Source: Candidatus Desantisbacteria bacterium CG1_02_49_89 (GTDB taxonomy: Bacteria > Desantisbacteria > UBA1551). From it: 47,550 nucleotides of DNA. Shown piece by piece: positions 1 to 47,550 of this stretch. The notes below the pieces were generated by a model. That model was not told the DNA's origin. It worked only from the letters and a program-made list of their open reading frames with translations, and did not search any database. Location of the stretch: assembly GCA_001871075.1 (NCBI GenBank), contig MNUP01000028.1:1-47550 (forward strand). Direction: 5' to 3'. Numbering within the stretch: the first letter of the stretch is position 1; every line of letters begins with the position of its first letter. Made by a program: the position numbers and the translations under genes.

Positions 1-226
1 TCGATTACAGTGATTATTTAACTAACGATCTTTGCTTCGCAACATTCTTTGTGGGTTATGTCGATAGACGATGAATTCCGGTGATTATCTAAAGAATAAA
101 GTTTAGGTGTAAGGCATGCCCGCAGAAGCGTTCGCGAAGGCGGGTCTTCTCTGAAAATGTCAACCCAGTTAAAACTAGCTCAAAGCTGAAAGCTGAAAGC
201 TCAAAGTTGCCCTCTGTAGCTGCTGA

Positions 227-422
227 TTCCTGCAGTTCCTATCCCCTGTAGCCCCTTTGGGGCTTAACATAGGGACCTGCGAGCCAGAGCCCTGCCAGCT
301 CCAAAGGAGCTCAACGGCAGGACCTACGAATCAGAACGGAGCTGATGATTCTCCGGCTGGGTAGATGGCTCTTCGGTTAATGCAGGAACCTACAGACCTG
401 AACGTGGTCGAAGGTCTTGCGG
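227..422 (+). repeat. Triple-nested cluster of 67-nt-class palindromic mini-elements (outermost 227-422, middle 243-376, inner 290-356)
   Basis: Each layer has a first stem (TTCCTGC/GCAGGAA, CCCTGT/ATAGGG, CCTGCC/GGCAGG), a CCTRC linker, a second stem and a TNCGG end. Removing 290-356 restores the 12-nt loop GAGCTGGGTAGA of the middle unit. Confidence 0.8.
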
Positions 423-460
423 ACGGGGGGACTTCGGCTTCGCCTCAGGCTTCGCCTCAG

Positions 461-540
461 CTTGACCCCTGCTAATTTCTGTGAAATTAAGCTGCTGGGG
501 TCTTCGTCTCTTGGTTCTTAAGTGGGGTTTTTTCCTTGAC
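461..540 (+). repeat. Copy of the 74-nt hairpin repeat that ends in TTTTTTCCTTGAC
   Basis: 74/80 identity by eye to 17737-17816. Confidence 0.9.
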
Positions 541-576
541 AAACAGCGGAAAGTATGCTATACTTATAGTAAGTAT
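536..576 (+). promoter_or_regulatory. Sigma70 promoter of the TA operon with overlapping palindromic operator
   Basis: TTGACA (536-541), 17-nt spacer, TGc-TATACT (559-564). Alternating half-sites AAGTAT 551-556, ATACTT 560-565, AAGTAT 571-576. Confidence 0.75.
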
Positions 577-608
577 TGCTTACAATAAATAAGGAAAGGA
601 AGGATAAT

Positions 609-893
609 ATGAGAACTGCTAACGTCAGGCCCGTAGGCCCCAGGAATCAGGTAACCCTGCCCAAGGAAGCGCTTGAGCTTTTTAAAATACACCCCCATGA
701 CCTCATCGCTTTTGTGTATACCAAGGAAGGCATACTCATTAAGCCGGTCACCGTTGTTGACAGAGACGCGTCTTTCGCTGAAGACGACCTTGACGAGATA
801 GAAAGGTCCATCCGGCAGCAGGTAAACGCCGGAGATTTTACCGAATTTTCCAGTTCAAAAAAAGCGGTCAGCTTTCTGAAGGGAAAGAAATGA
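609..893 (+). CDS. AbrB/MazE/SpoVT-family antitoxin
   Basis: N-terminal VGPRNQVTLPKEALELFKI swapped-hairpin motif, acidic C-terminus, ATG at 609 after GGA-rich SD, ATGA overlap with the next gene. Confidence 0.8.
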   Translation: MRTANVRPVGPRNQVTLPKEALELFKIHPHDLIAFVYTKEGILIKPVTVVDRDASFAEDDLDEIERSIRQQVNAGDFTEFSSSKKAVSFLKGKK

Positions 894-1165
894 AGGTTAG
901 ATACCTGAATTCTTTCATCCTCCAGTTTGAATCTATGCCGGCGCAGGACAGGCGGAAAGTCACCGGTGCTGTCTCCGGCCTGCTTGGTTTCATCGAGAAA
1001 AGGGTCCGCCCGCCCGCGGGACTGGGCATAAAGAAGCTCAGGAAGAACCTGTGGGAAGCCAGGGCGGGCATCAGAACAAGGGTTCTTTTCGCGCTTGAAC
1101 CGGGCCTGGTTACTTTCGCTTTTACGGGAAACCACGACGAGATCCGCCGGTACCTGCGGAAATAA
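890..1165 (+). CDS. RelE/ParE-superfamily toxin
   Basis: 91 aa, basic, IKKL..LWEAR....RVLF and C-terminal GNHDE motif, translationally coupled to the AbrB-like gene. Confidence 0.7.
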   Translation: MKVRYLNSFILQFESMPAQDRRKVTGAVSGLLGFIEKRVRPPAGLGIKKLRKNLWEARAGIRTRVLFALEPGLVTFAFTGNHDEIRRYLRK

Positions 1166-1196
1166 CCGCAATTTTTCCAGCCTTAGACAAGACAGT

Positions 1197-1216
1197 AAAT
1201 AAAGGGGACGGGTTCA
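1197..1216 (+). repeat. 20-bp direct repeat AAATAAAGGGGACGGGTTCA (second copy 5512-5531)
   Basis: Exact match between the two copies, which flank the 1298-5323 gene. Confidence 0.85.
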
Positions 1217-1297
1217 ATCAAAAATCCCCCTCACTCCCCCTTTCTGAAAGGGGGATGAAAGGATTAAAAGATATTGTTCTTTACGGGAGGTACTATA

Positions 1298-4200
1298 ATG
1301 AAGTATCAGATATTTATGACACAAGCGGTCATACTGGCAGTATGTGTGGGGGGGTGTATCATGAAACAGGTTGAGGGTAATGCTGCCCAGCCGGATCAAA
1401 CAGCAACCCGGTCAGACGCGACCGTGGCATACTGGAAGTTTGACGGGGACCTTAAAGATTCTTCAGGCAGGGGGCATGATCTCAAGGCGGCGGGCGCGAA
1501 GTTCGGTCCCGGGCATTCAGGGCAGGCGCTGAAGACCGGCTTTGAGGGGTCGGTGCTGACCAGCTCAGACCTTCAGCTGGCCCCCGGGTTCAGGATAGAA
1601 TGCTGGGTCTGCTTCGAGCGCCACTCTTCCGGCTGGCCCTCGTTCGTCAAAAAGAACACCGAATACATACTGCGCCTGGACCCGGCTGAGTATGGCGGGC
1701 ATTTTTCGTTCTTCGTGTACCTTGACGGGTGGGAGCCGGGGGTGTCGTCCAAAGTGAAGGCGGAGCCCGGAACCTGGTACCATATCATCGCGGAGTGGGA
1801 CGGGTTCAACTCCACGCTTGAGGTTAACGGCGAGAAAACAAGCGTTAAGCGCACTGGTTCGCCCAGGGCAGGCCGTTCCCCGCTGGAGGTCTGCTCGCTG
1901 GACGGGATGTTAGACGAGGTGCGCATAGAGAACATGATGCTTCCGAGGATTAAAATGCTTTACGCGGCAGCAGGCGGCCTGCCATTCTTTTCAGGGACCG
2001 CGAAGCCCGGGCAGGACCCTGTGGTGGGGAACTGGAAGTTCGACGGGGACCTGCGAGACGCTTCAAGCCAGGGCCACGAAATTACCACGAAGGACGCGAG
2101 TTTCGGCCCGGGGCATTCAGGCCAGGCGCTGCAAGTCGGTACCGAGGGATCGGTGCCGAGCAGCCCTGACCTGCAGATGGCGCCCGGTCTGAAAATAGAC
2201 TGCTGGGTCTTCTTCGAAAAGCACTCGCCGGGTTTTCCCGCGTTCGTGATCAAGGAACGCGAATACCAGCTGCGCGTGGACCCTGCGCCGCCCAAGGCAA
2301 GCGGGCTGTTCTCGTTTTACGTGTTTTTAAACGGGTGGGAGCCGAAGGTGTCGTCCACTTTTAAGCCGGAACCCGGCAACTGGTACCACCTTGTGGCGCA
2401 GTGGGACGGGTTCAATGCCACGCTTGAAGTTAACGGCGAGAAAACAAGCGTCCAGCGCCTGGGAATGCCAAGGCCCACCAACAACCCTCTTAAGATCGGC
2501 GCGCTGGACGGGATGATAGACGAACTGCGCATCGAGAACCCGATGTTTCCCGCGATGCAGAAATACCTCGCGGAGGCGGCCGAAGCCCCGCAGCGCGGCA
2601 GCGGGAGCCAGGACCACTTCGGGAAAGGGGCTGGCTGGCCAGGCTGGACAGGGATGTACGGCGCGCGCGTCGCGGCTTCAGGCGATAAGCTTGAAATAAC
2701 CCTGCCTGATTCCAACGCGATGGCGATCAACCCCGCTTTTAACCTGGACCTTAACCAGTACCGGTATGTGTGCTGCGATATTTCCTCCCCGGTGCCCGTG
2801 ATGCTTATATTCATCACGGATGCCGGGTGCGGCACCGCGTACCTGCCCGCAACCCAGGCGTCGCGCACATCCGTGGCTGACCTCAGTTCCAATCCGAGCT
2901 GGAGGGGAAAATTGAAGCTGCTTGCCCTGCTTGCCCCGGGCGCGGGTTCCCGCGGCATACAGATGGAGAACCTGTGGGTATCCGGAAAACCCGAGGGCAA
3001 GCCGTACCTGCAGGTGCAGCGCATAGTCTGGGACCACGCCATACTCAGCATCGGCAAGGAGGAGAAGGTAAGCGCGCTTGTTGAGGCGCGCGGCAGCGAG
3101 GGCCTGGAGGTCAGGGACGCGACCGCCTCTATTATTCTGCCGAAGGGCATTAAGTGCGCCGGCGACAAAACGCGCGAGCTGGGCACTCTGCCCACAGGCG
3201 CAAAAAAGACGGTGGAGTGGACTGTGATCGCGGATACAGAGACCAGCGGCAAGGTGACGGTCGTGATGAAGGCGCCTGACTGCGCGCAGGCATCGAAGCG
3301 CGGCTTTGTGTTCGCCGGCTCATTCACGCAGCTGTTCCCGGCAGTGAAAAATATCGCAACGACATACTATATCGACAGCGTGAACGGCCTGAACGGCAAT
3401 CCCGGCACTTCCCCTGATTCCCCGTGGAAGGACTTCACGAACATCAACGGCAAAACCCTGGGGGCCGGGGACAGGCTCCTTATAAAACGCGGCAGCGTCA
3501 TCAACCAGGAACTGCGGGTCTCGGCCAAAGGCGCGAAGGATAACTGGGCGGAGATCGGGGCCTACGGCACAGGGACGCGGCCCACGATACGGCGTAACTG
3601 GCACATTTCAGACCGCTGCGTCCTTATCACAGACCCGGATTATTTGTGGGTGCGCGGCCTTTACGTGACCTGCGCCGCGAGCGGTATATACGTGAGCTAC
3701 TCGCAGCCCAACCACGCGGGGCTGTTCATAGACGACTGCATCGCGTCCCACATCGAGGGGCGGTACAGCGGGTACCTTAACAGCACAGGAATACCTGAGT
3801 GGCGCGACATTCCGTGGCTGGACCCGGAGGGGTACTGCGGCATCATGGTGGGAGGCAGTTCAGCGAAGGATATCACCTTCAGCAACTGCGAGATGTTCCA
3901 TACGTCCTCCGCGTTCCGCATCAAGGGAGAGCGGGTGACGCTGGACAGGATGTTCGCGCACAGCTGCTACGTGCACAACACCTGCCCGCACCCCTACCTG
4001 GTAGACACCAGGAAATCAATGATGAAGAACTGCGTGCTGAACGCGTCAGGCGGGCACGCCAGCCGCGGGACCATGGGAATAATGCTGGGCGGCATGTACG
4101 GGATGATACTCTTTAACAATACCATCCGCAACATGCCGGACTCGCTCACCTGGGACCAGGGGGGGGTTGATTTCGAGTCGGGCGGCAACTGCTGCCTGAT

Positions 4201-5323
4201 AGACCATTGCACCTTCGAGAACAACGCGGGAGCGGCGATCGAGGTGCTGGGCCTGCAAAGCCCGCAGGCAAAGAACGTGGAGATACGCAACTCGCGTTTC
4301 ATCAAGGATAACTGGGTGAAGAAGAACTGGGGGCCGGCTGAGATCTATATCTGGGAATCAGCAGGCAAGAATTCGGACCCCAATATCGTCTGCTCCGACG
4401 GCACGATCCACGGCAACGGGTACGTCCTGGTCCCGGGAGTCGCGTTCTACGCGAACAAGGCGGAAGCGCTGACCAGCTGGAGGCTTTTTGACAACGCCCA
4501 GTACCAGACCGCTGAGGAGCTGCGCAAGGCTATGCCGCTTAACGACCCGCCGGATGTTGATGCGGGGGATGCTGTATACTCGGACAAGCTTACGTTGCAG
4601 CTGGCAGGTTCGGTAAAGGACGACGGCAGGCCTGCAGGCGCGCGCCTGAAGATACAGTGGGAGGTGCTTGAAGGCCCCGCTTCCGCGGAAGTGTCATTTG
4701 AAAATGAGGCATCTTCGACAACCAAAGCAACATTCGCCAAGCCAGGCGATTACCTTTTGCGGCTGGTCGGGGATGACAGCGAGCTGTGGACCAGCGACAT
4801 GGTAGCGGTGCACGTGCTGCCCAAGGGTGCGTCCGCGGCAAAAGCGTGGGAATTCAACCGCCAGCTGGACAAGGAGGGCTGGACCGAGGAAAACCTGGGC
4901 ACCAGGGACCGCAAGGAAGGGACAAAGGACTACGAAGTGACCAAGCCGGTCAAGTACGTTTCCGGCGGGTACTACATTGTCTGCGTTGAGAAAAGCACCA
5001 ACGCCTGCCTGCTTTCACCCGAAGATCTGAGCCTGGATATTTCAAAGCACAAGACCATCACAGTGCGGTTCCATAACCACACGCCCGCGGCAAGCATGCG
5101 TTTCTCCTTTACGACCGAGGCAAGCCCTGACTGGAACGAAGCCAACGGGCAGTTTTTCGAGGTGACACCCAACGACAACGGGCCCCGCGAGTACGCGGCG
5201 GACATGTCAAAGGCGCCCGGATGGAAAGGGAAACTTAAACAGCTGCGGTTCGACTTTGCCACAGGCGCCGCGCTTACAGGGACATGCCGCATTGACTACG
5301 TTCGGATAGACAGCTCTAATTAA
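1298..5323 (+). CDS. Large secreted or lipoprotein multidomain protein: two LamG domains, CBM-like module, Ig-like domain, right-handed beta-helix, PKD-like domain, C-terminal CBM-like module
   Basis: GGAGG SD before ATG 1298, hydrophobic N-terminus ending VGGC, two AYWKFDG..DSSG.GH / GMLDEVRI LamG units, TYYIDSVNGLNGNPGTSPDSPWK beta-helix start, PPDVDAG PKD start. Confidence 0.75.
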   Translation: MKYQIFMTQAVILAVCVGGCIMKQVEGNAAQPDQTATRSDATVAYWKFDGDLKDSSGRGHDLKAAGAKFGPGHSGQALKTGFEGSVLTSSDLQLAPGFRIECWVCFERHSSGWPSFVKKNTEYILRLDPAEYGGHFSFFVYLDGWEPGVSSKVKAEPGTWYHIIAEWDGFNSTLEVNGEKTSVKRTGSPRAGRSPLEVCSLDGMLDEVRIENMMLPRIKMLYAAAGGLPFFSGTAKPGQDPVVGNWKFDGDLRDASSQGHEITTKDASFGPGHSGQALQVGTEGSVPSSPDLQMAPGLKIDCWVFFEKHSPGFPAFVIKEREYQLRVDPAPPKASGLFSFYVFLNGWEPKVSSTFKPEPGNWYHLVAQWDGFNATLEVNGEKTSVQRLGMPRPTNNPLKIGALDGMIDELRIENPMFPAMQKYLAEAAEAPQRGSGSQDHFGKGAGWPGWTGMYGARVAASGDKLEITLPDSNAMAINPAFNLDLNQYRYVCCDISSPVPVMLIFITDAGCGTAYLPATQASRTSVADLSSNPSWRGKLKLLALLAPGAGSRGIQMENLWVSGKPEGKPYLQVQRIVWDHAILSIGKEEKVSALVEARGSEGLEVRDATASIILPKGIKCAGDKTRELGTLPTGAKKTVEWTVIADTETSGKVTVVMKAPDCAQASKRGFVFAGSFTQLFPAVKNIATTYYIDSVNGLNGNPGTSPDSPWKDFTNINGKTLGAGDRLLIKRGSVINQELRVSAKGAKDNWAEIGAYGTGTRPTIRRNWHISDRCVLITDPDYLWVRGLYVTCAASGIYVSYSQPNHAGLFIDDCIASHIEGRYSGYLNSTGIPEWRDIPWLDPEGYCGIMVGGSSAKDITFSNCEMFHTSSAFRIKGERVTLDRMFAHSCYVHNTCPHPYLVDTRKSMMKNCVLNASGGHASRGTMGIMLGGMYGMILFNNTIRNMPDSLTWDQGGVDFESGGNCCLIDHCTFENNAGAAIEVLGLQSPQAKNVEIRNSRFIKDNWVKKNWGPAEIYIWESAGKNSDPNIVCSDGTIHGNGYVLVPGVAFYANKAEALTSWRLFDNAQYQTAEELRKAMPLNDPPDVDAGDAVYSDKLTLQLAGSVKDDGRPAGARLKIQWEVLEGPASAEVSFENEASSTTKATFAKPGDYLLRLVGDDSELWTSDMVAVHVLPKGASAAKAWEFNRQLDKEGWTEENLGTRDRKEGTKDYEVTKPVKYVSGGYYIVCVEKSTNACLLSPEDLSLDISKHKTITVRFHNHTPAASMRFSFTTEASPDWNEANGQFFEVTPNDNGPREYAADMSKAPGWKGKLKQLRFDFATGAALTGTCRIDYVRIDSSN

Positions 5324-5377
5324 AAATAGTTAAAGGTTGAAGGTTGAAAGTTAAAGGTTGAAGGCGTGAAACTGCTA

Positions 5378-5511
5378 CCCCTATAGCCCCTTCGGGGCTT
5401 AACATAGGGGCCTGCGAGCCAGAGCCCTGCCAGCTCCAAAGGAGCTCAACGGCAGGACCTACGAATCAGAACGGAGCTGATGATTCTCCGGCTGGGTAGA
5501 TGGCTCTTCGG
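5378..5511 (+). repeat. Second copy of the 134-nt nested mini-element
   Basis: 131/134 identical to 243-376; similarity stops at the element ends. Confidence 0.9.
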
Positions 5512-5576
5512 AAATAAAGGGGACGGGTTCATTTATTTGCCTGTAAGATGATCTTTGCTTCGCGCAAATGATGATT

Positions 5577-5630
5577 ACCCCTGCAGTCCCGATAAAAAGA
5601 ATCGGGACAAGACGCAGGGGTCCTTTAGGG
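5577..5630 (+). repeat. 54-nt palindromic insert (ACCCCTGC...GCAGGGGT)
   Basis: Removal gives GATTACAGTGATTATT, identical to positions 3-18. Confidence 0.7.
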
Positions 5631-5904
5631 ACAGTGATTATTAAATAATGATTACGGTGTTAAAACTTTCTTCACAGGGATTCAGCGGGATTCAAACTAC
5701 AGGCATGTGTCCCGCCCAGCAAACGTGGCGGGCAGGCATGAGTGAAACCGCTTATTGCGGCAAACACTCGACATTTATTTGTGAGCAACAAGGTTCTGCG
5801 AAGCAGGTTCTTATGGCATATCGCATATGGCGTATCGTTTAAGACAGATACTGAATCCCAGATACCGAATGAAGGGAAATTAAAAGTAAAGAAGGAGGTA
5901 TAAA

Positions 5905-6267
5905 ATGCCTGAAGACGAAGAACCAAGAGCCGTAGAGTTCAGTGATATGGGGATTTTGCTGACAAACATCGAAAACGTTCCGGGCAAGACGATCACAAAG
6001 CATTTCGGGCTTGTGGCAGGCAGCACGGTGCGCGCGAAACATATCGGCAGGGATATCGCAGCGTCCTTTAAGAACATTGTCGGCGGCGAGCTGAAGGGTT
6101 ATACAGAGCTATTGCAGGAATCCCGCAAGCAGGCGACCCTGCGGATGATACAGCAGGCAAAGCAGCTGGGGGCGAACGCCGTGGTGAACGTGAGGTTTTC
6201 CACATCTTCGATCACGCAGGGCGCAGCGGAGCTCTACGTTTACGGAACGGCTGTCAGTGTGGAATAA
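5905..6267 (+). CDS. YbjQ (UPF0145) family protein
   Basis: GLVAGSTVRAKHIGRDI, GGELKGYTELL.ESR and LGANAVVNVRF motifs; AAGGAGG SD. Confidence 0.9.
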   Translation: MPEDEEPRAVEFSDMGILLTNIENVPGKTITKHFGLVAGSTVRAKHIGRDIAASFKNIVGGELKGYTELLQESRKQATLRMIQQAKQLGANAVVNVRFSTSSITQGAAELYVYGTAVSVE

Positions 6268-6276
6268 GGGGGCATT

Positions 6277-6738
6277 ATGGATATTTCCAACGTTGTCAAC
6301 TTAATAATATTCATTTTTCTCGTCGCCCTCGGATATTTCGCGGGGACCGCAGCCGAGAAGAAGCATTATAGATCCATAAAAGAACGCGAGAAAAAATTCC
6401 TTGGCATGCCCGCAGTGACGATAGAAAAAGCAGAGGATGAGTCCGGGATCGCGGACGCCCGCCTTGTCTGCGGCAGCGTGGTAGTATCCGTGGATTATTA
6501 CAAGCGTTTTCTCGCGGCCCTGCGCAACATCGCGGGCGGCGAGGTAATGTCCTACGAGACCCTTCTTGACAGGGGGCGCAGGGAAGCGGTGCTGCGGATG
6601 AAAGAAAGCGCGGCCGGCGCGGACATGATAGTGAACATGCGCCTGGAAACAGCCACTATAAGCGGGAAGGCGAACAGAAAAGCCGTGGGAACCGTGGAGG
6701 TCATGGCCTACGGCACTGCCATAACGCTGAAGAGGTAG
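6277..6738 (+). CDS. Membrane-anchored YbjQ-family paralogue
   Basis: N-terminal TM helix, GGEVMSYETLLDRGRREA and AYGTA motifs. Confidence 0.85.
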   Translation: MDISNVVNLIIFIFLVALGYFAGTAAEKKHYRSIKEREKKFLGMPAVTIEKAEDESGIADARLVCGSVVVSVDYYKRFLAALRNIAGGEVMSYETLLDRGRREAVLRMKESAAGADMIVNMRLETATISGKANRKAVGTVEVMAYGTAITLKR

Positions 6739-6739
6739 A

Positions 6740-7576
6740 GTGAAATACGAGCCGAAAGAAACGGGCGGGAACGTTAATGTGTCTCCCCGTTCTCCAATAA
6801 AGGAATTTTTTATCCTGGTTGGCGGCATACTGGGTGTAGCGCTGGCAGTTTATGTGATACTTGGGATCGCGGCTGAGTTAATAGTGTCGCGATTGCCGCC
6901 GGATTTTGAAACAAAGCTGGGCGCGGTATATTCAAGGGCGTACCCCGAAGCAAAACAGAGGACGGAAGCCGAAACATGCCTGCAGAAAATACTGGACAGG
7001 CTGCAGGAAGGCCTTCCCCCCGGCCAGCGGGGGTACAGGGCCCGCATAGTCCAGAGCGGCAAGGCCAATGCCTTCGCGGTGCCCGGCAAAAATATTGTAG
7101 TTTATTCGCAGCTGCTGAAAGAGGCCGGTTCAGAGAACGAGATCGCAATGGTGCTGGCCCATGAAATAGGGCATTTTGTCAACAGGGACCATTTGAAGGT
7201 CCTTGGAAGAAGGATAGTATTGCTTTCTATGTCAATGGCGGTTCTGGGCGGCGACAATGCCGTCACGGGAATGCTGCAGAATTCGCTTTTTGCCGCTGAA
7301 TCGAAATTTTCCCAGAAACAGGAAAGGTTCGCGGATGAGTTCGGGCTGCGGCTGCTGAACGCGACATACGGCCACGCGGCGGGGGCGGTTGATTTTTTTG
7401 AAAGGCAGGAAACTAAGCAAAAATACCCGAACTTCGCATTTTTCTTTGCAGGCCACCCTTCACACAAGGACCGCATAAATATTTTAAAGAAGTTAATAAA
7501 TGAAAGGGGATACAAGATCAAAGATAAAATACCCGTGGACAGCAAGATAAAAGCAGCTGGGGTCAGGTCTTTTTAA
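6740..7576 (+). CDS. M48 family zinc metallopeptidase
   Basis: NAFAVPG, HEIGH (HExxH), FSQKQERFAD and HPS motifs, N-terminal TM segment. Confidence 0.9.
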   Translation: MKYEPKETGGNVNVSPRSPIKEFFILVGGILGVALAVYVILGIAAELIVSRLPPDFETKLGAVYSRAYPEAKQRTEAETCLQKILDRLQEGLPPGQRGYRARIVQSGKANAFAVPGKNIVVYSQLLKEAGSENEIAMVLAHEIGHFVNRDHLKVLGRRIVLLSMSMAVLGGDNAVTGMLQNSLFAAESKFSQKQERFADEFGLRLLNATYGHAAGAVDFFERQETKQKYPNFAFFFAGHPSHKDRINILKKLINERGYKIKDKIPVDSKIKAAGVRSF

Positions 7577-7644
7577 GGCAGTCATGAGTTATGTGTCATG
7601 AGTCATGGGTGAGAGATTGAAAGTGAGAAAAGGAGGTGACCAAT

Positions 7645-7695
7645 ATGTGGAATAAGAAGAGCAGGAAGGAAAACAGAGGCGGGAGAGGAAGATAG
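7645..7695 (+). CDS. Putative 16-aa basic micropeptide MWNKKSRKENRGGRGR
   Basis: AAGGAGGTGA SD 5 nt before ATG; paralogue at 16333-16383 with synonymous differences. Confidence 0.6.
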   Translation: MWNKKSRKENRGGRGR

Positions 7696-7974
7696 CTCGA
7701 AGGCAGCCATTAATATTTAGAAATGCGTCTAATAGTTCAATTGTCCAATAGTCCAGTAGTGCAAGGAATTCGTGTGAATTAGTGAAAATTCGTGGTTATA
7801 AAGGCAGTCATTAGTCATTTGTTAATGCAGAATAAAAAATGCAGACGGATGGTTTAATGCTGTCCATTGTACATAGCAGGCATAAACAGCGGCGGGCAGG
7901 CATTCCACTTTCCCTGAAATAATTCAATACTTAAAATCCAGTCCATAGTTTTTAAGTTTGTATTTGGAGGCATC

Positions 7975-8628
7975 ATGATAAAAAAAGGAAATATTATCAG
8001 GGGCGGAATTTTTGTATTGATGATCTTTTTGCTTGCGGGAGCGGGTACGGCCGTGTCTCAGGAATTTCCTTTACAGGTCCTTTCCGCGACTCCGCGGGGC
8101 AGCGTGGAAGGATACGGCGAATTCAACGAGATCACGGTGATCTTTAACCAGCCGATGGTCCCCCTGGCAAAATTACCTGAAGGCCTCGGTTCAGGGCCGC
8201 TGGTGCTGGAGCCCATTATCAAAGGTAAATACAGATGGATGGGAACAAGCACGCTTGCCTTTACTCCTTCTGAAACCTTTCCTCTTTGCACTGGCTTTAA
8301 GGCTACGGTTCCAGCCGGTACAAAGTCTATGTCCGGACAGGTTTTAAAACAGGACTATATCTGGAGCTTCGAAACCCTGAGGCCAAAGGTGGTTCAACAC
8401 TCTCCGCATCATGGCCAGCAATGGGTAAGGCTGGACCAGGAAATATGGGTGCTTTTCAACCAGGCAATTGTTCCCAGGCTTGTATGGGAAAACGCGGTCC
8501 TCGAGAAGTCTAATTCTTCTCCAGCGGATATCCAGCAGGGCAGGAACATAATGACCGTATCGTGCAGGAATCCATCCAATGAAGAATGGAAAAAAGCTGG
8601 CAATGGATCCCTTCCCCGGACAGGATAG
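7975..8628 (+). CDS. Alpha-2-macroglobulin N-terminal part (signal peptide and Ig-like domains), ending at a frameshift
   Basis: GGAGG SD, signal peptide, ITVIFNQPM and GKYRWMGTSTLAFTP Ig-like motifs; the second Ig domain continues in the -1 frame. Confidence 0.75.
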   Translation: MIKKGNIIRGGIFVLMIFLLAGAGTAVSQEFPLQVLSATPRGSVEGYGEFNEITVIFNQPMVPLAKLPEGLGSGPLVLEPIIKGKYRWMGTSTLAFTPSETFPLCTGFKATVPAGTKSMSGQVLKQDYIWSFETLRPKVVQHSPHHGQQWVRLDQEIWVLFNQAIVPRLVWENAVLEKSNSSPADIQQGRNIMTVSCRNPSNEEWKKAGNGSLPRTG

Positions 8629-11600
8629 CGATCATCAGGCATAAAGAGCAGTTTGAGATAGGCGCCGTTTATAGAATGGTATTAAAAAAGGGATTGCCCG
8701 GAACGGCCGGAAATTTAGGCATGGCAGATACCTATGCTTTTTCTTTTTCAACCGTTAATGTTTTTAAATACACGGGCAGCAGGATAATGCACACGACCCC
8801 CGACCTTATCTGGGACCTGCGGCCGAAATTTTATTTCAGCAATCCCGTAAGGATGAAGGATTTTGTAGTGCATTTCCACTCTGAGCCGAAAATTAAATTC
8901 GCGGAATGGTGCAAGGAGGGCACCCATGCGAGCGCTGAGATAGTACCGGATTTCGAACTCCAGGCAGCCAACACTTATACCATTATCCTGGATCCCGACC
9001 TTCAGGACGAATTCGGCAACCGGCTGGGAGAAGAAGTGAAGATCCTTTTAATTGTAGGAAACTGGCTGCCGCGCGCGATCATCACGCCGGGCTTCGGTAT
9101 CATTGAATCATATATGAAACACCAGTATCCGCTTTTCTGCATGAATATCGGCAGGATCGGCCTGAAGATGAAAGGGATGGCGCCGGACAGCATTATCCCG
9201 TATTTCAACTATGGCTACGGATGGGTCTATACAAGGCCGCTTCCAGTTCCCGAGGCATTCTGGTCCGTGAACAGGATATGGGATATAAAGTCACCCCTGA
9301 ACAAAGGCTATACTTTGCCGGTAGAAACAGACGAGGCAGCAAACCTGGATAAACAGAGCACAGTCCTGCTGCTACTGGACTGCCTTGAAGAGAATTTAAG
9401 TGCCAATAATTGGTATTTCGGAAGCAGGCGTTACCAGAGCGCCATGCTTCAGATAACGGGCATGGGTATCAGCGCAAAGTTTTCTCCCTACAGTAATCTG
9501 GTATTCGTAACGAGATTGCTGGATTCCGTTCCTCTGCCAAAGGCAAAGGTAGAAATAAGGGATAAGGAAAACCGCGTTCTGTGGACCGGGCTCACCGACA
9601 ACAACGGGGTCTGCATAACGCCGGGCTGGAAAAAACTGGGATTGAGCATAGATCCGGAAAATCCCTGGCAGAAACCGATGCAGTGGGTATTCGTCTATCG
9701 CGGCATAAACTTTGCCTTTATTAATTCTGAGTGGGAATCGGGCATCTTTCCGTGGAGGTTCCATGTAAACTATGATTGGTACAACGCTCCGCAGGACATG
9801 GCAGGATACGTGTATACGGAAAAGGGGATCTACCGCCCGGGGGAAACCGTCCACATAAAATGCTGCGTGCGCGAGAAGGAGGACAGGGCCTGGAACATAC
9901 CTTCCGGGTGCACCATGGTAATGAGGATAACGGATTCAAGGGGAGAGGAATTCTTAAAGAGGAAGGTAAACCTTTCCGGTTTCGGCTCTTTCTCGGAGGA
10001 CGTAAAGATCCCGCAGGCGGCAGCGCTCGGTTACTACACTATCAAGATAAGATTCCCGAAGGAAAAGCCCGGTGAGCAGGAAAAACCCTGGGATGACTGG
10101 CGCGAAGCGAACTATGTAGCGGGGACCTTCAGGGTCGCGGAATACAGGCCCGCGCAGTTCGAGGTTAACGCGAGGGTTTCAAAGGACAGCTACGTGTTCG
10201 GAGACACCGCGAGCGGGAAAATAGAAGGAAGATACCTGTTCGGCGCGTCCATGTCGGGCTGTAACGTCAGGTGGAATATATTCAGGAACCGTTCTTATTA
10301 CGAACCGCCCGGGCACAAAGGCTATTATTTCCAGGGAAACTGGTGGACTGACGAGGGATCAGGGGCGCGGGAAGGACTTATTACGCAGGGTTCCGGGGTG
10401 CTGGACAGCCTTGGCACGGTTGACGTGAACTTCAGGCTTGACGGCAGGAATTACTCCGGGACGGCGCGGTATATGCTGGAAGGAACAGTGCAGGACCTTG
10501 ACCGGCAGCAGATCACGGGCAGGGCAGGCACCACGGTCCACCGCGGGACTTATTACATAGGCGTAAAGCCGTCCTCGACCTTCCTTGAGAAGGGAGATCC
10601 GGTAAAACTCCAGATCATTGCCTGCGACATAAACGGCGAGACTATTGCGGGCAGGGAACTCAGGCTAAACCTGGTCCACAGCGAGTGGTGCTCAACATAC
10701 AGGGCTGAGGTAGGCGGCAGGTACCACTGGGTGACCGAAAAGAAGGATACGATAGAAGACACCAGGTTTATCACCACTGCCCTCATTCCCGCGGAGGTGG
10801 ACCTGAAACCCGATAGTATTGGTTATTATATCGTCCGTGTTGAGGGAAATGACGAGCGGGGTAATCCCGTAAAGTCAGGCTGTTATTTTTATATTACCGG
10901 ATCCGGGTATACTGCCTGGGAGAGGAATAACGACGATATCATTGAACTTGTCGCGGATTCCCAAAAATACAAACCGGGAGACACCGCAAAGGTGCTCGTA
11001 AAGTCACCCTACGAATCCTGCTCCGCGCTTGTCACGCTTGAAAGGGAAGGTATTATTGACAACTGGGTCACGAAACTGTACGGGAGCGCCGACAGGATAG
11101 AGATCAAGCTTACAGAGGACCATCTTCCGAACGTTTTTGTTTCTGTCCTGCTTCTCCAGGGCAGGGCAGGAGAGAAGAAACTCTCGGAAGAAGGCGAAGA
11201 TGTCGGCAAGCCGTCTTTCAAGATAGGATACGCGAATTTACTGGTTGACCCCGGGACGAAGCATCTTCAGATAGACGTAAAGACCAACAGGAAAGATTAC
11301 CGTCCCGGCGACGAGGTAAGGGCCGAGGTGAAGGTAAAAGACGCCCTGGGCAGGGGAATAGAATCCGAAATATCCCTGGCCGCGGTTGACGAGGGAGTGC
11401 TGAGCCTGATAGGATACCGGACGCCTGACCCGTTTCCCGCTTTTTACGGCCCGCGGCCGCTTTCCGTCAAAACCGTGGAAATGCGGGCAGGGATAGTAGG
11501 GCAGAGGAATTACGGCGAGAAGGGCGAGGACAGGGGCGGAGGCGGCGGCCTGGGCATGGCAGGTTTTGATATCAGGAAGAAGTTCGAGGCGTGCGCTTAC

Positions 11601-13688
11601 TGGAACCCGTCCATTATTACCGACGGGTCGGGCAGCGCGGCCGTTAAATTCAGGCTGCCCGATAATCTGACCACCTTCAGGATAATGGCAGTTGCGGGCA
11701 CAAAGGATTCGCTTTTTGGCAGCGGAGACTCAAAGATCAAGACGAACAAGCCGTTGATGCTGAGGCCTGCGTTTCCCAGGTTCGCGCGGCTCGGTGACGA
11801 ATTCGAAGCAGGTGCGGTGGTCCACAACTATACAGGCAAGGGCGGGACGGTAACGCTGGCGGTTTCGGCGGAAGGCATCAAACTGAAAAGCGGAGCGGTG
11901 AGAACCTTTTATCTTGCAAACAACGAAGGCGCAGAGTTCAGGTATCCTTTCGGCGCTGACCGGATAGGCAGGGCTGTTTTTACTTTTAAGGCGGTCCTGG
12001 ATTCTGAAAAGGACGCAGTCAGCATATCCATTCCCCTGAATCTTCCGAAACCTACCGAATCGGTCGGCCTGTTCGGAAGCACGACAGGCGAGCAGAGGGA
12101 GTGGATCGAGATCCCGGAAGACTTCATACCGGGAGTAGGCGGGGTGACCTTTACTGCCGCGTCAACGGCAATGGTCGACCTTGCCAAATGCTCAGAGTAC
12201 CTGTTCAATTATCCTTACGGTTGTCTCGAACAGCGCCTTTCCAGGGTGCTGCCGATGATCTTGTTCGGAAAGGTCGTGGACGCTTTCAAGCTGCCGGGGC
12301 TTGTGGAAAGAGATTATCACCAGGTCATACAGGAAGACCTTAATAAAATGGTGTCTTTCCAGCTCCCGAACGGCGGGATGGCAGCCTGGGTTGACAGCGC
12401 CTATGACAATCCGTATATCTCCGCGTACGCTCTGTTCGCGATGCACAAGGCAAGGCAGGAGGGTTACAGGGTTGACGAAAGAATGATGCAGAAAACCAAA
12501 GATTACCTGATCAACGTTCTCAGGAACAAGGCAAACCGCTCGTATTATCCATACTCACGCGTCTGCTGGAATTACACAGACTGTTTCATACTGCAGGCCC
12601 TGGCAACCTGCGGTATCTACGAGCCTGCTTTAGCTGAATACCTGTATAATTACAGGTCTGAACTTCCCTATTTCGCGCTGGCCATGCTCTGGAAGGCGAT
12701 CGTGATAGGCAAGGGGAACCAGAATATGGCGCAGGTGCTCAGGCAGATGATAGATAACGGAATGAAGATCGACAGCACCACCGCGCATTTTGAGGAGCCG
12801 GACAGGGAAGGCCTTGGATGGGTTTTCCATTCAAACACCCGCACGACCGCGGCGGTCCTGCAGGCATTTCTTGAGATGGATAAGGCCCATCCTGCAGCGG
12901 AGAAAATGGCCAGGTGGCTGCTGCAGGCAAGGAAAAGAGGCGTATGGCGGTCCACGCAGGAGAACCTGTACGTGTTCTGGGCGCTCGCAACTTATTTTGA
13001 AAGGTATGAAAGCGAGACGCCGGATTTCACTGCCGGCATAAAGGTGGAACAGAAGGAAATGCTCTCGGATATTTTTAAGGGCAGGTCCCTTAAAACAAAC
13101 CGCAAAATAATCCCGCTTGAAAATTTCACAAAAGGCAAGACTTTGCCGATGCTGTACACCTGCAAGGGCAAGGGCAGGTTTTACTTCGGGACCTGGCTGA
13201 CCTACGCCCCTAAGAAGGAAATTCCCGCCAAAGACGAGGGTTTTTCCGTCCAGAGGCTGGTTGAAACAATGGATGGAAAACCCGCGGACCTTGCAAAGGT
13301 AAAAGCGGGAACGATGCTCAGGATAAGAATAATAGTATCCACGACGCGGGACAGGAACTACGTTGTGGTTGACGACCCGATCCCCGGCGGATTTGAACCG
13401 GTGGACACCACCCTTAAGACAGAGTCAAGGCTTGAAGGTTTCCAGTCCCGGTCCGAGGACAGGTTCGGCAACCGCCGCTGGTGGGGTTCGTTCAACCGGA
13501 GCGAGCTCTATGACGACAGGGTGGTGATATTTGCCGATTACATGAACGCGGGGGTCCACAACTATTCATACCTCGTAAGGGCGACAACCTACGGCGGGTT
13601 CCGCGCGCCTGCCACCAAGGCAGAGGAGATGTACGCTCCAGAAGTGTTCGGGTATGGAACCGCGTACAACGTGACGATCGTAAAATAA
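8586..13688 (+). CDS. Bacterial alpha-2-macroglobulin (YfhM-like), main part
   Basis: YTEKGIYRPGETVH MG2 motif, Gly-rich bait region, LPDNLTTFRIMA, thioester motif YPYGCLEQ, AEEMYAPEVFG C-terminus; adjacent to pbpC. Confidence 0.93.
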   Translation: MEKSWQWIPSPDRIAIIRHKEQFEIGAVYRMVLKKGLPGTAGNLGMADTYAFSFSTVNVFKYTGSRIMHTTPDLIWDLRPKFYFSNPVRMKDFVVHFHSEPKIKFAEWCKEGTHASAEIVPDFELQAANTYTIILDPDLQDEFGNRLGEEVKILLIVGNWLPRAIITPGFGIIESYMKHQYPLFCMNIGRIGLKMKGMAPDSIIPYFNYGYGWVYTRPLPVPEAFWSVNRIWDIKSPLNKGYTLPVETDEAANLDKQSTVLLLLDCLEENLSANNWYFGSRRYQSAMLQITGMGISAKFSPYSNLVFVTRLLDSVPLPKAKVEIRDKENRVLWTGLTDNNGVCITPGWKKLGLSIDPENPWQKPMQWVFVYRGINFAFINSEWESGIFPWRFHVNYDWYNAPQDMAGYVYTEKGIYRPGETVHIKCCVREKEDRAWNIPSGCTMVMRITDSRGEEFLKRKVNLSGFGSFSEDVKIPQAAALGYYTIKIRFPKEKPGEQEKPWDDWREANYVAGTFRVAEYRPAQFEVNARVSKDSYVFGDTASGKIEGRYLFGASMSGCNVRWNIFRNRSYYEPPGHKGYYFQGNWWTDEGSGAREGLITQGSGVLDSLGTVDVNFRLDGRNYSGTARYMLEGTVQDLDRQQITGRAGTTVHRGTYYIGVKPSSTFLEKGDPVKLQIIACDINGETIAGRELRLNLVHSEWCSTYRAEVGGRYHWVTEKKDTIEDTRFITTALIPAEVDLKPDSIGYYIVRVEGNDERGNPVKSGCYFYITGSGYTAWERNNDDIIELVADSQKYKPGDTAKVLVKSPYESCSALVTLEREGIIDNWVTKLYGSADRIEIKLTEDHLPNVFVSVLLLQGRAGEKKLSEEGEDVGKPSFKIGYANLLVDPGTKHLQIDVKTNRKDYRPGDEVRAEVKVKDALGRGIESEISLAAVDEGVLSLIGYRTPDPFPAFYGPRPLSVKTVEMRAGIVGQRNYGEKGEDRGGGGGLGMAGFDIRKKFEACAYWNPSIITDGSGSAAVKFRLPDNLTTFRIMAVAGTKDSLFGSGDSKIKTNKPLMLRPAFPRFARLGDEFEAGAVVHNYTGKGGTVTLAVSAEGIKLKSGAVRTFYLANNEGAEFRYPFGADRIGRAVFTFKAVLDSEKDAVSISIPLNLPKPTESVGLFGSTTGEQREWIEIPEDFIPGVGGVTFTAASTAMVDLAKCSEYLFNYPYGCLEQRLSRVLPMILFGKVVDAFKLPGLVERDYHQVIQEDLNKMVSFQLPNGGMAAWVDSAYDNPYISAYALFAMHKARQEGYRVDERMMQKTKDYLINVLRNKANRSYYPYSRVCWNYTDCFILQALATCGIYEPALAEYLYNYRSELPYFALAMLWKAIVIGKGNQNMAQVLRQMIDNGMKIDSTTAHFEEPDREGLGWVFHSNTRTTAAVLQAFLEMDKAHPAAEKMARWLLQARKRGVWRSTQENLYVFWALATYFERYESETPDFTAGIKVEQKEMLSDIFKGRSLKTNRKIIPLENFTKGKTLPMLYTCKGKGRFYFGTWLTYAPKKEIPAKDEGFSVQRLVETMDGKPADLAKVKAGTMLRIRIIVSTTRDRNYVVVDDPIPGGFEPVDTTLKTESRLEGFQSRSEDRFGNRRWWGSFNRSELYDDRVVIFADYMNAGVHNYSYLVRATTYGGFRAPATKAEEMYAPEVFGYGTAYNVTIVK

Positions 13689-13727
13689 TTTTAAAAATAA
13701 AAGTCCGGACCGGAACGGAAGGAAGGT

Positions 13728-16163
13728 ATGATCAAAAAAATAGGACGGGCCAAAAAAATATTCATCTTTTCGTCCTGCCTTATAATTGCCGGGGCGGCGG
13801 TGTCTGCCTGGCTGTGGACGTTCATTCCTTTCCCCGGTGAACTGCTGAACCTGCGATCAAAAATATCCCTGCGGATACTTGACCGCAACGGGATCCTGCT
13901 CAGGGAGGTCCTGTCCGACGACAGCGGAAAAGGCCAGTGGGTCGGCCTGGATAGGATCCCGGCGCACATGATAAACGCTTCCGTAGCCGCCGAAGACGCA
14001 AGGTTTTACTCGCACGCAGGGATTGATTTCCTTGCAACTATAAGGGCGGTCATGCAGAACGCGAGTAAACGCAGGATCGTGTCAGGCGGTTCGACCATAA
14101 CGCAGCAGGTAATGCGCAACATATTCCATTTTCCGAGGGATTTGCCGCACAAAGCCCTGGAAGCCTTATATGCAATAAGGCTTGAGCGTTCTCTAAAAAA
14201 GGAAGAGATCGTCGCTCAATACCTTAATTTGGCTCCCTACGGGAACCAGGTCTACGGCATTGAAGCAGCGTCAAGGCTCTATTTCCAGAAACCGGCGTTC
14301 TACCTTTCTCTCGCGGAATGCTGTTTTCTTGCCGCAATTCCCAAATCCCCGGTGGAATTCAATCCTTATTCAAATTTCAAAAGGACAAAAAACCGGCAAA
14401 GGGAGATCCTTTCCAGGATGTATGAAAAGGGTTTCGTTGACAGGGATTCGTTTAAAAGGGCGATAAAAGAGCGGGTAAATATTGTGCCTCCTGAAAAATG
14501 CTTCCGTGCTCCGCATTTTTGCGAATGGGTGCTTTCGCAGCTGAGCGCGGAACAGAAACAGGGCATAAAAACGATCGTGACAAGCCTTGATTACTACATC
14601 CAGAAGGAAGTCGAGGGATTTACCGCGCAGCAGATAAAAACCCTGAAGGACCAGGGCGTTACGAACGGAGCAGTTACGGTTATCGATAACAGAACCGGGG
14701 AAATAATTGCGATGGTCGGTTCGGCTGATTTTTTCAGCCGTTTCATCGGCGGGCAGGTTAATGGCGTGCTTGCTCTCAGGCAGCCGGGTTCAACACTGAA
14801 GCCCTTTACGTACGGGCTTGCCCTGGAATCGGGAATGACACCAGCCAGCATCATACCTGACATCCCCACTTTTTTACAGACCGCAAACGGTAAATTCGCT
14901 CCAGAGAACTATGACAAGAAATACCACGGCCCGGTACGGATGAGAACGGCGCTCTCATGCTCTTATAATGTACCCGCGGTGCGCACGGCGGACAGGATAG
15001 GAATAAATGCGCTGCTGGAAAAATTAAGGGCCGGAGGATTCAAAAGCTTAAATAAGAGCGCGGAATTCTACGGGCCGGGACTTACTCTCGGAAGCGGAGA
15101 AATTACGCTGCTGGAACTGGCTAACGGGTACAGGTCCTTTGCGCTTAATGGCGTGTATTCAGAATACAGGTCCATACTGGGCATGAAGGGACTGCAGGGC
15201 GAAGAGGTCCAATATTTTTCAGACACTGGGACAAGGGTTGTTTTCTCTCCTCAGATAGCATGGGTTGTTACCGACATGATCTCCGACCAGGGCGCGAGGA
15301 TCCCTGCTTTTGGGGAAGGCGGACCGCTTTCCTTCCCGTTCCCATGCGCCTGCAAGACGGGAACCTCCAAGGATTACAGGGATAACTGGACGGTCGGTTT
15401 TACCCCAAGGTATACAATTGGCGTGTGGGTGGGGAATTTTAACGGGGAACCGATGTACAGTGTTTCGGGTGTCACCGGGGCGGCCCCGCTTTTCCACGAG
15501 ATCATGATATTTCTTGAGAGAAATAAGCCGGCGCTTGCTTTCTGCGAACCGGCGGGGATCGTGCACGGCAGGATCTGTCCGCTATCAGGGCTGATCCCGG
15601 GACCCAATTGCCCATACAGTATGGATGAGGTTTTTTTTGACGGAACCCAACCGGGAAGCACCTGCGATTTCCATAGAACCTACAGAATTGATGCGAGGAA
15701 CGAACTGCTTGCAGGAGAGAACTGCCCCGAGGAATATGCGGAAATGAGACTGTATGAAGTCATGCCCCCGGAATTTAAATCCTGGGCAAAAAAAGAAGGT
15801 TATACGTTCCCCCCGACTACCTTATCGCTTCTTGGTCCCGATACCGTTGCCAAGGAATCCTGTTTTAAGGGATCAAAATACCAGCCTGAAAATCTTTCTA
15901 TAGCTTTTCCTGTTGACGAGAGCGTTTTTAAGATCGACCCTATACTGCGGCGCGAGTACCAGGCGATAAAATTTACCGCAACGGTGCCTGAAAAATTCAG
16001 CCAGGTGGTCTGGAAGGTTGACGGGGAGACTATTGCGACCGTCGGGGAACCTTATGCCGCATGGTGGAACCTTACTCCGGGCAGGCATAAAATTGAAGCG
16101 GTGGGAATTGCCGGAAGGAACAAGCCTGCACACAGTTCAGTCAGGATCATTGTCCTGAATTGA
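13728..16163 (+). CDS. pbpC: Penicillin-binding protein 1C
   Basis: EDARFYSH and GGSTITQQ transglycosylase motifs, STLK (SxxK), SYN and KTG transpeptidase motifs, C-terminal BiPBP-like domain; canonical position after A2M. Confidence 0.93.
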   Translation: MIKKIGRAKKIFIFSSCLIIAGAAVSAWLWTFIPFPGELLNLRSKISLRILDRNGILLREVLSDDSGKGQWVGLDRIPAHMINASVAAEDARFYSHAGIDFLATIRAVMQNASKRRIVSGGSTITQQVMRNIFHFPRDLPHKALEALYAIRLERSLKKEEIVAQYLNLAPYGNQVYGIEAASRLYFQKPAFYLSLAECCFLAAIPKSPVEFNPYSNFKRTKNRQREILSRMYEKGFVDRDSFKRAIKERVNIVPPEKCFRAPHFCEWVLSQLSAEQKQGIKTIVTSLDYYIQKEVEGFTAQQIKTLKDQGVTNGAVTVIDNRTGEIIAMVGSADFFSRFIGGQVNGVLALRQPGSTLKPFTYGLALESGMTPASIIPDIPTFLQTANGKFAPENYDKKYHGPVRMRTALSCSYNVPAVRTADRIGINALLEKLRAGGFKSLNKSAEFYGPGLTLGSGEITLLELANGYRSFALNGVYSEYRSILGMKGLQGEEVQYFSDTGTRVVFSPQIAWVVTDMISDQGARIPAFGEGGPLSFPFPCACKTGTSKDYRDNWTVGFTPRYTIGVWVGNFNGEPMYSVSGVTGAAPLFHEIMIFLERNKPALAFCEPAGIVHGRICPLSGLIPGPNCPYSMDEVFFDGTQPGSTCDFHRTYRIDARNELLAGENCPEEYAEMRLYEVMPPEFKSWAKKEGYTFPPTTLSLLGPDTVAKESCFKGSKYQPENLSIAFPVDESVFKIDPILRREYQAIKFTATVPEKFSQVVWKVDGETIATVGEPYAAWWNLTPGRHKIEAVGIAGRNKPAHSSVRIIVLN

Positions 16164-16209
16164 AGCGGTTTAATAGCCGGGGTCAGGTCTTTTAAATACA
16201 GTCATGCGT

Positions 16210-16281
16210 CCCGCCTACGTAAAGACTTAGCAAACCCAAGACTTTTCTATTCGAAGAGGGTTTGCTAATACTACGGCGGGC
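16210..16281 (+). repeat. Nested palindromes CCCGCCTACG...CTACGGCGGG containing the 11-bp IR TTAGCAAACCC/GGGTTTGCTAA
   Basis: Absent from the paralogous segment at 7579-7612. Confidence 0.7.
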
Positions 16282-16332
16282 ATGCATGGGTCATAAGTGT
16301 GAGATTGAAAATGAAAAAAGGAGGTGATCAAT

Positions 16333-16383
16333 ATGGGTAAGAAGAAGAGCAGGAAGGAAAACAGGGGCGGGAGAGGAAGGTAA
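16333..16383 (+). CDS. Putative 16-aa basic micropeptide MGKKKSRKENRGGRGR
   Basis: AAGGAGGTGA SD 5 nt before ATG; 14/16 aa identical to 7645-7695. Confidence 0.6.
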   Translation: MGKKKSRKENRGGRGR

Positions 16384-16591
16384 CTAAAGAAACTGATTGT
16401 TCAAAAAAAGGATTGTTCACTGAAAAAGATGGTTCAACTCAACTGATCGTTCAATACAGGGCAATGGAAAAGGGGACAGGCTACTTATTGCAGTCTATTG
16501 AGTCCAAAATTTAGGTACTAAAAACTGGTGCCAGGTCTTCTGTGAACAGTCCTTACTCAAGACCTGGCACTCAATTCTTGCCTATGTATTA

Positions 16592-16719
16592 TCCCTGTAG
16601 CTCCAATCATCCCTCCTACTTTCTTTCGAAAGTGACAGGGGGGACCTGCGCCCGCCAATATTCGTGGCGGGCTTCGGCACAGGGATCTACGAGTCAGAAC
16701 TGGGTTAATGACTCTCCGA
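16592..16719 (+). repeat. Nested mini-elements (inner unit 16610-16677)
   Basis: Outer TCCCTGT/ACAGGGA plus GAGTCA-N12-TGACTC; inner CCCTCCT/AGGGGGG plus GCCCGCC/GGCGGGC-TTCGG. Confidence 0.8.
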
Positions 16720-16726
16720 GGTTTAA

Positions 16727-17389
16727 ATGAAGAAAGTGATCGTGTTCGCGGTAATTATCGGGATGGCCATAGGTTCCGCGGCTTACGCGGAAAAAATGTA
16801 TGAGGGAGAAGATATCCCGAAATACATATATAACCTTAAGGAAGGAAATTTCGCGATCAAGGTGGATGCGGTCCTGTCACTCGGCAAGATAGGAAAACCG
16901 GCGATACCCGCCCTCCTCGAAACCCTCAAGGATAAAAATGATTTTACGAGGGTAGGTTCGGTCCTCGCACTCGGTGAAATAGGGAGCAGGGAAAATATCA
17001 TGTTCCCCGAGCTGATCCAGTCGGTGGCCGATAAGAGCGAGCTTGTCAGGTGGGCGGCAATAGAGGCGCTCGGCGTGATAGGCCTGGCCGCAAAAGACGC
17101 GCTGCCCGCGGTAACCGCCGCGTTAAAAGATAAAACCGAGCTTGTCAGGTGGGCGGCTGCAGACGTCCTGGACGAAATAAGCACGGACGCGAAATCGTCA
17201 GTGCCGGCGCTGATAGAAGCGCTTAAAGACAGCAATAAAAATGTCAGGGAGAATGCCAGCGAATCCCTCGGAGAAATAGGGGATCGGTCCGCGCTTGAGG
17301 CATTGGATCTTTTGGCAAAGAATGACAGAGAAGAATCCGTGAGGAAATCCGCTGAGACGGCAATAGAAAGGATAAGGTCAAAGAAATAA
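16727..17389 (+). CDS. Secreted HEAT/PBS-lyase repeat protein
   Basis: Signal peptide and repeated PALxxALKD...VRxxAAxALGxIG units. Confidence 0.85.
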   Translation: MKKVIVFAVIIGMAIGSAAYAEKMYEGEDIPKYIYNLKEGNFAIKVDAVLSLGKIGKPAIPALLETLKDKNDFTRVGSVLALGEIGSRENIMFPELIQSVADKSELVRWAAIEALGVIGLAAKDALPAVTAALKDKTELVRWAAADVLDEISTDAKSSVPALIEALKDSNKNVRENASESLGEIGDRSALEALDLLAKNDREESVRKSAETAIERIRSKK

Positions 17390-17652
17390 TTTGAAAAATA
17401 GGGACAGTTGTATCAGTTTAATTATTCTGTTACCTAACAAACTATGATATTTAAATAGTTGTTAGGTAATTTTTTTATCCCTGCAAACGTGCGACGAAAC
17501 GTCGTACCCCGCCAAGGTAATTGGCGGGCGCAGCGCTACATTACTACAAGATTGCTTCGCTACGCCCGCAATGACACGCAAGGCTCCCTCCTGACAAAAT
17601 TGGCGGGTCTTCGAAAAGCCTTGCCCTACGAAAGAATAAATCGGGGGCGGCT

Positions 17653-17816
17653 TGGTTTTTTCCTTGACCCCTGCTAATTTCTTCGAAATTAAGCTGCTGG
17701 GGTCTGCGTCTCTGGGTTCATAAGTGTGGTTTTTTCCTTGACCCCTGCTAATTTCTTCGAAATTAAGCTGCTGGGGTCTGCGTCTCTGGGTTCATAAGTG
17801 TGGTTTTTTCCTTGAC
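17653..17816 (+). repeat. Tandem repeat, 74-nt period, about 2.2 copies
   Basis: TGGTTTTTTCCTTGAC at 17653, 17727 and 17801 with identical intervening hairpin units. Confidence 0.95.
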
Positions 17817-17840
17817 AAATGTCAAAAAATAACGTATAAT
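17812..17840 (+). promoter_or_regulatory. Consensus sigma70 promoter, probably giving a leaderless or near-leaderless mRNA
   Basis: TTGACA (17812-17817), 17 nt, TATAAT (17835-17840); ATG 8 nt later with no SD. Confidence 0.8.
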
Positions 17841-17848
17841 GTTATAAA

Positions 17849-19063
17849 ATGACACGATATAGGAAAAGGGAAATAACCGGGGTTTTAACCGATGCGCTGA
17901 AGAATATGCCGGTGGTTGTGCTTTCCGGCATGAGGCAAACAGGCAAAAGCACCCTGCTGCTTAACCAGCAGCAGCTGCGGGGCAGGAAATACCTGAGTTT
18001 TGATGACTTTGGCACTTTGGATGCCGCCAGAAGAAATCCGGAAGAATTAATATCCGGAACAGGGCCTGTCACTATTGACGAAGCGCAGAAAAATCCCGAA
18101 ATAATGAATGCTATTAAAAGGGAAGTAGACAAGAACCGTAAACCGGGCAGGTTCCTTCTGAGCGGTTCAGCCAACTTCCTTCTTTTAAAGAATATCGCTG
18201 AAAGCCTGGCAGGCCGTGCCTTATACCTGACACTGCCTCCTTTTACCCGCAGGGAAATCCAGGGCACAAGAGAGCAGCCCGCGATCATCCATTTTATTAA
18301 TGAAGGATCCTTCCCTGAAAGAAAAGCAAGCCCGATCAGCTGGCAGGAAATTTTAAAAGGCGGCATGCCGCCTGTCTGCCTCGGTGAAGTAAAAAATCCC
18401 GACGTATGGTTCCGGGGTTATGAACAAACTTACCTGGAACGGGACATCCGCGCCTTAAACCAGGTTGCAGATCTGGTTGCTTTCCGGCGGCTCCTGCAAC
18501 TCACGGCTTTGAGAAGCGCCCAGATCATGAAACAGAGCGAGCTGGCGCGGGACGCAAAATTAAACGCAATGACCGCTTCCAGATACCTTTCTTTGATGGA
18601 AACGTCCTTTATTATAAGACTTATGCCCCCGAATCTCCGTAACCGGTCCAGCCGCCTGGTCAAATCTCCTAAATTGTACCTATCAGACACAGGCCTTGCT
18701 TCTTATCTCGCCGGAGTAAAAAAAACAGGCGCAAATGAACCAATGAGCGGAGCCCTGCTGGAAAACTATGCCGCGCAGAATCTTGACGGTATTCTTTCCG
18801 CGCATTGCCCGCATGCAAAAATCGGGTACTGGAACATTCAGGGCAGATATGAGGTGGATTTTATAATCGAGACGGGCAACGAAACCATTGCCATTGAAAT
18901 TAAAAACAGCAGCCGGTGGGCGGAAAGCGACCTGACCGGTTTAAGAGCGTATCTGAATAGCGCCAGAGAATGCCGCGCCGCTATTTTGGCCTGCAACACG
19001 CAGGAAGTTCACAGGATCGAAAATAAAATATGGGTAGCGCCGATCCATTTGCTTTTAAGCTGA
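17849..19063 (+). CDS. AAA+ ATPase (AAA_14) with C-terminal DUF4143 nuclease-like domain
   Basis: GMRQTGKS Walker A, IDEAQ Walker B, SGSA, KSPKLYLSDTGL, EVDFII...IAIEIK (PD-(D/E)xK-like). Confidence 0.9.
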   Translation: MTRYRKREITGVLTDALKNMPVVVLSGMRQTGKSTLLLNQQQLRGRKYLSFDDFGTLDAARRNPEELISGTGPVTIDEAQKNPEIMNAIKREVDKNRKPGRFLLSGSANFLLLKNIAESLAGRALYLTLPPFTRREIQGTREQPAIIHFINEGSFPERKASPISWQEILKGGMPPVCLGEVKNPDVWFRGYEQTYLERDIRALNQVADLVAFRRLLQLTALRSAQIMKQSELARDAKLNAMTASRYLSLMETSFIIRLMPPNLRNRSSRLVKSPKLYLSDTGLASYLAGVKKTGANEPMSGALLENYAAQNLDGILSAHCPHAKIGYWNIQGRYEVDFIIETGNETIAIEIKNSSRWAESDLTGLRAYLNSARECRAAILACNTQEVHRIENKIWVAPIHLLLS

Positions 19064-19292
19064 GAATGAGCAAATAAGGGGAACCGCCCGCTCCGCGGCG
19101 GAGGTCTTCCACAGAGGGAGAGAAAAGGGGCATTGCTGCCCCTTCAAATGTTATATATAGGAATTTACGGTTTGTTCAGTCAATTGAGCAAATTGTAAAT
19201 AGGGGAATTGAGGGGGATTTTTAAACGACCCTGAAGGGCCTACTCCTAAGGCTCTAAAAATTAAAAGACGGTTCCAAGGTTCAAGAAAAACA

Positions 19293-22200
19293 ATGCGTAA
19301 AAATGTATTTCCTATTATTTTGGGTGTGATTCTAGTGACGATGGCGGGAGCGAATGCATTCGCGGCAAATTTCCTGCGCAACCAGTCTTTTGAGATAGGG
19401 GAAGGGGCTTTTGAGGTGGATAAGGCCATTGTCAACACAAGCTCGTCCGCGCTTTACTGGACAAACGGGACTGACCACTTAAGGAGCCAGGACAGAGCGT
19501 ATTCAGGTTCCTGGTCTATCAAAAGCATTTCCGCGGGGGATTCGTCTTACACTATATCAAATTTGATATATGTTGAGACTTCAACCCAGTATAAGCTTTC
19601 AGGATGGATCTTCAATTCGCTTTCTTCAGGCAACGCGTATATAGACCTTGCCGGCGTTGCGGGACAGCCGGTTCTTATGTCCGCGAACGGAAATAACGCC
19701 TGGGAATATATTGAAGGCGTTTGGAATAGCGGTACTTCTTCAGAGGTCCAGGCGCGGTGTGCCAGTGACGGTAACCCGTCCGGAAGCGTGTGGTTCGATG
19801 ATATAAAATTCGAGCGCGCTCCGTGTTTCGTGACAACATCAGGATACGATTTTTACAACAACGGCAGGAAATGGTACCCGTACGGCATCAACTACTGGCC
19901 AAGGAACTGCGTTTCAATGATGTACGGGCCGTGGCTGGACTCAAGCGGGCATTACGACGCCGCGGAAATTGAAAAAGACCTGATGGCTATGTCCAGGATG
20001 GGAATGAACATGGTTTACATAGCCGCGGGCACCCCGCTGGACGAGATAGCTCCGAACCTCCTGAATTTCCTTCAGCTTTGCGACAAATACTGCATAAAGG
20101 TCAACCTGGCGATATCAAACCTTAACCCGATGTTCCCGAACCTGGACCCAAACCTCAGCCTGGATTTCATCCGCAAATATAATTTGAAGGATATCGACGC
20201 GCTTTTCGCATATGACATTTCCTGGGAGCCGACTTTCGGGTCTGCTGACGGGTTCGCTTATCCGGGCCCTAACCCAAGAGGGCTGTGGGATTCCGAATGG
20301 AGGGACTGGGTCATTGAAAGGTACGGAAGCATTTCTGCGGCTGAATCGGCCCTCGGAGCCTTAAACACGGTTTCAGGCAACCAGTTCGGCGGCGGCGTTG
20401 TCAGGCACAATGTCCCGGCAAGGATGGTGGCAGGCCAGAATTACAGCGTCCTGATAGAAATGAAAAATATAGGCACAGGCACCTGGTCACAGGCAAACGG
20501 GTACAGATTAACACGGATGAGTTTTTATCCGGGGTCAGGATACGTTTCAAGCATGGGCCCTTCCGAAGTATATCTTGAACCTGCTGATTCAATAGCCACG
20601 GGCGGGTCAAAAACGTTTTCATTCGATATAACCGCGCCTTCCACGCCGGGAAGGTATCTTGTAGCGTATAAGATGTTCACTACCAATTATTCAATCCAGT
20701 ATTTCTGGGGCTGGGTGGGCGGCACCTGCCGTAGGTGGGTGGATGTTGTTTCCGCTGGCGCGCCGATCCAGGAAATGACAACGTATGAGAAGGTTATCAC
20801 AGGGCCTACGGACGCTGAGGCTATGTCCAGCGGCTCAAGCGCCAAGGTCGCGGCGTACAGGCATTTTGTTGACGAGCTTTTAAGCCGCAACTACGGTTTT
20901 ATCATAAGGCAGATAAAAGAGATCGCGCCGGACCAGCTGGTTTCTTTCAGGCAGAACAGCTACGGAAGGGACCAATACGCGATGTCTTTTGATTTCAAAG
21001 CGACCTGCGTGTGGAACGATTTTGTCCAGCCTGAAGCGTATACCGCGTATAACGGGGACACAACCACCTGGAGAAGGACCGGGTTTGACACGGTTTACGC
21101 AAGGTTTGCCTCAGCGAACAAGCGGCCGGTCTGGTGGGCTGAAGGCGGTTATAATGTTTTCAGCTATTCGGGTAACCCGCCGCCTGTTGGCGCGTTCAAT
21201 TACGAGTGGGGGCAGTATAAGAAATGGTGGATAGCTCTGAAAGAGGCTTACGCGTGCGGTGTTGCTCCCTGGTGGTTCCCCGGAGGGTGGAGGGCGAAGG
21301 ACAGGCCGGGTTATGAGGAGAACAGCGATTTCGGGATAGTAAGCGAGACCTGCGTGCTGAGAAAGGTGTGCGCCGTAATAATAGAGGATTCAATTACTCT
21401 CACAACTCCCAGGGATTACACCAATCCCAATTCCTATATAACGATCGACAGGGACTCTCACGCTGACGGGTATCTCGGTATTTACAACCAGAGATCAATG
21501 GATTACGTGAACGCGAGGGATGCCGGGAATACTCCCTCCATAAGGACAACAGGCACAGGCACTAATTCCAAGAACACGCCGCTGGAAAGGATAGGCAACA
21601 TAGGTTCAGGACCCCCGAAATACCTTAAATCCGAATTTGTTTTTGTGAAAATAAAGGACGCTTACAACAACTGGGCTGAGGCGCATGACGGGGAAGTTGT
21701 GGATGTTCCGTATAACAGCCCGATATATGTTACAGCCAAGATGGTGAATATCGGGGAAGCAGAGTGGTGCACTTATTCATCCGCGCCAGCGGGCGAGAAC
21801 GGTTCTGTAAGGTTTGCGGGGAACGAGAATGCCGGGAACGTGAATTTCAGGCAGGAACTTGACCAGGAAGTCCCGTACCTTTCAAGGATAGATGTTCCCG
21901 GGTTTCCTTTCACGTCCGGCATAACCAGTGAAAGCACGGTTGTTTTCCAGATGGTTGCAGAGCAGAGGTCCTGGTTCGGTGACCAGGTGAAGGTAAGGCT
22001 GCATCCTGTATCCGACCAGGCATCTTCGACAAACACTTTCACGAATTCTTTTCTGCGGATCGCGGAGCCCGGAGTTCCTGCTGACGGAACAAGTAAATGC
22101 ACGGTCAGCGTGATACTGCTGACCGAAACAGGGGTTCCGCGCTTGGGAAAGAGCGTAACGCTTAAAACAACCGGGCACAGTTCTTATGATAATATTACCC

Positions 22201-25200
22201 AGCCAGCTGTAACAGACGCGAACGGTATGTGCACTGGTTTTATCTTCACCTCTTACACGGGTGCCTCGGATATTTACGCGGAAGTTTCAGGCGAGACAAA
22301 CATATATCAGAACCTTGTTTCAAACCCTTCGTTTGAATCAGGTTTTTCCGGATGGCAGCAGAATAACTCAGTCCTGGATCCTTCGGTATACTATTCAGGC
22401 GTTAGCTCAGCAAGGCTTTGTGCTGAACCCGGGCTTGAGACCGGATGCTTAAGCGATACAATACCGGTTGACAATAGCTCAGTGGTTGTGTACAGGATCT
22501 CATTGTTTTGCCGGGTAGTTATAAACACCCCCGCATTTTGCGTTACGGCATTTTATTATAGGGAAGACGGCTCCGCGTGCGGCCCGGCGTATGAAAATAT
22601 TATCGAGATAGGGAACACGGATACCTGGAGAAAAAGGTCAGCGCTGATCGGCGGATCAGGGTCAGGCGCGTATTTCATCCTGCCCGCGGATTGCCTTGGC
22701 GTAAGCATAGGGGCAAGATGGGCGGGCCTGTCAGGACCTTCGACGGCCGCCGGCACAGGATGGATAGACTGCGTAAGGATGGAAAGGGTTCCGTCAGTTA
22801 CCTGGACAGCCACAGGTTTCGCGTTCTCAACTTCTCCTGTGACAGCGACAAAAGGCAATCCCTCGCCGCAGATCTTTGTTGAGGCAAGGGGAAGCGCGGG
22901 TTCGATCATTGACAGCTCATTCACAGATACCTGTGATCTTTCCTCGTCTTCAGCCGGCGGAAAATTCTCGGTTTCAGCAGAGAACTGGGTTGACACTACG
23001 GTCCTTTCTTTCTCGTCCGGTTCCGCCTCGTTCTATTACAAGGACCTGAATGAAGGCTTTCCGAGCATCACTGTTTCAAGGCAAAGGTTTGCATCCGCGT
23101 CCCAGGCGGAAAATATCCTGGCGCCTTTCGCTGATCCTTATGTTTCCAACCTGAAGGTAAGCAAAACAGACCCTGTTGCCGACGGGACAGATTCTGCCGC
23201 GGTCATAGTCACTGTGAATGACAGCTTCAATTTCCCCATCACAGGAAAACAGGTGTTCTTTTTCACGGACAGGCCTGATTCTGACACTATAAAGGACAGC
23301 GCCGGCAATGTTGTGGCGTCCCAGGTGACTGACAAGAACGGGCAGTGCACCGCCTATATCTCTTCGCTTTTTTCAGGAGAGCTCAGCGTGTGCGGGGTGT
23401 GCGACGGAGCCACGATAACGGAAAATGTCGTTCCCAATCCTTCTTTTGAGGACGGCACAGGCGCGAACGCTTCTTTGTGGGCAAGGGATGACGCCGGCAA
23501 TTTCGCGCGCACCACGGAAAAATCCCATTCAGGTAATTATTCCCTGCGCCTCAGGACAACCTGGGGCAAGGCGATAACCACAAAATATATAACGGTAAGC
23601 CCGGACTCTGTTTACAGAATATCCGCGTGGATGTATAATTCTTTGGGCGGAAGCTACAACCAGTACGTTGACCTGAACGACGTTTCAAACGACATAAGCC
23701 TGAATTCAACACGGGGAGCGAACGCGTGGGAATATAAGGAAACAACCTGGTCAAGCGGAATATACACGCAGGTTTACATGCGCGCTGTGCTGGGTGACAT
23801 GCTTTCCCCGGCCGGGACCTGCTGGTTTGACGACATCAGGATGGCGCGTATCCCCACCCTCACTTTCATAGGGGTGGCGATCAGGATAAAAATAGTTTCG
23901 GCTCCGTTCACTGTAAGCAAGGTCAACCCCGCAACAGTAACTGTTGAAGCCTGGGATAGCCTGGGAGCCAGGTCTACCGCGTACAACGATCCTGTTTCTT
24001 TGTCCACAAGTTCAGCAAGCGGGTCTTTTTCACTGGACAAGAATTCCTGGTCCAGCCCGCTGTCAATTTCCATGATAGAAGGGCAGGCGGTTTTTTATTA
24101 CAAGGATACACTCGCCGGTGTACCTGTGATAACGGTTACGTCAGGCAGCCTTGCCCCTGATTCGCAGTCTGAAACAGTCACGGAAGTTATCGTAGGTTCG
24201 AACAGCTCCCGTTTGTTCGCTTTCCCGGCCCAGGCAAAGGCAAACGGGGCCGAGCAGATAAGGGTAGTCGCGGCAATGAACGACGTTTACGGATTTCCTG
24301 TCCCTTCCCAGCCTGTAACCCTTTGCAGGACTGATACCAGAACTATCGTTCCGGCAAACCCCCTTACAACAGACGCGAACGGTATGTGCACGTTCACGGT
24401 TACTTCCTCATACGCGGGCATAGTTTCCCTTTCAGCTTTGTGCGCTGACGGCACCGCGGCCTATATGTTCTATGACGATTTCCTGTCTTACGCGGAGGGA
24501 AGCGACGCTTCCCAGGCATGGATAAAAGACAGGGGGGCCTGGAAGGTGCAGGCCGGGGAATTCGTCCAGACGCCGGCGGCTGACGGCCTTGTTTTTGCGG
24601 GGGATTTCAAGTGGACTGATTACACGATCGAAGCAAGGATGAGAACAGACATTCCCGGCGCGCAGACCTGGGACGTGGGAAGGATATTTTTCAGGTGCGC
24701 GCCTTACTCGGCCTCTTACGAATACTATTTCATCCTGCTGCACACTTACGGGTTGATAGAATACGGGGTTTCAAGGCCTTCAAAACCAACGGCCGGCAAC
24801 GAAGGCTGGTACTCGAACCGTAAAACCGTGAGCACAGGCGAAAGCTCCTCTGCCTGGCACAAGTTCAGGATAAACGTAACAGGCTCTGGCCCCGTGAAGA
24901 TAGATGTCTACATGGACGACGTGCTGAGGTTCACGCAGATCGAGTCTGAAGACACGTTTATCCTTACCGCCGGCAAGATAGCGCTTCAGGCGGCGAACTC
25001 CGTATCCAGGTTTGACGATGTGAAGGTTTACCCCTGCTCTGTTGAATTTACCGGTTACAGGACCTCGCTGACAACCGACCCGTTCAGGAAACCCGCGAAC
25101 GCGGTTTCCCCTCAGCTGACAATCGCGGTATGCGGAGCGCTTGGCGGGGCGGACGTTTCCTGCAATACGAACGTGGTCCTGACAACTACCTCAAGCTCAG

Positions 25201-26054
25201 GGGGTTTTTCCGCGGGCACGGGCGGGCCGTGGACAAACACCAGGGCTTTTTCCCTTGTTTCAGGCAGGGCAACCTGCTACTACAGAGATCTTGCGATCGG
25301 TAACCCCGCGATCACTGTTTTGCCGAATGCGGGTTCCTGGCTTCTGGCAGGGACACAGATCGAGACTATAACAGCAGGCATAATCTCGATACCCTATTTC
25401 AGCATCAGGACATCAGAGACTTCTTCCTTGATAACCGCGCTTGCCGTTGGGGACGGGGGAGAGACCAATACGGATTTCTCGGAGGCAATGGCTATTTCAT
25501 CTTCTTCTTCCGCAGGCAGGTTCTCTGTTTCCGGAACGTCCTGGAAGGATACCACAGCCATTAAGTTTGAGTCAAGCGCCGCGTATTTCTGTTACAGGGA
25601 CAAAAAGGCAGGCAGCCCGGTGATAACTATATACAACACAGACCTTGGCTTATCTTCAGCCCGGTCTATAGATGTTCTTATCCCTGACATCCGGATCTCG
25701 GTTTCAGTTAGGAAAGAAGGATCAGGCGCGACCGGGGTCCTGATCGTGATAGAGAACGGGGATACCCTGGAATACGAGATCAGCGCGTATAACGCGGGCA
25801 ACGAAACAGCCGCGCTTGTGACAATAACAGACACATTCCTGTTCGATACCGGGTCTTTCTTCCCGCTTGCCTTCGTTTCTATGGAAACATTCCCTCCAGC
25901 GGATTCCTGGTCGTATAAAAACACCGCCGGAAACTGGCAGGCATGGGGTATCGCGCCTGCGAGCGGGGACGACATCAAGGGGCTAAGGTGGGGCATTTCC
26001 ACGCTGGGCGTCGGTGAAACGAGAGTGGTCCGCTTCAGGGTGCGAGTGAAGTAG
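19293..26054 (+). CDS. 2253-aa secreted or surface protein: CBM4/9-like domains, clan GH-A-like TIM barrel, Ig/invasin-like repeats, jelly-roll domain, C-terminal DUF11-like domain
   Basis: Signal peptide, three N..NxSFE...WFDD modules, YGINYWP, AYDISWEP and PVWWAEGG, three ADG/ANG...TDxNGxCT Ig repeats, GDTLEYEISAYNAG. Confidence 0.7.
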   Translation: MRKNVFPIILGVILVTMAGANAFAANFLRNQSFEIGEGAFEVDKAIVNTSSSALYWTNGTDHLRSQDRAYSGSWSIKSISAGDSSYTISNLIYVETSTQYKLSGWIFNSLSSGNAYIDLAGVAGQPVLMSANGNNAWEYIEGVWNSGTSSEVQARCASDGNPSGSVWFDDIKFERAPCFVTTSGYDFYNNGRKWYPYGINYWPRNCVSMMYGPWLDSSGHYDAAEIEKDLMAMSRMGMNMVYIAAGTPLDEIAPNLLNFLQLCDKYCIKVNLAISNLNPMFPNLDPNLSLDFIRKYNLKDIDALFAYDISWEPTFGSADGFAYPGPNPRGLWDSEWRDWVIERYGSISAAESALGALNTVSGNQFGGGVVRHNVPARMVAGQNYSVLIEMKNIGTGTWSQANGYRLTRMSFYPGSGYVSSMGPSEVYLEPADSIATGGSKTFSFDITAPSTPGRYLVAYKMFTTNYSIQYFWGWVGGTCRRWVDVVSAGAPIQEMTTYEKVITGPTDAEAMSSGSSAKVAAYRHFVDELLSRNYGFIIRQIKEIAPDQLVSFRQNSYGRDQYAMSFDFKATCVWNDFVQPEAYTAYNGDTTTWRRTGFDTVYARFASANKRPVWWAEGGYNVFSYSGNPPPVGAFNYEWGQYKKWWIALKEAYACGVAPWWFPGGWRAKDRPGYEENSDFGIVSETCVLRKVCAVIIEDSITLTTPRDYTNPNSYITIDRDSHADGYLGIYNQRSMDYVNARDAGNTPSIRTTGTGTNSKNTPLERIGNIGSGPPKYLKSEFVFVKIKDAYNNWAEAHDGEVVDVPYNSPIYVTAKMVNIGEAEWCTYSSAPAGENGSVRFAGNENAGNVNFRQELDQEVPYLSRIDVPGFPFTSGITSESTVVFQMVAEQRSWFGDQVKVRLHPVSDQASSTNTFTNSFLRIAEPGVPADGTSKCTVSVILLTETGVPRLGKSVTLKTTGHSSYDNITQPAVTDANGMCTGFIFTSYTGASDIYAEVSGETNIYQNLVSNPSFESGFSGWQQNNSVLDPSVYYSGVSSARLCAEPGLETGCLSDTIPVDNSSVVVYRISLFCRVVINTPAFCVTAFYYREDGSACGPAYENIIEIGNTDTWRKRSALIGGSGSGAYFILPADCLGVSIGARWAGLSGPSTAAGTGWIDCVRMERVPSVTWTATGFAFSTSPVTATKGNPSPQIFVEARGSAGSIIDSSFTDTCDLSSSSAGGKFSVSAENWVDTTVLSFSSGSASFYYKDLNEGFPSITVSRQRFASASQAENILAPFADPYVSNLKVSKTDPVADGTDSAAVIVTVNDSFNFPITGKQVFFFTDRPDSDTIKDSAGNVVASQVTDKNGQCTAYISSLFSGELSVCGVCDGATITENVVPNPSFEDGTGANASLWARDDAGNFARTTEKSHSGNYSLRLRTTWGKAITTKYITVSPDSVYRISAWMYNSLGGSYNQYVDLNDVSNDISLNSTRGANAWEYKETTWSSGIYTQVYMRAVLGDMLSPAGTCWFDDIRMARIPTLTFIGVAIRIKIVSAPFTVSKVNPATVTVEAWDSLGARSTAYNDPVSLSTSSASGSFSLDKNSWSSPLSISMIEGQAVFYYKDTLAGVPVITVTSGSLAPDSQSETVTEVIVGSNSSRLFAFPAQAKANGAEQIRVVAAMNDVYGFPVPSQPVTLCRTDTRTIVPANPLTTDANGMCTFTVTSSYAGIVSLSALCADGTAAYMFYDDFLSYAEGSDASQAWIKDRGAWKVQAGEFVQTPAADGLVFAGDFKWTDYTIEARMRTDIPGAQTWDVGRIFFRCAPYSASYEYYFILLHTYGLIEYGVSRPSKPTAGNEGWYSNRKTVSTGESSSAWHKFRINVTGSGPVKIDVYMDDVLRFTQIESEDTFILTAGKIALQAANSVSRFDDVKVYPCSVEFTGYRTSLTTDPFRKPANAVSPQLTIAVCGALGGADVSCNTNVVLTTTSSSGGFSAGTGGPWTNTRAFSLVSGRATCYYRDLAIGNPAITVLPNAGSWLLAGTQIETITAGIISIPYFSIRTSETSSLITALAVGDGGETNTDFSEAMAISSSSSAGRFSVSGTSWKDTTAIKFESSAAYFCYRDKKAGSPVITIYNTDLGLSSARSIDVLIPDIRISVSVRKEGSGATGVLIVIENGDTLEYEISAYNAGNETAALVTITDTFLFDTGSFFPLAFVSMETFPPADSWSYKNTAGNWQAWGIAPASGDDIKGLRWGISTLGVGETRVVRFRVRVK

Positions 26055-26197
26055 CTCTTAGTGTAAGGTGTAACGTGTAAGGTGTAAGGCAAGATTAAGC
26101 AAAAATGTAGCGGTGCGATTTATCGCACATTTGTATTTCGCGCTTCTCCCCCCGGATTTGCTCCGCAAATCAAAACAGGGGGGACTTCGGCTACGCC

Positions 26198-26264
26198 CCG
26201 TAGAGTCATTGACTTTAACCTGACTCGTAGGTCCCTGTGTTAAGCCCCGAAGGGGCTACAGGGA
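26198..26264 (-). repeat. 67-nt mini-element in reverse orientation
   Basis: Minus strand reads TCCCTGT-AGCCCCTTCGGGGCT-TAAC-ACAGGGA-CCTAC-GAGTCA-N12-TGACTC-TACGG; removal regenerates a 24/25 match to 425-449. Confidence 0.88.
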
Positions 26265-26319
26265 TCAGGATAAGCTGCGCAGGGGTCTGCGTCTCTGGGT
26301 ATGAAAGTATGCCTCCTCC

Positions 26320-26347
26320 TTGACTTTCAGGGTTTTTATGATATAAT
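26320..26347 (+). promoter_or_regulatory. Probable typA promoter
   Basis: TTGACT, 16 nt, TGa-TATAAT; preceded by GGGGTCTGCGTCTCTGGGT shared with the 74-nt repeat. Confidence 0.6.
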
Positions 26348-26518
26348 ACACTTGTTTATATATTCCGTCGAACGTCGAACGTCTTGCGTCGTGCGTATAA
26401 ATTCTTCAACGTATGACGTATGACAATATTTTAAGGAAGCAAAAAATGAGAAAAATATTTTTATTATTAAAATTAAAAATGAAGGAATTGATTTCAAATT
26501 TGAAAGGAACAACGGAAA

Positions 26519-28333
26519 ATGAAGATAAGGAATGTAGCGATCATAGCACACGTTGACCACGGCAAGACCACGCTTGTGGACGCGCTTTTGCGGCAGTCAA
26601 AGACGGTTCTGGGAAGAGAGCTGGCAGGGACAGACCTGATAATGGACTCAAACGAGCTGGAAAGGGAGCGGGGCATCACGATATTCTCAAAGAACGCGGC
26701 TATCGTGTGGGGTGACGTTAAGATAAACATCATCGACACGCCCGGGCACGCGGATTTCGGCGGCGAGGTGGAAAGGGTGCTGAAGATGGCGGACGGCTGC
26801 CTGCTCCTGGTGGACGCGAAGGAAGGGCCGATGCCGCAGACCCGGTTCGTGCTGAAAAAAGCGCTGGAAATGGGCCACCGCATTATCGTGGTCATCAACA
26901 AGGTGGATATGCCGGACGTGCGGCCGGGATTTGTGCTGGACAAGACCTTTGACCTTTTCGTGGAGCTGGGCGCCAATGACAAAACCCTGAATTTCCCGAT
27001 CTTATACGCCTCTGCCAAGCACGGCAAGGCAGGGCCGGCGCCTGAACTGGAAAAAATGACTGACATCACCCCTCTTTTCGAGGCGATCGTGAAATACATA
27101 CCATCCCCTGAAAGCAGCGAGGAAAAACCTTTGCAGTTCCTGGCAACGAACATCACGTTTGACAGTTTCAAGGGCAGGATAGCAATAGGCAGGATCTATA
27201 ACGGCAGGATGAAAGCCGGGCAGAAGGTGACGCATATAAACCGCGCCGGGGAAATGAAAGAGAAGCAGGTGGTTTCCCTGATGACGTTCTTCGGGCTGAG
27301 CCGGGTGGAAGTGAAGGAGGTTTCAGCCGGGGATATAGTCGCGGTGAGCGGCATACCGGACATCAATATAGGCGAGACCATAGCGGACCTTGAACACCCG
27401 GACGCGCTCCCTTTGCTGAACATCGAAGAGCCGACCGTGAAAATGGTTTTTATGGTCAACGACTCGCCGTTCGCCGGCAGAGAGGGGGAATTCTCCACCT
27501 CGCGGCAGATCCAGGAAAGGCTTTACAGGGAACTGGAAACAGACATGGCTTTAAGGGTTGAGAACAACGACGCCGGCTCATGGACCATTTCAGGCAGGGG
27601 CGAGCTGCACCTGGCTATCCTGATCGAGCGCATCAGGAGGGAAGGCTACGAGTTCCAGGTTTCCAGGCCGCAGGTCATCGACAAGATAATAGGCGGCAGG
27701 ACCTGCACGCCGTATGAAAGGGTGTATATCGAGGTGCCGGAAGAACACAGCGGAATTGTTATCCAGGCAATGGGCGGGCGGAAAGGCGAGCTTGTGGAAA
27801 TGCGCAGGCTGGAAAACATAGTGCACATGGAATTCATCATACCGACACGCTGCCTTTTCGGGTACCGCAGCGAATTCCTGACCAGCACGCGGGGGTTCGG
27901 CATCATCAACACGGAATTCCATAAGTATAAACCCGACCCCGGGAACTGGAAGGAAAGGGACCGCGGGTCCCTGGTCGCCTACGAAACAGGGCTGACGTGC
28001 ATGTACGGCCTGGTCGGGGTGCAGGACAGGGGGATGCTGTTCGTGAAGCCGGGCGTGGAGGTTTATGAGGGCCAGGTAGTGGGCCAGAATACCAGGCAGG
28101 AGGACATGCGCGTGAACGTCTGCAAGGAAAAACACCTTTCCAACATGCGCTCGAAAGGCGAGGGCGGGATAGAGCAGTTCAACAAATACAGGGAGATGGA
28201 CCTGGAAGACGCGCTGGAATACATAAGCGATGACGAGCTTGTAGAGGTGACGCCCAGGAACGTGCGCATCAGGAAAGTGCTTCTAAGCGAGAAGGCGCAA
28301 AAAAGAAAGCTGAAAGGACTGCCGGAAGTTTAG
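26519..28333 (+). CDS. typA: Translational GTPase TypA/BipA
   Basis: IRNVAIIAHVDHGKTTLVD, ERERGITI, DTPGHADFGGEVER, GRGELHL, DELVEVTP. Confidence 0.97.
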   Translation: MKIRNVAIIAHVDHGKTTLVDALLRQSKTVLGRELAGTDLIMDSNELERERGITIFSKNAAIVWGDVKINIIDTPGHADFGGEVERVLKMADGCLLLVDAKEGPMPQTRFVLKKALEMGHRIIVVINKVDMPDVRPGFVLDKTFDLFVELGANDKTLNFPILYASAKHGKAGPAPELEKMTDITPLFEAIVKYIPSPESSEEKPLQFLATNITFDSFKGRIAIGRIYNGRMKAGQKVTHINRAGEMKEKQVVSLMTFFGLSRVEVKEVSAGDIVAVSGIPDINIGETIADLEHPDALPLLNIEEPTVKMVFMVNDSPFAGREGEFSTSRQIQERLYRELETDMALRVENNDAGSWTISGRGELHLAILIERIRREGYEFQVSRPQVIDKIIGGRTCTPYERVYIEVPEEHSGIVIQAMGGRKGELVEMRRLENIVHMEFIIPTRCLFGYRSEFLTSTRGFGIINTEFHKYKPDPGNWKERDRGSLVAYETGLTCMYGLVGVQDRGMLFVKPGVEVYEGQVVGQNTRQEDMRVNVCKEKHLSNMRSKGEGGIEQFNKYREMDLEDALEYISDDELVEVTPRNVRIRKVLLSEKAQKRKLKGLPEV

Positions 28334-28405
28334 CATACGCATAAACAAAGCGTATCAACGTGTCAACGTATCAGCGTGTCAACGCAACTGCAAGGAATTT
28401 TATCG

Positions 28406-28427
28406 TCCCAAAGGGACCCCTTTGGGG
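28406..28427. repeat. 22-nt palindromic insert TCCCAAAGGGACCCCTTTGGGG (second copy 44988-45009)
   Basis: Empty site in the paralogous segment at about 44601-44615. Confidence 0.75.
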
Positions 28428-28493
28428 TAACTCAGGGCTTCAGTTCTGAAAACGCGTAGGGGCGATCTTGGTCGCCCTTTAAGGCGGGTAAAA

Positions 28494-29465
28494 TCAGATT
28501 GTTTTTACAAGATCCATAAATTCATGATAATTCTTTGTTTTGTAGACATTGTTCCGTAAAGTTGTTGCATCCGGGAAGCCTTTAATATACCACATTGCAA
28601 TTTTTTTCATGAAACCGAAATTTCTTTCAATTTTATCCTTCCTGTACTTTATTATGTATTCTATATGCTCTTTCATGGCGCGCTTCCTTTTACTAAAAAT
28701 GTTCTTGTGTTCCGTGAATTTTTTTATTTCCAGGCAGTCTTCAATGTCTTTAAATATCCACGGCGCGCCAAGCGCTCCCCTTGCGACCGTAATGCCGTCG
28801 CATCCGGTCTCGTCGATCATTTTTTTCGCAAGCTCAGGGCTAAAAATATCGCCGCTTCCGAAAACCGGTATTGACACCGCGTTTTTTACTTCCCGTATGC
28901 TTGCGTAATCCACTTTGCCGGAATACATCTGTTTGCAGGTTCTGCCATGCATGAAAATAGCCGATATTCCGTTGTCTTCAAGGCGTCTTGCCAGACCCGC
29001 CAGGAATGCCGGGTCGATCTTATCGAAACCCGCCCTTATTTTTACGGTTACAGGCAGGCGCAGTTTATCCGACAGTATTCTGGCTGTTTTGATCAAAGCG
29101 TCCGGGGATCTCATCAGGTAACCCCCCGCTTTTCTTTTTAATATTTTTTGGACAGGGCAGGCGCTGTTTATGTCCAGAAAAGCTATATCGGGCACGGCAT
29201 CCAAAAGCACATAGGCGGCATCCAGCATTTTCAGCGGATCCCCGCCGAGCAGCTGGGCGGCTATCGGCCTGTCTTTAGAATTTGTTTTAAGCATCCGGAG
29301 AACCCTTGCATTTTTTATAATAAGAGGCATTGCGTCCAGCATTTCAAAAAAGCAAAGTTTTGTCCCGTACCTGCGCGCCATGGTCCTGAACGCAAGGTCA
29401 GTGCATCCTGACATCGAAGCCATTATTATGTTTGACGGGATCTCTTTATCGGCGATCTTGATCAT
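28494..29465 (-). CDS. dusB: tRNA-dihydrouridine synthase (DusB-like)
   Basis: ASMSGCTDLAFR, AAQLLG, DINSACPV, PVTVKIRAG, HGRT, GSGDI, ARGALGAPW; likely start MIKIAD at 29465. Confidence 0.88.
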   Translation of the reverse strand: MIKIADKEIPSNIIMASMSGCTDLAFRTMARRYGTKLCFFEMLDAMPLIIKNARVLRMLKTNSKDRPIAAQLLGGDPLKMLDAAYVLLDAVPDIAFLDINSACPVQKILKRKAGGYLMRSPDALIKTARILSDKLRLPVTVKIRAGFDKIDPAFLAGLARRLEDNGISAIFMHGRTCKQMYSGKVDYASIREVKNAVSIPVFGSGDIFSPELAKKMIDETGCDGITVARGALGAPWIFKDIEDCLEIKKFTEHKNIFSKRKRAMKEHIEYIIKYRKDKIERNFGFMKKIAMWYIKGFPDATTLRNNVYKTKNYHEFMDLVKTI

Positions 29466-29635
29466 ATTACAAAACAGTATATTCTTTTTTATGAAAAAGT
29501 CAACTTCCTCCATTGAGCCGGGAACGGGTATTACCCTCACCCCCTGAACCATACTGTTATCCCCTCACCTCAATCCTCTCCCTCAGGGGGAGAGGAAGAT
29601 TGCGGAGAAAATAACTTTTAAGGGGAGAATTTTAG

Positions 29636-30238
29636 ATGTTAAAGAAAATTTTATTATTAGGGGATTCGATACGGATGAGCTTTCAGCCTCTGGTAGCGGA
29701 AAAATTGAAGGGTGTTGCGGACGTGACAGGGCCGGGGGATAACTGCAGGTTCGTCAAATACACGCTGTGGAATATCGGGGGCTGGGTCGCGGAACTGGGC
29801 AAGCCGGATATAATCCACTGGAACAACGGTATATGGGACACGTACCACCTTAACCCCGAAACAGGGGTTTTCACGCCCCTGGAAGAATACGCGGCATACT
29901 TAAAACGCGCGCTGAAAGAGCTGCGCAGGACTGAAGCAAAGATAATCTGGGCCGCGACAACCCCTGTAAATGATAATAGCGGGGTGTGCAACAACGCGGA
30001 GGTAGACAGGTATAACGCTGAGGCTGCCAGGCTGATGAAAGCCGAAGGCATCGAGATAAACGACCTGAACAGGCTGTTGAGGGGAAATATTAATGAGCAT
30101 ATAGCGGAGGACGGCGTTCATCTGACACAGAAGGGGATGGAGGCGTGCGCTGAGGCTTGTTCAAATATCCTTAAAAAACAGCTCAAAGCTCAAAGTTACC
30201 CGCCCCGATGGCCATCGGGGCGAGGTCTCGCCCGCTGA
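29636..30238 (+). CDS. SGNH/GDSL hydrolase
   Basis: LLLGDSI block I, WNNG.WD block III, DGVHL block V. Confidence 0.9.
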   Translation: MLKKILLLGDSIRMSFQPLVAEKLKGVADVTGPGDNCRFVKYTLWNIGGWVAELGKPDIIHWNNGIWDTYHLNPETGVFTPLEEYAAYLKRALKELRRTEAKIIWAATTPVNDNSGVCNNAEVDRYNAEAARLMKAEGIEINDLNRLLRGNINEHIAEDGVHLTQKGMEACAEACSNILKKQLKAQSYPPRWPSGRGLAR

Positions 30239-30249
30239 AAGACGGGCGG
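30198..30249 (+). repeat. 52-nt double-hairpin insert (53-nt copy at 31138-31190)
   Basis: CGCCC-hairpin-GGGCG AGGTCT CGCCCG..GAAA..CGGGCG; empty site at 32510-32536. Confidence 0.85.
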
Positions 30250-30307
30250 AAAGGTTAAAAATGTTAAAGGGGTTAAAGAGGGTAAAAGGGGTAAAGGTTG
30301 ATAATCT

Positions 30308-30380
30308 GTCATTGCGAGAAGCGAAGCGACGAAGCAATCTATATAGATTGCCGCGCCCTTCGGGTCCAGCGGACAATGAT
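30308..30380. repeat. GTCATTGCGAG...GAAGCAATCT / AGATTGC...CAATGA inverted repeat; half copy at 17549-17575
   Basis: Imperfect inverted repeat seen directly. Confidence 0.7.
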
Positions 30381-30398
30381 CTAAAAGGATGGTGAAAA

Positions 30399-31100
30399 AT
30401 GAAAAAGATGTTAGGTGTGATGTTGGCGGTATCTCTGTGTTCTCTGTGGTTAGGTTGTTATGCGGCGGATGCTCCGGAGAAGGGCCTTATCGCTTACTGG
30501 TCTTTTGACGAGGGCTCCGGAAATACGGCTAAGGATATGTCGGGAAAAGGGCATAACGGGACGATCTACGGCGCGAAATACGAAAAGGGAAAGGCGGGGA
30601 CCTGCCTTTCTTTTGACGGGGTCGATAATTTCGTCAGTGTCCCGGATTTTGCCGACGCTCCGGTCTCGGAAATAACAATACTGGTCTGGCAGAAGACCGG
30701 CGAAGCCAGGGCGCAGTCCACTTTAAGCAATTTCCCGGATGATTACAAGGACCGCATTAATTTCCACATTCCCTGGTCTGACGGGACCGTGTACTGGGAT
30801 TTCGGGGATATAACCGCGGAAGGAAGGCTGAGCTATATTCCGGACCAGGAGATCGTAGGGACCTGGCAGCACTTCGCTTTTGTAGCGAGCGAGTCAGAAA
30901 ATTGCATGAAAATATACAGGAACGGGGTTGAGGAAGCCTCCAAGGACGGGATGTGCCCTTATTCGGGAGCGCCGAGGGGCATATACATAGGGCTTCTGGA
31001 CGGGGCGAACTTTTTCATCGGTGAAATAGACGAGTTAAAAATGTACAACCGCGCGTTAAGCGCAAAGGAAATAAAAGCCCAGTTCAGCGCGGCGAAGTAG
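30399..31100 (+). CDS. Secreted LamG/concanavalin A-like domain protein
   Basis: Signal peptide, GLIAYWSFDEGSG, FDGVDNFV, WQHFAFV, FIGEIDELKMYNRALS. Confidence 0.9.
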   Translation: MKKMLGVMLAVSLCSLWLGCYAADAPEKGLIAYWSFDEGSGNTAKDMSGKGHNGTIYGAKYEKGKAGTCLSFDGVDNFVSVPDFADAPVSEITILVWQKTGEARAQSTLSNFPDDYKDRINFHIPWSDGTVYWDFGDITAEGRLSYIPDQEIVGTWQHFAFVASESENCMKIYRNGVEEASKDGMCPYSGAPRGIYIGLLDGANFFIGEIDELKMYNRALSAKEIKAQFSAAK

Positions 31101-31265
31101 CCAAAAGTTGAACGTTGAAAGTTGAACGTTGAAAGTTACCCGCCCAATCGGATAGATCGGGCGAGGTCTCGCCCGCCGAAAGACGGGCGGAAAAAGGTTA
31201 AAGAGGGTAAAGGGGGTAAAAAGGTTCGCGCCAGAATGTGTTACCCCCGCAGTTCCGACACAATA

Positions 31266-31334
31266 TCCCCCCTACTTTCTTTCGAAAGTGACAGGGGGGA
31301 CTTTCGGGTCAGAACTGAGCCTATGACCCTACAG
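31266..31334 (+). repeat. 67-nt-class mini-element (variant first stem, standard second stem)
   Basis: TACTTTCTTTCGAAAGTGACAGGGGGGAC shared with 16617-16645, then GGGTCA-GAACTGAGCCTA-TGACCC. Confidence 0.8.
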
Positions 31335-31345
31335 AGGAAGATAAA

Positions 31346-32506
31346 ATGCTGCCAAGAGAAAGAGTTTTCAGGACGCTTGAGCACAAAGAGCCGGATATCA
31401 TACCGTGGGGAGAGCACTCCATAGATTACAATATCTATGAGGAGATACTCGGAAGGAAGTCGTTCGTCCAGGCAAAGTTCAGGGAGACGAAGGCCCTGTG
31501 GGACGGAAGGCGCGACGAGGTTATCGCTTCCTACAAAAGGGACATAATAGGCCTGGCAGACGCGCTGGGGTTTGATATAATACTTGCCCCGCTCGTGCCG
31601 TCAGCGAAAAGCGTTTACACGCCGATGGAGAAAATAGACGAGGAAACCTACAAAGACGGCAGCGGGAACATTTTCCGCATTTCTTCGACCACCCACGACC
31701 TGATGCCTTACAAGCTGAACCCGAAAGCCTACACAGCTCCGACCCTTGAGGGAATACGCGGGGAGATCGCCAGAATTGACCGGGATGGAGTTCCCTCCCC
31801 TGATGGATCATGCTGGGAACTGGTGGACCATATCGTGAAGGAAAGGAAAAAAACTCATTTCATAATGGGTTTCTGGGAGGATTTCGGATGGCCTTCTTTC
31901 GGGCAGACAGACGAGGATTTTTACATGAACATCCTGCTCCACCCGGAGATGAACGGGCCGATCGCTGAGCTGAACGGGAAAAGAGCGATAGCAGGCTTAA
32001 AGTACCTGGCTGAACACAAGGTGGACGCGGTAATGACCTGCGGCGACATGGGTTCCAGCGCCGGCGCGCTCGCTTCCCCGCTTATCTACAGGAAATACGT
32101 GCTCCGGTGGCATAAAAAATACGCTGAGGAAGCCCGCAGGCTCGGCCTGAAGATCATAAAGCACGCCTGCGGAAGGACATGGGACTTCATAGACGATTTC
32201 ATTGACATAGGATATGACGCTTACGAGGCGATCCAGGCGAGCGCGGGGATGGATATGAAACTTTTGAAGGAAAAAACAAAGGGGAGATTAACGCTCTGGG
32301 GAGGGGTGACGAACGAGAACCTGATACTCGGGAAACCCGGAGATATTAAAAAAGACGCGCTCTACGCGATCAAGTGGGGCGCTCCTGGCGGCGGGTTCAT
32401 ATACGGCGCGTCGCATTCCCTCGCGGTCGGGACAAAAAGGGAAAACCTGCTTATGATGAAAGAGTGCAGGGACAGGTTCGGCGTTTACCCTGTTGGGGAT
32501 TTATAA
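31346..32506 (+). CDS. Uroporphyrinogen decarboxylase-like / MtaA-CmuA superfamily protein
   Basis: MLPRERVFRTLEHKEPD, GDMG, KHACG, LWGGV, GGGFIYGASHS. Confidence 0.85.
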   Translation: MLPRERVFRTLEHKEPDIIPWGEHSIDYNIYEEILGRKSFVQAKFRETKALWDGRRDEVIASYKRDIIGLADALGFDIILAPLVPSAKSVYTPMEKIDEETYKDGSGNIFRISSTTHDLMPYKLNPKAYTAPTLEGIRGEIARIDRDGVPSPDGSCWELVDHIVKERKKTHFIMGFWEDFGWPSFGQTDEDFYMNILLHPEMNGPIAELNGKRAIAGLKYLAEHKVDAVMTCGDMGSSAGALASPLIYRKYVLRWHKKYAEEARRLGLKIIKHACGRTWDFIDDFIDIGYDAYEAIQASAGMDMKLLKEKTKGRLTLWGGVTNENLILGKPGDIKKDALYAIKWGAPGGGFIYGASHSLAVGTKRENLLMMKECRDRFGVYPVGDL

Positions 32507-32567
32507 ATAAAAGTTAAAAAGGTTAAAGAGGGTAAAAAGGTTAAAGGTTAAGGCTAAACTTGAAAAC

Positions 32568-32599
32568 AAAAAGGGGCGGAAAGAAACCGCCCCTTTTTT
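32568..32599. terminator. Bidirectional intrinsic terminator
   Basis: AAAAA-GGGGCGG-N7-CCGCCCC-TTTTTT between convergent genes. Confidence 0.85.
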
Positions 32600-32683
32600 A
32601 TTTACCCTCACCCGCCACCCTCTCCCTCATAACACCCCCATCTCAGTCTTCCCCCGTCAGAGGGGGAAGAAGATCAAGGAAAG

Positions 32684-35600
32684 CTATTTGTTGGTTACCT
32701 TTATAACGGAGACAAAAAGGTCATTATCGTAGGCGAACCTGAAATCAAAGCCGTTGCACCGTTTCTTGAAATCCGCGTCTTCTATGGTGAACACGTATTT
32801 TTTCCAGGACCCGCTGTCTTCAAGGGCGATACCGTCCCCGGGAGTTTTCCACGGCCCTTCTTTTGAATCGTAGTTCAAAGCTATGCTGCCCGTGCCCTCG
32901 TCGAAATATTCTATCTCTATCTCCACTTTTTTCCCCGGCTTGAAATCCGGGCCTGCCTTGCAGTACAGGAACCTTCCTCCGCCGTATTTGTTGGGCACAA
33001 GCTTCCTGCAGGATTTCCCTTCTTTTTCAGCCGGTTCTGTGAGCCCGTCCTCCCCGTCACCCTGTACCAGGCCTTTTTCACTATTCTTCTTACCCAGCTT
33101 GACCGATATCTCAGCCGCAGAGGGTTTTTTGGCGGCCTCGAAAACACTGACGCCGTTTATAGGATCTTTTTCCGAGAACAGCACGCATCCGATGGAATTC
33201 GGTTCAAGCGTAATTTTATATTCGTTCGCAGCGGGCTTTGCTATGCCTGAGCCTGTAACTTTATCAGCGGGAATGCGGATCGTTTTCTCAATTTTTTCTT
33301 CAGTTGAATTGTAATAGATGATCCTGTCCTGCTGCAGGACCGCGAACAACCCGTCCTTTTCGCCGTCAACCTCGGGATAAACGCCGAACTTAGCCCTTAA
33401 AGCCCTTATCGTCTGGAAATAGCCGGCGTTGTCAGCCCAGGTGCCGGGGAACAGGGCGACATATCCTTTGTCTTTTTTTACAAGGCAGCGGTCCAGGACC
33501 TTACCCGTATCGATCTGTTTTACCTTTATCCTGTTGTGGAACACCTTTTCTTCTTCGCTTGCCCCGCTCTCGTACAGCTCAGCCGATCTCACCATTATGC
33601 CAAGGGTGCGGTTGTCGCTTGATCCCGGCATTTTTTCCGCAGGCATCCATCCTTCAACTTCCATCATGATCTCAAGGCCGGTTTTGCCCTTAAGTTCTTT
33701 GCCGCTTATTTCCACGGGTTCCATGCCCGCGCTGATGTCCGCTGCTTCCTTTCCGTTTACGAAGAGTTTGCCCGGCACAGGGCAGTCAGCCGTAAGCCTG
33801 AACACGTAATCCTTCTGCGGGTTGACAGTGAACCTGAAACCGCATTTTGTGCCTGACCAGCGCCAGTGGGATGATTCGTTGCCGCCCTCAATGCCGTTCC
33901 AGTCCCCGGTAAGGTATGGTTCGTCCCCTGTGATGCCGACATTGAGCACAAAGTAAGAGGGGAGGTCGGCAGCGGCCATGCTCTTTATTTCCGCCGGATA
34001 CTCGTCCGAGCCTATGATGTCCGCCTGGGCTTTTTTATCTCCCTCAGGGGTCTGGAAGCTCGCGCCCATGTCATAGGTCACGAATATGCCGCCTGCCTTG
34101 ATCCATTCGGATATCTTGTCCCAGACCTTCTGTTCCGTGATATTTCCCTCAAGCATGACCAGGAACCTGTATTTGTCCAGGGCCCCGTCCATGATCATCC
34201 ACTCGTCCAGGTAATCGTGGTCAAACCAATCCCTCATACCGGCGCTGCGCGCGTAGAACTCTCCGTAACGCTCTTCCGCGACGGCGAAATCTATACGCGG
34301 GCAGAGCACCGCGATGTCGATGAGCGGCGCGGCTTTTGTAAGGAATGCCTTGTGGCGGAAGAACGCGTCTGTTGCCTGCGGTATTGTTTTGCCGCTGTCA
34401 GATGCGAAGACATTGCCGCCGTAAAAATGCACCTCGTCAGCTCCGGCTGCCGCGGCGCCGAACATGCGCGCGACAACCCCTTTGGGGGTTACGTTCCCCG
34501 CAGGCTCGTAACTGAACGGGATATCGTAGAACCTTGCCGCTGATGCGACCTGCCTGGTCATCGTGAAATTAGCCGCGTAATCCGAGCCCTCGTTTGTTAT
34601 GCGTATGCCGCCGTTATATTTCTTTGCCATTTTTATCTGGGCTGAGAAATCAGAGCCCAGGCAGTTGGCGTCCGATCCGCCGGTGCATATGACCGGAGGA
34701 ACGTCCGCAAAATATTTGCGCGTTGTTGAGACCCAGAACTCAGTGAAGTCTGTCATCGATTTCCTGTACCATTCCATCTGGTCCAGCCAGTGCCTTGAAG
34801 ATAAGGCGCTTTTCCGCAGGACCGGGCTTATGGCCGCAAAATCCGCGAAGGATGCCTTCCAGGCAGCGTTCAGTTTTTCGGCCGTCAGATATTTTGCTTT
34901 CAGGAATTCCTTGAAATCCTTTTTCGCGTTCTCGTCCCCGCACCAGAACCCGGTGTGGACATGGTATTTGGTGTTCCAGTTGCCGCCTGCCGGATATATG
35001 GATTCCCCGTAATCGCCTGTCACGCCCAGCAGAACCCTTTTAATGACTTTCTTGTCCGCGTAACGCTGCGCGAAAATGCCGATAAACCTGTCGATCTCCG
35101 CCTTTAAGTAAGGGCTCCACAAAGACTGGTCAGCGGTTGCCTGGTTATGCTCAAGGCACACATAAGGGTAATGCTTTTCCGATTTCCTGAACCAGTCGGG
35201 AAATGAATACCAGGACCCCACTATTATGAACGGCATCCAGCCCTCGCCGAATTCCTTCAGTATCTTCACGTTGCGGTCATCATTCTTCCAGTTGAAAACT
35301 CCCGGCTGCGGCTCCACAACGTCCCACAGCACGTGGATGTACATCTCGGCCGCGGTCATTCCCAGGTCCCGGCAGAGTTTTGCCGCGCGCCTCGCTGATT
35401 TGTCGCTCTTTGAAAAATCAAACCCGAAAGTCACTTCCATCGGTGTCCTGTTGCTCAGGAGAAGGCTGTCTGTTCCTGTCTGTTCCTGCGTATAAGCGTA
35501 TCTTCCCCATTTCTTCAGGTCATAGGTGCGGCTGGTTACCCAGGAGGGCGGGGGGTTCTTGTCAAGGCTCAGAGCGAAAATATGTATGCTGGCGTTCTGC

Positions 35601-36151
35601 GGCAGGGTCAGTGTAACAAGCTCTTTCAAAGGATCAGCAATTACGCCCTGCGCGTAAAGGCAGCATGGGAACTCAGTCCTTTCTCCTTTCCTTATCATAG
35701 CAGGGAAGGCCGCGGCGTTTGTTTCGCCGAATTTCGGTTCTCCCATCCAGTCAGAGACGCCAAAAAGCTCTTTCGAGGATGAGCCGTCCGAATACGTTAG
35801 TATGAGGTCTTCAAGATAATCAACGCTTGAAGAGGCGCAAAGCGCGTAGATTACCGCGTATTTCCCCTTCGGCACATCGATCACCTGTGCCTGCGAAGAG
35901 ATATTGTCGGGTGCACCTTTCTTAAGCGCAGGCACAGAAAAGGGGATGCCGTTCGCTGTAAGTGTTTTTACGGGAAAAGAATCCCCGCAATAGCCGGAAT
36001 TGGCGAAATCAAGGTCCGGGGTCTCTCCCGCGGAACTTACGCCGCAGTTATTAAAATATTTGGAAAGATCAACGGGGGTGATGCTGGATGCGGCGAAAGC
36101 CGAGAGGCAGAAAGCGAAAAGAAAAACAGCGCAAAAAAATATGTGCTTCAT
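32684..36151 (-). CDS. Secreted multidomain glycoside hydrolase (GH14/GH42-like barrel, GH42-type trimerisation-like domain, accessory beta-sandwich domains)
   Basis: Signal peptide, WDVVEPQPGVFNW, GVTGDYGESIYP, Y...EKLNAAW, YEPAG, LDKYRFLV. Confidence 0.7.
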   Translation of the reverse strand: MKHIFFCAVFLFAFCLSAFAASSITPVDLSKYFNNCGVSSAGETPDLDFANSGYCGDSFPVKTLTANGIPFSVPALKKGAPDNISSQAQVIDVPKGKYAVIYALCASSSVDYLEDLILTYSDGSSSKELFGVSDWMGEPKFGETNAAAFPAMIRKGERTEFPCCLYAQGVIADPLKELVTLTLPQNASIHIFALSLDKNPPPSWVTSRTYDLKKWGRYAYTQEQTGTDSLLLSNRTPMEVTFGFDFSKSDKSARRAAKLCRDLGMTAAEMYIHVLWDVVEPQPGVFNWKNDDRNVKILKEFGEGWMPFIIVGSWYSFPDWFRKSEKHYPYVCLEHNQATADQSLWSPYLKAEIDRFIGIFAQRYADKKVIKRVLLGVTGDYGESIYPAGGNWNTKYHVHTGFWCGDENAKKDFKEFLKAKYLTAEKLNAAWKASFADFAAISPVLRKSALSSRHWLDQMEWYRKSMTDFTEFWVSTTRKYFADVPPVICTGGSDANCLGSDFSAQIKMAKKYNGGIRITNEGSDYAANFTMTRQVASAARFYDIPFSYEPAGNVTPKGVVARMFGAAAAGADEVHFYGGNVFASDSGKTIPQATDAFFRHKAFLTKAAPLIDIAVLCPRIDFAVAEERYGEFYARSAGMRDWFDHDYLDEWMIMDGALDKYRFLVMLEGNITEQKVWDKISEWIKAGGIFVTYDMGASFQTPEGDKKAQADIIGSDEYPAEIKSMAAADLPSYFVLNVGITGDEPYLTGDWNGIEGGNESSHWRWSGTKCGFRFTVNPQKDYVFRLTADCPVPGKLFVNGKEAADISAGMEPVEISGKELKGKTGLEIMMEVEGWMPAEKMPGSSDNRTLGIMVRSAELYESGASEEEKVFHNRIKVKQIDTGKVLDRCLVKKDKGYVALFPGTWADNAGYFQTIRALRAKFGVYPEVDGEKDGLFAVLQQDRIIYYNSTEEKIEKTIRIPADKVTGSGIAKPAANEYKITLEPNSIGCVLFSEKDPINGVSVFEAAKKPSAAEISVKLGKKNSEKGLVQGDGEDGLTEPAEKEGKSCRKLVPNKYGGGRFLYCKAGPDFKPGKKVEIEIEYFDEGTGSIALNYDSKEGPWKTPGDGIALEDSGSWKKYVFTIEDADFKKRCNGFDFRFAYDNDLFVSVIKVTNK

Positions 36152-36304
36152 AAAATCTCCTTTGAAATCTCCCCTTACCCCTCCTTTTAAAGGAGGGGAG
36201 TGTATAAAATCCCCCTTTTTAAAGGGGGAGACAGGGGGATTATTAAATAATCTCCCCTTGCCCCTCTTTATGAAAGAGGGGAATAGCCGGGCTAAAGCCC
36301 CGCG

Positions 36305-38833
36305 TTACGAAAGGATTATTTGAAGAACTTCTTTTTTAAGGTTCAATGCTTTAGGGAAATGGATGAGAAGGACCTTGCCGCGCCTGATCAGCTCGCAGGG
36401 GACGGGTTTGTTGTTAACCAAGGCTAAAAGCGCGGTAAACCGCGCCGCTACATTACCCAGAGATAGGGTCTGCAGGGAAAGGGAGCCGTAAGCGACCTCA
36501 ACGCGGGCGGTCATTTTTTTACCGGCGCGTTTCTGCGAGAACAGGCCCCAGCCGGAATCAACGGAAAAGAAACAGGAGAAATTATCCGCGTTAACGCGGG
36601 GCGAGAAACTCATCATCAGGATGGGCGCCGAATAGTGGAATCCGGACAGCGCGAGCAGCGCAGCCCATGAAGCCATTGAACGGGCATAGTGGTTGCCGCA
36701 CTCCATCTCGTTCCAGGGATTCCTTTTCTCTCCGTCATACCTGTCCCGCAGGCCTTTGATGACCGCAAGTCCTTCCTTCACAAGCCCTTCGTATATCAGG
36801 TGGGTGCCGACCTGGTACTCGATGCCCCCGCCCCATATCTCGTCGCAGTAGGGGAAGGGGATCTTGGGCCTTTTGCCTTTAGGCCAGGTGCAGATGAGCA
36901 GGCCGCTTTCGGTGTTCAGGCCGTAAACCCGCATGAAATTCACGTGGTTTTTCAGGCTTTTCTTCCAGTTGTATTTAAAGATCGAAGACATTGCCTTCTT
37001 CACCTTTTTCTCTTCAAAAAGGTAACCCATGTCGTTTATGTGCGCGAACCACTGCCCGATCATCTGGTCGGAAAGGCAGCCTGTCTTGAACTGGTATTTC
37101 AAATCCGGGTTTTCAGGCGCTTTTTGAAAATAATATTCGCCGTTGAAAAGATTCTTATCCATCCACCTGCTCCCGCTTTCAAAGAGAGCGCGGTATTCGT
37201 CCGCCTTTTCGTCCTCGCCCAGATACCTGGCTATCTCCTCCGCGCTTCGCAGGGCTCCCATGTAAAAACTTCCCATCATCGTGTTGGGGCCGTGGAATTC
37301 TATGTCATACGTGTTGTGCTGGATGCCTTCCATAACCCCGTCCTTGTCAAGGTCCCACCAGTCCTCGTTTGTTTTATTCCAGGCGTATTCAAGGGCTTTT
37401 TTTGCAGCCGGCCACAGTGATTTGAGCCACTTATCATCCCCGCTGAGCTGCCAGTCACGGTACAGCTTCATCAGCCCGCCCATCTGCCCGTCTCCCGCGG
37501 CGTGGAAATCTCCCTTTCCGCTTCCGAGCGGAAGCTGTATGCGGAACTGCATCTTTCCGTTCTCGAACTGGTTGTATCTGTAGTCGGCAGAGCGCATGCT
37601 TCTTTCAAGGCCGGGGAACAGGAACGCGAGTGTCTGCGCGTAGTTCCACACATGGGTGCATGAGCCCTCGCAGCACCCGCAGTTGGTGCCGCACCCTTCA
37701 AACCCGTAGAAGGTGCCGTCCTCAAGCCGCAGGCAGGTCGGGGATTTCAGTATGGATGCCTGGCTTGACACCGCGTCCAGCACGTAGTCCGGCAGGCTTG
37801 ACCTGAACAGGGTGTCATGGAACAGCTTCGTCTCTTCATAAAGGCGCTTTTCGTTCTCAGCCACGTATTCCGCTGTGTCAAATGCATCCTTGAAAAGCGA
37901 CGCGTAGTAATTCTTCCATACAGGTTTATTTGGAGAGCCGTCCCAGTATTTCTCAAAGTTGGGGAAATGCCAGGTGATGTAGATTGGAAGATTGACAGAT
38001 TGAGAAGGTTCAAGATTAACTGATAAAACAATAGCCCCGGTGTCAGTCTGGTTGTCTGCCGAGGGTTCATATGTCCGGTCTTTTACGGCCCCGTGTTCCA
38101 CGAATTCATCCCAGAAGATCCTGGGGCTGTCAAACCAGCCTTCCCGCGTCCAGCAGGTCTGGAAGGAGACGTTTTTCCAGGGGGTTGTAAGAGCCATTGA
38201 GCCGAAATGCGGGTCGTTTTCCTTGTATTTCTTCGTGGTCATGAAAAGGCCTTTTAATGAATTTGATGACCCTGAAGGGTCTACTCCTAACTCCATAAAG
38301 GTATTCACGTTCTGGCCGTAAGAAGGGAACCCGGCAGCGTTAAAAAGGCTGGCAGCGAGCGCAGCGTTCACCTTCTTCCTTCCTTTATTTACAAGCGTGA
38401 AGCGGAATATGGCGCAGGGAATGCTGGAATCCTTCGCGTTCAGGGGTATGAAAGGGTTATACGCTTCCATAGAAACCTTTAAAGGTATTTCGCTGTCCCG
38501 GAAATCAATGTTCGCGAAAGGGTATTCGCCGCGGAAAACGCAGGAATCCATGTGCGGCAGGCCTGCGCCGTTCTCTCTTATGTAGCCGCTTGGGCCCTGG
38601 TACGGCGGGGCAGGAGGCGCTTGGAGTAGTTTAGCTATTGGCTCATGGCTCATGGCTCGACACCTTAAGATAAAAAAAGAAAACGGTAAAATACAACCCT
38701 TATTGGGCTTGTTGAATATTTCCCAGTCCTTAAGCTCGCCGTGCCCGCCAAGGGAAACGCTTCCCGTGCCTATGCCGCCCAGGGGGAAGGCGATCTCATT
38801 CAGGCGTCGGCCCGTGAATGTGAATCTATTCAT
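36305..38833 (-). CDS. GH116 beta-glucosidase / non-lysosomal glucosylceramidase-like
   Basis: AFPLGGIGTG, DWEIFNKP, FYGFEG...CTHVWNY, HNTYD, NPWNEMECGNHYARSMASW; GGAGG SD before ATG 38833. Confidence 0.9.
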   Translation of the reverse strand: MNRFTFTGRRLNEIAFPLGGIGTGSVSLGGHGELKDWEIFNKPNKGCILPFSFFILRCRAMSHEPIAKLLQAPPAPPYQGPSGYIRENGAGLPHMDSCVFRGEYPFANIDFRDSEIPLKVSMEAYNPFIPLNAKDSSIPCAIFRFTLVNKGRKKVNAALAASLFNAAGFPSYGQNVNTFMELGVDPSGSSNSLKGLFMTTKKYKENDPHFGSMALTTPWKNVSFQTCWTREGWFDSPRIFWDEFVEHGAVKDRTYEPSADNQTDTGAIVLSVNLEPSQSVNLPIYITWHFPNFEKYWDGSPNKPVWKNYYASLFKDAFDTAEYVAENEKRLYEETKLFHDTLFRSSLPDYVLDAVSSQASILKSPTCLRLEDGTFYGFEGCGTNCGCCEGSCTHVWNYAQTLAFLFPGLERSMRSADYRYNQFENGKMQFRIQLPLGSGKGDFHAAGDGQMGGLMKLYRDWQLSGDDKWLKSLWPAAKKALEYAWNKTNEDWWDLDKDGVMEGIQHNTYDIEFHGPNTMMGSFYMGALRSAEEIARYLGEDEKADEYRALFESGSRWMDKNLFNGEYYFQKAPENPDLKYQFKTGCLSDQMIGQWFAHINDMGYLFEEKKVKKAMSSIFKYNWKKSLKNHVNFMRVYGLNTESGLLICTWPKGKRPKIPFPYCDEIWGGGIEYQVGTHLIYEGLVKEGLAVIKGLRDRYDGEKRNPWNEMECGNHYARSMASWAALLALSGFHYSAPILMMSFSPRVNADNFSCFFSVDSGWGLFSQKRAGKKMTARVEVAYGSLSLQTLSLGNVAARFTALLALVNNKPVPCELIRRGKVLLIHFPKALNLKKEVLQIILS

Positions 38834-38951
38834 TGTGCCTCCATTTCGTGCTTCGTAACATCGTAACATCGTGCATCGTTAAATCCCCCTCTTTCCCCCT
38901 TTTTAAAGGGGGATGGCAGGGGGATTTCTTAATCAGGGCTGAAGCCCTGAG

Positions 38952-40946
38952 TTACGCGACCTTAAGCAAAACAATTTCCCACGGATGCAACTCTTTGATC
39001 TCAAACACAGAATACGGCTTATCAATGCGCATGCGTTTGATTTTTTCAGCGGACATATCAGTGTGGATCAGTGTCAAATTGTTTGCGTCTTCCAGTATGT
39101 TTACCCTTACTTTTTCCGCAATGTCCAGGGAACAGTTTAGCAGGAGCAGGGCGGGCCTGCCTTTTTTATCCCTGCGGCACCAAACTGCGATCTTGTGGAA
39201 TGAAGACACGTACGCCGGAAGGGTGTCCTTCGAAAGCCACCTTAAAAGAGTTTTTATCTGCGAGCTCTTTGAAAGGCTGTGCAGGGAGGTCCACGGATAA
39301 TATCCCTGGACAGCGAAGCGTCCGCCGAGAGGGTTCTCGAACGCGCCGCATAAAGGGCCGGAGTTTTTGTCAGCGTAATCAAAGGCTTCTGAAAGGACCC
39401 TGCTTTCTTTTTTAAGCGGTTTCAGGATATACGCGTCAGCCTTCCAGAAAGACTGTCGGCAATCCCTTTCCCATCCTTCGAACTTCCCGTTTATTTTGTC
39501 CCCGGTCAGCATTTCCCGGGTATCCTTATCTTTCGTTCTTTCTATGCCAAACCCGGTGTATTCCGCCATCCCGAGCTCATTGAGCCTTTTCAGGGCAGGG
39601 GCGTCAGCAAGCACGCCGCCCGAAAGCATTTCCTTTATTTCGTTTTTTGAGAACGAGGCAAAACAGTCTTCGGTAATGACCTTCACCGAGGAAGAGCCCT
39701 TCGCGTACGCAACCGGTATCCCGATCTGCGAGAGCTCAAGCACGCATCGCGGCCCGACCGCCGGCCCGGTATGCGGCCAGCCGCTGTTATCGATGCCGAA
39801 CGTGGCGTAACAGTCCCTGTCTGCGGCAAACCCGGCCCCTTCGCATTTGCTCCTGCCGAAAGCCTTTACTTCTTCTTCAAAGAACCTGCGGTATTTCTTC
39901 GTCCCTTCAAAATAGGGAATGTATTCATCCATGGAATCCTTGATGGTCCCGATTATGTTCAGGGCTACACCCGTGCATCCCTCGCCGATATACGCGGCTG
40001 ATTCCAGGCAGACCGTTTTCGCGCTTTTCTTAAGTTTCTGGTAGGGGAAGTTCTCGAGTTCGGACACTATATCGTAAACCTCAGCGGGCAGGGACTCGGC
40101 CTGCCTTCCGATGGAGTGTGCTTTTTCAAGCAGTTCGCAGGGGTTGTCATCAGTGTAAAACCCGCCTCCGGGCCGCCATTTTATCTCGACGCTGTTTTTT
40201 CCCGAAAGCGTCTCGGCCCACCCGCGGAATTCCCTTCCGGAATAGTATATGTCGGCTGTCATAAGCCCCAGTTTTATGGAGGGGTCCACGCTGTCAACCG
40301 CTTTCCTGATCAAAGCGAGGATCCCGTCTATCGCCTTGCGGTTATGCTCAAGCCATTTCTTCCGCAGGCCCAATTTTTCTTCCATTGAACCCGAGTTGAA
40401 TGCCTTGTCCAGTTTTTCCCTTGTCCACGCGGTCCCTGTTTCTTTCGAGAACAGTTCCAGGCATTTTTCGCAGAAACAGGCGAACCTGACAGGCGCGTGC
40501 CCTTCCATCCTGAGGTCATCGTCCACCCAGATGAAATCCGGCTTTGTCTTCGCGTACATAATGTAGGTTTGGGCAACGTATTCCCTGAAGTTCTCGTCCG
40601 CGGGGCAGAAGCTTCCTTTCGCTACGGTTCCGTTGATGTCGGTCATTCTCTGCCAGGGCTCATCCAGGGAGTTTTCAAGGTTCTCATCCAGGTGGCCGAG
40701 TGTAGCGAGGTAGTTGACCCCGGTTGAGAAACCGAGCTTCCTGAAACGCGGCATGACTTTTTTCAGCACCCTTGCGCGTTCTGCGGCGGTTTTTGCGGGG
40801 ACAGGAGGGTGGGTGAAGCCGGTGAAGAACGCCAGCTCGTCAACGGTGCCGCGGTATTTCCTGAGCAGTTTTAAAAGTTCGGCGCAGTTACCCTCATCCA
40901 TCCATAAGGGCACGCCTACCCGCAAAGCAACCTTTGATTTTTTCAT
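38952..40946 (-). CDS. Unassigned glycoside hydrolase-like protein
   Basis: CPAD...F, FIWVDDDLR, ACFCEKC, SELENFPY, glutamine amidotransferase-like C-terminal region; AGGAGG SD; lies within the glycosidase run. Confidence 0.55.
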   Translation of the reverse strand: MKKSKVALRVGVPLWMDEGNCAELLKLLRKYRGTVDELAFFTGFTHPPVPAKTAAERARVLKKVMPRFRKLGFSTGVNYLATLGHLDENLENSLDEPWQRMTDINGTVAKGSFCPADENFREYVAQTYIMYAKTKPDFIWVDDDLRMEGHAPVRFACFCEKCLELFSKETGTAWTREKLDKAFNSGSMEEKLGLRKKWLEHNRKAIDGILALIRKAVDSVDPSIKLGLMTADIYYSGREFRGWAETLSGKNSVEIKWRPGGGFYTDDNPCELLEKAHSIGRQAESLPAEVYDIVSELENFPYQKLKKSAKTVCLESAAYIGEGCTGVALNIIGTIKDSMDEYIPYFEGTKKYRRFFEEEVKAFGRSKCEGAGFAADRDCYATFGIDNSGWPHTGPAVGPRCVLELSQIGIPVAYAKGSSSVKVITEDCFASFSKNEIKEMLSGGVLADAPALKRLNELGMAEYTGFGIERTKDKDTREMLTGDKINGKFEGWERDCRQSFWKADAYILKPLKKESRVLSEAFDYADKNSGPLCGAFENPLGGRFAVQGYYPWTSLHSLSKSSQIKTLLRWLSKDTLPAYVSSFHKIAVWCRRDKKGRPALLLLNCSLDIAEKVRVNILEDANNLTLIHTDMSAEKIKRMRIDKPYSVFEIKELHPWEIVLLKVA

Positions 40947-41108
40947 TATACCTCCTGTCTGCTGATGCAAGCGGATTAGACAATACGGATGCAGACGGAT
41001 AAAAAATTACAGATTACAGATTATAGATCGGAAGAGTTAAATTTGAAATTTGCAATTTGCAATTTGAAATTTCTTTTACTGGCCACTGGACACTGGCCAC
41101 TGGTCACT

Positions 41109-43142
41109 TTATTCAAGGACGACCATCTGGTGGCCCCTGACCTCAGGCACGCTTACGACAGCGCAGTTCCCGGCCATTTCGAACGGTATGTCAATTTCCT
41201 GAGGGGCAAGATAGACGCGGGACGGTTTTTTTGCCGTGCGGATGTGCAGGAGCACGTCACGGACAGGATAAATGGTCTCGATATATTCCATGATGCCGTG
41301 CCTGCGCTGCGGCTGGAAATTGACAAGGTGGACCACAAGCCTGCCTTTCTGCTTGAGCACGTCTATTTCCATTGACGCGGGCGCGTTTGCCCGGATAAGC
41401 GGCTCTTTGAGCAGCATGTTCAGGGCGTTGGCGAAGATCGTTTTATACGCATGGTATCCGTGCAGGTGGTAACCCTTGAAAATAGAGCCGTAGATATAGA
41501 TGACCCTGCCTTTTTGAACAGCGACCGGATAGGGAAGGGTTTTGTCAGGCGGGGACTGAAAATGCGAGCAGAAATGGCGATAATCCCGGTTGAAATAGCT
41601 GGAGCAGACGTTACCCATGCTTTTCGCGCCACCTGCGGTCTTTTTCACGAGGCTTGATTCCTCGTACATCGCCCAGGGTGTCTGCACAAGCCCTTTGCCC
41701 AGGGCGGTGTCCAGCTTCATGAAGCTGGGTATGAATTCGCAGGGTTTCACGTATTTTGCGCCGATACCGGGGCAGGCGAATTTACCGGTGTTCTTATCAA
41801 GGGTTGCTTCGTGTGAAAGGATCACAGACCCGCCTTTTAAAAGGAACGCGCTAAGTTTTTTGCGCAGGGCAGGGCCGCATGCACCCTTGTCAGGCAGGAC
41901 CAGTACCTTGTATTGATCGAAGTTCCCTTCGGTTGATTCCACGTTCCACTGGTGTTTCAGTTCCTGCAGCATAGCCCCGGCCCCGAACCGCGAGTCATTA
42001 AAAAGCATGCCTTCCCACGGAGAGCCGATCTCGACTGAAGCATCAGGTTTGTCCGGAAGCATGAGCACCGCGATTTCCGCTATTGCTTTTGCTCCAACGC
42101 ACCACGGCTCTCTTTCCTCAAGTTTTTTATATGTCGCGCCTACTATCTCATAGACACCTTTGTTGAGTTTACCGCGCGGGTGCAGCTGGTCCCCGATCCC
42201 CATCCCAGCGCCTGCTCCCAGTATCGCGCCCATTTCGTATTCAAGCTGGTCTTCTGTTTTCAGGCCTCCGAAATCACCCCAGGACTTGTGGAACCTGGCG
42301 GTCTGGCCTACGTACCTGCGGTTAAGGGTCCTGCACATCCTTGCCATGAACGGGAAGAACAGGTATCCCCAGCCCGGAACAGTGGGTAGGGATTCTATTT
42401 CAAGGTGGGTGAGCACGTCCAGCTCGTTGCGGACATTCGGGGTGACACGGGAGTTGAAAAAGAGCATGGCGTTCGGTTTTATCCTGCGCACCGCTTTTGC
42501 AAGCTCCCTGGTGTATTCGCGGATGATGCGGTATTCCATGTCCCAGTGCTTCGCGTCGTCATTGCGGTCAAAGCCCTCTTTATCCATCCTTTCAAGGCAC
42601 CGCTGGCAGAAACACCCGGGATACGGCGCGGGATAGCACATGTCGAACCATATGCCTTCGGGATCGTATCTCTTCATTATCTCGACTGCCTGGTCTTCGA
42701 CGTACTTGTAATATTCGGGGTTGTTCATGCACATGTTGTACCATGCAGCTTCCATCGGGGAGGGGCACCACGGCCTGCCGTCTTTTGTCCTGTTAACCCA
42801 GCCAAGGTTCTGCCTGCCCATGTGCACGTCAACCTTGACGCTTACGTAAACAGGGGTGGCGATGTTGTATTTGCGGCACGCCTTTATCTGTTTTCCCAGC
42901 AGGTCGAATTTTAATCCGGGGTGCATTGTGCCGGTCTTTGTGGGGTAATAGCTCATACCGTGGTGGCATTTGCCGAAAAGGGTGATAAGGTTCACCCGCG
43001 CTTTGTTAAGCGTGCTGCCGAACTCGTCCGGGTCGAACTCTGTCCCCACGTCCTTTATAAGCTCGGATGTGTGGAAATCAAGGTGCACCCATCGCAGGCG
43101 TTGCTCGCAGATCTGCGCCGGCGTTATTACTTTTCTTGCCAT
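41109..43142 (-). CDS. GH151-like (GHL6) putative alpha-L-fucosidase
   Basis: VHLDFHTS, FGKCHHGMSYYPT, GIWFD, LEIESLP, ARFHKSWGDFGG, IGDQLHPRG. Confidence 0.85.
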   Translation of the reverse strand: MARKVITPAQICEQRLRWVHLDFHTSELIKDVGTEFDPDEFGSTLNKARVNLITLFGKCHHGMSYYPTKTGTMHPGLKFDLLGKQIKACRKYNIATPVYVSVKVDVHMGRQNLGWVNRTKDGRPWCPSPMEAAWYNMCMNNPEYYKYVEDQAVEIMKRYDPEGIWFDMCYPAPYPGCFCQRCLERMDKEGFDRNDDAKHWDMEYRIIREYTRELAKAVRRIKPNAMLFFNSRVTPNVRNELDVLTHLEIESLPTVPGWGYLFFPFMARMCRTLNRRYVGQTARFHKSWGDFGGLKTEDQLEYEMGAILGAGAGMGIGDQLHPRGKLNKGVYEIVGATYKKLEEREPWCVGAKAIAEIAVLMLPDKPDASVEIGSPWEGMLFNDSRFGAGAMLQELKHQWNVESTEGNFDQYKVLVLPDKGACGPALRKKLSAFLLKGGSVILSHEATLDKNTGKFACPGIGAKYVKPCEFIPSFMKLDTALGKGLVQTPWAMYEESSLVKKTAGGAKSMGNVCSSYFNRDYRHFCSHFQSPPDKTLPYPVAVQKGRVIYIYGSIFKGYHLHGYHAYKTIFANALNMLLKEPLIRANAPASMEIDVLKQKGRLVVHLVNFQPQRRHGIMEYIETIYPVRDVLLHIRTAKKPSRVYLAPQEIDIPFEMAGNCAVVSVPEVRGHQMVVLE

Positions 43143-43196
43143 GAATCCTCCTAATCCCCCTCAAATCCCCCTTTAATAAAGGGGGAAGAAGGGGGA

Positions 43197-44513
43197 TTAT
43201 CTTTTAAGGAATAATTCCACGACCGGCACCGTGACGCTGGGCTTGTCCGCAGGCAGCTGCAGCACTACCGATCTTTCCTGCCTTTTGCCTATCTTCTTCC
43301 TTGCCATCTGGTCCGCCACCCAGGGCTCAAGCCCCAGCCCGATCTCGCTGGCGTCATTTAACAGCTGGGCGTATTCAACCCTGTCAGCAAAAGCGTTGCC
43401 GTCAAGATAAAGGTGCCTGTAAGGCCACGCGAGTATGTGCACGTAAAGCCTTCTTGCCGCGGGGTTGTAAGTAAGCTTACAGTTCTCAGGCACATTGAAC
43501 TCAGCCGGAGCCTGGGTGCAGCCGTAGATAGACCTGCCGTGCCTTCTCATCCATTCGCCTATACCCTCAAGCCTGGCAATAGCGCGGTAATCGAATTCTC
43601 CCCTTGCCGTAGGGCCCACGTTCAATAAAAGATTGCCGCCCTTGCTGACGCAGTCGATAAGGGTGCGGATAAGCTCGTCAACGCTCCTCCATGAGGACTC
43701 GTCCCTGTGGTATCCCCATGAGCCGGAGAATGTCTGGCAGGCTTCCCACACCACTTTCTGGCCGTTGACAGTTACCCATTCCCTGGGCTGGAACTGTTCA
43801 GGCGTCTTGATGTCCCATCCTTTTTCAAGGTCAAGCCTGTCGTCCAGCATTACGCCGGGCATCAGTTCCCTTACCATCTTGTAAAGTTTTTCGCTCTGCC
43901 ATTCGTTGCGCCCTTTGCCTGACCCGTCAGGCTTGGGATAGGAAAAGTCAAACCACATTATGTCTATCTTGCCGAATTTTGTCAGCAGTTCCCTTACCTG
44001 GTTGTGCAGGTATTCCGCGTATTTTGCCTGGTTGCGCGTCTTGTTCATTTTATCCCTGTCAGCGTTGCGGTACGGCCCGACATGGGGATCTATCGTGTAC
44101 TGCGGGTGATGCCAGTCGATCAATGAATGGTACAGGCCAACGCGCAGGCCGTTATTGCGGTACGCGTCCACCATAGGTTTTAAAAGGTCCTTGCCGCATG
44201 GAGTGCTGGGCGCTTTGTAATCGGTGTATTCCGAATCCCACAGGCAGAAACCTTCATGGTGCTTTGTCGTGATGACGAAATATTTCATGCCCGCGTTCGC
44301 TGCTGTCTTCGCCCACATCTCGGGGTCATAAAGGTCAGGGTTGAAATGTTTGAAATACCTGCGCTCGTATTCAGGGACGGGTATCTGCTCGTTGTGCTGC
44401 AGCCACTCGTGCCTGGCGCCCATCGCGTACAGCCCCCAGTGAATGAACATCCCGAACCTTGCTTCCGTGAACCACTTTGAATCTCCCGCCGTTCTCCGAA
44501 CCTGCTCCGCCAT
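43197..44513 (-). CDS. GH29 alpha-L-fucosidase
   Basis: WF.EARFGMFIHWGLY, TTKHHEGFCLW, WFD nucleophile, SKGGNLLLNVGP; start MAEQV after AAGGAGG. Confidence 0.95.
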   Translation of the reverse strand: MAEQVRRTAGDSKWFTEARFGMFIHWGLYAMGARHEWLQHNEQIPVPEYERRYFKHFNPDLYDPEMWAKTAANAGMKYFVITTKHHEGFCLWDSEYTDYKAPSTPCGKDLLKPMVDAYRNNGLRVGLYHSLIDWHHPQYTIDPHVGPYRNADRDKMNKTRNQAKYAEYLHNQVRELLTKFGKIDIMWFDFSYPKPDGSGKGRNEWQSEKLYKMVRELMPGVMLDDRLDLEKGWDIKTPEQFQPREWVTVNGQKVVWEACQTFSGSWGYHRDESSWRSVDELIRTLIDCVSKGGNLLLNVGPTARGEFDYRAIARLEGIGEWMRRHGRSIYGCTQAPAEFNVPENCKLTYNPAARRLYVHILAWPYRHLYLDGNAFADRVEYAQLLNDASEIGLGLEPWVADQMARKKIGKRQERSVVLQLPADKPSVTVPVVELFLKR

Positions 44514-44811
44514 TGCTCCTCCTTTTTTAAAACAGTCATGGGTCATGCGTCATGAGTCATGTGTAAAAAGCGTGTCAGCGTGTCAACGTAAAAACAAGGA
44601 TTTTATTGTAACTCAAACCTTCAGGTTTGATATCAGGACTCCCTCCTTAAAGCCTGGCGGGTCTTCGAAAAGTCCTGAGTTACACATCGTTCTCACTAAA
44701 CTCAGTGCCTTCGGCGGCAAAATGAGTTCTCGTAAGTTCCCTGTGAAAAGAGTCTTAAGGTAGTCTCCCGCCACTTCGGCGGGTCGCCGATGGGGCGACT
44801 GTGCCTCTGTG

Positions 44812-44878
44812 CCGTAGCGCCATCCACTCAGTTCTGGTGCGTAGGTCCCTGTGTTGAGCTGCGTAGCAGTTACAGGGA
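44812..44878 (-). repeat. 67-nt mini-element
   Basis: TCCCTGT...CAAC-ACAGGGA-CCTAC-GCACCA-GAACTGAGTGGA-TGGCGC-TACGG, interrupting a CTCTGTG simple repeat. Confidence 0.85.
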
Positions 44879-44908
44879 ACTCTGTGGTAATTCTTTTCGT
44901 GCTTTCGT

Positions 44909-44975
44909 CCGCAGCGCCATCTGCTCAGCTCTGGCGCGCAGGCCCCTGCGTTGAGCTGCGCAGCAGCTGCAGGGG
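44909..44975 (-). repeat. 67-nt mini-element
   Basis: CCCCTGC...CAAC-GCAGGGG-CCTGC-GCGCCA-GAGCTGAGCAGA-TGGCGC-TGCGG; the empty site matches the reverse complement of about 47041-47067. Confidence 0.85.
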
Positions 44976-45023
44976 GATACTTTCGTGTCCCAAAGGGATC
45001 CCCTTGGGACTTTCGTGGAAATT

Positions 45024-47012
45024 TTAGTACTTGATTACTGCCACTCCGTAAGGCGGAAGCGAAAGCGAATTTTTCACTTTCTTTCCCGTTAAAAGGTCCA
45101 CCCCGTTCTTGTCGGGCGTTGCTTTCCCGCCTTTGCCCGCGATGTCAACCACTATCATTCCTTCAGGCTTACCTGTTACGCTGACCCGCCTTACTGCCAC
45201 AATACCGCAGCCGGATACGGCTTTGGCCTGCGCGTATTTCGCGATCTCACTTACAAGCCATCCCGCAAGGAATCTGCGATCAAAATGGGTGCCAAGCGCC
45301 ACGATCTTTCCCCTGCCTATTTTTCTTTCCACCGCTGCAGCCATTCCCTTAGCAGGGCCGTCAGCGTAGGCCGCTATCGCTTTTGTTCCTTTTTCCGGTA
45401 TGAACGCGTCGCACCACAGGCTGCAGCCAACGCTTTTATGGCCGGTCAGATCGACTTTTCCCTTTCCGGATGCCTGGAACCTGTGCCTGACATGGGCGCC
45501 AATGAGTTTTTCAAGAGGGCCGTAAGCGCTTTCCTGGAACGCGGTTGCCTGTTCGTTCCTAAACGAGGACATCGGCCCGACTATCCAGATACCGCCGTTC
45601 TTCATGAAATCTTCCATCTTCCTGGCGGTCTTCCTGGGTATCACAGCCATGAAAGGGGAGATGACAGCGCTGTAACCGGCAACATCCGCGTTAGGGTAGA
45701 TCACGTCCCTGGGGATCCCCGCCTCAAGCAGGGGCCGGTAATAAAGTTCCTGCCACGAAGAGACGTAGTTGAAATTCCAGGCAAGGTGGCCCTGGTTGAA
45801 GATCCACATTGACGGGTAGCTGAAATGGACCGCGACACGCGGTTTTTCGGGCTTTGTTGAATTAAGGAAATCCTTTGTTTTCGCGAGCTCTCCGCTTACC
45901 TGCCTTATCTGGGGTTCGGCAAGCGTTGGTTCGCCCCACGCGTAGACAAGCGAGCCGTGCTCCATTTCCTGGCCGCTCCAGTGCGCCCTCCACAGCCAGA
46001 ACGAAACAGCTTCGCCGCCTTCAGCGAACGCGAGCCAGCATTTCGCGCGCAGAGCACCGGGGGTGTGATAATACGGAGCCGCGGGGATCAAACCTCCCGC
46101 GCTTGTGGCGGAAGTTTCCATTATCCAGTATGGTTTCTCCTTAAGCGGGCGCATCCAGTCCAGTTCGGGGCACCACTTCCACATTTCCTCAGGCGAATAA
46201 TAAAGGTCGTTTGATGCGAAGTCCAGGTTTGAGAAAAGGTCCTCGTAATCCAGCTCATGGAAAGGCGGCATACCGTTTGTGGTTATGGGAACCGCTGTGA
46301 ACCGCCTGAGTATCCTGGTTTGTTCCCTGGCGTAATTAGAATAGCTGTGGCTCATGAAATATTTAAAGTAATAGATAAGGGAAGGGTGGTGGTTTGCGGG
46401 AGCGGGCTTGGGCAGGGGGATCTCGTCGAAAGAACCGAACCTGATGCTCCACAAGCCTGTTCCCCACGACTCGTTGAGCCTGTCTATTGTCCCGTAGATC
46501 CTTTTAAGGAACTGGCGGAACGTCCTTTCGCACACCTCGCAGTAGCAGGAATTTATATGGCATGAGAACTCATTGTCCAGCTGCCACGCCACGATCTGGG
46601 GGTATTTGCAGAACTCCCTTGCGAGCCGCGTGTTGATCTTGTTCGAGAATTCCCTGTAAACCAGGGAGTTGGGGCAGTAGTGGTGCCTGGCGCCGTGCAC
46701 GAACTTCTGGCCTGTGGGCATCGCGGCAAGGGACTGCGGGTATTTTTTTGTGAGCCACGCCGGAGGGGTTGCGGTGGGCGTGCACATAACGACAGCGATC
46801 CCGGCTTCACCCAGGGCTTTCACGGCCCTGTGCAGCCATTCGAAACTGTACTTTCCCTCTTCGGGCTCCATGAACGCCCAGGCGAATTCGGCGACGCGCA
46901 CCATGTTCACGCCAAGGTCCTTCATCCTTTTTATGTCTTTATCAAGCTCTTTCTGTTCCCATGCCTCGGGGTAATAAGCGGCCCCGAAATACGGCGGGCT
47001 GAATTTTATCAT
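45024..47012 (-). CDS. GH42 beta-galactosidase
   Basis: GAAYYPEAW, RVAEFAW..MEP, CTPTATPPAW, WQLDNE acid/base, CYCEVC, WIMET nucleophile. Confidence 0.93.
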   Translation of the reverse strand: MIKFSPPYFGAAYYPEAWEQKELDKDIKRMKDLGVNMVRVAEFAWAFMEPEEGKYSFEWLHRAVKALGEAGIAVVMCTPTATPPAWLTKKYPQSLAAMPTGQKFVHGARHHYCPNSLVYREFSNKINTRLAREFCKYPQIVAWQLDNEFSCHINSCYCEVCERTFRQFLKRIYGTIDRLNESWGTGLWSIRFGSFDEIPLPKPAPANHHPSLIYYFKYFMSHSYSNYAREQTRILRRFTAVPITTNGMPPFHELDYEDLFSNLDFASNDLYYSPEEMWKWCPELDWMRPLKEKPYWIMETSATSAGGLIPAAPYYHTPGALRAKCWLAFAEGGEAVSFWLWRAHWSGQEMEHGSLVYAWGEPTLAEPQIRQVSGELAKTKDFLNSTKPEKPRVAVHFSYPSMWIFNQGHLAWNFNYVSSWQELYYRPLLEAGIPRDVIYPNADVAGYSAVISPFMAVIPRKTARKMEDFMKNGGIWIVGPMSSFRNEQATAFQESAYGPLEKLIGAHVRHRFQASGKGKVDLTGHKSVGCSLWCDAFIPEKGTKAIAAYADGPAKGMAAAVERKIGRGKIVALGTHFDRRFLAGWLVSEIAKYAQAKAVSGCGIVAVRRVSVTGKPEGMIVVDIAGKGGKATPDKNGVDLLTGKKVKNSLSLPPYGVAVIKY

Positions 47013-47331
47013 AAAACCTCCTAAAAGATTTCCACGAAATCACGAAAGTGTCACGAAAGCACGAAAAAGAATTATTTTGCCACTGAGTTCACTGAATAGT
47101 TTAATTTAAAAATATTTTCTATTAACCCCCGACAACAGAGTTAACACGGAATAATGGAAGATAAAGACTGATTGTTGCGCAACTTAGCAAGAAGAGGAAA
47201 CTAAAAATTATTATGCTAAGAAAATAGGGTTTTGCCGTTAATTTCCTAAACCTGATCATATCAAATATGGTTCTTCTCCAAATGTTGTCGTATAATAGAA
47301 TAAATAGCATTAATGCTCTTTAAATAACGAG

Positions 47332-47550
47332 GGCACCTGTTGACTTCTTCTCTGCTATAGGGTATAATATTCTTTGGCAAGAAAAACCCGGAAGTAAAAA
47401 GGAGGTCCACAGATGCCAGATAATATTATATCACAATGCCTTCAATTGTCAAGCGTAAAAGTCGTTTCCTGCTGTGTCCATGAAGATGAAGTTGACATAA
47501 TCCTTGCAAGGGACCCTTCCAAAGGTTTCTATTGCTCTTCCTGCGGAAGC
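47332..47550 (+). mobile_element. Probable left end of an ISL3-family IS (truncated by the window edge)
   Basis: GG-starting segment after AT-rich DNA, internal TTGACT-17-TATAAT (47340-47368), AAGGAGG SD and a transposase-like ORF start. The exact left end is a guess. Confidence 0.5.
47413..47550 (+). CDS. N-terminus of a probable ISL3 transposase (partial)
   Basis: MPDNIISQCLQLSSVKVV...VDIILARDPSKGFYCSSCGS resembles the ISL3 N-terminus leading into the CxxCG zinc finger; open to the window end. Confidence 0.6.
   Translation, partial: MPDNIISQCLQLSSVKVVSCCVHEDEVDIILARDPSKGFYCSSCGS

Follow-up and report, generated by a model that had tools for sequence, protein, structure and literature searches.

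Scattered through the DNA of an uncultured groundwater bacterium is a 67-nt repeat made of two hairpins, naturally raising the question of whether the repeat is mobile and, if so, what moves it. On our best reading it is a lineage-specific, REP-like family of about 110 copies. We started from the window, that is, the whole stretch of 47,550 nt that was analysed, in which the roughly 11 units listed in a preliminary description are all present; the consensus given there also agrees with that of 38 aligned clean units. The units and two unoccupied sites are given below, with the matches of our covariance model (R1) and scores in brackets.

227 to 422, plus strand: outermost unit of a three-level nest (R1 match to the 3' half, 370-422)
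243 to 376, plus strand: middle unit, GTAG type, its 12-nt hairpin-2 loop split by 290-356
290 to 356, plus strand: inner 67-nt unit of the CCAG-tag subfamily (R1 match 291-356, 79.7 bits)
5378 to 5511, plus strand: second copy of the two-level composite, with inner unit 5425-5491 (R1 match 5426-5491)
16592 to 16719, plus strand: GTAG-type host, its hairpin 1 interrupted by 16610-16677 (R1 match 16651-16719)
16610 to 16677, plus strand: inner unit of CCCCCCTAC type, whose hairpin 2 is the alternative GCCCGCCA/TGGCGGGC
26198 to 26264, minus strand: single 67-nt GTAG-type unit inside another repeat (R1 match 26198-26263, 78.0 bits)
31266 to 31334, plus strand: single CCCCCCTAC-type unit (R1 match 31268-31334, 61.3 bits)
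44812 to 44878, minus strand: single unit lying within an array of CACAGAG / CACGAAAG words (R1 match 44812-44877, 76.6 bits)
44909 to 44975, minus strand: single GCAG-type unit (R1 match 44909-44974, 81.3 bits)
425 to 449, no strand assigned: empty paralogue of the 26198-26264 insertion site (sequence match)
47041 to 47067, no strand assigned: empty word array, paralogous to the 44909-44975 insertion site (sequence match)

Hairpin 1 of the outermost unit (TTCCTGC...GCAGGAA) is interrupted by 243-376, and its hairpin 2 consists of AGACCT, a 12-nt loop and AGGTCT. The innermost unit lies between GAG and CTGGGTAGA of the middle unit's 12-nt loop; when 243-376 is folded as single-stranded DNA, the hairpin-2 stem closes around this insert, and once the insert is removed the family HMM recognises the host end to end. 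The composite at 5378-5511 is identical to 243-376 at 131 of 134 bases, and this nest was copied as a whole. The host at 16592-16719 has no 3' inner arm of hairpin 1, an architecture that recurs at C135:24279-24404 and in L049. As for the single units, 31266-31334 ends 12 nt upstream of an ATG at 31346, and 44909-44975 separates the C from the A of a CACGAAAG word.

In hairpin 1, an outer stem of 7 bp (YCCCTGY/RCAGGGR) encloses a variable inner hairpin with GTAG, GCAG or CCAG before it and a YAAC bulge after it, while hairpin 2 is composed of CC-TRC, a 6-bp stem, a 12-nt loop (GARC...RA) and TNC-GG, and takes the alternative form GCCCGCCA/TGGCGGGC in 15 of 102 full-length copies. Hairpin 2 also carries a GNAG tag, read on the opposite strand, so the unit looks like a REP heterodimer arranged head to head; its two hairpins show no sequence relationship, fold separately and cannot pair together. 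Across the family the unit measures 66-73 nt, too short to hold an ORF, so it is non-autonomous, as had been proposed. The two-hairpin fold with covarying stems, also proposed from the window, was confirmed in the 38 clean units: compensatory changes were found in 14 of 19 predicted pairs, 97.8% of 722 cells were paired as against 82.1% in shuffles, and none of 500 shuffles reached the observed covariation. Sliding the partners by 1-3 columns reduced the paired cells to 29-55%. In addition, the base at position -1 pairs with the base following hairpin 1 in 66 of 86 copies, and unpaired bases are conserved in the YAAC bulge and at the GA...A loop ends. G-U pairs occupy only about 7 of the 722 cells and both strands fold equally well as single-stranded DNA, which argues for DNA rather than RNA; for 26198-26264 the folding energies are -15.5 and -15.9 kcal/mol on the two strands (z about -3.9).

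A covariance-model search of the 2.48-Mb genome, in which 150 of 740 candidates were scored, revealed 109 copies at E ≤ 0.01, six of them inside called ORFs. The same model gave one weak match in 40 other genomes, among which the same order is represented by one genome only. A 25-nt family pattern had a single chance match (a Pseudonocardia record) among 185,579 species genomes and none among viral contigs. The comparison with Rfam called for in the preliminary description returned no family, either at the gathering score for the whole window or at E ≤ 1 for 200-520, and a literature search found, among the papers listed and judged by title and abstract, none on Desantisbacteria repeats and, for the family itself, only the analogues discussed below. 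In the related species, the orthologous intergenic regions are mostly unalignable with those of this genome.

To what extent insertion is clean can be read from filled and empty sites. Three excisions proposed earlier were reproduced: removal of 290-356 (and likewise of 5425-5491) restores the 12-nt loop of GAG plus CTGGGTAGA between GAGCCA and TGGCTC, removal of 26198-26264 creates a junction sequence identical to 425-449 at 24 of 25 positions, and removal of 44909-44975 leaves 32 of 34 columns matching the reverse complement of 47020-47080. The hosts 227-422 and 16592-16719, both split in hairpin 1, are not restored exactly and miss a few to about ten bases. At 44812-44878, comparison with a paralogous empty site leaves the 66-nt model match plus a single base as the insert, with no base missing. 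Genome-wide, 108 copies could be tested; for 70 of them an unoccupied paralogous site matches the flanks once these are joined, a number that fell to 8-11 when the boundaries were shifted by 15 nt as a control. No target base is lost in 49 of the 70 (32 equal the model unit plus 1 nt, 8 are exact and 9 equal it plus 2 nt), and as many as three extra bases occur in one case only, in agreement with the proposed absence of target duplication. The insertion described as precise is so in those 49 cases but not at hairpin tips, where the host's loop of 4-6 nt is absent from the filled form (about 9 of 70). Unique DNA is also hit: one 66-nt copy lies in frame within a SLFN_AlbA_2/HATPase_c_4 gene, adding 22 codons and splitting its Pfam domain, and the inserted stretch corresponds to gaps of 21 and 25 residues in two paralogues. 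Furthermore, one hairpin repeat holds different family members in a related species and in this genome. These comparisons show that the family has inserted cleanly, without target duplication, and is mobile.

Polymorphism between strains, to which the preliminary description had looked as a test, did not emerge: among near-identical strains (loci of at least 97% identity) 53 of 54 sites were constant and no filled/empty difference was found, in a comparison biased towards filled sites. Contigs of four sequencing runs compared with window positions 1-20000 showed no 67-nt skip, which says little because the contigs break at repeats.

Insertion of the family into its own copies, noticed first in the window, was found in 11 nests of this genome in which removal of the inner unit restores a host unit, and L049 contains three closed nesting levels. 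A tandem array varies in copy number, with two units at C135:45089-45221 and four more identical ones in L069.

The landing sites comprise the 12-nt loops of sister copies, the tips of other hairpin repeats, junctions of 7-9-nt tandem words and one coding gene. No conserved target motif had been evident in the window; however, when 101 copies were sorted by hairpin 1 into 35 GTAG-like, 42 GCAG-like, 7 CCAG and 17 other, the type proved to predict the insertion context (chi-square p = 4e-16). All seven CCAG-tag copies lie in the hairpin-2 loop of other copies, at the same position as 290-356. Hairpin tips hold 8 of 35 GTAG-like vs none of 42 GCAG-like copies, while a CAC-word in the 3' flank accompanies 33 of 42 GCAG-like vs 5 of 35 GTAG-like copies. 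There is no single tetranucleotide target, and the contexts are subfamily-specific. As empty tip sites, perfect CCGATCGG palindromic hairpins were searched for and none was found, all 16 occurrences being without a flanking stem; nor was any CCG-ATT-CGG triloop hairpin found.

What moves the repeat was approached through the gene content. The genome has 10 Y1_Tnp (HUH) matches, all outside the window, of which four score above the NCBI RAYT cut-off (REP_Tyr_transpos) and one is an IS200. Nine Y1 proteins are encoded on C23 (two), C111, C13, C100, C38, C114, C80 and C83. We see about an even chance that the family is a REP-like heterodimer with a GYAG tag, specific to this lineage, and that a RAYT-like enzyme moves it in trans in single-stranded form. 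The folded single strand would be cut out or copied and then joined into unpaired DNA, presumably by a RAYT-like transposase of the Y1 (HUH) class encoded in this genome. Several observations count against a RAYT: the Y1 genes are all more than about 2 kb from the nearest copy and none is flanked by the family, the RAYT genes are flanked by hairpins of their own that are unlike it, and the same-order genome has three Y1 matches but only the one weak family match. Two further points on that side are a tag that departs from strict GTAG/GTGG and the lack of filled/empty differences between strains. Loop loss at hairpin tips is not predicted by IS608-type insertion and counts against it. IS200/IS605 elements have a strong strand bias; the orientation of the family relative to co-directional neighbour genes (46 copies same, 26 opposite, 72 in all) is only weakly biased, which counts against a Y1 enzyme. 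GC skew, tried as a proxy for replication, follows the gene strand (90% agreement) and adds nothing. Among other candidate enzymes, no TnpB domain (PF07282) was found in this genome, which is 93.5% complete, nor was IS110 (PF02371), and the only reverse transcriptase is a fragment at a contig end. Inverted copies bracket ordinary metabolic genes only.

A dedicated transposase might not be needed if, after a few founding events, gene conversion or template switching between homologous host repeats had spread the inserts and duplicated the composites. The host repeats exist in many copies too and so provide homologous flanks, the loop at hairpin tips is replaced rather than split, as conversion predicts, the near-identical composites and the variable tandem array fit this course of events, and subfamily-specific contexts would be a trivial outcome of copying with flanks. 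However, unrelated host families have just 4-9 bp of stem in common, the in-frame copy lies in unique DNA, at least four host hairpin families, unrelated to one another, show loop replacement, and the founding insertions still require some mechanism. We regard conversion as unlikely to be the main route.

The dependence of context on hairpin-1 type allows a bolder and rather doubtful interpretation, in which hairpin 1 would be an address label sending the 67-nt module to type-specific unpaired targets (the sister 12-nt loop, the tip of a ..CCGAT-loop-ATCGG.. hairpin or a tandem-word joint) and swapping the resident loop at tips. The module would then be a minimal, naturally retargetable system for inserting single-stranded DNA, with one of nine RAYT-like enzymes, or else an activity not recognised so far, doing the work. 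Such loop cassette exchange is not known for REPs or IS200/IS605 elements.

It seems improbable that an Ssn-type single-strand nuclease of the small GIY-YIG kind cuts the hairpins and that the inserts then spread, much as in homing, when the cut is repaired from a copy that is occupied. The genome does encode seven small GIY-YIG proteins of 80-97 aa, putatively of Ssn type, and a CCCGCC...GGCGGG hairpin, which replaces hairpin 2 in 15 of 102 copies, occurs at most 150 nt from three of the seven genes. Ssn enzymes cleave single-stranded DNA beside tagged hairpin repeats (PMC11893778). However, the family has neither the CGTC nor the CYRG tag that borders the hairpin of the Ssn-related motif (NTS/SRM) flanking ssn genes, as far as that motif is described there, no GIY-YIG gene has a flanking family copy, and nuclease activity is the sole recognised role of these enzymes.

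We find it still harder to believe that the repeat is primarily a functional structured RNA, a cis-acting intergenic stabiliser or regulator of mRNA whose spread is secondary. Every copy in the window is co-oriented with its flanking genes, a mild sense bias exists genome-wide and unpaired bases are kept, but 26 of the 72 copies between co-directional genes are antisense, one copy lies within a gene on the opposite strand, Rfam gave no match even at E ≤ 1, and the scarcity of G-U pairs and the equal folding of both strands speak for DNA. Least credible is a larger mobile unit of word arrays plus core, with the 67-nt core only the apparent unit: GCAG-type copies share conserved flanks, with ..CCACGRATT.. 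to the left of the core and CACGGATT and GTAAACT words to its right, that fill entire intergenic regions, and orthologous intergenic regions of the related species are replaced wholesale, but filled and empty word arrays differ by exactly the core ± 1 nt, and the core by itself is found in loops, hairpin tips and a gene.

The mode of spread of REP-type repeats is still unproven; for REPINs, the text consulted (PMC3116915) gives only a few excision reads and suggests a mechanism based on a RAYT. This genome is an unusually legible record, with dozens of clean filled/empty pairs, three-deep nests, subfamilies with distinct landing sites and few candidate enzymes in 2.5 Mb, so short oligonucleotides could be used to test target rules and enzyme-substrate pairing in vitro. 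Modules of this sort are also seen to make up most of the intergenic DNA in an uncultured candidate phylum. Annotation is affected, since what looks like a small RNA or a gene extension may be a repeat, and so is metagenome assembly, since contigs break at these elements.

Among known systems, the double-hairpin elements of mitochondria were reportedly described by Paquin in 2000. Like the family, these elements and mitochondrial GC clusters are ORF-less mini-elements of one or two hairpins with evidence of mobility, and their modules merge and shuffle, according to Wu and Hao 2015 (PMC4478555); the yeast GC42 cluster, unlike the family, is accompanied by an AG target duplication (PMC4478555). 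They are organellar, and their sequences as given there are unrelated to ours. The cyanobacterial small dispersed repeats SDR4-6, reportedly described by Elhai in 2008, are closer in behaviour. They are tiny structured repeats that insert precisely, nest mutually and enter another repeat at a defined point, SDR5 inserting between bases 3 and 4 of HIP1 (PMC4390886). However, they measure 21-27 nt, consist of one motif and belong to another phylum, whereas our units measure 66-73 nt, and the SDR sequences presented have no similarity to the family.

IS200/IS605 elements and their ORF-less derivatives (PATEs) have different end hairpins and no terminal inverted repeats, and IS608 and ISDra2 use a single-stranded DNA substrate and insert cleanly without duplication. 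The family likewise has hairpins at both ends, no inverted terminal repeats and no target duplication, and single-stranded DNA is its logical substrate too. PATEs share their ends with an autonomous IS of the same genome; here, the hairpins of the IS200 at C83 (CCCCGCGG...CCGCGGGG) are not the family ends, and no TnpB was found. The family further differs in lacking a single 4-5-nt target, in its weak strand bias and in losing loops at tips.

The REPINs of Pseudomonas replicate as units of two REPs, about 70-100 nt long, that a RAYT is believed to mobilise in trans; like the family, they occur in tandem clusters, and their proposed active state is a 'clover' in which the two hairpins stay separate (Bertels and Rainey 2011, PMC3116915). 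However, a REPIN is an inverted pair of the same REP forming one long hairpin (PMC3116915), whereas the two hairpins of the family are unrelated and unpairable, so that two inverted copies of one REP are not found. REPs themselves carry GTAG or GTGG 0-2 nt 5' of a hairpin (Quentin 2018, PMC6006769), and GTAG REPs have been reported within palindromes and in frame in genes (Di Nocera 2013, PMC3733652). The family differs from them in its tag, which is GYAG or CCAG (GTAG, GCAG or CCAG) rather than strictly GTAG or GTGG, in the outer stem that encloses the tag in hairpin 1, and in that the four RAYT-class genes have other flanking hairpins; three-level self-nesting and subfamily landing sites are not among the features described in the available text of the two papers (PMC3733652, PMC6006769). 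Nevertheless, each hairpin agrees with a REP as a GC-rich imperfect palindrome of 20-40 nt with many intergenic copies (109 in total), and, judged by the same published descriptions, the family shares with GTAG REPs and BIMEs short hairpins with GC stems and a basal G-AG tetranucleotide, tags on opposite strands of the two hairpins as in a head-to-head heterodimer, and about 100 intergenic copies, in a genome where genes of the RAYT (TnpA_REP) class exist.

The two-hairpin mini-elements form a family confined largely to one lineage. The window, which is an entire contig (C71) of a 2.48-Mb genome in 150 contigs (93.5% complete), contains all the units listed in the preliminary description, and a structural scan detected 41 hairpin-2 modules across the genome. 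A covariance model built from an alignment of 38 clean units, with which 150 of 740 candidates in this genome were scored, gave 109 matches here at E ≤ 0.01; in 40 other genomes it gave one weak match, in the sole genome of the same order. A 25-nt degenerate pattern matched 79 metagenome loci, either 99–100% identical to the genome or from a relative at ~81–93%; it matched one of 185,579 species genomes, which was judged chance, and 0 viral contigs. The window occurs in metagenomic runs from groundwater and aquifers. Comparison with Rfam gave no match. Between co-directional genes, 46 copies are sense and 26 antisense; of 13 pairs of neighbours no more than 150 nt apart, 12 point the same way.

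Four helices, with 19 pairs in all, make up the consensus fold.

Helices of the consensus fold
Helix 1: 6-bp outer stem of hairpin 1 in the model
Helix 2: inner hairpin, followed by the YAAC bulge
Helix 3: 2-bp CC/GG clamp around a 3x3 internal loop
Helix 4: 6-bp stem capped by a 12-nt loop

Covariation was borne out by compensatory changes in 14 of the 19 pairs: 97.8% of 722 cells are paired and 82.1% in shuffled data, covariation as high as that observed arose in none of 500 shuffles, and pairing fell to 29–55% once the partners were slid. In 66 of 86 copies (42 T-A, 24 C-G) the base just 5' of the modelled unit is complementary to the one that follows hairpin 1, so the outer stem is 7 bp and the short form 67 nt, the length originally proposed. 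Since only ~7 of the 722 cells are G-U and single-stranded DNA folds equally well on both strands (-15.5 and -15.9 kcal/mol), a DNA-level structure fits better than an RNA.

The family is mobile. All three 67-nt excisions described earlier are correct, and we extended the comparison by joining the two 30-nt flanks of each of 108 testable copies and matching them across the junction to the genome itself and the metagenome loci. The joined flanks matched an unoccupied paralogous site in 70 of 108 copies. Among the best matches, the filled site was longer than the empty one by one base more than the model unit in 32 copies, by the exact unit in 8, and by the unit plus two bases, without any loss from the target, in 9; three extra bases were seen in one copy. 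Differences this small give no sign of target duplication. When the boundaries were moved by 15 nt only 8–11 copies kept a spanning match; a 7-nt shift left 32–39, in keeping with the 7–9-nt periodic words in the flanks.

That units insert into each other also held: in 11 cases the family profile recognised the host restored by deleting the inner unit, and one related-species locus has three closed nesting levels with further open 5' fragments upstream. A gene for a 465-aa SLFN_AlbA_2/HATPase_c_4/HTH_24 protein contains an in-frame 66-nt copy on its opposite strand (C100:7199-7264; L134:400-465). The copy is an added stretch relative to two paralogues, which align with gaps of 25 and 21 residues, and it breaks the HATPase_c_4 match in two. 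One intergenic hairpin repeat shared as an orthologous site is occupied differently in the two species: in the relative a GTAG-type copy sits in the TTCG loop, and in CG1_02_49_89 another family member is found together with the 3' half of a further one.

Filled/empty polymorphism among near-identical strains did not emerge. Metagenome loci at ≥ 97% identity covering both flanks were available for 54 of 109 copies (101 locus-copies), and 53 of the 54 sites were of equal length everywhere, in loci retrieved for containing the family pattern and hence biased towards filled sites. The exception is a tandem array of two 67-nt units 1 nt apart, adjoining a run of N (C135:45089-45221), to which L069:10874-11207 adds four further identical units. 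Contigs of four runs, which break at repeats, showed no 67-nt skips.

Other tiny hairpin modules (61, 29, 103, 55, 37 and 31 nt) vary in presence when genome and loci are compared, with no target duplication in these pairs; five pairs are at 98–99% identity and the C30/L079 pair at 87%.

Tiny-module sites and the loci compared
C124:2864, L065
C50:4172, L090
C143:9316, L044/L108
C65:6460, L093/L099
C84:682, L039/L059
C30:28237, L079

A GGGCGGGC/GCCCGCCC hairpin has one such module in its loop. Elsewhere whole intergenic regions differ between CG1_02_49_89 and the related species (L098 vs C110:2445-2625, L110 vs C68:10162-10279, L101 vs C129:19835-20030), conserved orthologous genes flanking word arrays and hairpin modules distinct to each species.

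The preliminary description saw no conserved target motif, but hairpin-1 type predicts context (chi-square p = 4e-16). All seven CCAG-tag copies lie in another copy's 12-nt loop, between CAGAG and CTGGGT, in at least six different hosts. Flanking inverted repeats of at least 6 bp, which mark a hairpin tip, surround 8 of 35 GTAG-like and 0 of 42 GCAG-like copies (27 in ~5,000 random positions), and a CACGRA-type word follows 33 of 42 GCAG-like against 5 of 35 GTAG-like copies (127 of 20,000 random positions). The association may reflect true target choice or, equally, copying together with the flanks, and is thus not taken as proof of targeting.

Hairpin-tip hosts read ..CCGAT-NNNN-ATCGG.. when empty (~96 such hairpins are present) and ..CCGAT-[unit]-TCGG.. 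when filled. About 9 of 70 copies occupy tips that lack 4–6 loop bases, in several unrelated host repeats, and CCCCCCTAC-type copies always take the place of the 3' inner arm of hairpin 1 in their host. Such loop loss and arm replacement go beyond what a simple IS608-like insertion predicts. Loop-less CCGATCGG hairpins, considered as former targets, do not exist. Another long-hairpin repeat, GACCCCTGCTAATTTC-loop-GAAATTAAGCTGCTGGGGTC, occurs in the window at 463-510, 17665-17712 and 17739-17786, and elsewhere family copies are seated in its tip, at C82:11272, C149:1495 and in L056.

The window indeed holds no candidate enzyme; the genome elsewhere, however, has ten Y1_Tnp matches.

Y1_Tnp matches
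One IS200 transposase
Two 160-aa RAYTs at C23:1500-4500, lying amid tandem arrays of GTAAC-tagged hairpins
One 181-aa RAYT
Six longer proteins with NH[VLY]H / YIE[LM]NP motifs

Across the whole genome, none of the ten adjoins a family copy. The NCBI REP_Tyr_transpos cut-off is passed by four proteins and narrowly missed by four others. The motifs of the longer proteins are those of RAYT subclass 2.1 in Quentin et al. (PMC6006769). Four of these six RAYT-like genes are bracketed by their own 10–19-bp inverted repeat (for example GGGGACGGGT...ACCCGTCCCC, then a T-run) and look as if seated in the tip of a terminator-like hairpin; the C80 and truncated C51 genes have no such repeat.

Bracketed RAYT-like (subclass-2.1-like) genes
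C13:6573-7268
C100:21667-22362
C38:3680-4345
C114:4833-5498

A solo half of the bracketing repeat lies in the window at ~5517-5540. At 5579-5650, a hairpin-1-like structure, CCCCTGCAGTCCCGAT...ATCGGGACAAGACGCAGGGG, stands without hairpin 2 between GATGATTA / GTGATTATT words, an arrangement that recurs upstream of the RAYT-like gene on C13. The C23 array hairpins are TCAAACC...GGTTTGA and TCAGGGC...GCCCTGA, and pairs of this type often adjoin GCAG-type copies (for example C99:11368-11443 and C147:3300-3397).

The genome also has seven small GIY-YIG genes, several in or beside tRNA genes.

Small GIY-YIG genes (80–97 aa) in or beside tRNA genes
C74:10911-11111
C122:3058-3267
C81:19821-20018

At the C74 site the tRNA 5' half is duplicated. 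A CCCGCC...GGCGGG hairpin lies within 150 nt of three of the seven (C74:10911, C81:15516, C55:13417); of 102 family copies, 15 have this hairpin in place of hairpin 2. Neither TnpB nor IS110 was found in the genome, and reverse transcriptase is represented by a fragment only.

We regard it as an evenly balanced proposition that the units would be moved in trans, as single-stranded DNA, by a candidate RAYT-like enzyme. Spread by recombination alone seems unlikely, and other rivals take up the rest.

Overall, the analysis bears out the original observation and strengthens it. When both strands are considered, each hairpin of the unit carries a G-AG tag and the two stand head to head, as in the REP heterodimers of PMC3733652. 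REPs in palindromes and in-frame REP insertions of 20–30 codons are also reported there, so these behaviours of the family are not new. Identity with REPINs, as defined in PMC3116915, is ruled out because hairpins 1 and 2 are unrelated in sequence, and comparison of the consensus with the Ssn motif ruled out an Ssn-related motif. Clean, duplication-free insertion is shared with IS200/IS605 elements, but the family lacks an autonomous partner. The nearest analogues in behaviour are the cyanobacterial SDRs (as reported by Elhai 2008), and mitochondrial double-hairpin elements also come close. According to PMC4390886, the insertion point of SDR5 in HIP1 lies between bases 3 and 4. We assign the family to the REP kind, as a variant that is new and specific to its lineage.

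Follow-up and report, generated by a model that had tools for sequence, protein, structure and literature searches.

A predicted 16-codon gene for a basic RGG-type micropeptide in three copies, two of them flanking A2M-pbpC, in a Desantisbacteria genome

Leader peptides such as pheL, hisL, ermCL and tnaC belong to attenuation and ribosome-arrest systems. RGG/RG-box motifs bind RNA and are found in eukaryotic proteins and in the tails of some bacterial RNA helicases. The A2M (yfhM) and pbpC genes form a known bacterial pair, and we know of no duplicated micropeptide gene flanking it. Like bL37 and eL41, bTHX is a tiny basic ribosomal protein, and all three are longer than 16 amino acids. One published account describes bS22 (33 aa), bL37 and eL41 as tiny basic ribosomal proteins encoded by free-standing very short ORFs, with 55–65% basic residues in bS22 and eL41 (PMC10085706). 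According to the same account, these proteins are lineage-restricted, are missed by annotation and bind rRNA (PMC10085706).

We analyzed a window of 47,550 nucleotides, that is, the whole stretch of DNA studied, from Candidatus Desantisbacteria bacterium CG1_02_49_89 (contig MNUP01000028.1), an uncultivated organism of groundwater. A preliminary description of this DNA had reported two diverged direct repeats, each with a 16-codon ORF, and both were present as described. The genes between the two copies had been named as an alpha-2-macroglobulin (A2M) gene and pbpC, and this identity was confirmed by their domains. The ORFs (sORF1 and sORF2) and the genes around them are as follows.

7629–7644, plus strand: translation initiation region of sORF1, AAAGGAGGTGACCAAT, complementary to the 16S tail
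7645–7695, plus strand: sORF1, encoding MWNKKSRKENRGGRGR, stop codon TAG
7975–13688, plus strand: A2M gene, in two overlapping frames (7975–8628 and 8586–13688), with the domains bMG10, MG2, A2M_BRD, A2M, bMG3 and TED
13728–16163, plus strand: gene for a pbpC-type bifunctional penicillin-binding protein, with the domains Transgly, Transpeptidase and BiPBP_C
16317–16332, plus strand: translation initiation region of sORF2, AAAGGAGGTGATCAAT, complementary to the 16S tail
16333–16383, plus strand: sORF2, encoding MGKKKSRKENRGGRGR, stop codon TAA
16727–17389: HEAT-repeat gene, downstream of sORF2

The codons of sORF1 are ATG TGG AAT AAG AAG AGC AGG AAG GAA AAC AGA GGC GGG AGA GGA AGA TAG, and those of sORF2 are ATG GGT AAG AAG AAG AGC AGG AAG GAA AAC AGG GGC GGG AGA GGA AGG TAA. 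As the preliminary description stated, the two differ after codon 3 only at codon 11 (AGA/AGG), codon 16 (AGA/AGG) and the stop codon (TAG/TAA). The encoded peptide has 16 residues and a mass of 1.9 kDa; it is rich in Lys and Arg, with seven or eight basic residues and one acidic residue, contains Gly and has no hydrophobic core. Codon usage in the sORF is ordinary, AGG being the commonest Arg codon (50%) in the long ORFs of this genome. The window contains exactly two occurrences of the 23-nt core AAGAAGAGCAGGAAGGAAAACAG, against none in 100 shuffles, and two of the motif GGGGTCAGGTCT, for which the shuffle mean is 0.12. A repeat search (families D9 and D15) gave 87% identity over 101 nt between 7597–7697 and 16285–16385, and 86% between 7555–7589 and 16175–16209.

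We found a third copy (sORF3) on another contig of the same genome, C135, and the core KKSRKENRGGRGR is identical in all three. A fourth nucleotide version was found on L011, a contig from a different metagenome. Three members of the family are paralogues within this genome, and the fourth is their orthologue from a related groundwater organism. More divergent paralogues were sought by a six-frame fuzzy search (up to four substitutions in 13 aa), and the initiation-region word was searched in the whole genome with up to three mismatches; both searches returned the three copies only. A basic sORF at window position 36088 was rejected as spurious, being antisense to the 5' end of a minus-strand gene, where a signal peptide is encoded.

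The preliminary description had proposed a pattern search for homologues. The back-translated pattern was run on 41 genomes, comprising the genome of the window (G000) and 40 others, and matched G000 alone; a search of the phylum, represented by two genomes, likewise matched only G000. The second of these (G001) belongs to the same order and is 87% complete, and neither a relaxed K/R pattern at three mismatches nor the peptide itself gave a match in it, in a search run without a positive control. Two patterns gave 0 and 0 matches in the contigs of the genome collection, and the peptide pattern gave 0 matches in viral contigs. Metagenome contigs contained five loci, of which four were identical in sequence to G000 over the compared stretches and one (L011) was a true variant. 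Across these genome, viral and metagenome contig searches, no homologue was found outside this lineage. A limited literature search for small bacterial RGG peptides returned nothing relevant in the records retrieved, the matches concerning the streptococcal Rgg regulator; in the titles and abstract openings of Desantisbacteria papers from a limited search, small proteins were not a topic.

Over codons 4–16, the four versions vary at eight sites, all of which are third positions and all of which are synonymous. The probability of eight synonymous sites out of eight is 2.2 × 10−6 at kappa 1 and 3.2 × 10−5 at kappa 5, for a comparison of four sequences from two closely related organisms in which the copies share variable sites in a mosaic pattern; this suggests gene conversion, so the eight sites may not be eight fully independent events. 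As a control, we took the 16 repeated SD-preceded sORF families of the genome that have distinct copies of the same length. Most of them vary evenly over the codon positions (for example [3,6,4], [11,12,16] and [32,32,28]), and the corresponding counts for the micropeptide family are [1,0,8]. Between G000 and L011, the neighbouring large gene has 85% nucleotide and 84.7% amino-acid identity; the L011 sORF and copy 2 have 100% amino-acid identity over codons 4–16, with 5 of 39 nucleotides changed.

Frameshifts and a lost ATG, which the preliminary description had named as signs against a coding role, were looked for, and every one of the four versions retains the ATG, a length of 16 codons and a TAG or TAA stop. 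When non-sister copies are aligned without gaps, they are identical at 10–14 of 50 positions from −70 to −21, at 15–16 of 20 from −20 to −1, and at 9–16 of 58–60 after the stop codon. Identity is high only at −20 to −1 and in the ORF, so the conserved unit extends from the SD to the stop codon, and the family-specific stretch is the SD plus the ORF only, about 70 nt. Coding constraint had originally been argued from two copies, on the ground that their flanks were more diverged than the ORF. That argument is weak: between those two copies, with 45 of 51 nucleotides identical, the ORF barely exceeds the stretch of roughly 50 nt before it in conservation. It is the third and fourth versions that make the case strong, and on all four versions, with 8/8 synonymous sites and boundaries at the SD and the stop codon, the proposal of coding constraint holds. 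As judged from sequence comparison, the sORF is under purifying selection on its amino-acid sequence, and we predict with high confidence that it is a real translated gene.

It might instead be supposed that the unit is untranslated, either as a purine-rich RNA or DNA element (for example an anti-SD 'sponge' or a protein-binding site) on which selection keeps the nucleotides themselves, or as an ORF that arose by chance within repeats. Its sequence consists almost wholly of purines and contains several SD-like words, and the short intergenic repeats of this genome make 17 multi-copy SD-preceded sORF families by chance. However, seven of the eight variable sites are A/G changes, and none of them falls on the 26 purines of codon positions 1 and 2, which could equally have changed between A and G; a mere purine-keeping constraint therefore does not explain the pattern. 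The control families derived from repeats do not have the third-position pattern, and the start, stop and length are kept in every version of the micropeptide ORF. An untranslated unit is thus highly improbable.

The ribosome-binding sites were compared with the 16S rRNA of this genome, which ends in ...GGATCACCTCCTTTCT. In the initiation region of sORF1, 11 nt (AAAGGAGGTGA) are complementary to the 16S 3' tail, and 5 nt separate the AAGGAGGTGA core from the ATG. The SD of copy 2, AAAGGAGGTGATC, is perfectly complementary over 13 nt to the 16S 3' tail of its own genome, and this anti-SD complementarity is the longest in the genome. The 12-mer AAGGAGGTGATC at its core occurs twice in 2.48 Mb, the other occurrence being the rRNA gene itself. 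Copy 3 and L011 have G in place of A in the SD, which would preserve the pairing as G-U. An SD of 13 nt may hold ribosomes instead of maximising output.

Another explanation is that the sORF is a cis-acting leader or upstream ORF. Expression of a downstream gene for an exported protein would then be controlled by, or coupled to, translation of the sORF or stalling of its basic nascent peptide. All three genomic copies lie upstream of a same-strand gene with a signal-peptide-like N-terminus, although co-orientation at only three loci is not statistically meaningful. The stop codon of copy 3 precedes the ATG of the next gene by 6 nt, in the same frame, and the last codons, GGAAGG, could be the SD of that gene. 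Conservation at the amino-acid level is also generally seen in arrest peptides. However, the distance from the sORF to the next gene is 6 nt in copy 3 (an unknown secreted protein), 279 nt for the A2M gene and 343 nt for the HEAT-repeat gene; these genes are functionally unrelated, and none of them is for amino-acid biosynthesis. The sequence and structure after the stop codon have nothing common to all copies, and a palindrome and a multi-copy hairpin element lie between sORF2 and the HEAT-repeat gene.

No terminator-like site was found in 7300–8100 or 16050–16800, and the folds of the four sORF contexts gave z-scores of −1.75, −0.14, +0.28 and +1.72, none significant, which shows the purine-rich mRNA as unstructured; the terminator and antiterminator hairpins of an attenuation leader were found by neither the terminator scan nor the folds. 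Nor was there a codon run matched to a downstream biosynthetic operon, the downstream genes being A2M-pbpC, the HEAT-repeat gene and the secreted-protein gene. A cis-acting leader is the chief rival of action in trans, but is unlikely. Rfam gave 0 matches at E ≤ 1 on both strands of 7000–17500. Upstream of sORF1, a scan for sigma-70 promoters was negative, and at sORF2 it gave only a 9/12 match at 16564–16592, which is downstream of sORF2 and no better than in shuffles. Stop-codon readthrough was considered and rejected: after the stop each copy continues differently, and the frame leads into the downstream gene in copy 3 alone.

The sORFs are accompanied by several repeats and hairpins, listed below.

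7559–7570, plus strand: GGGGTCAGGTCT motif, overlapping the stop codon of an M48 peptidase gene (6740–7576)
7579–7610, plus strand: tandem heptamer array, GTCATGA-like, of about four units
7796–7822, plus strand: second, partial copy of TTWTAAAGGCAGTCATNAGT (family D18), between sORF1 and the A2M gene
16179–16190, plus strand: GGGGTCAGGTCT motif, beginning 16 nt after the pbpC stop codon
16210–16280, plus strand: palindromic hairpin element that interrupts the heptamer region of copy 2
16395–16453, plus strand: four GATNGTTCA units with a period of 16–17 nt
16528–16570, no strand assigned: palindrome GTGCCAGGTCTT...AAGACCTGGCAC (D15), of the motif family of 16179, between sORF2 and the HEAT-repeat gene

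The motif at 7559–7570 belongs, in degenerate form, to a repeat found throughout the genome, G[GT]G[TC]CAGGTCTT, which is often followed by GACAT. The GGGGTCAGGTCT repeat has 22–30 intergenic copies in the genome, and heptamer arrays of the CAGTCATGAGT type occur at nine loci. Both the motif and the heptamers are repeats of a generic kind in the intergenic DNA of this genome. The preliminary description had treated the whole stretch as a dedicated repeated module, which is not borne out: the flanks are a mosaic, and only the SD and the ORF are specific. The hairpin element of 16210–16280 has a second, inverted copy on contig C100 near 19597, and its insertion in the heptamer region makes copy 2 longer than copy 1. 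The 58 nt after the sORF2 stop, which contain most of the GATNGTTCA array, are identical in L011 at 57 positions, and a similar GATNGTTCA-like array lies directly upstream of sORF3 on C135. The array accompanies three of the four sORF versions.

It had also been suggested that the repeats mark the ends of an 8.6-kb cassette, and that strains with one repeat and no A2M-pbpC should be sought. L011 agrees in part with such a strain: it has a single sORF, and A2M-pbpC is absent from the syntenic place, but only the right edge of the gap falls at a repeat. Compared with the window, L011 lacks a block of about 5663–16316, which also takes in two YbjQ genes and the M48 gene, and has in its place an FMN-reductase gene that lacks an orthologue in G000. 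On the right, the edge of the gap coincides with sORF2, and the two sequences are homologous again from 16316. On the left, the edge lies about 2 kb upstream of sORF1, so the gap does not run from repeat to repeat and the cassette-end idea is weak. Metagenome contigs of 4 of 24 groundwater or aquifer DNA runs (X24, X23, X19 and X10), compared with 7000–16900, contained no joint skipping A2M-pbpC and no variant letters in sORF1 or sORF2; their cover is thin (about 3–7×) and patchy, and they can show the presence of a junction, not its absence.

The sORF unit could be mainly a recombination substrate, its two copies marking the integration or loss of A2M-pbpC by homologous recombination; this would be compatible with a peptide that is also functional. 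Two direct repeats of roughly 140–210 nt each do flank A2M-pbpC, the pair is missing from the syntenic place in L011, and A2M was not found in G001 with this query. The single sORF of L011 resembles copy 1 at codons 2–3 (TGG AAT) and copy 2 at codons 11 and 16, the stop codon and the downstream 58 nt, as a one-copy site would. However, the gap in L011 includes the two YbjQ genes and the M48 gene and holds the FMN-reductase gene, and upstream of the SD, L011 and copy 1 have unrelated sequences (11 of 50 identical). The SD site at −8 in L011 is like that of copy 2, which makes a 2-1-2 mosaic and not a single crossover, and the GC content of the segment (0.50–0.56) is not distinct from its neighbours. 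We consider a mainly recombinational role quite improbable. That two copies flank A2M-pbpC would most simply be a side effect of duplication of the sORF unit or recombination at it.

Taken as a whole, the best explanation is a genuine 16-codon gene for a putative abundant, trans-acting polyanion binder, and we give this full reading about an even chance. Each repeat would carry a genuine protein-coding gene, and the peptide would be made in large amounts and act in trans by binding polyanions. Its target would most likely be RNA or the ribosome, possibly DNA, and extra copies of the sORF would give dosage or different expression contexts. Action in trans over action in cis is favoured by the three very different next-gene distances, by the unrelated downstream genes and by the hairpin and palindromic elements between sORF2 and its downstream gene. 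A putative role as a trans-acting binder of nucleic acid or the ribosome is, by itself, a tentative assignment with somewhat less than even odds.

The peptide may act in the manner of bS22, bL37 and eL41 without being a member of those families. The bS22 model COX24_C (PF08213) gave 0 matches at E ≤ 0.001 in a six-frame search of the whole genome, with the Corynebacterium glutamicum control matched, for a peptide whose 16 aa are about half the length of the 33-position profile. The genome has bL36 and bS21, so the peptide replaces neither. It was not found in G001, which argues against a core ribosomal role. A bolder proposal is that the peptide is the smallest known dedicated bacterial nucleic-acid binder, being either a lineage-specific micro-protein bound to the ribosome or rRNA, or half of a two-part unit with the 17-nt-period GATNGTTCA array. 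The first variant could draw on an mRNA with a 13-nt SD that perfectly matches the 16S tail, and the proposal as a whole is a long shot.

Gene callers do not see ORFs as short as 16 codons, and selection has been demonstrated for very few of them. The clean comparative signature and the strongest RBS of the genome mark out this sORF, in a candidate phylum for which the searched reference set contains two genomes. Should the peptide be produced, it would extend the lower size limit for selected bacterial proteins that are not hydrophobic membrane or leader peptides, and it would offer a 1.9-kDa synthesisable probe for the action of a free RGG-type peptide in a bacterium. The repeats around the sORFs, though conspicuous, are generic, and to read a mobile cassette into them would go too far.

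In comparison with known systems, the flanks of sORF1 and sORF2 resemble cyanobacterial STRR heptamers and REP-like hairpins, in that tandem heptamers and hairpins recur throughout the genome. However, such repeats are only the context of the sORF, and the unit of SD plus ORF occurs three times, with a coding signature. The A2M and pbpC genes have the same domain sets and adjacent arrangement as the bacterial yfhM-pbpC pair, but A2M is here in two frames. Like leader peptides, the sORF has a strong SD, a very short ORF upstream of a co-oriented gene and a conserved peptide. Unlike them, it gave no terminator or antiterminator structure in the scans and folds and lies at widely varying distances from downstream genes that are unrelated and neither biosynthetic nor for resistance, with one peptide at three unrelated loci.

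The micropeptide shares Arg-Gly-Gly and Arg-Gly repeats in a disordered basic context with the RGG/RG box, but here the motif is the whole protein and not the tail of a folded one, and RNA binding is only predicted. Compared with bS22, bL37, eL41 and bTHX, it is shorter than any of them at 16 aa and has no sequence relation to them. It differs from bS22-type proteins in having three copies, in not being found in G001 and in that its ribosomal role is putative. Like bS22, bL37 and eL41, it is encoded by a free-standing very short ORF, and about half or more of its residues are basic.

We read and translated the window and found two copies of a 16-codon open reading frame (sORF1 and sORF2) for a basic peptide. 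A search of the whole source assembly (2.48 Mb, 150 contigs, 48.9% GC) gave a third copy, sORF3, which encodes the same peptide as sORF2 with different codons and unrelated flanks. The back-translated pattern was then matched to five loci in public metagenome contigs. Four are identical in sequence to the source assembly over the compared stretches; the fifth, on the 2.7-kb contig L011 of a different metagenome, is a fourth nucleotide version. Its large gene has only 85% nucleotide identity to window 3683-5362, and L011 therefore derives from a different, though related, organism.

Versions of the 16-codon reading frame
7645-7695, plus strand: sORF1 (copy 1), peptide MWNKKSRKENRGGRGR, stop TAG; ATG TGG AAT AAG AAG AGC AGG AAG GAA AAC AGA GGC GGG AGA GGA AGA TAG
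16333-16383, plus strand: sORF2 (copy 2), peptide MGKKKSRKENRGGRGR, stop TAA; ATG GGT AAG AAG AAG AGC AGG AAG GAA AAC AGG GGC GGG AGA GGA AGG TAA
Contig C135, minus strand: sORF3 (copy 3), peptide MGKKKSRKENRGGRGR; ATG GGT AAA AAG AAG AGC AGA AAA GAA AAT AGA GGC GGT AGA GGA AGG TAG
Contig L011: fourth version, peptide MWNKKSRKENRGGRGR; ATG TGG AAT AAG AAA AGC AGA AAA GAG AAT AGG GGC GGG AGA GGA AGG TAA

The two repeats with basic-peptide frames reported in the preliminary description are real: the window contains two occurrences of a 23-nt core that is absent from all of 100 shuffles, and the two regions are 87% identical over 101 nt. That description had also ascribed the silent changes after codon 3 to coding constraint, and the four versions bear this out. 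All eight variable sites in codons 4-16 are third-position and synonymous, and every version ends in a stop (TAG or TAA). The chance of this result is 2e-6 to 3e-5 if 20-28% of possible single changes are synonymous; mosaic site-sharing among the versions suggests gene conversion, so some of the eight changes may not have arisen independently. As a control, all sORFs of 10-50 codons preceded by a Shine-Dalgarno (SD) site in this repeat-rich genome were clustered, giving 17 families with at least three copies. Variation by codon position was [1,0,8] in this sORF family; most of the 16 families whose copies are distinct and equal in length varied evenly. Among non-sister copies, 15-16 of the 20 nt 5' of the ATG are kept, and ungapped identity falls to the random level beyond -20 (10-14/50) and 3' of the stop (9-16 of about 60). 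Seven of the eight variable sites are A/G changes. A constraint that keeps purines was considered and rejected, since all 26 first and second positions of codons 4-16 are purines and none has changed. At the level of sequence comparison, the three paralogous copies and one orthologous copy demonstrate selection on the 16-codon frame, with an extreme SD site.

Each window sORF is preceded by AAAGGAGGTGA(C/T)CAAT. The 16S rRNA of this genome ends in ...GGATCACCTCCTTTCT, and the copy 2 SD, AAAGGAGGTGATC, is a 13-nt perfect complement of this tail; the 12-mer AAGGAGGTGATC occurs twice in the assembly, once in the rRNA gene itself and once in copy 2. One A is replaced by G in copy 3 and L011, which would keep the pairing as G-U. 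AGG(A/G)GGTGA is found at only 18 places genome-wide, three of them at these sORFs; the initiation region has no counterpart in the genome outside the three copies. The purine-rich sORF cannot pair with itself; folds of the four contexts were no better than shuffles (z-scores -1.75 to +1.72), and Rfam gave no match in the sORF region. The codons used are ordinary ones for this genome, in which AGG is the major Arg codon.

Farther 5' of both window sORFs, heptamers form an array and the word GGGGTCAGGTCT is present. Allowing one mismatch, this word occurs 30 times in the assembly; ...GGTCTTGACAT is a frequent form, and some copies make up an arm of a hairpin (e.g. 16528-16570). CAGTCATGAGT-type heptamer arrays occur at nine loci. 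Thus, the dedicated repeated module proposed earlier did not hold: of its parts, only an SD-and-ORF unit of about 70 nt is specific, and the remainder is intergenic repeat sequence of a generic kind. The extra length of the copy 2 repeat comes from a palindromic hairpin element (16210-16280, about 70 nt; arms TTAGCAAACCC and GGGTTTGCTAA, with CCCGCC...GGCGGG as the outer arms) inserted in its heptamer array; a second, inverted copy lies on C100 near 19597. Exact matches to the repeat pattern G[GT]G[TC]CAGGTCTT number 22 in the assembly, commonly CTGGGGTCAGGTCTTGACATTTCACT or AAAAAAGGTGTCAGGTCTTGACATGTGACATATC (for example C100 633, 2748, 8897; C80 13789/13846; window 7559, 16179, 16528-16570). 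This repeat includes the word TTGACA and the palindrome TGTCA/TGACA, and might be a hairpin element or one associated with promoters.

Other repeats were also observed. Window 16609-16719, just 5' of a HEAT-repeat gene, is a hairpin or REP-like multi-copy element with contig depth 15-39 (about 3-7 elsewhere), within which contigs from other runs show an opposite-strand joint at 16647/16719. A 134-nt direct repeat (243-376 and 5378-5511, 98% identity) flanks the gene of a 1349-aa secreted protein (1274-5323), which has an internal duplication (1424-1944 and 2024-2550, spacing about 600 nt). A repeat of about 200 nt lies at the ends of at least 20 contigs (e.g. C15, C18, C23, C35, C72, C74, C95, C113, C150), one frame reading KSGNNHPLLYPLPSRERGRVRGVGTLEGR.WKVGRFPEQEVTV...; differences among its copies fall mainly on third codon positions ([2,3,14]), so a multi-copy element whose coding end lies here may be what interrupts the assembly.

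Arrays of GATNGTTCA with a 16-17-nt period are found 3' of sORF2 and the L011 sORF and 5' of sORF3. Only three loci carry them in the assembly (window 16395-16453; C135 near 36442, minus strand; C140 8749), the first two abutting sORF copies. Copy 2 and L011 are identical at 57 of 58 nt 3' of the stop, a stretch spanning most of the array, whereas the neighbouring large coding gene is 85% identical; their ORFs have five synonymous differences in codons 4-16 and differ at three sites in codons 2-3.

Between sORF1 and sORF2 lie genes for a bacterial alpha-2-macroglobulin (A2M) and a PbpC-type penicillin-binding protein. The A2M gene is in two overlapping frames (7975-8628 and 8586-13688), with the switch close to a run of six A (tggaaaaaagctgg, about 8588-8601). 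The same sequence, with no differences, was read in an independent groundwater/aquifer contig (8161-8753). The split is due either to a genuine frameshift, in a pseudogene or with slippage, or to a homopolymer error common to both sequences. The sORF repeats had also been proposed as the ends of an 8.6-kb A2M-pbpC cassette, which we consider unlikely. The L011 sORF is copy-1-like at codons 2-3 and copy-2-like at codons 11 and 16, the stop and the 3' flank, which fits recombination at the sORF. However, its SD site at -8 is copy-2-like and, 5' of the SD, its sequence is not related to copy 1. L011 aligns with window 3683-5362 and 5511-5663, and homology resumes at 16316; the gap position holds an FMN-reductase gene without an orthologue in the source genome. 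The variable block (about 5663-16316: two YbjQ genes, M48, sORF1, A2M, pbpC) thus does not run from repeat to repeat. GC content of the A2M-pbpC segment is not distinctive. In G001, the one further genome of this phylum searched, the search for A2M gave no match. Cassette ends would be compatible with a functional peptide.

The peptide has seven to eight basic residues, one acidic residue, RGG and RG motifs and no hydrophobic segment. We suggest that it would be abundant and act in trans on a polyanion. The main rival is a cis-acting leader of the downstream gene: the sORFs are co-oriented with genes for exported proteins, and the copy 3 junction is 6 nt, in frame. Action in trans is preferred because the same peptide is kept upstream of unrelated genes whose distances vary (6, 279 and 343 nt), the loci share no downstream structure, and hairpin elements intervene at locus 2.

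The pattern was not found in 40 other genomes, in one-genome-per-species contigs (two scans), among viral contigs, or in G001 (same order, 87% complete). These sORFs form a real micropeptide gene family which, as far as database searches reach, is undescribed and confined to a single lineage within a candidate phylum. The signature of selection on the 16 codons is clear-cut, and the distribution is narrow. Selected bacterial sORFs for basic peptides are already known in kind; the very small size, multi-copy state, 13-nt SD and lack of a found relative set this family apart. The bS22 Pfam model had no match in the source genome, where bL36 and bS21 are present, and the apparent absence of the sORF from G001 argues against a core ribosomal part. 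In manner of action, the closest known analogues would be tiny basic ribosomal proteins, for which PMC10085706 gives 33 aa for bS22 and 55-65% basic residues in bS22 and eL41.
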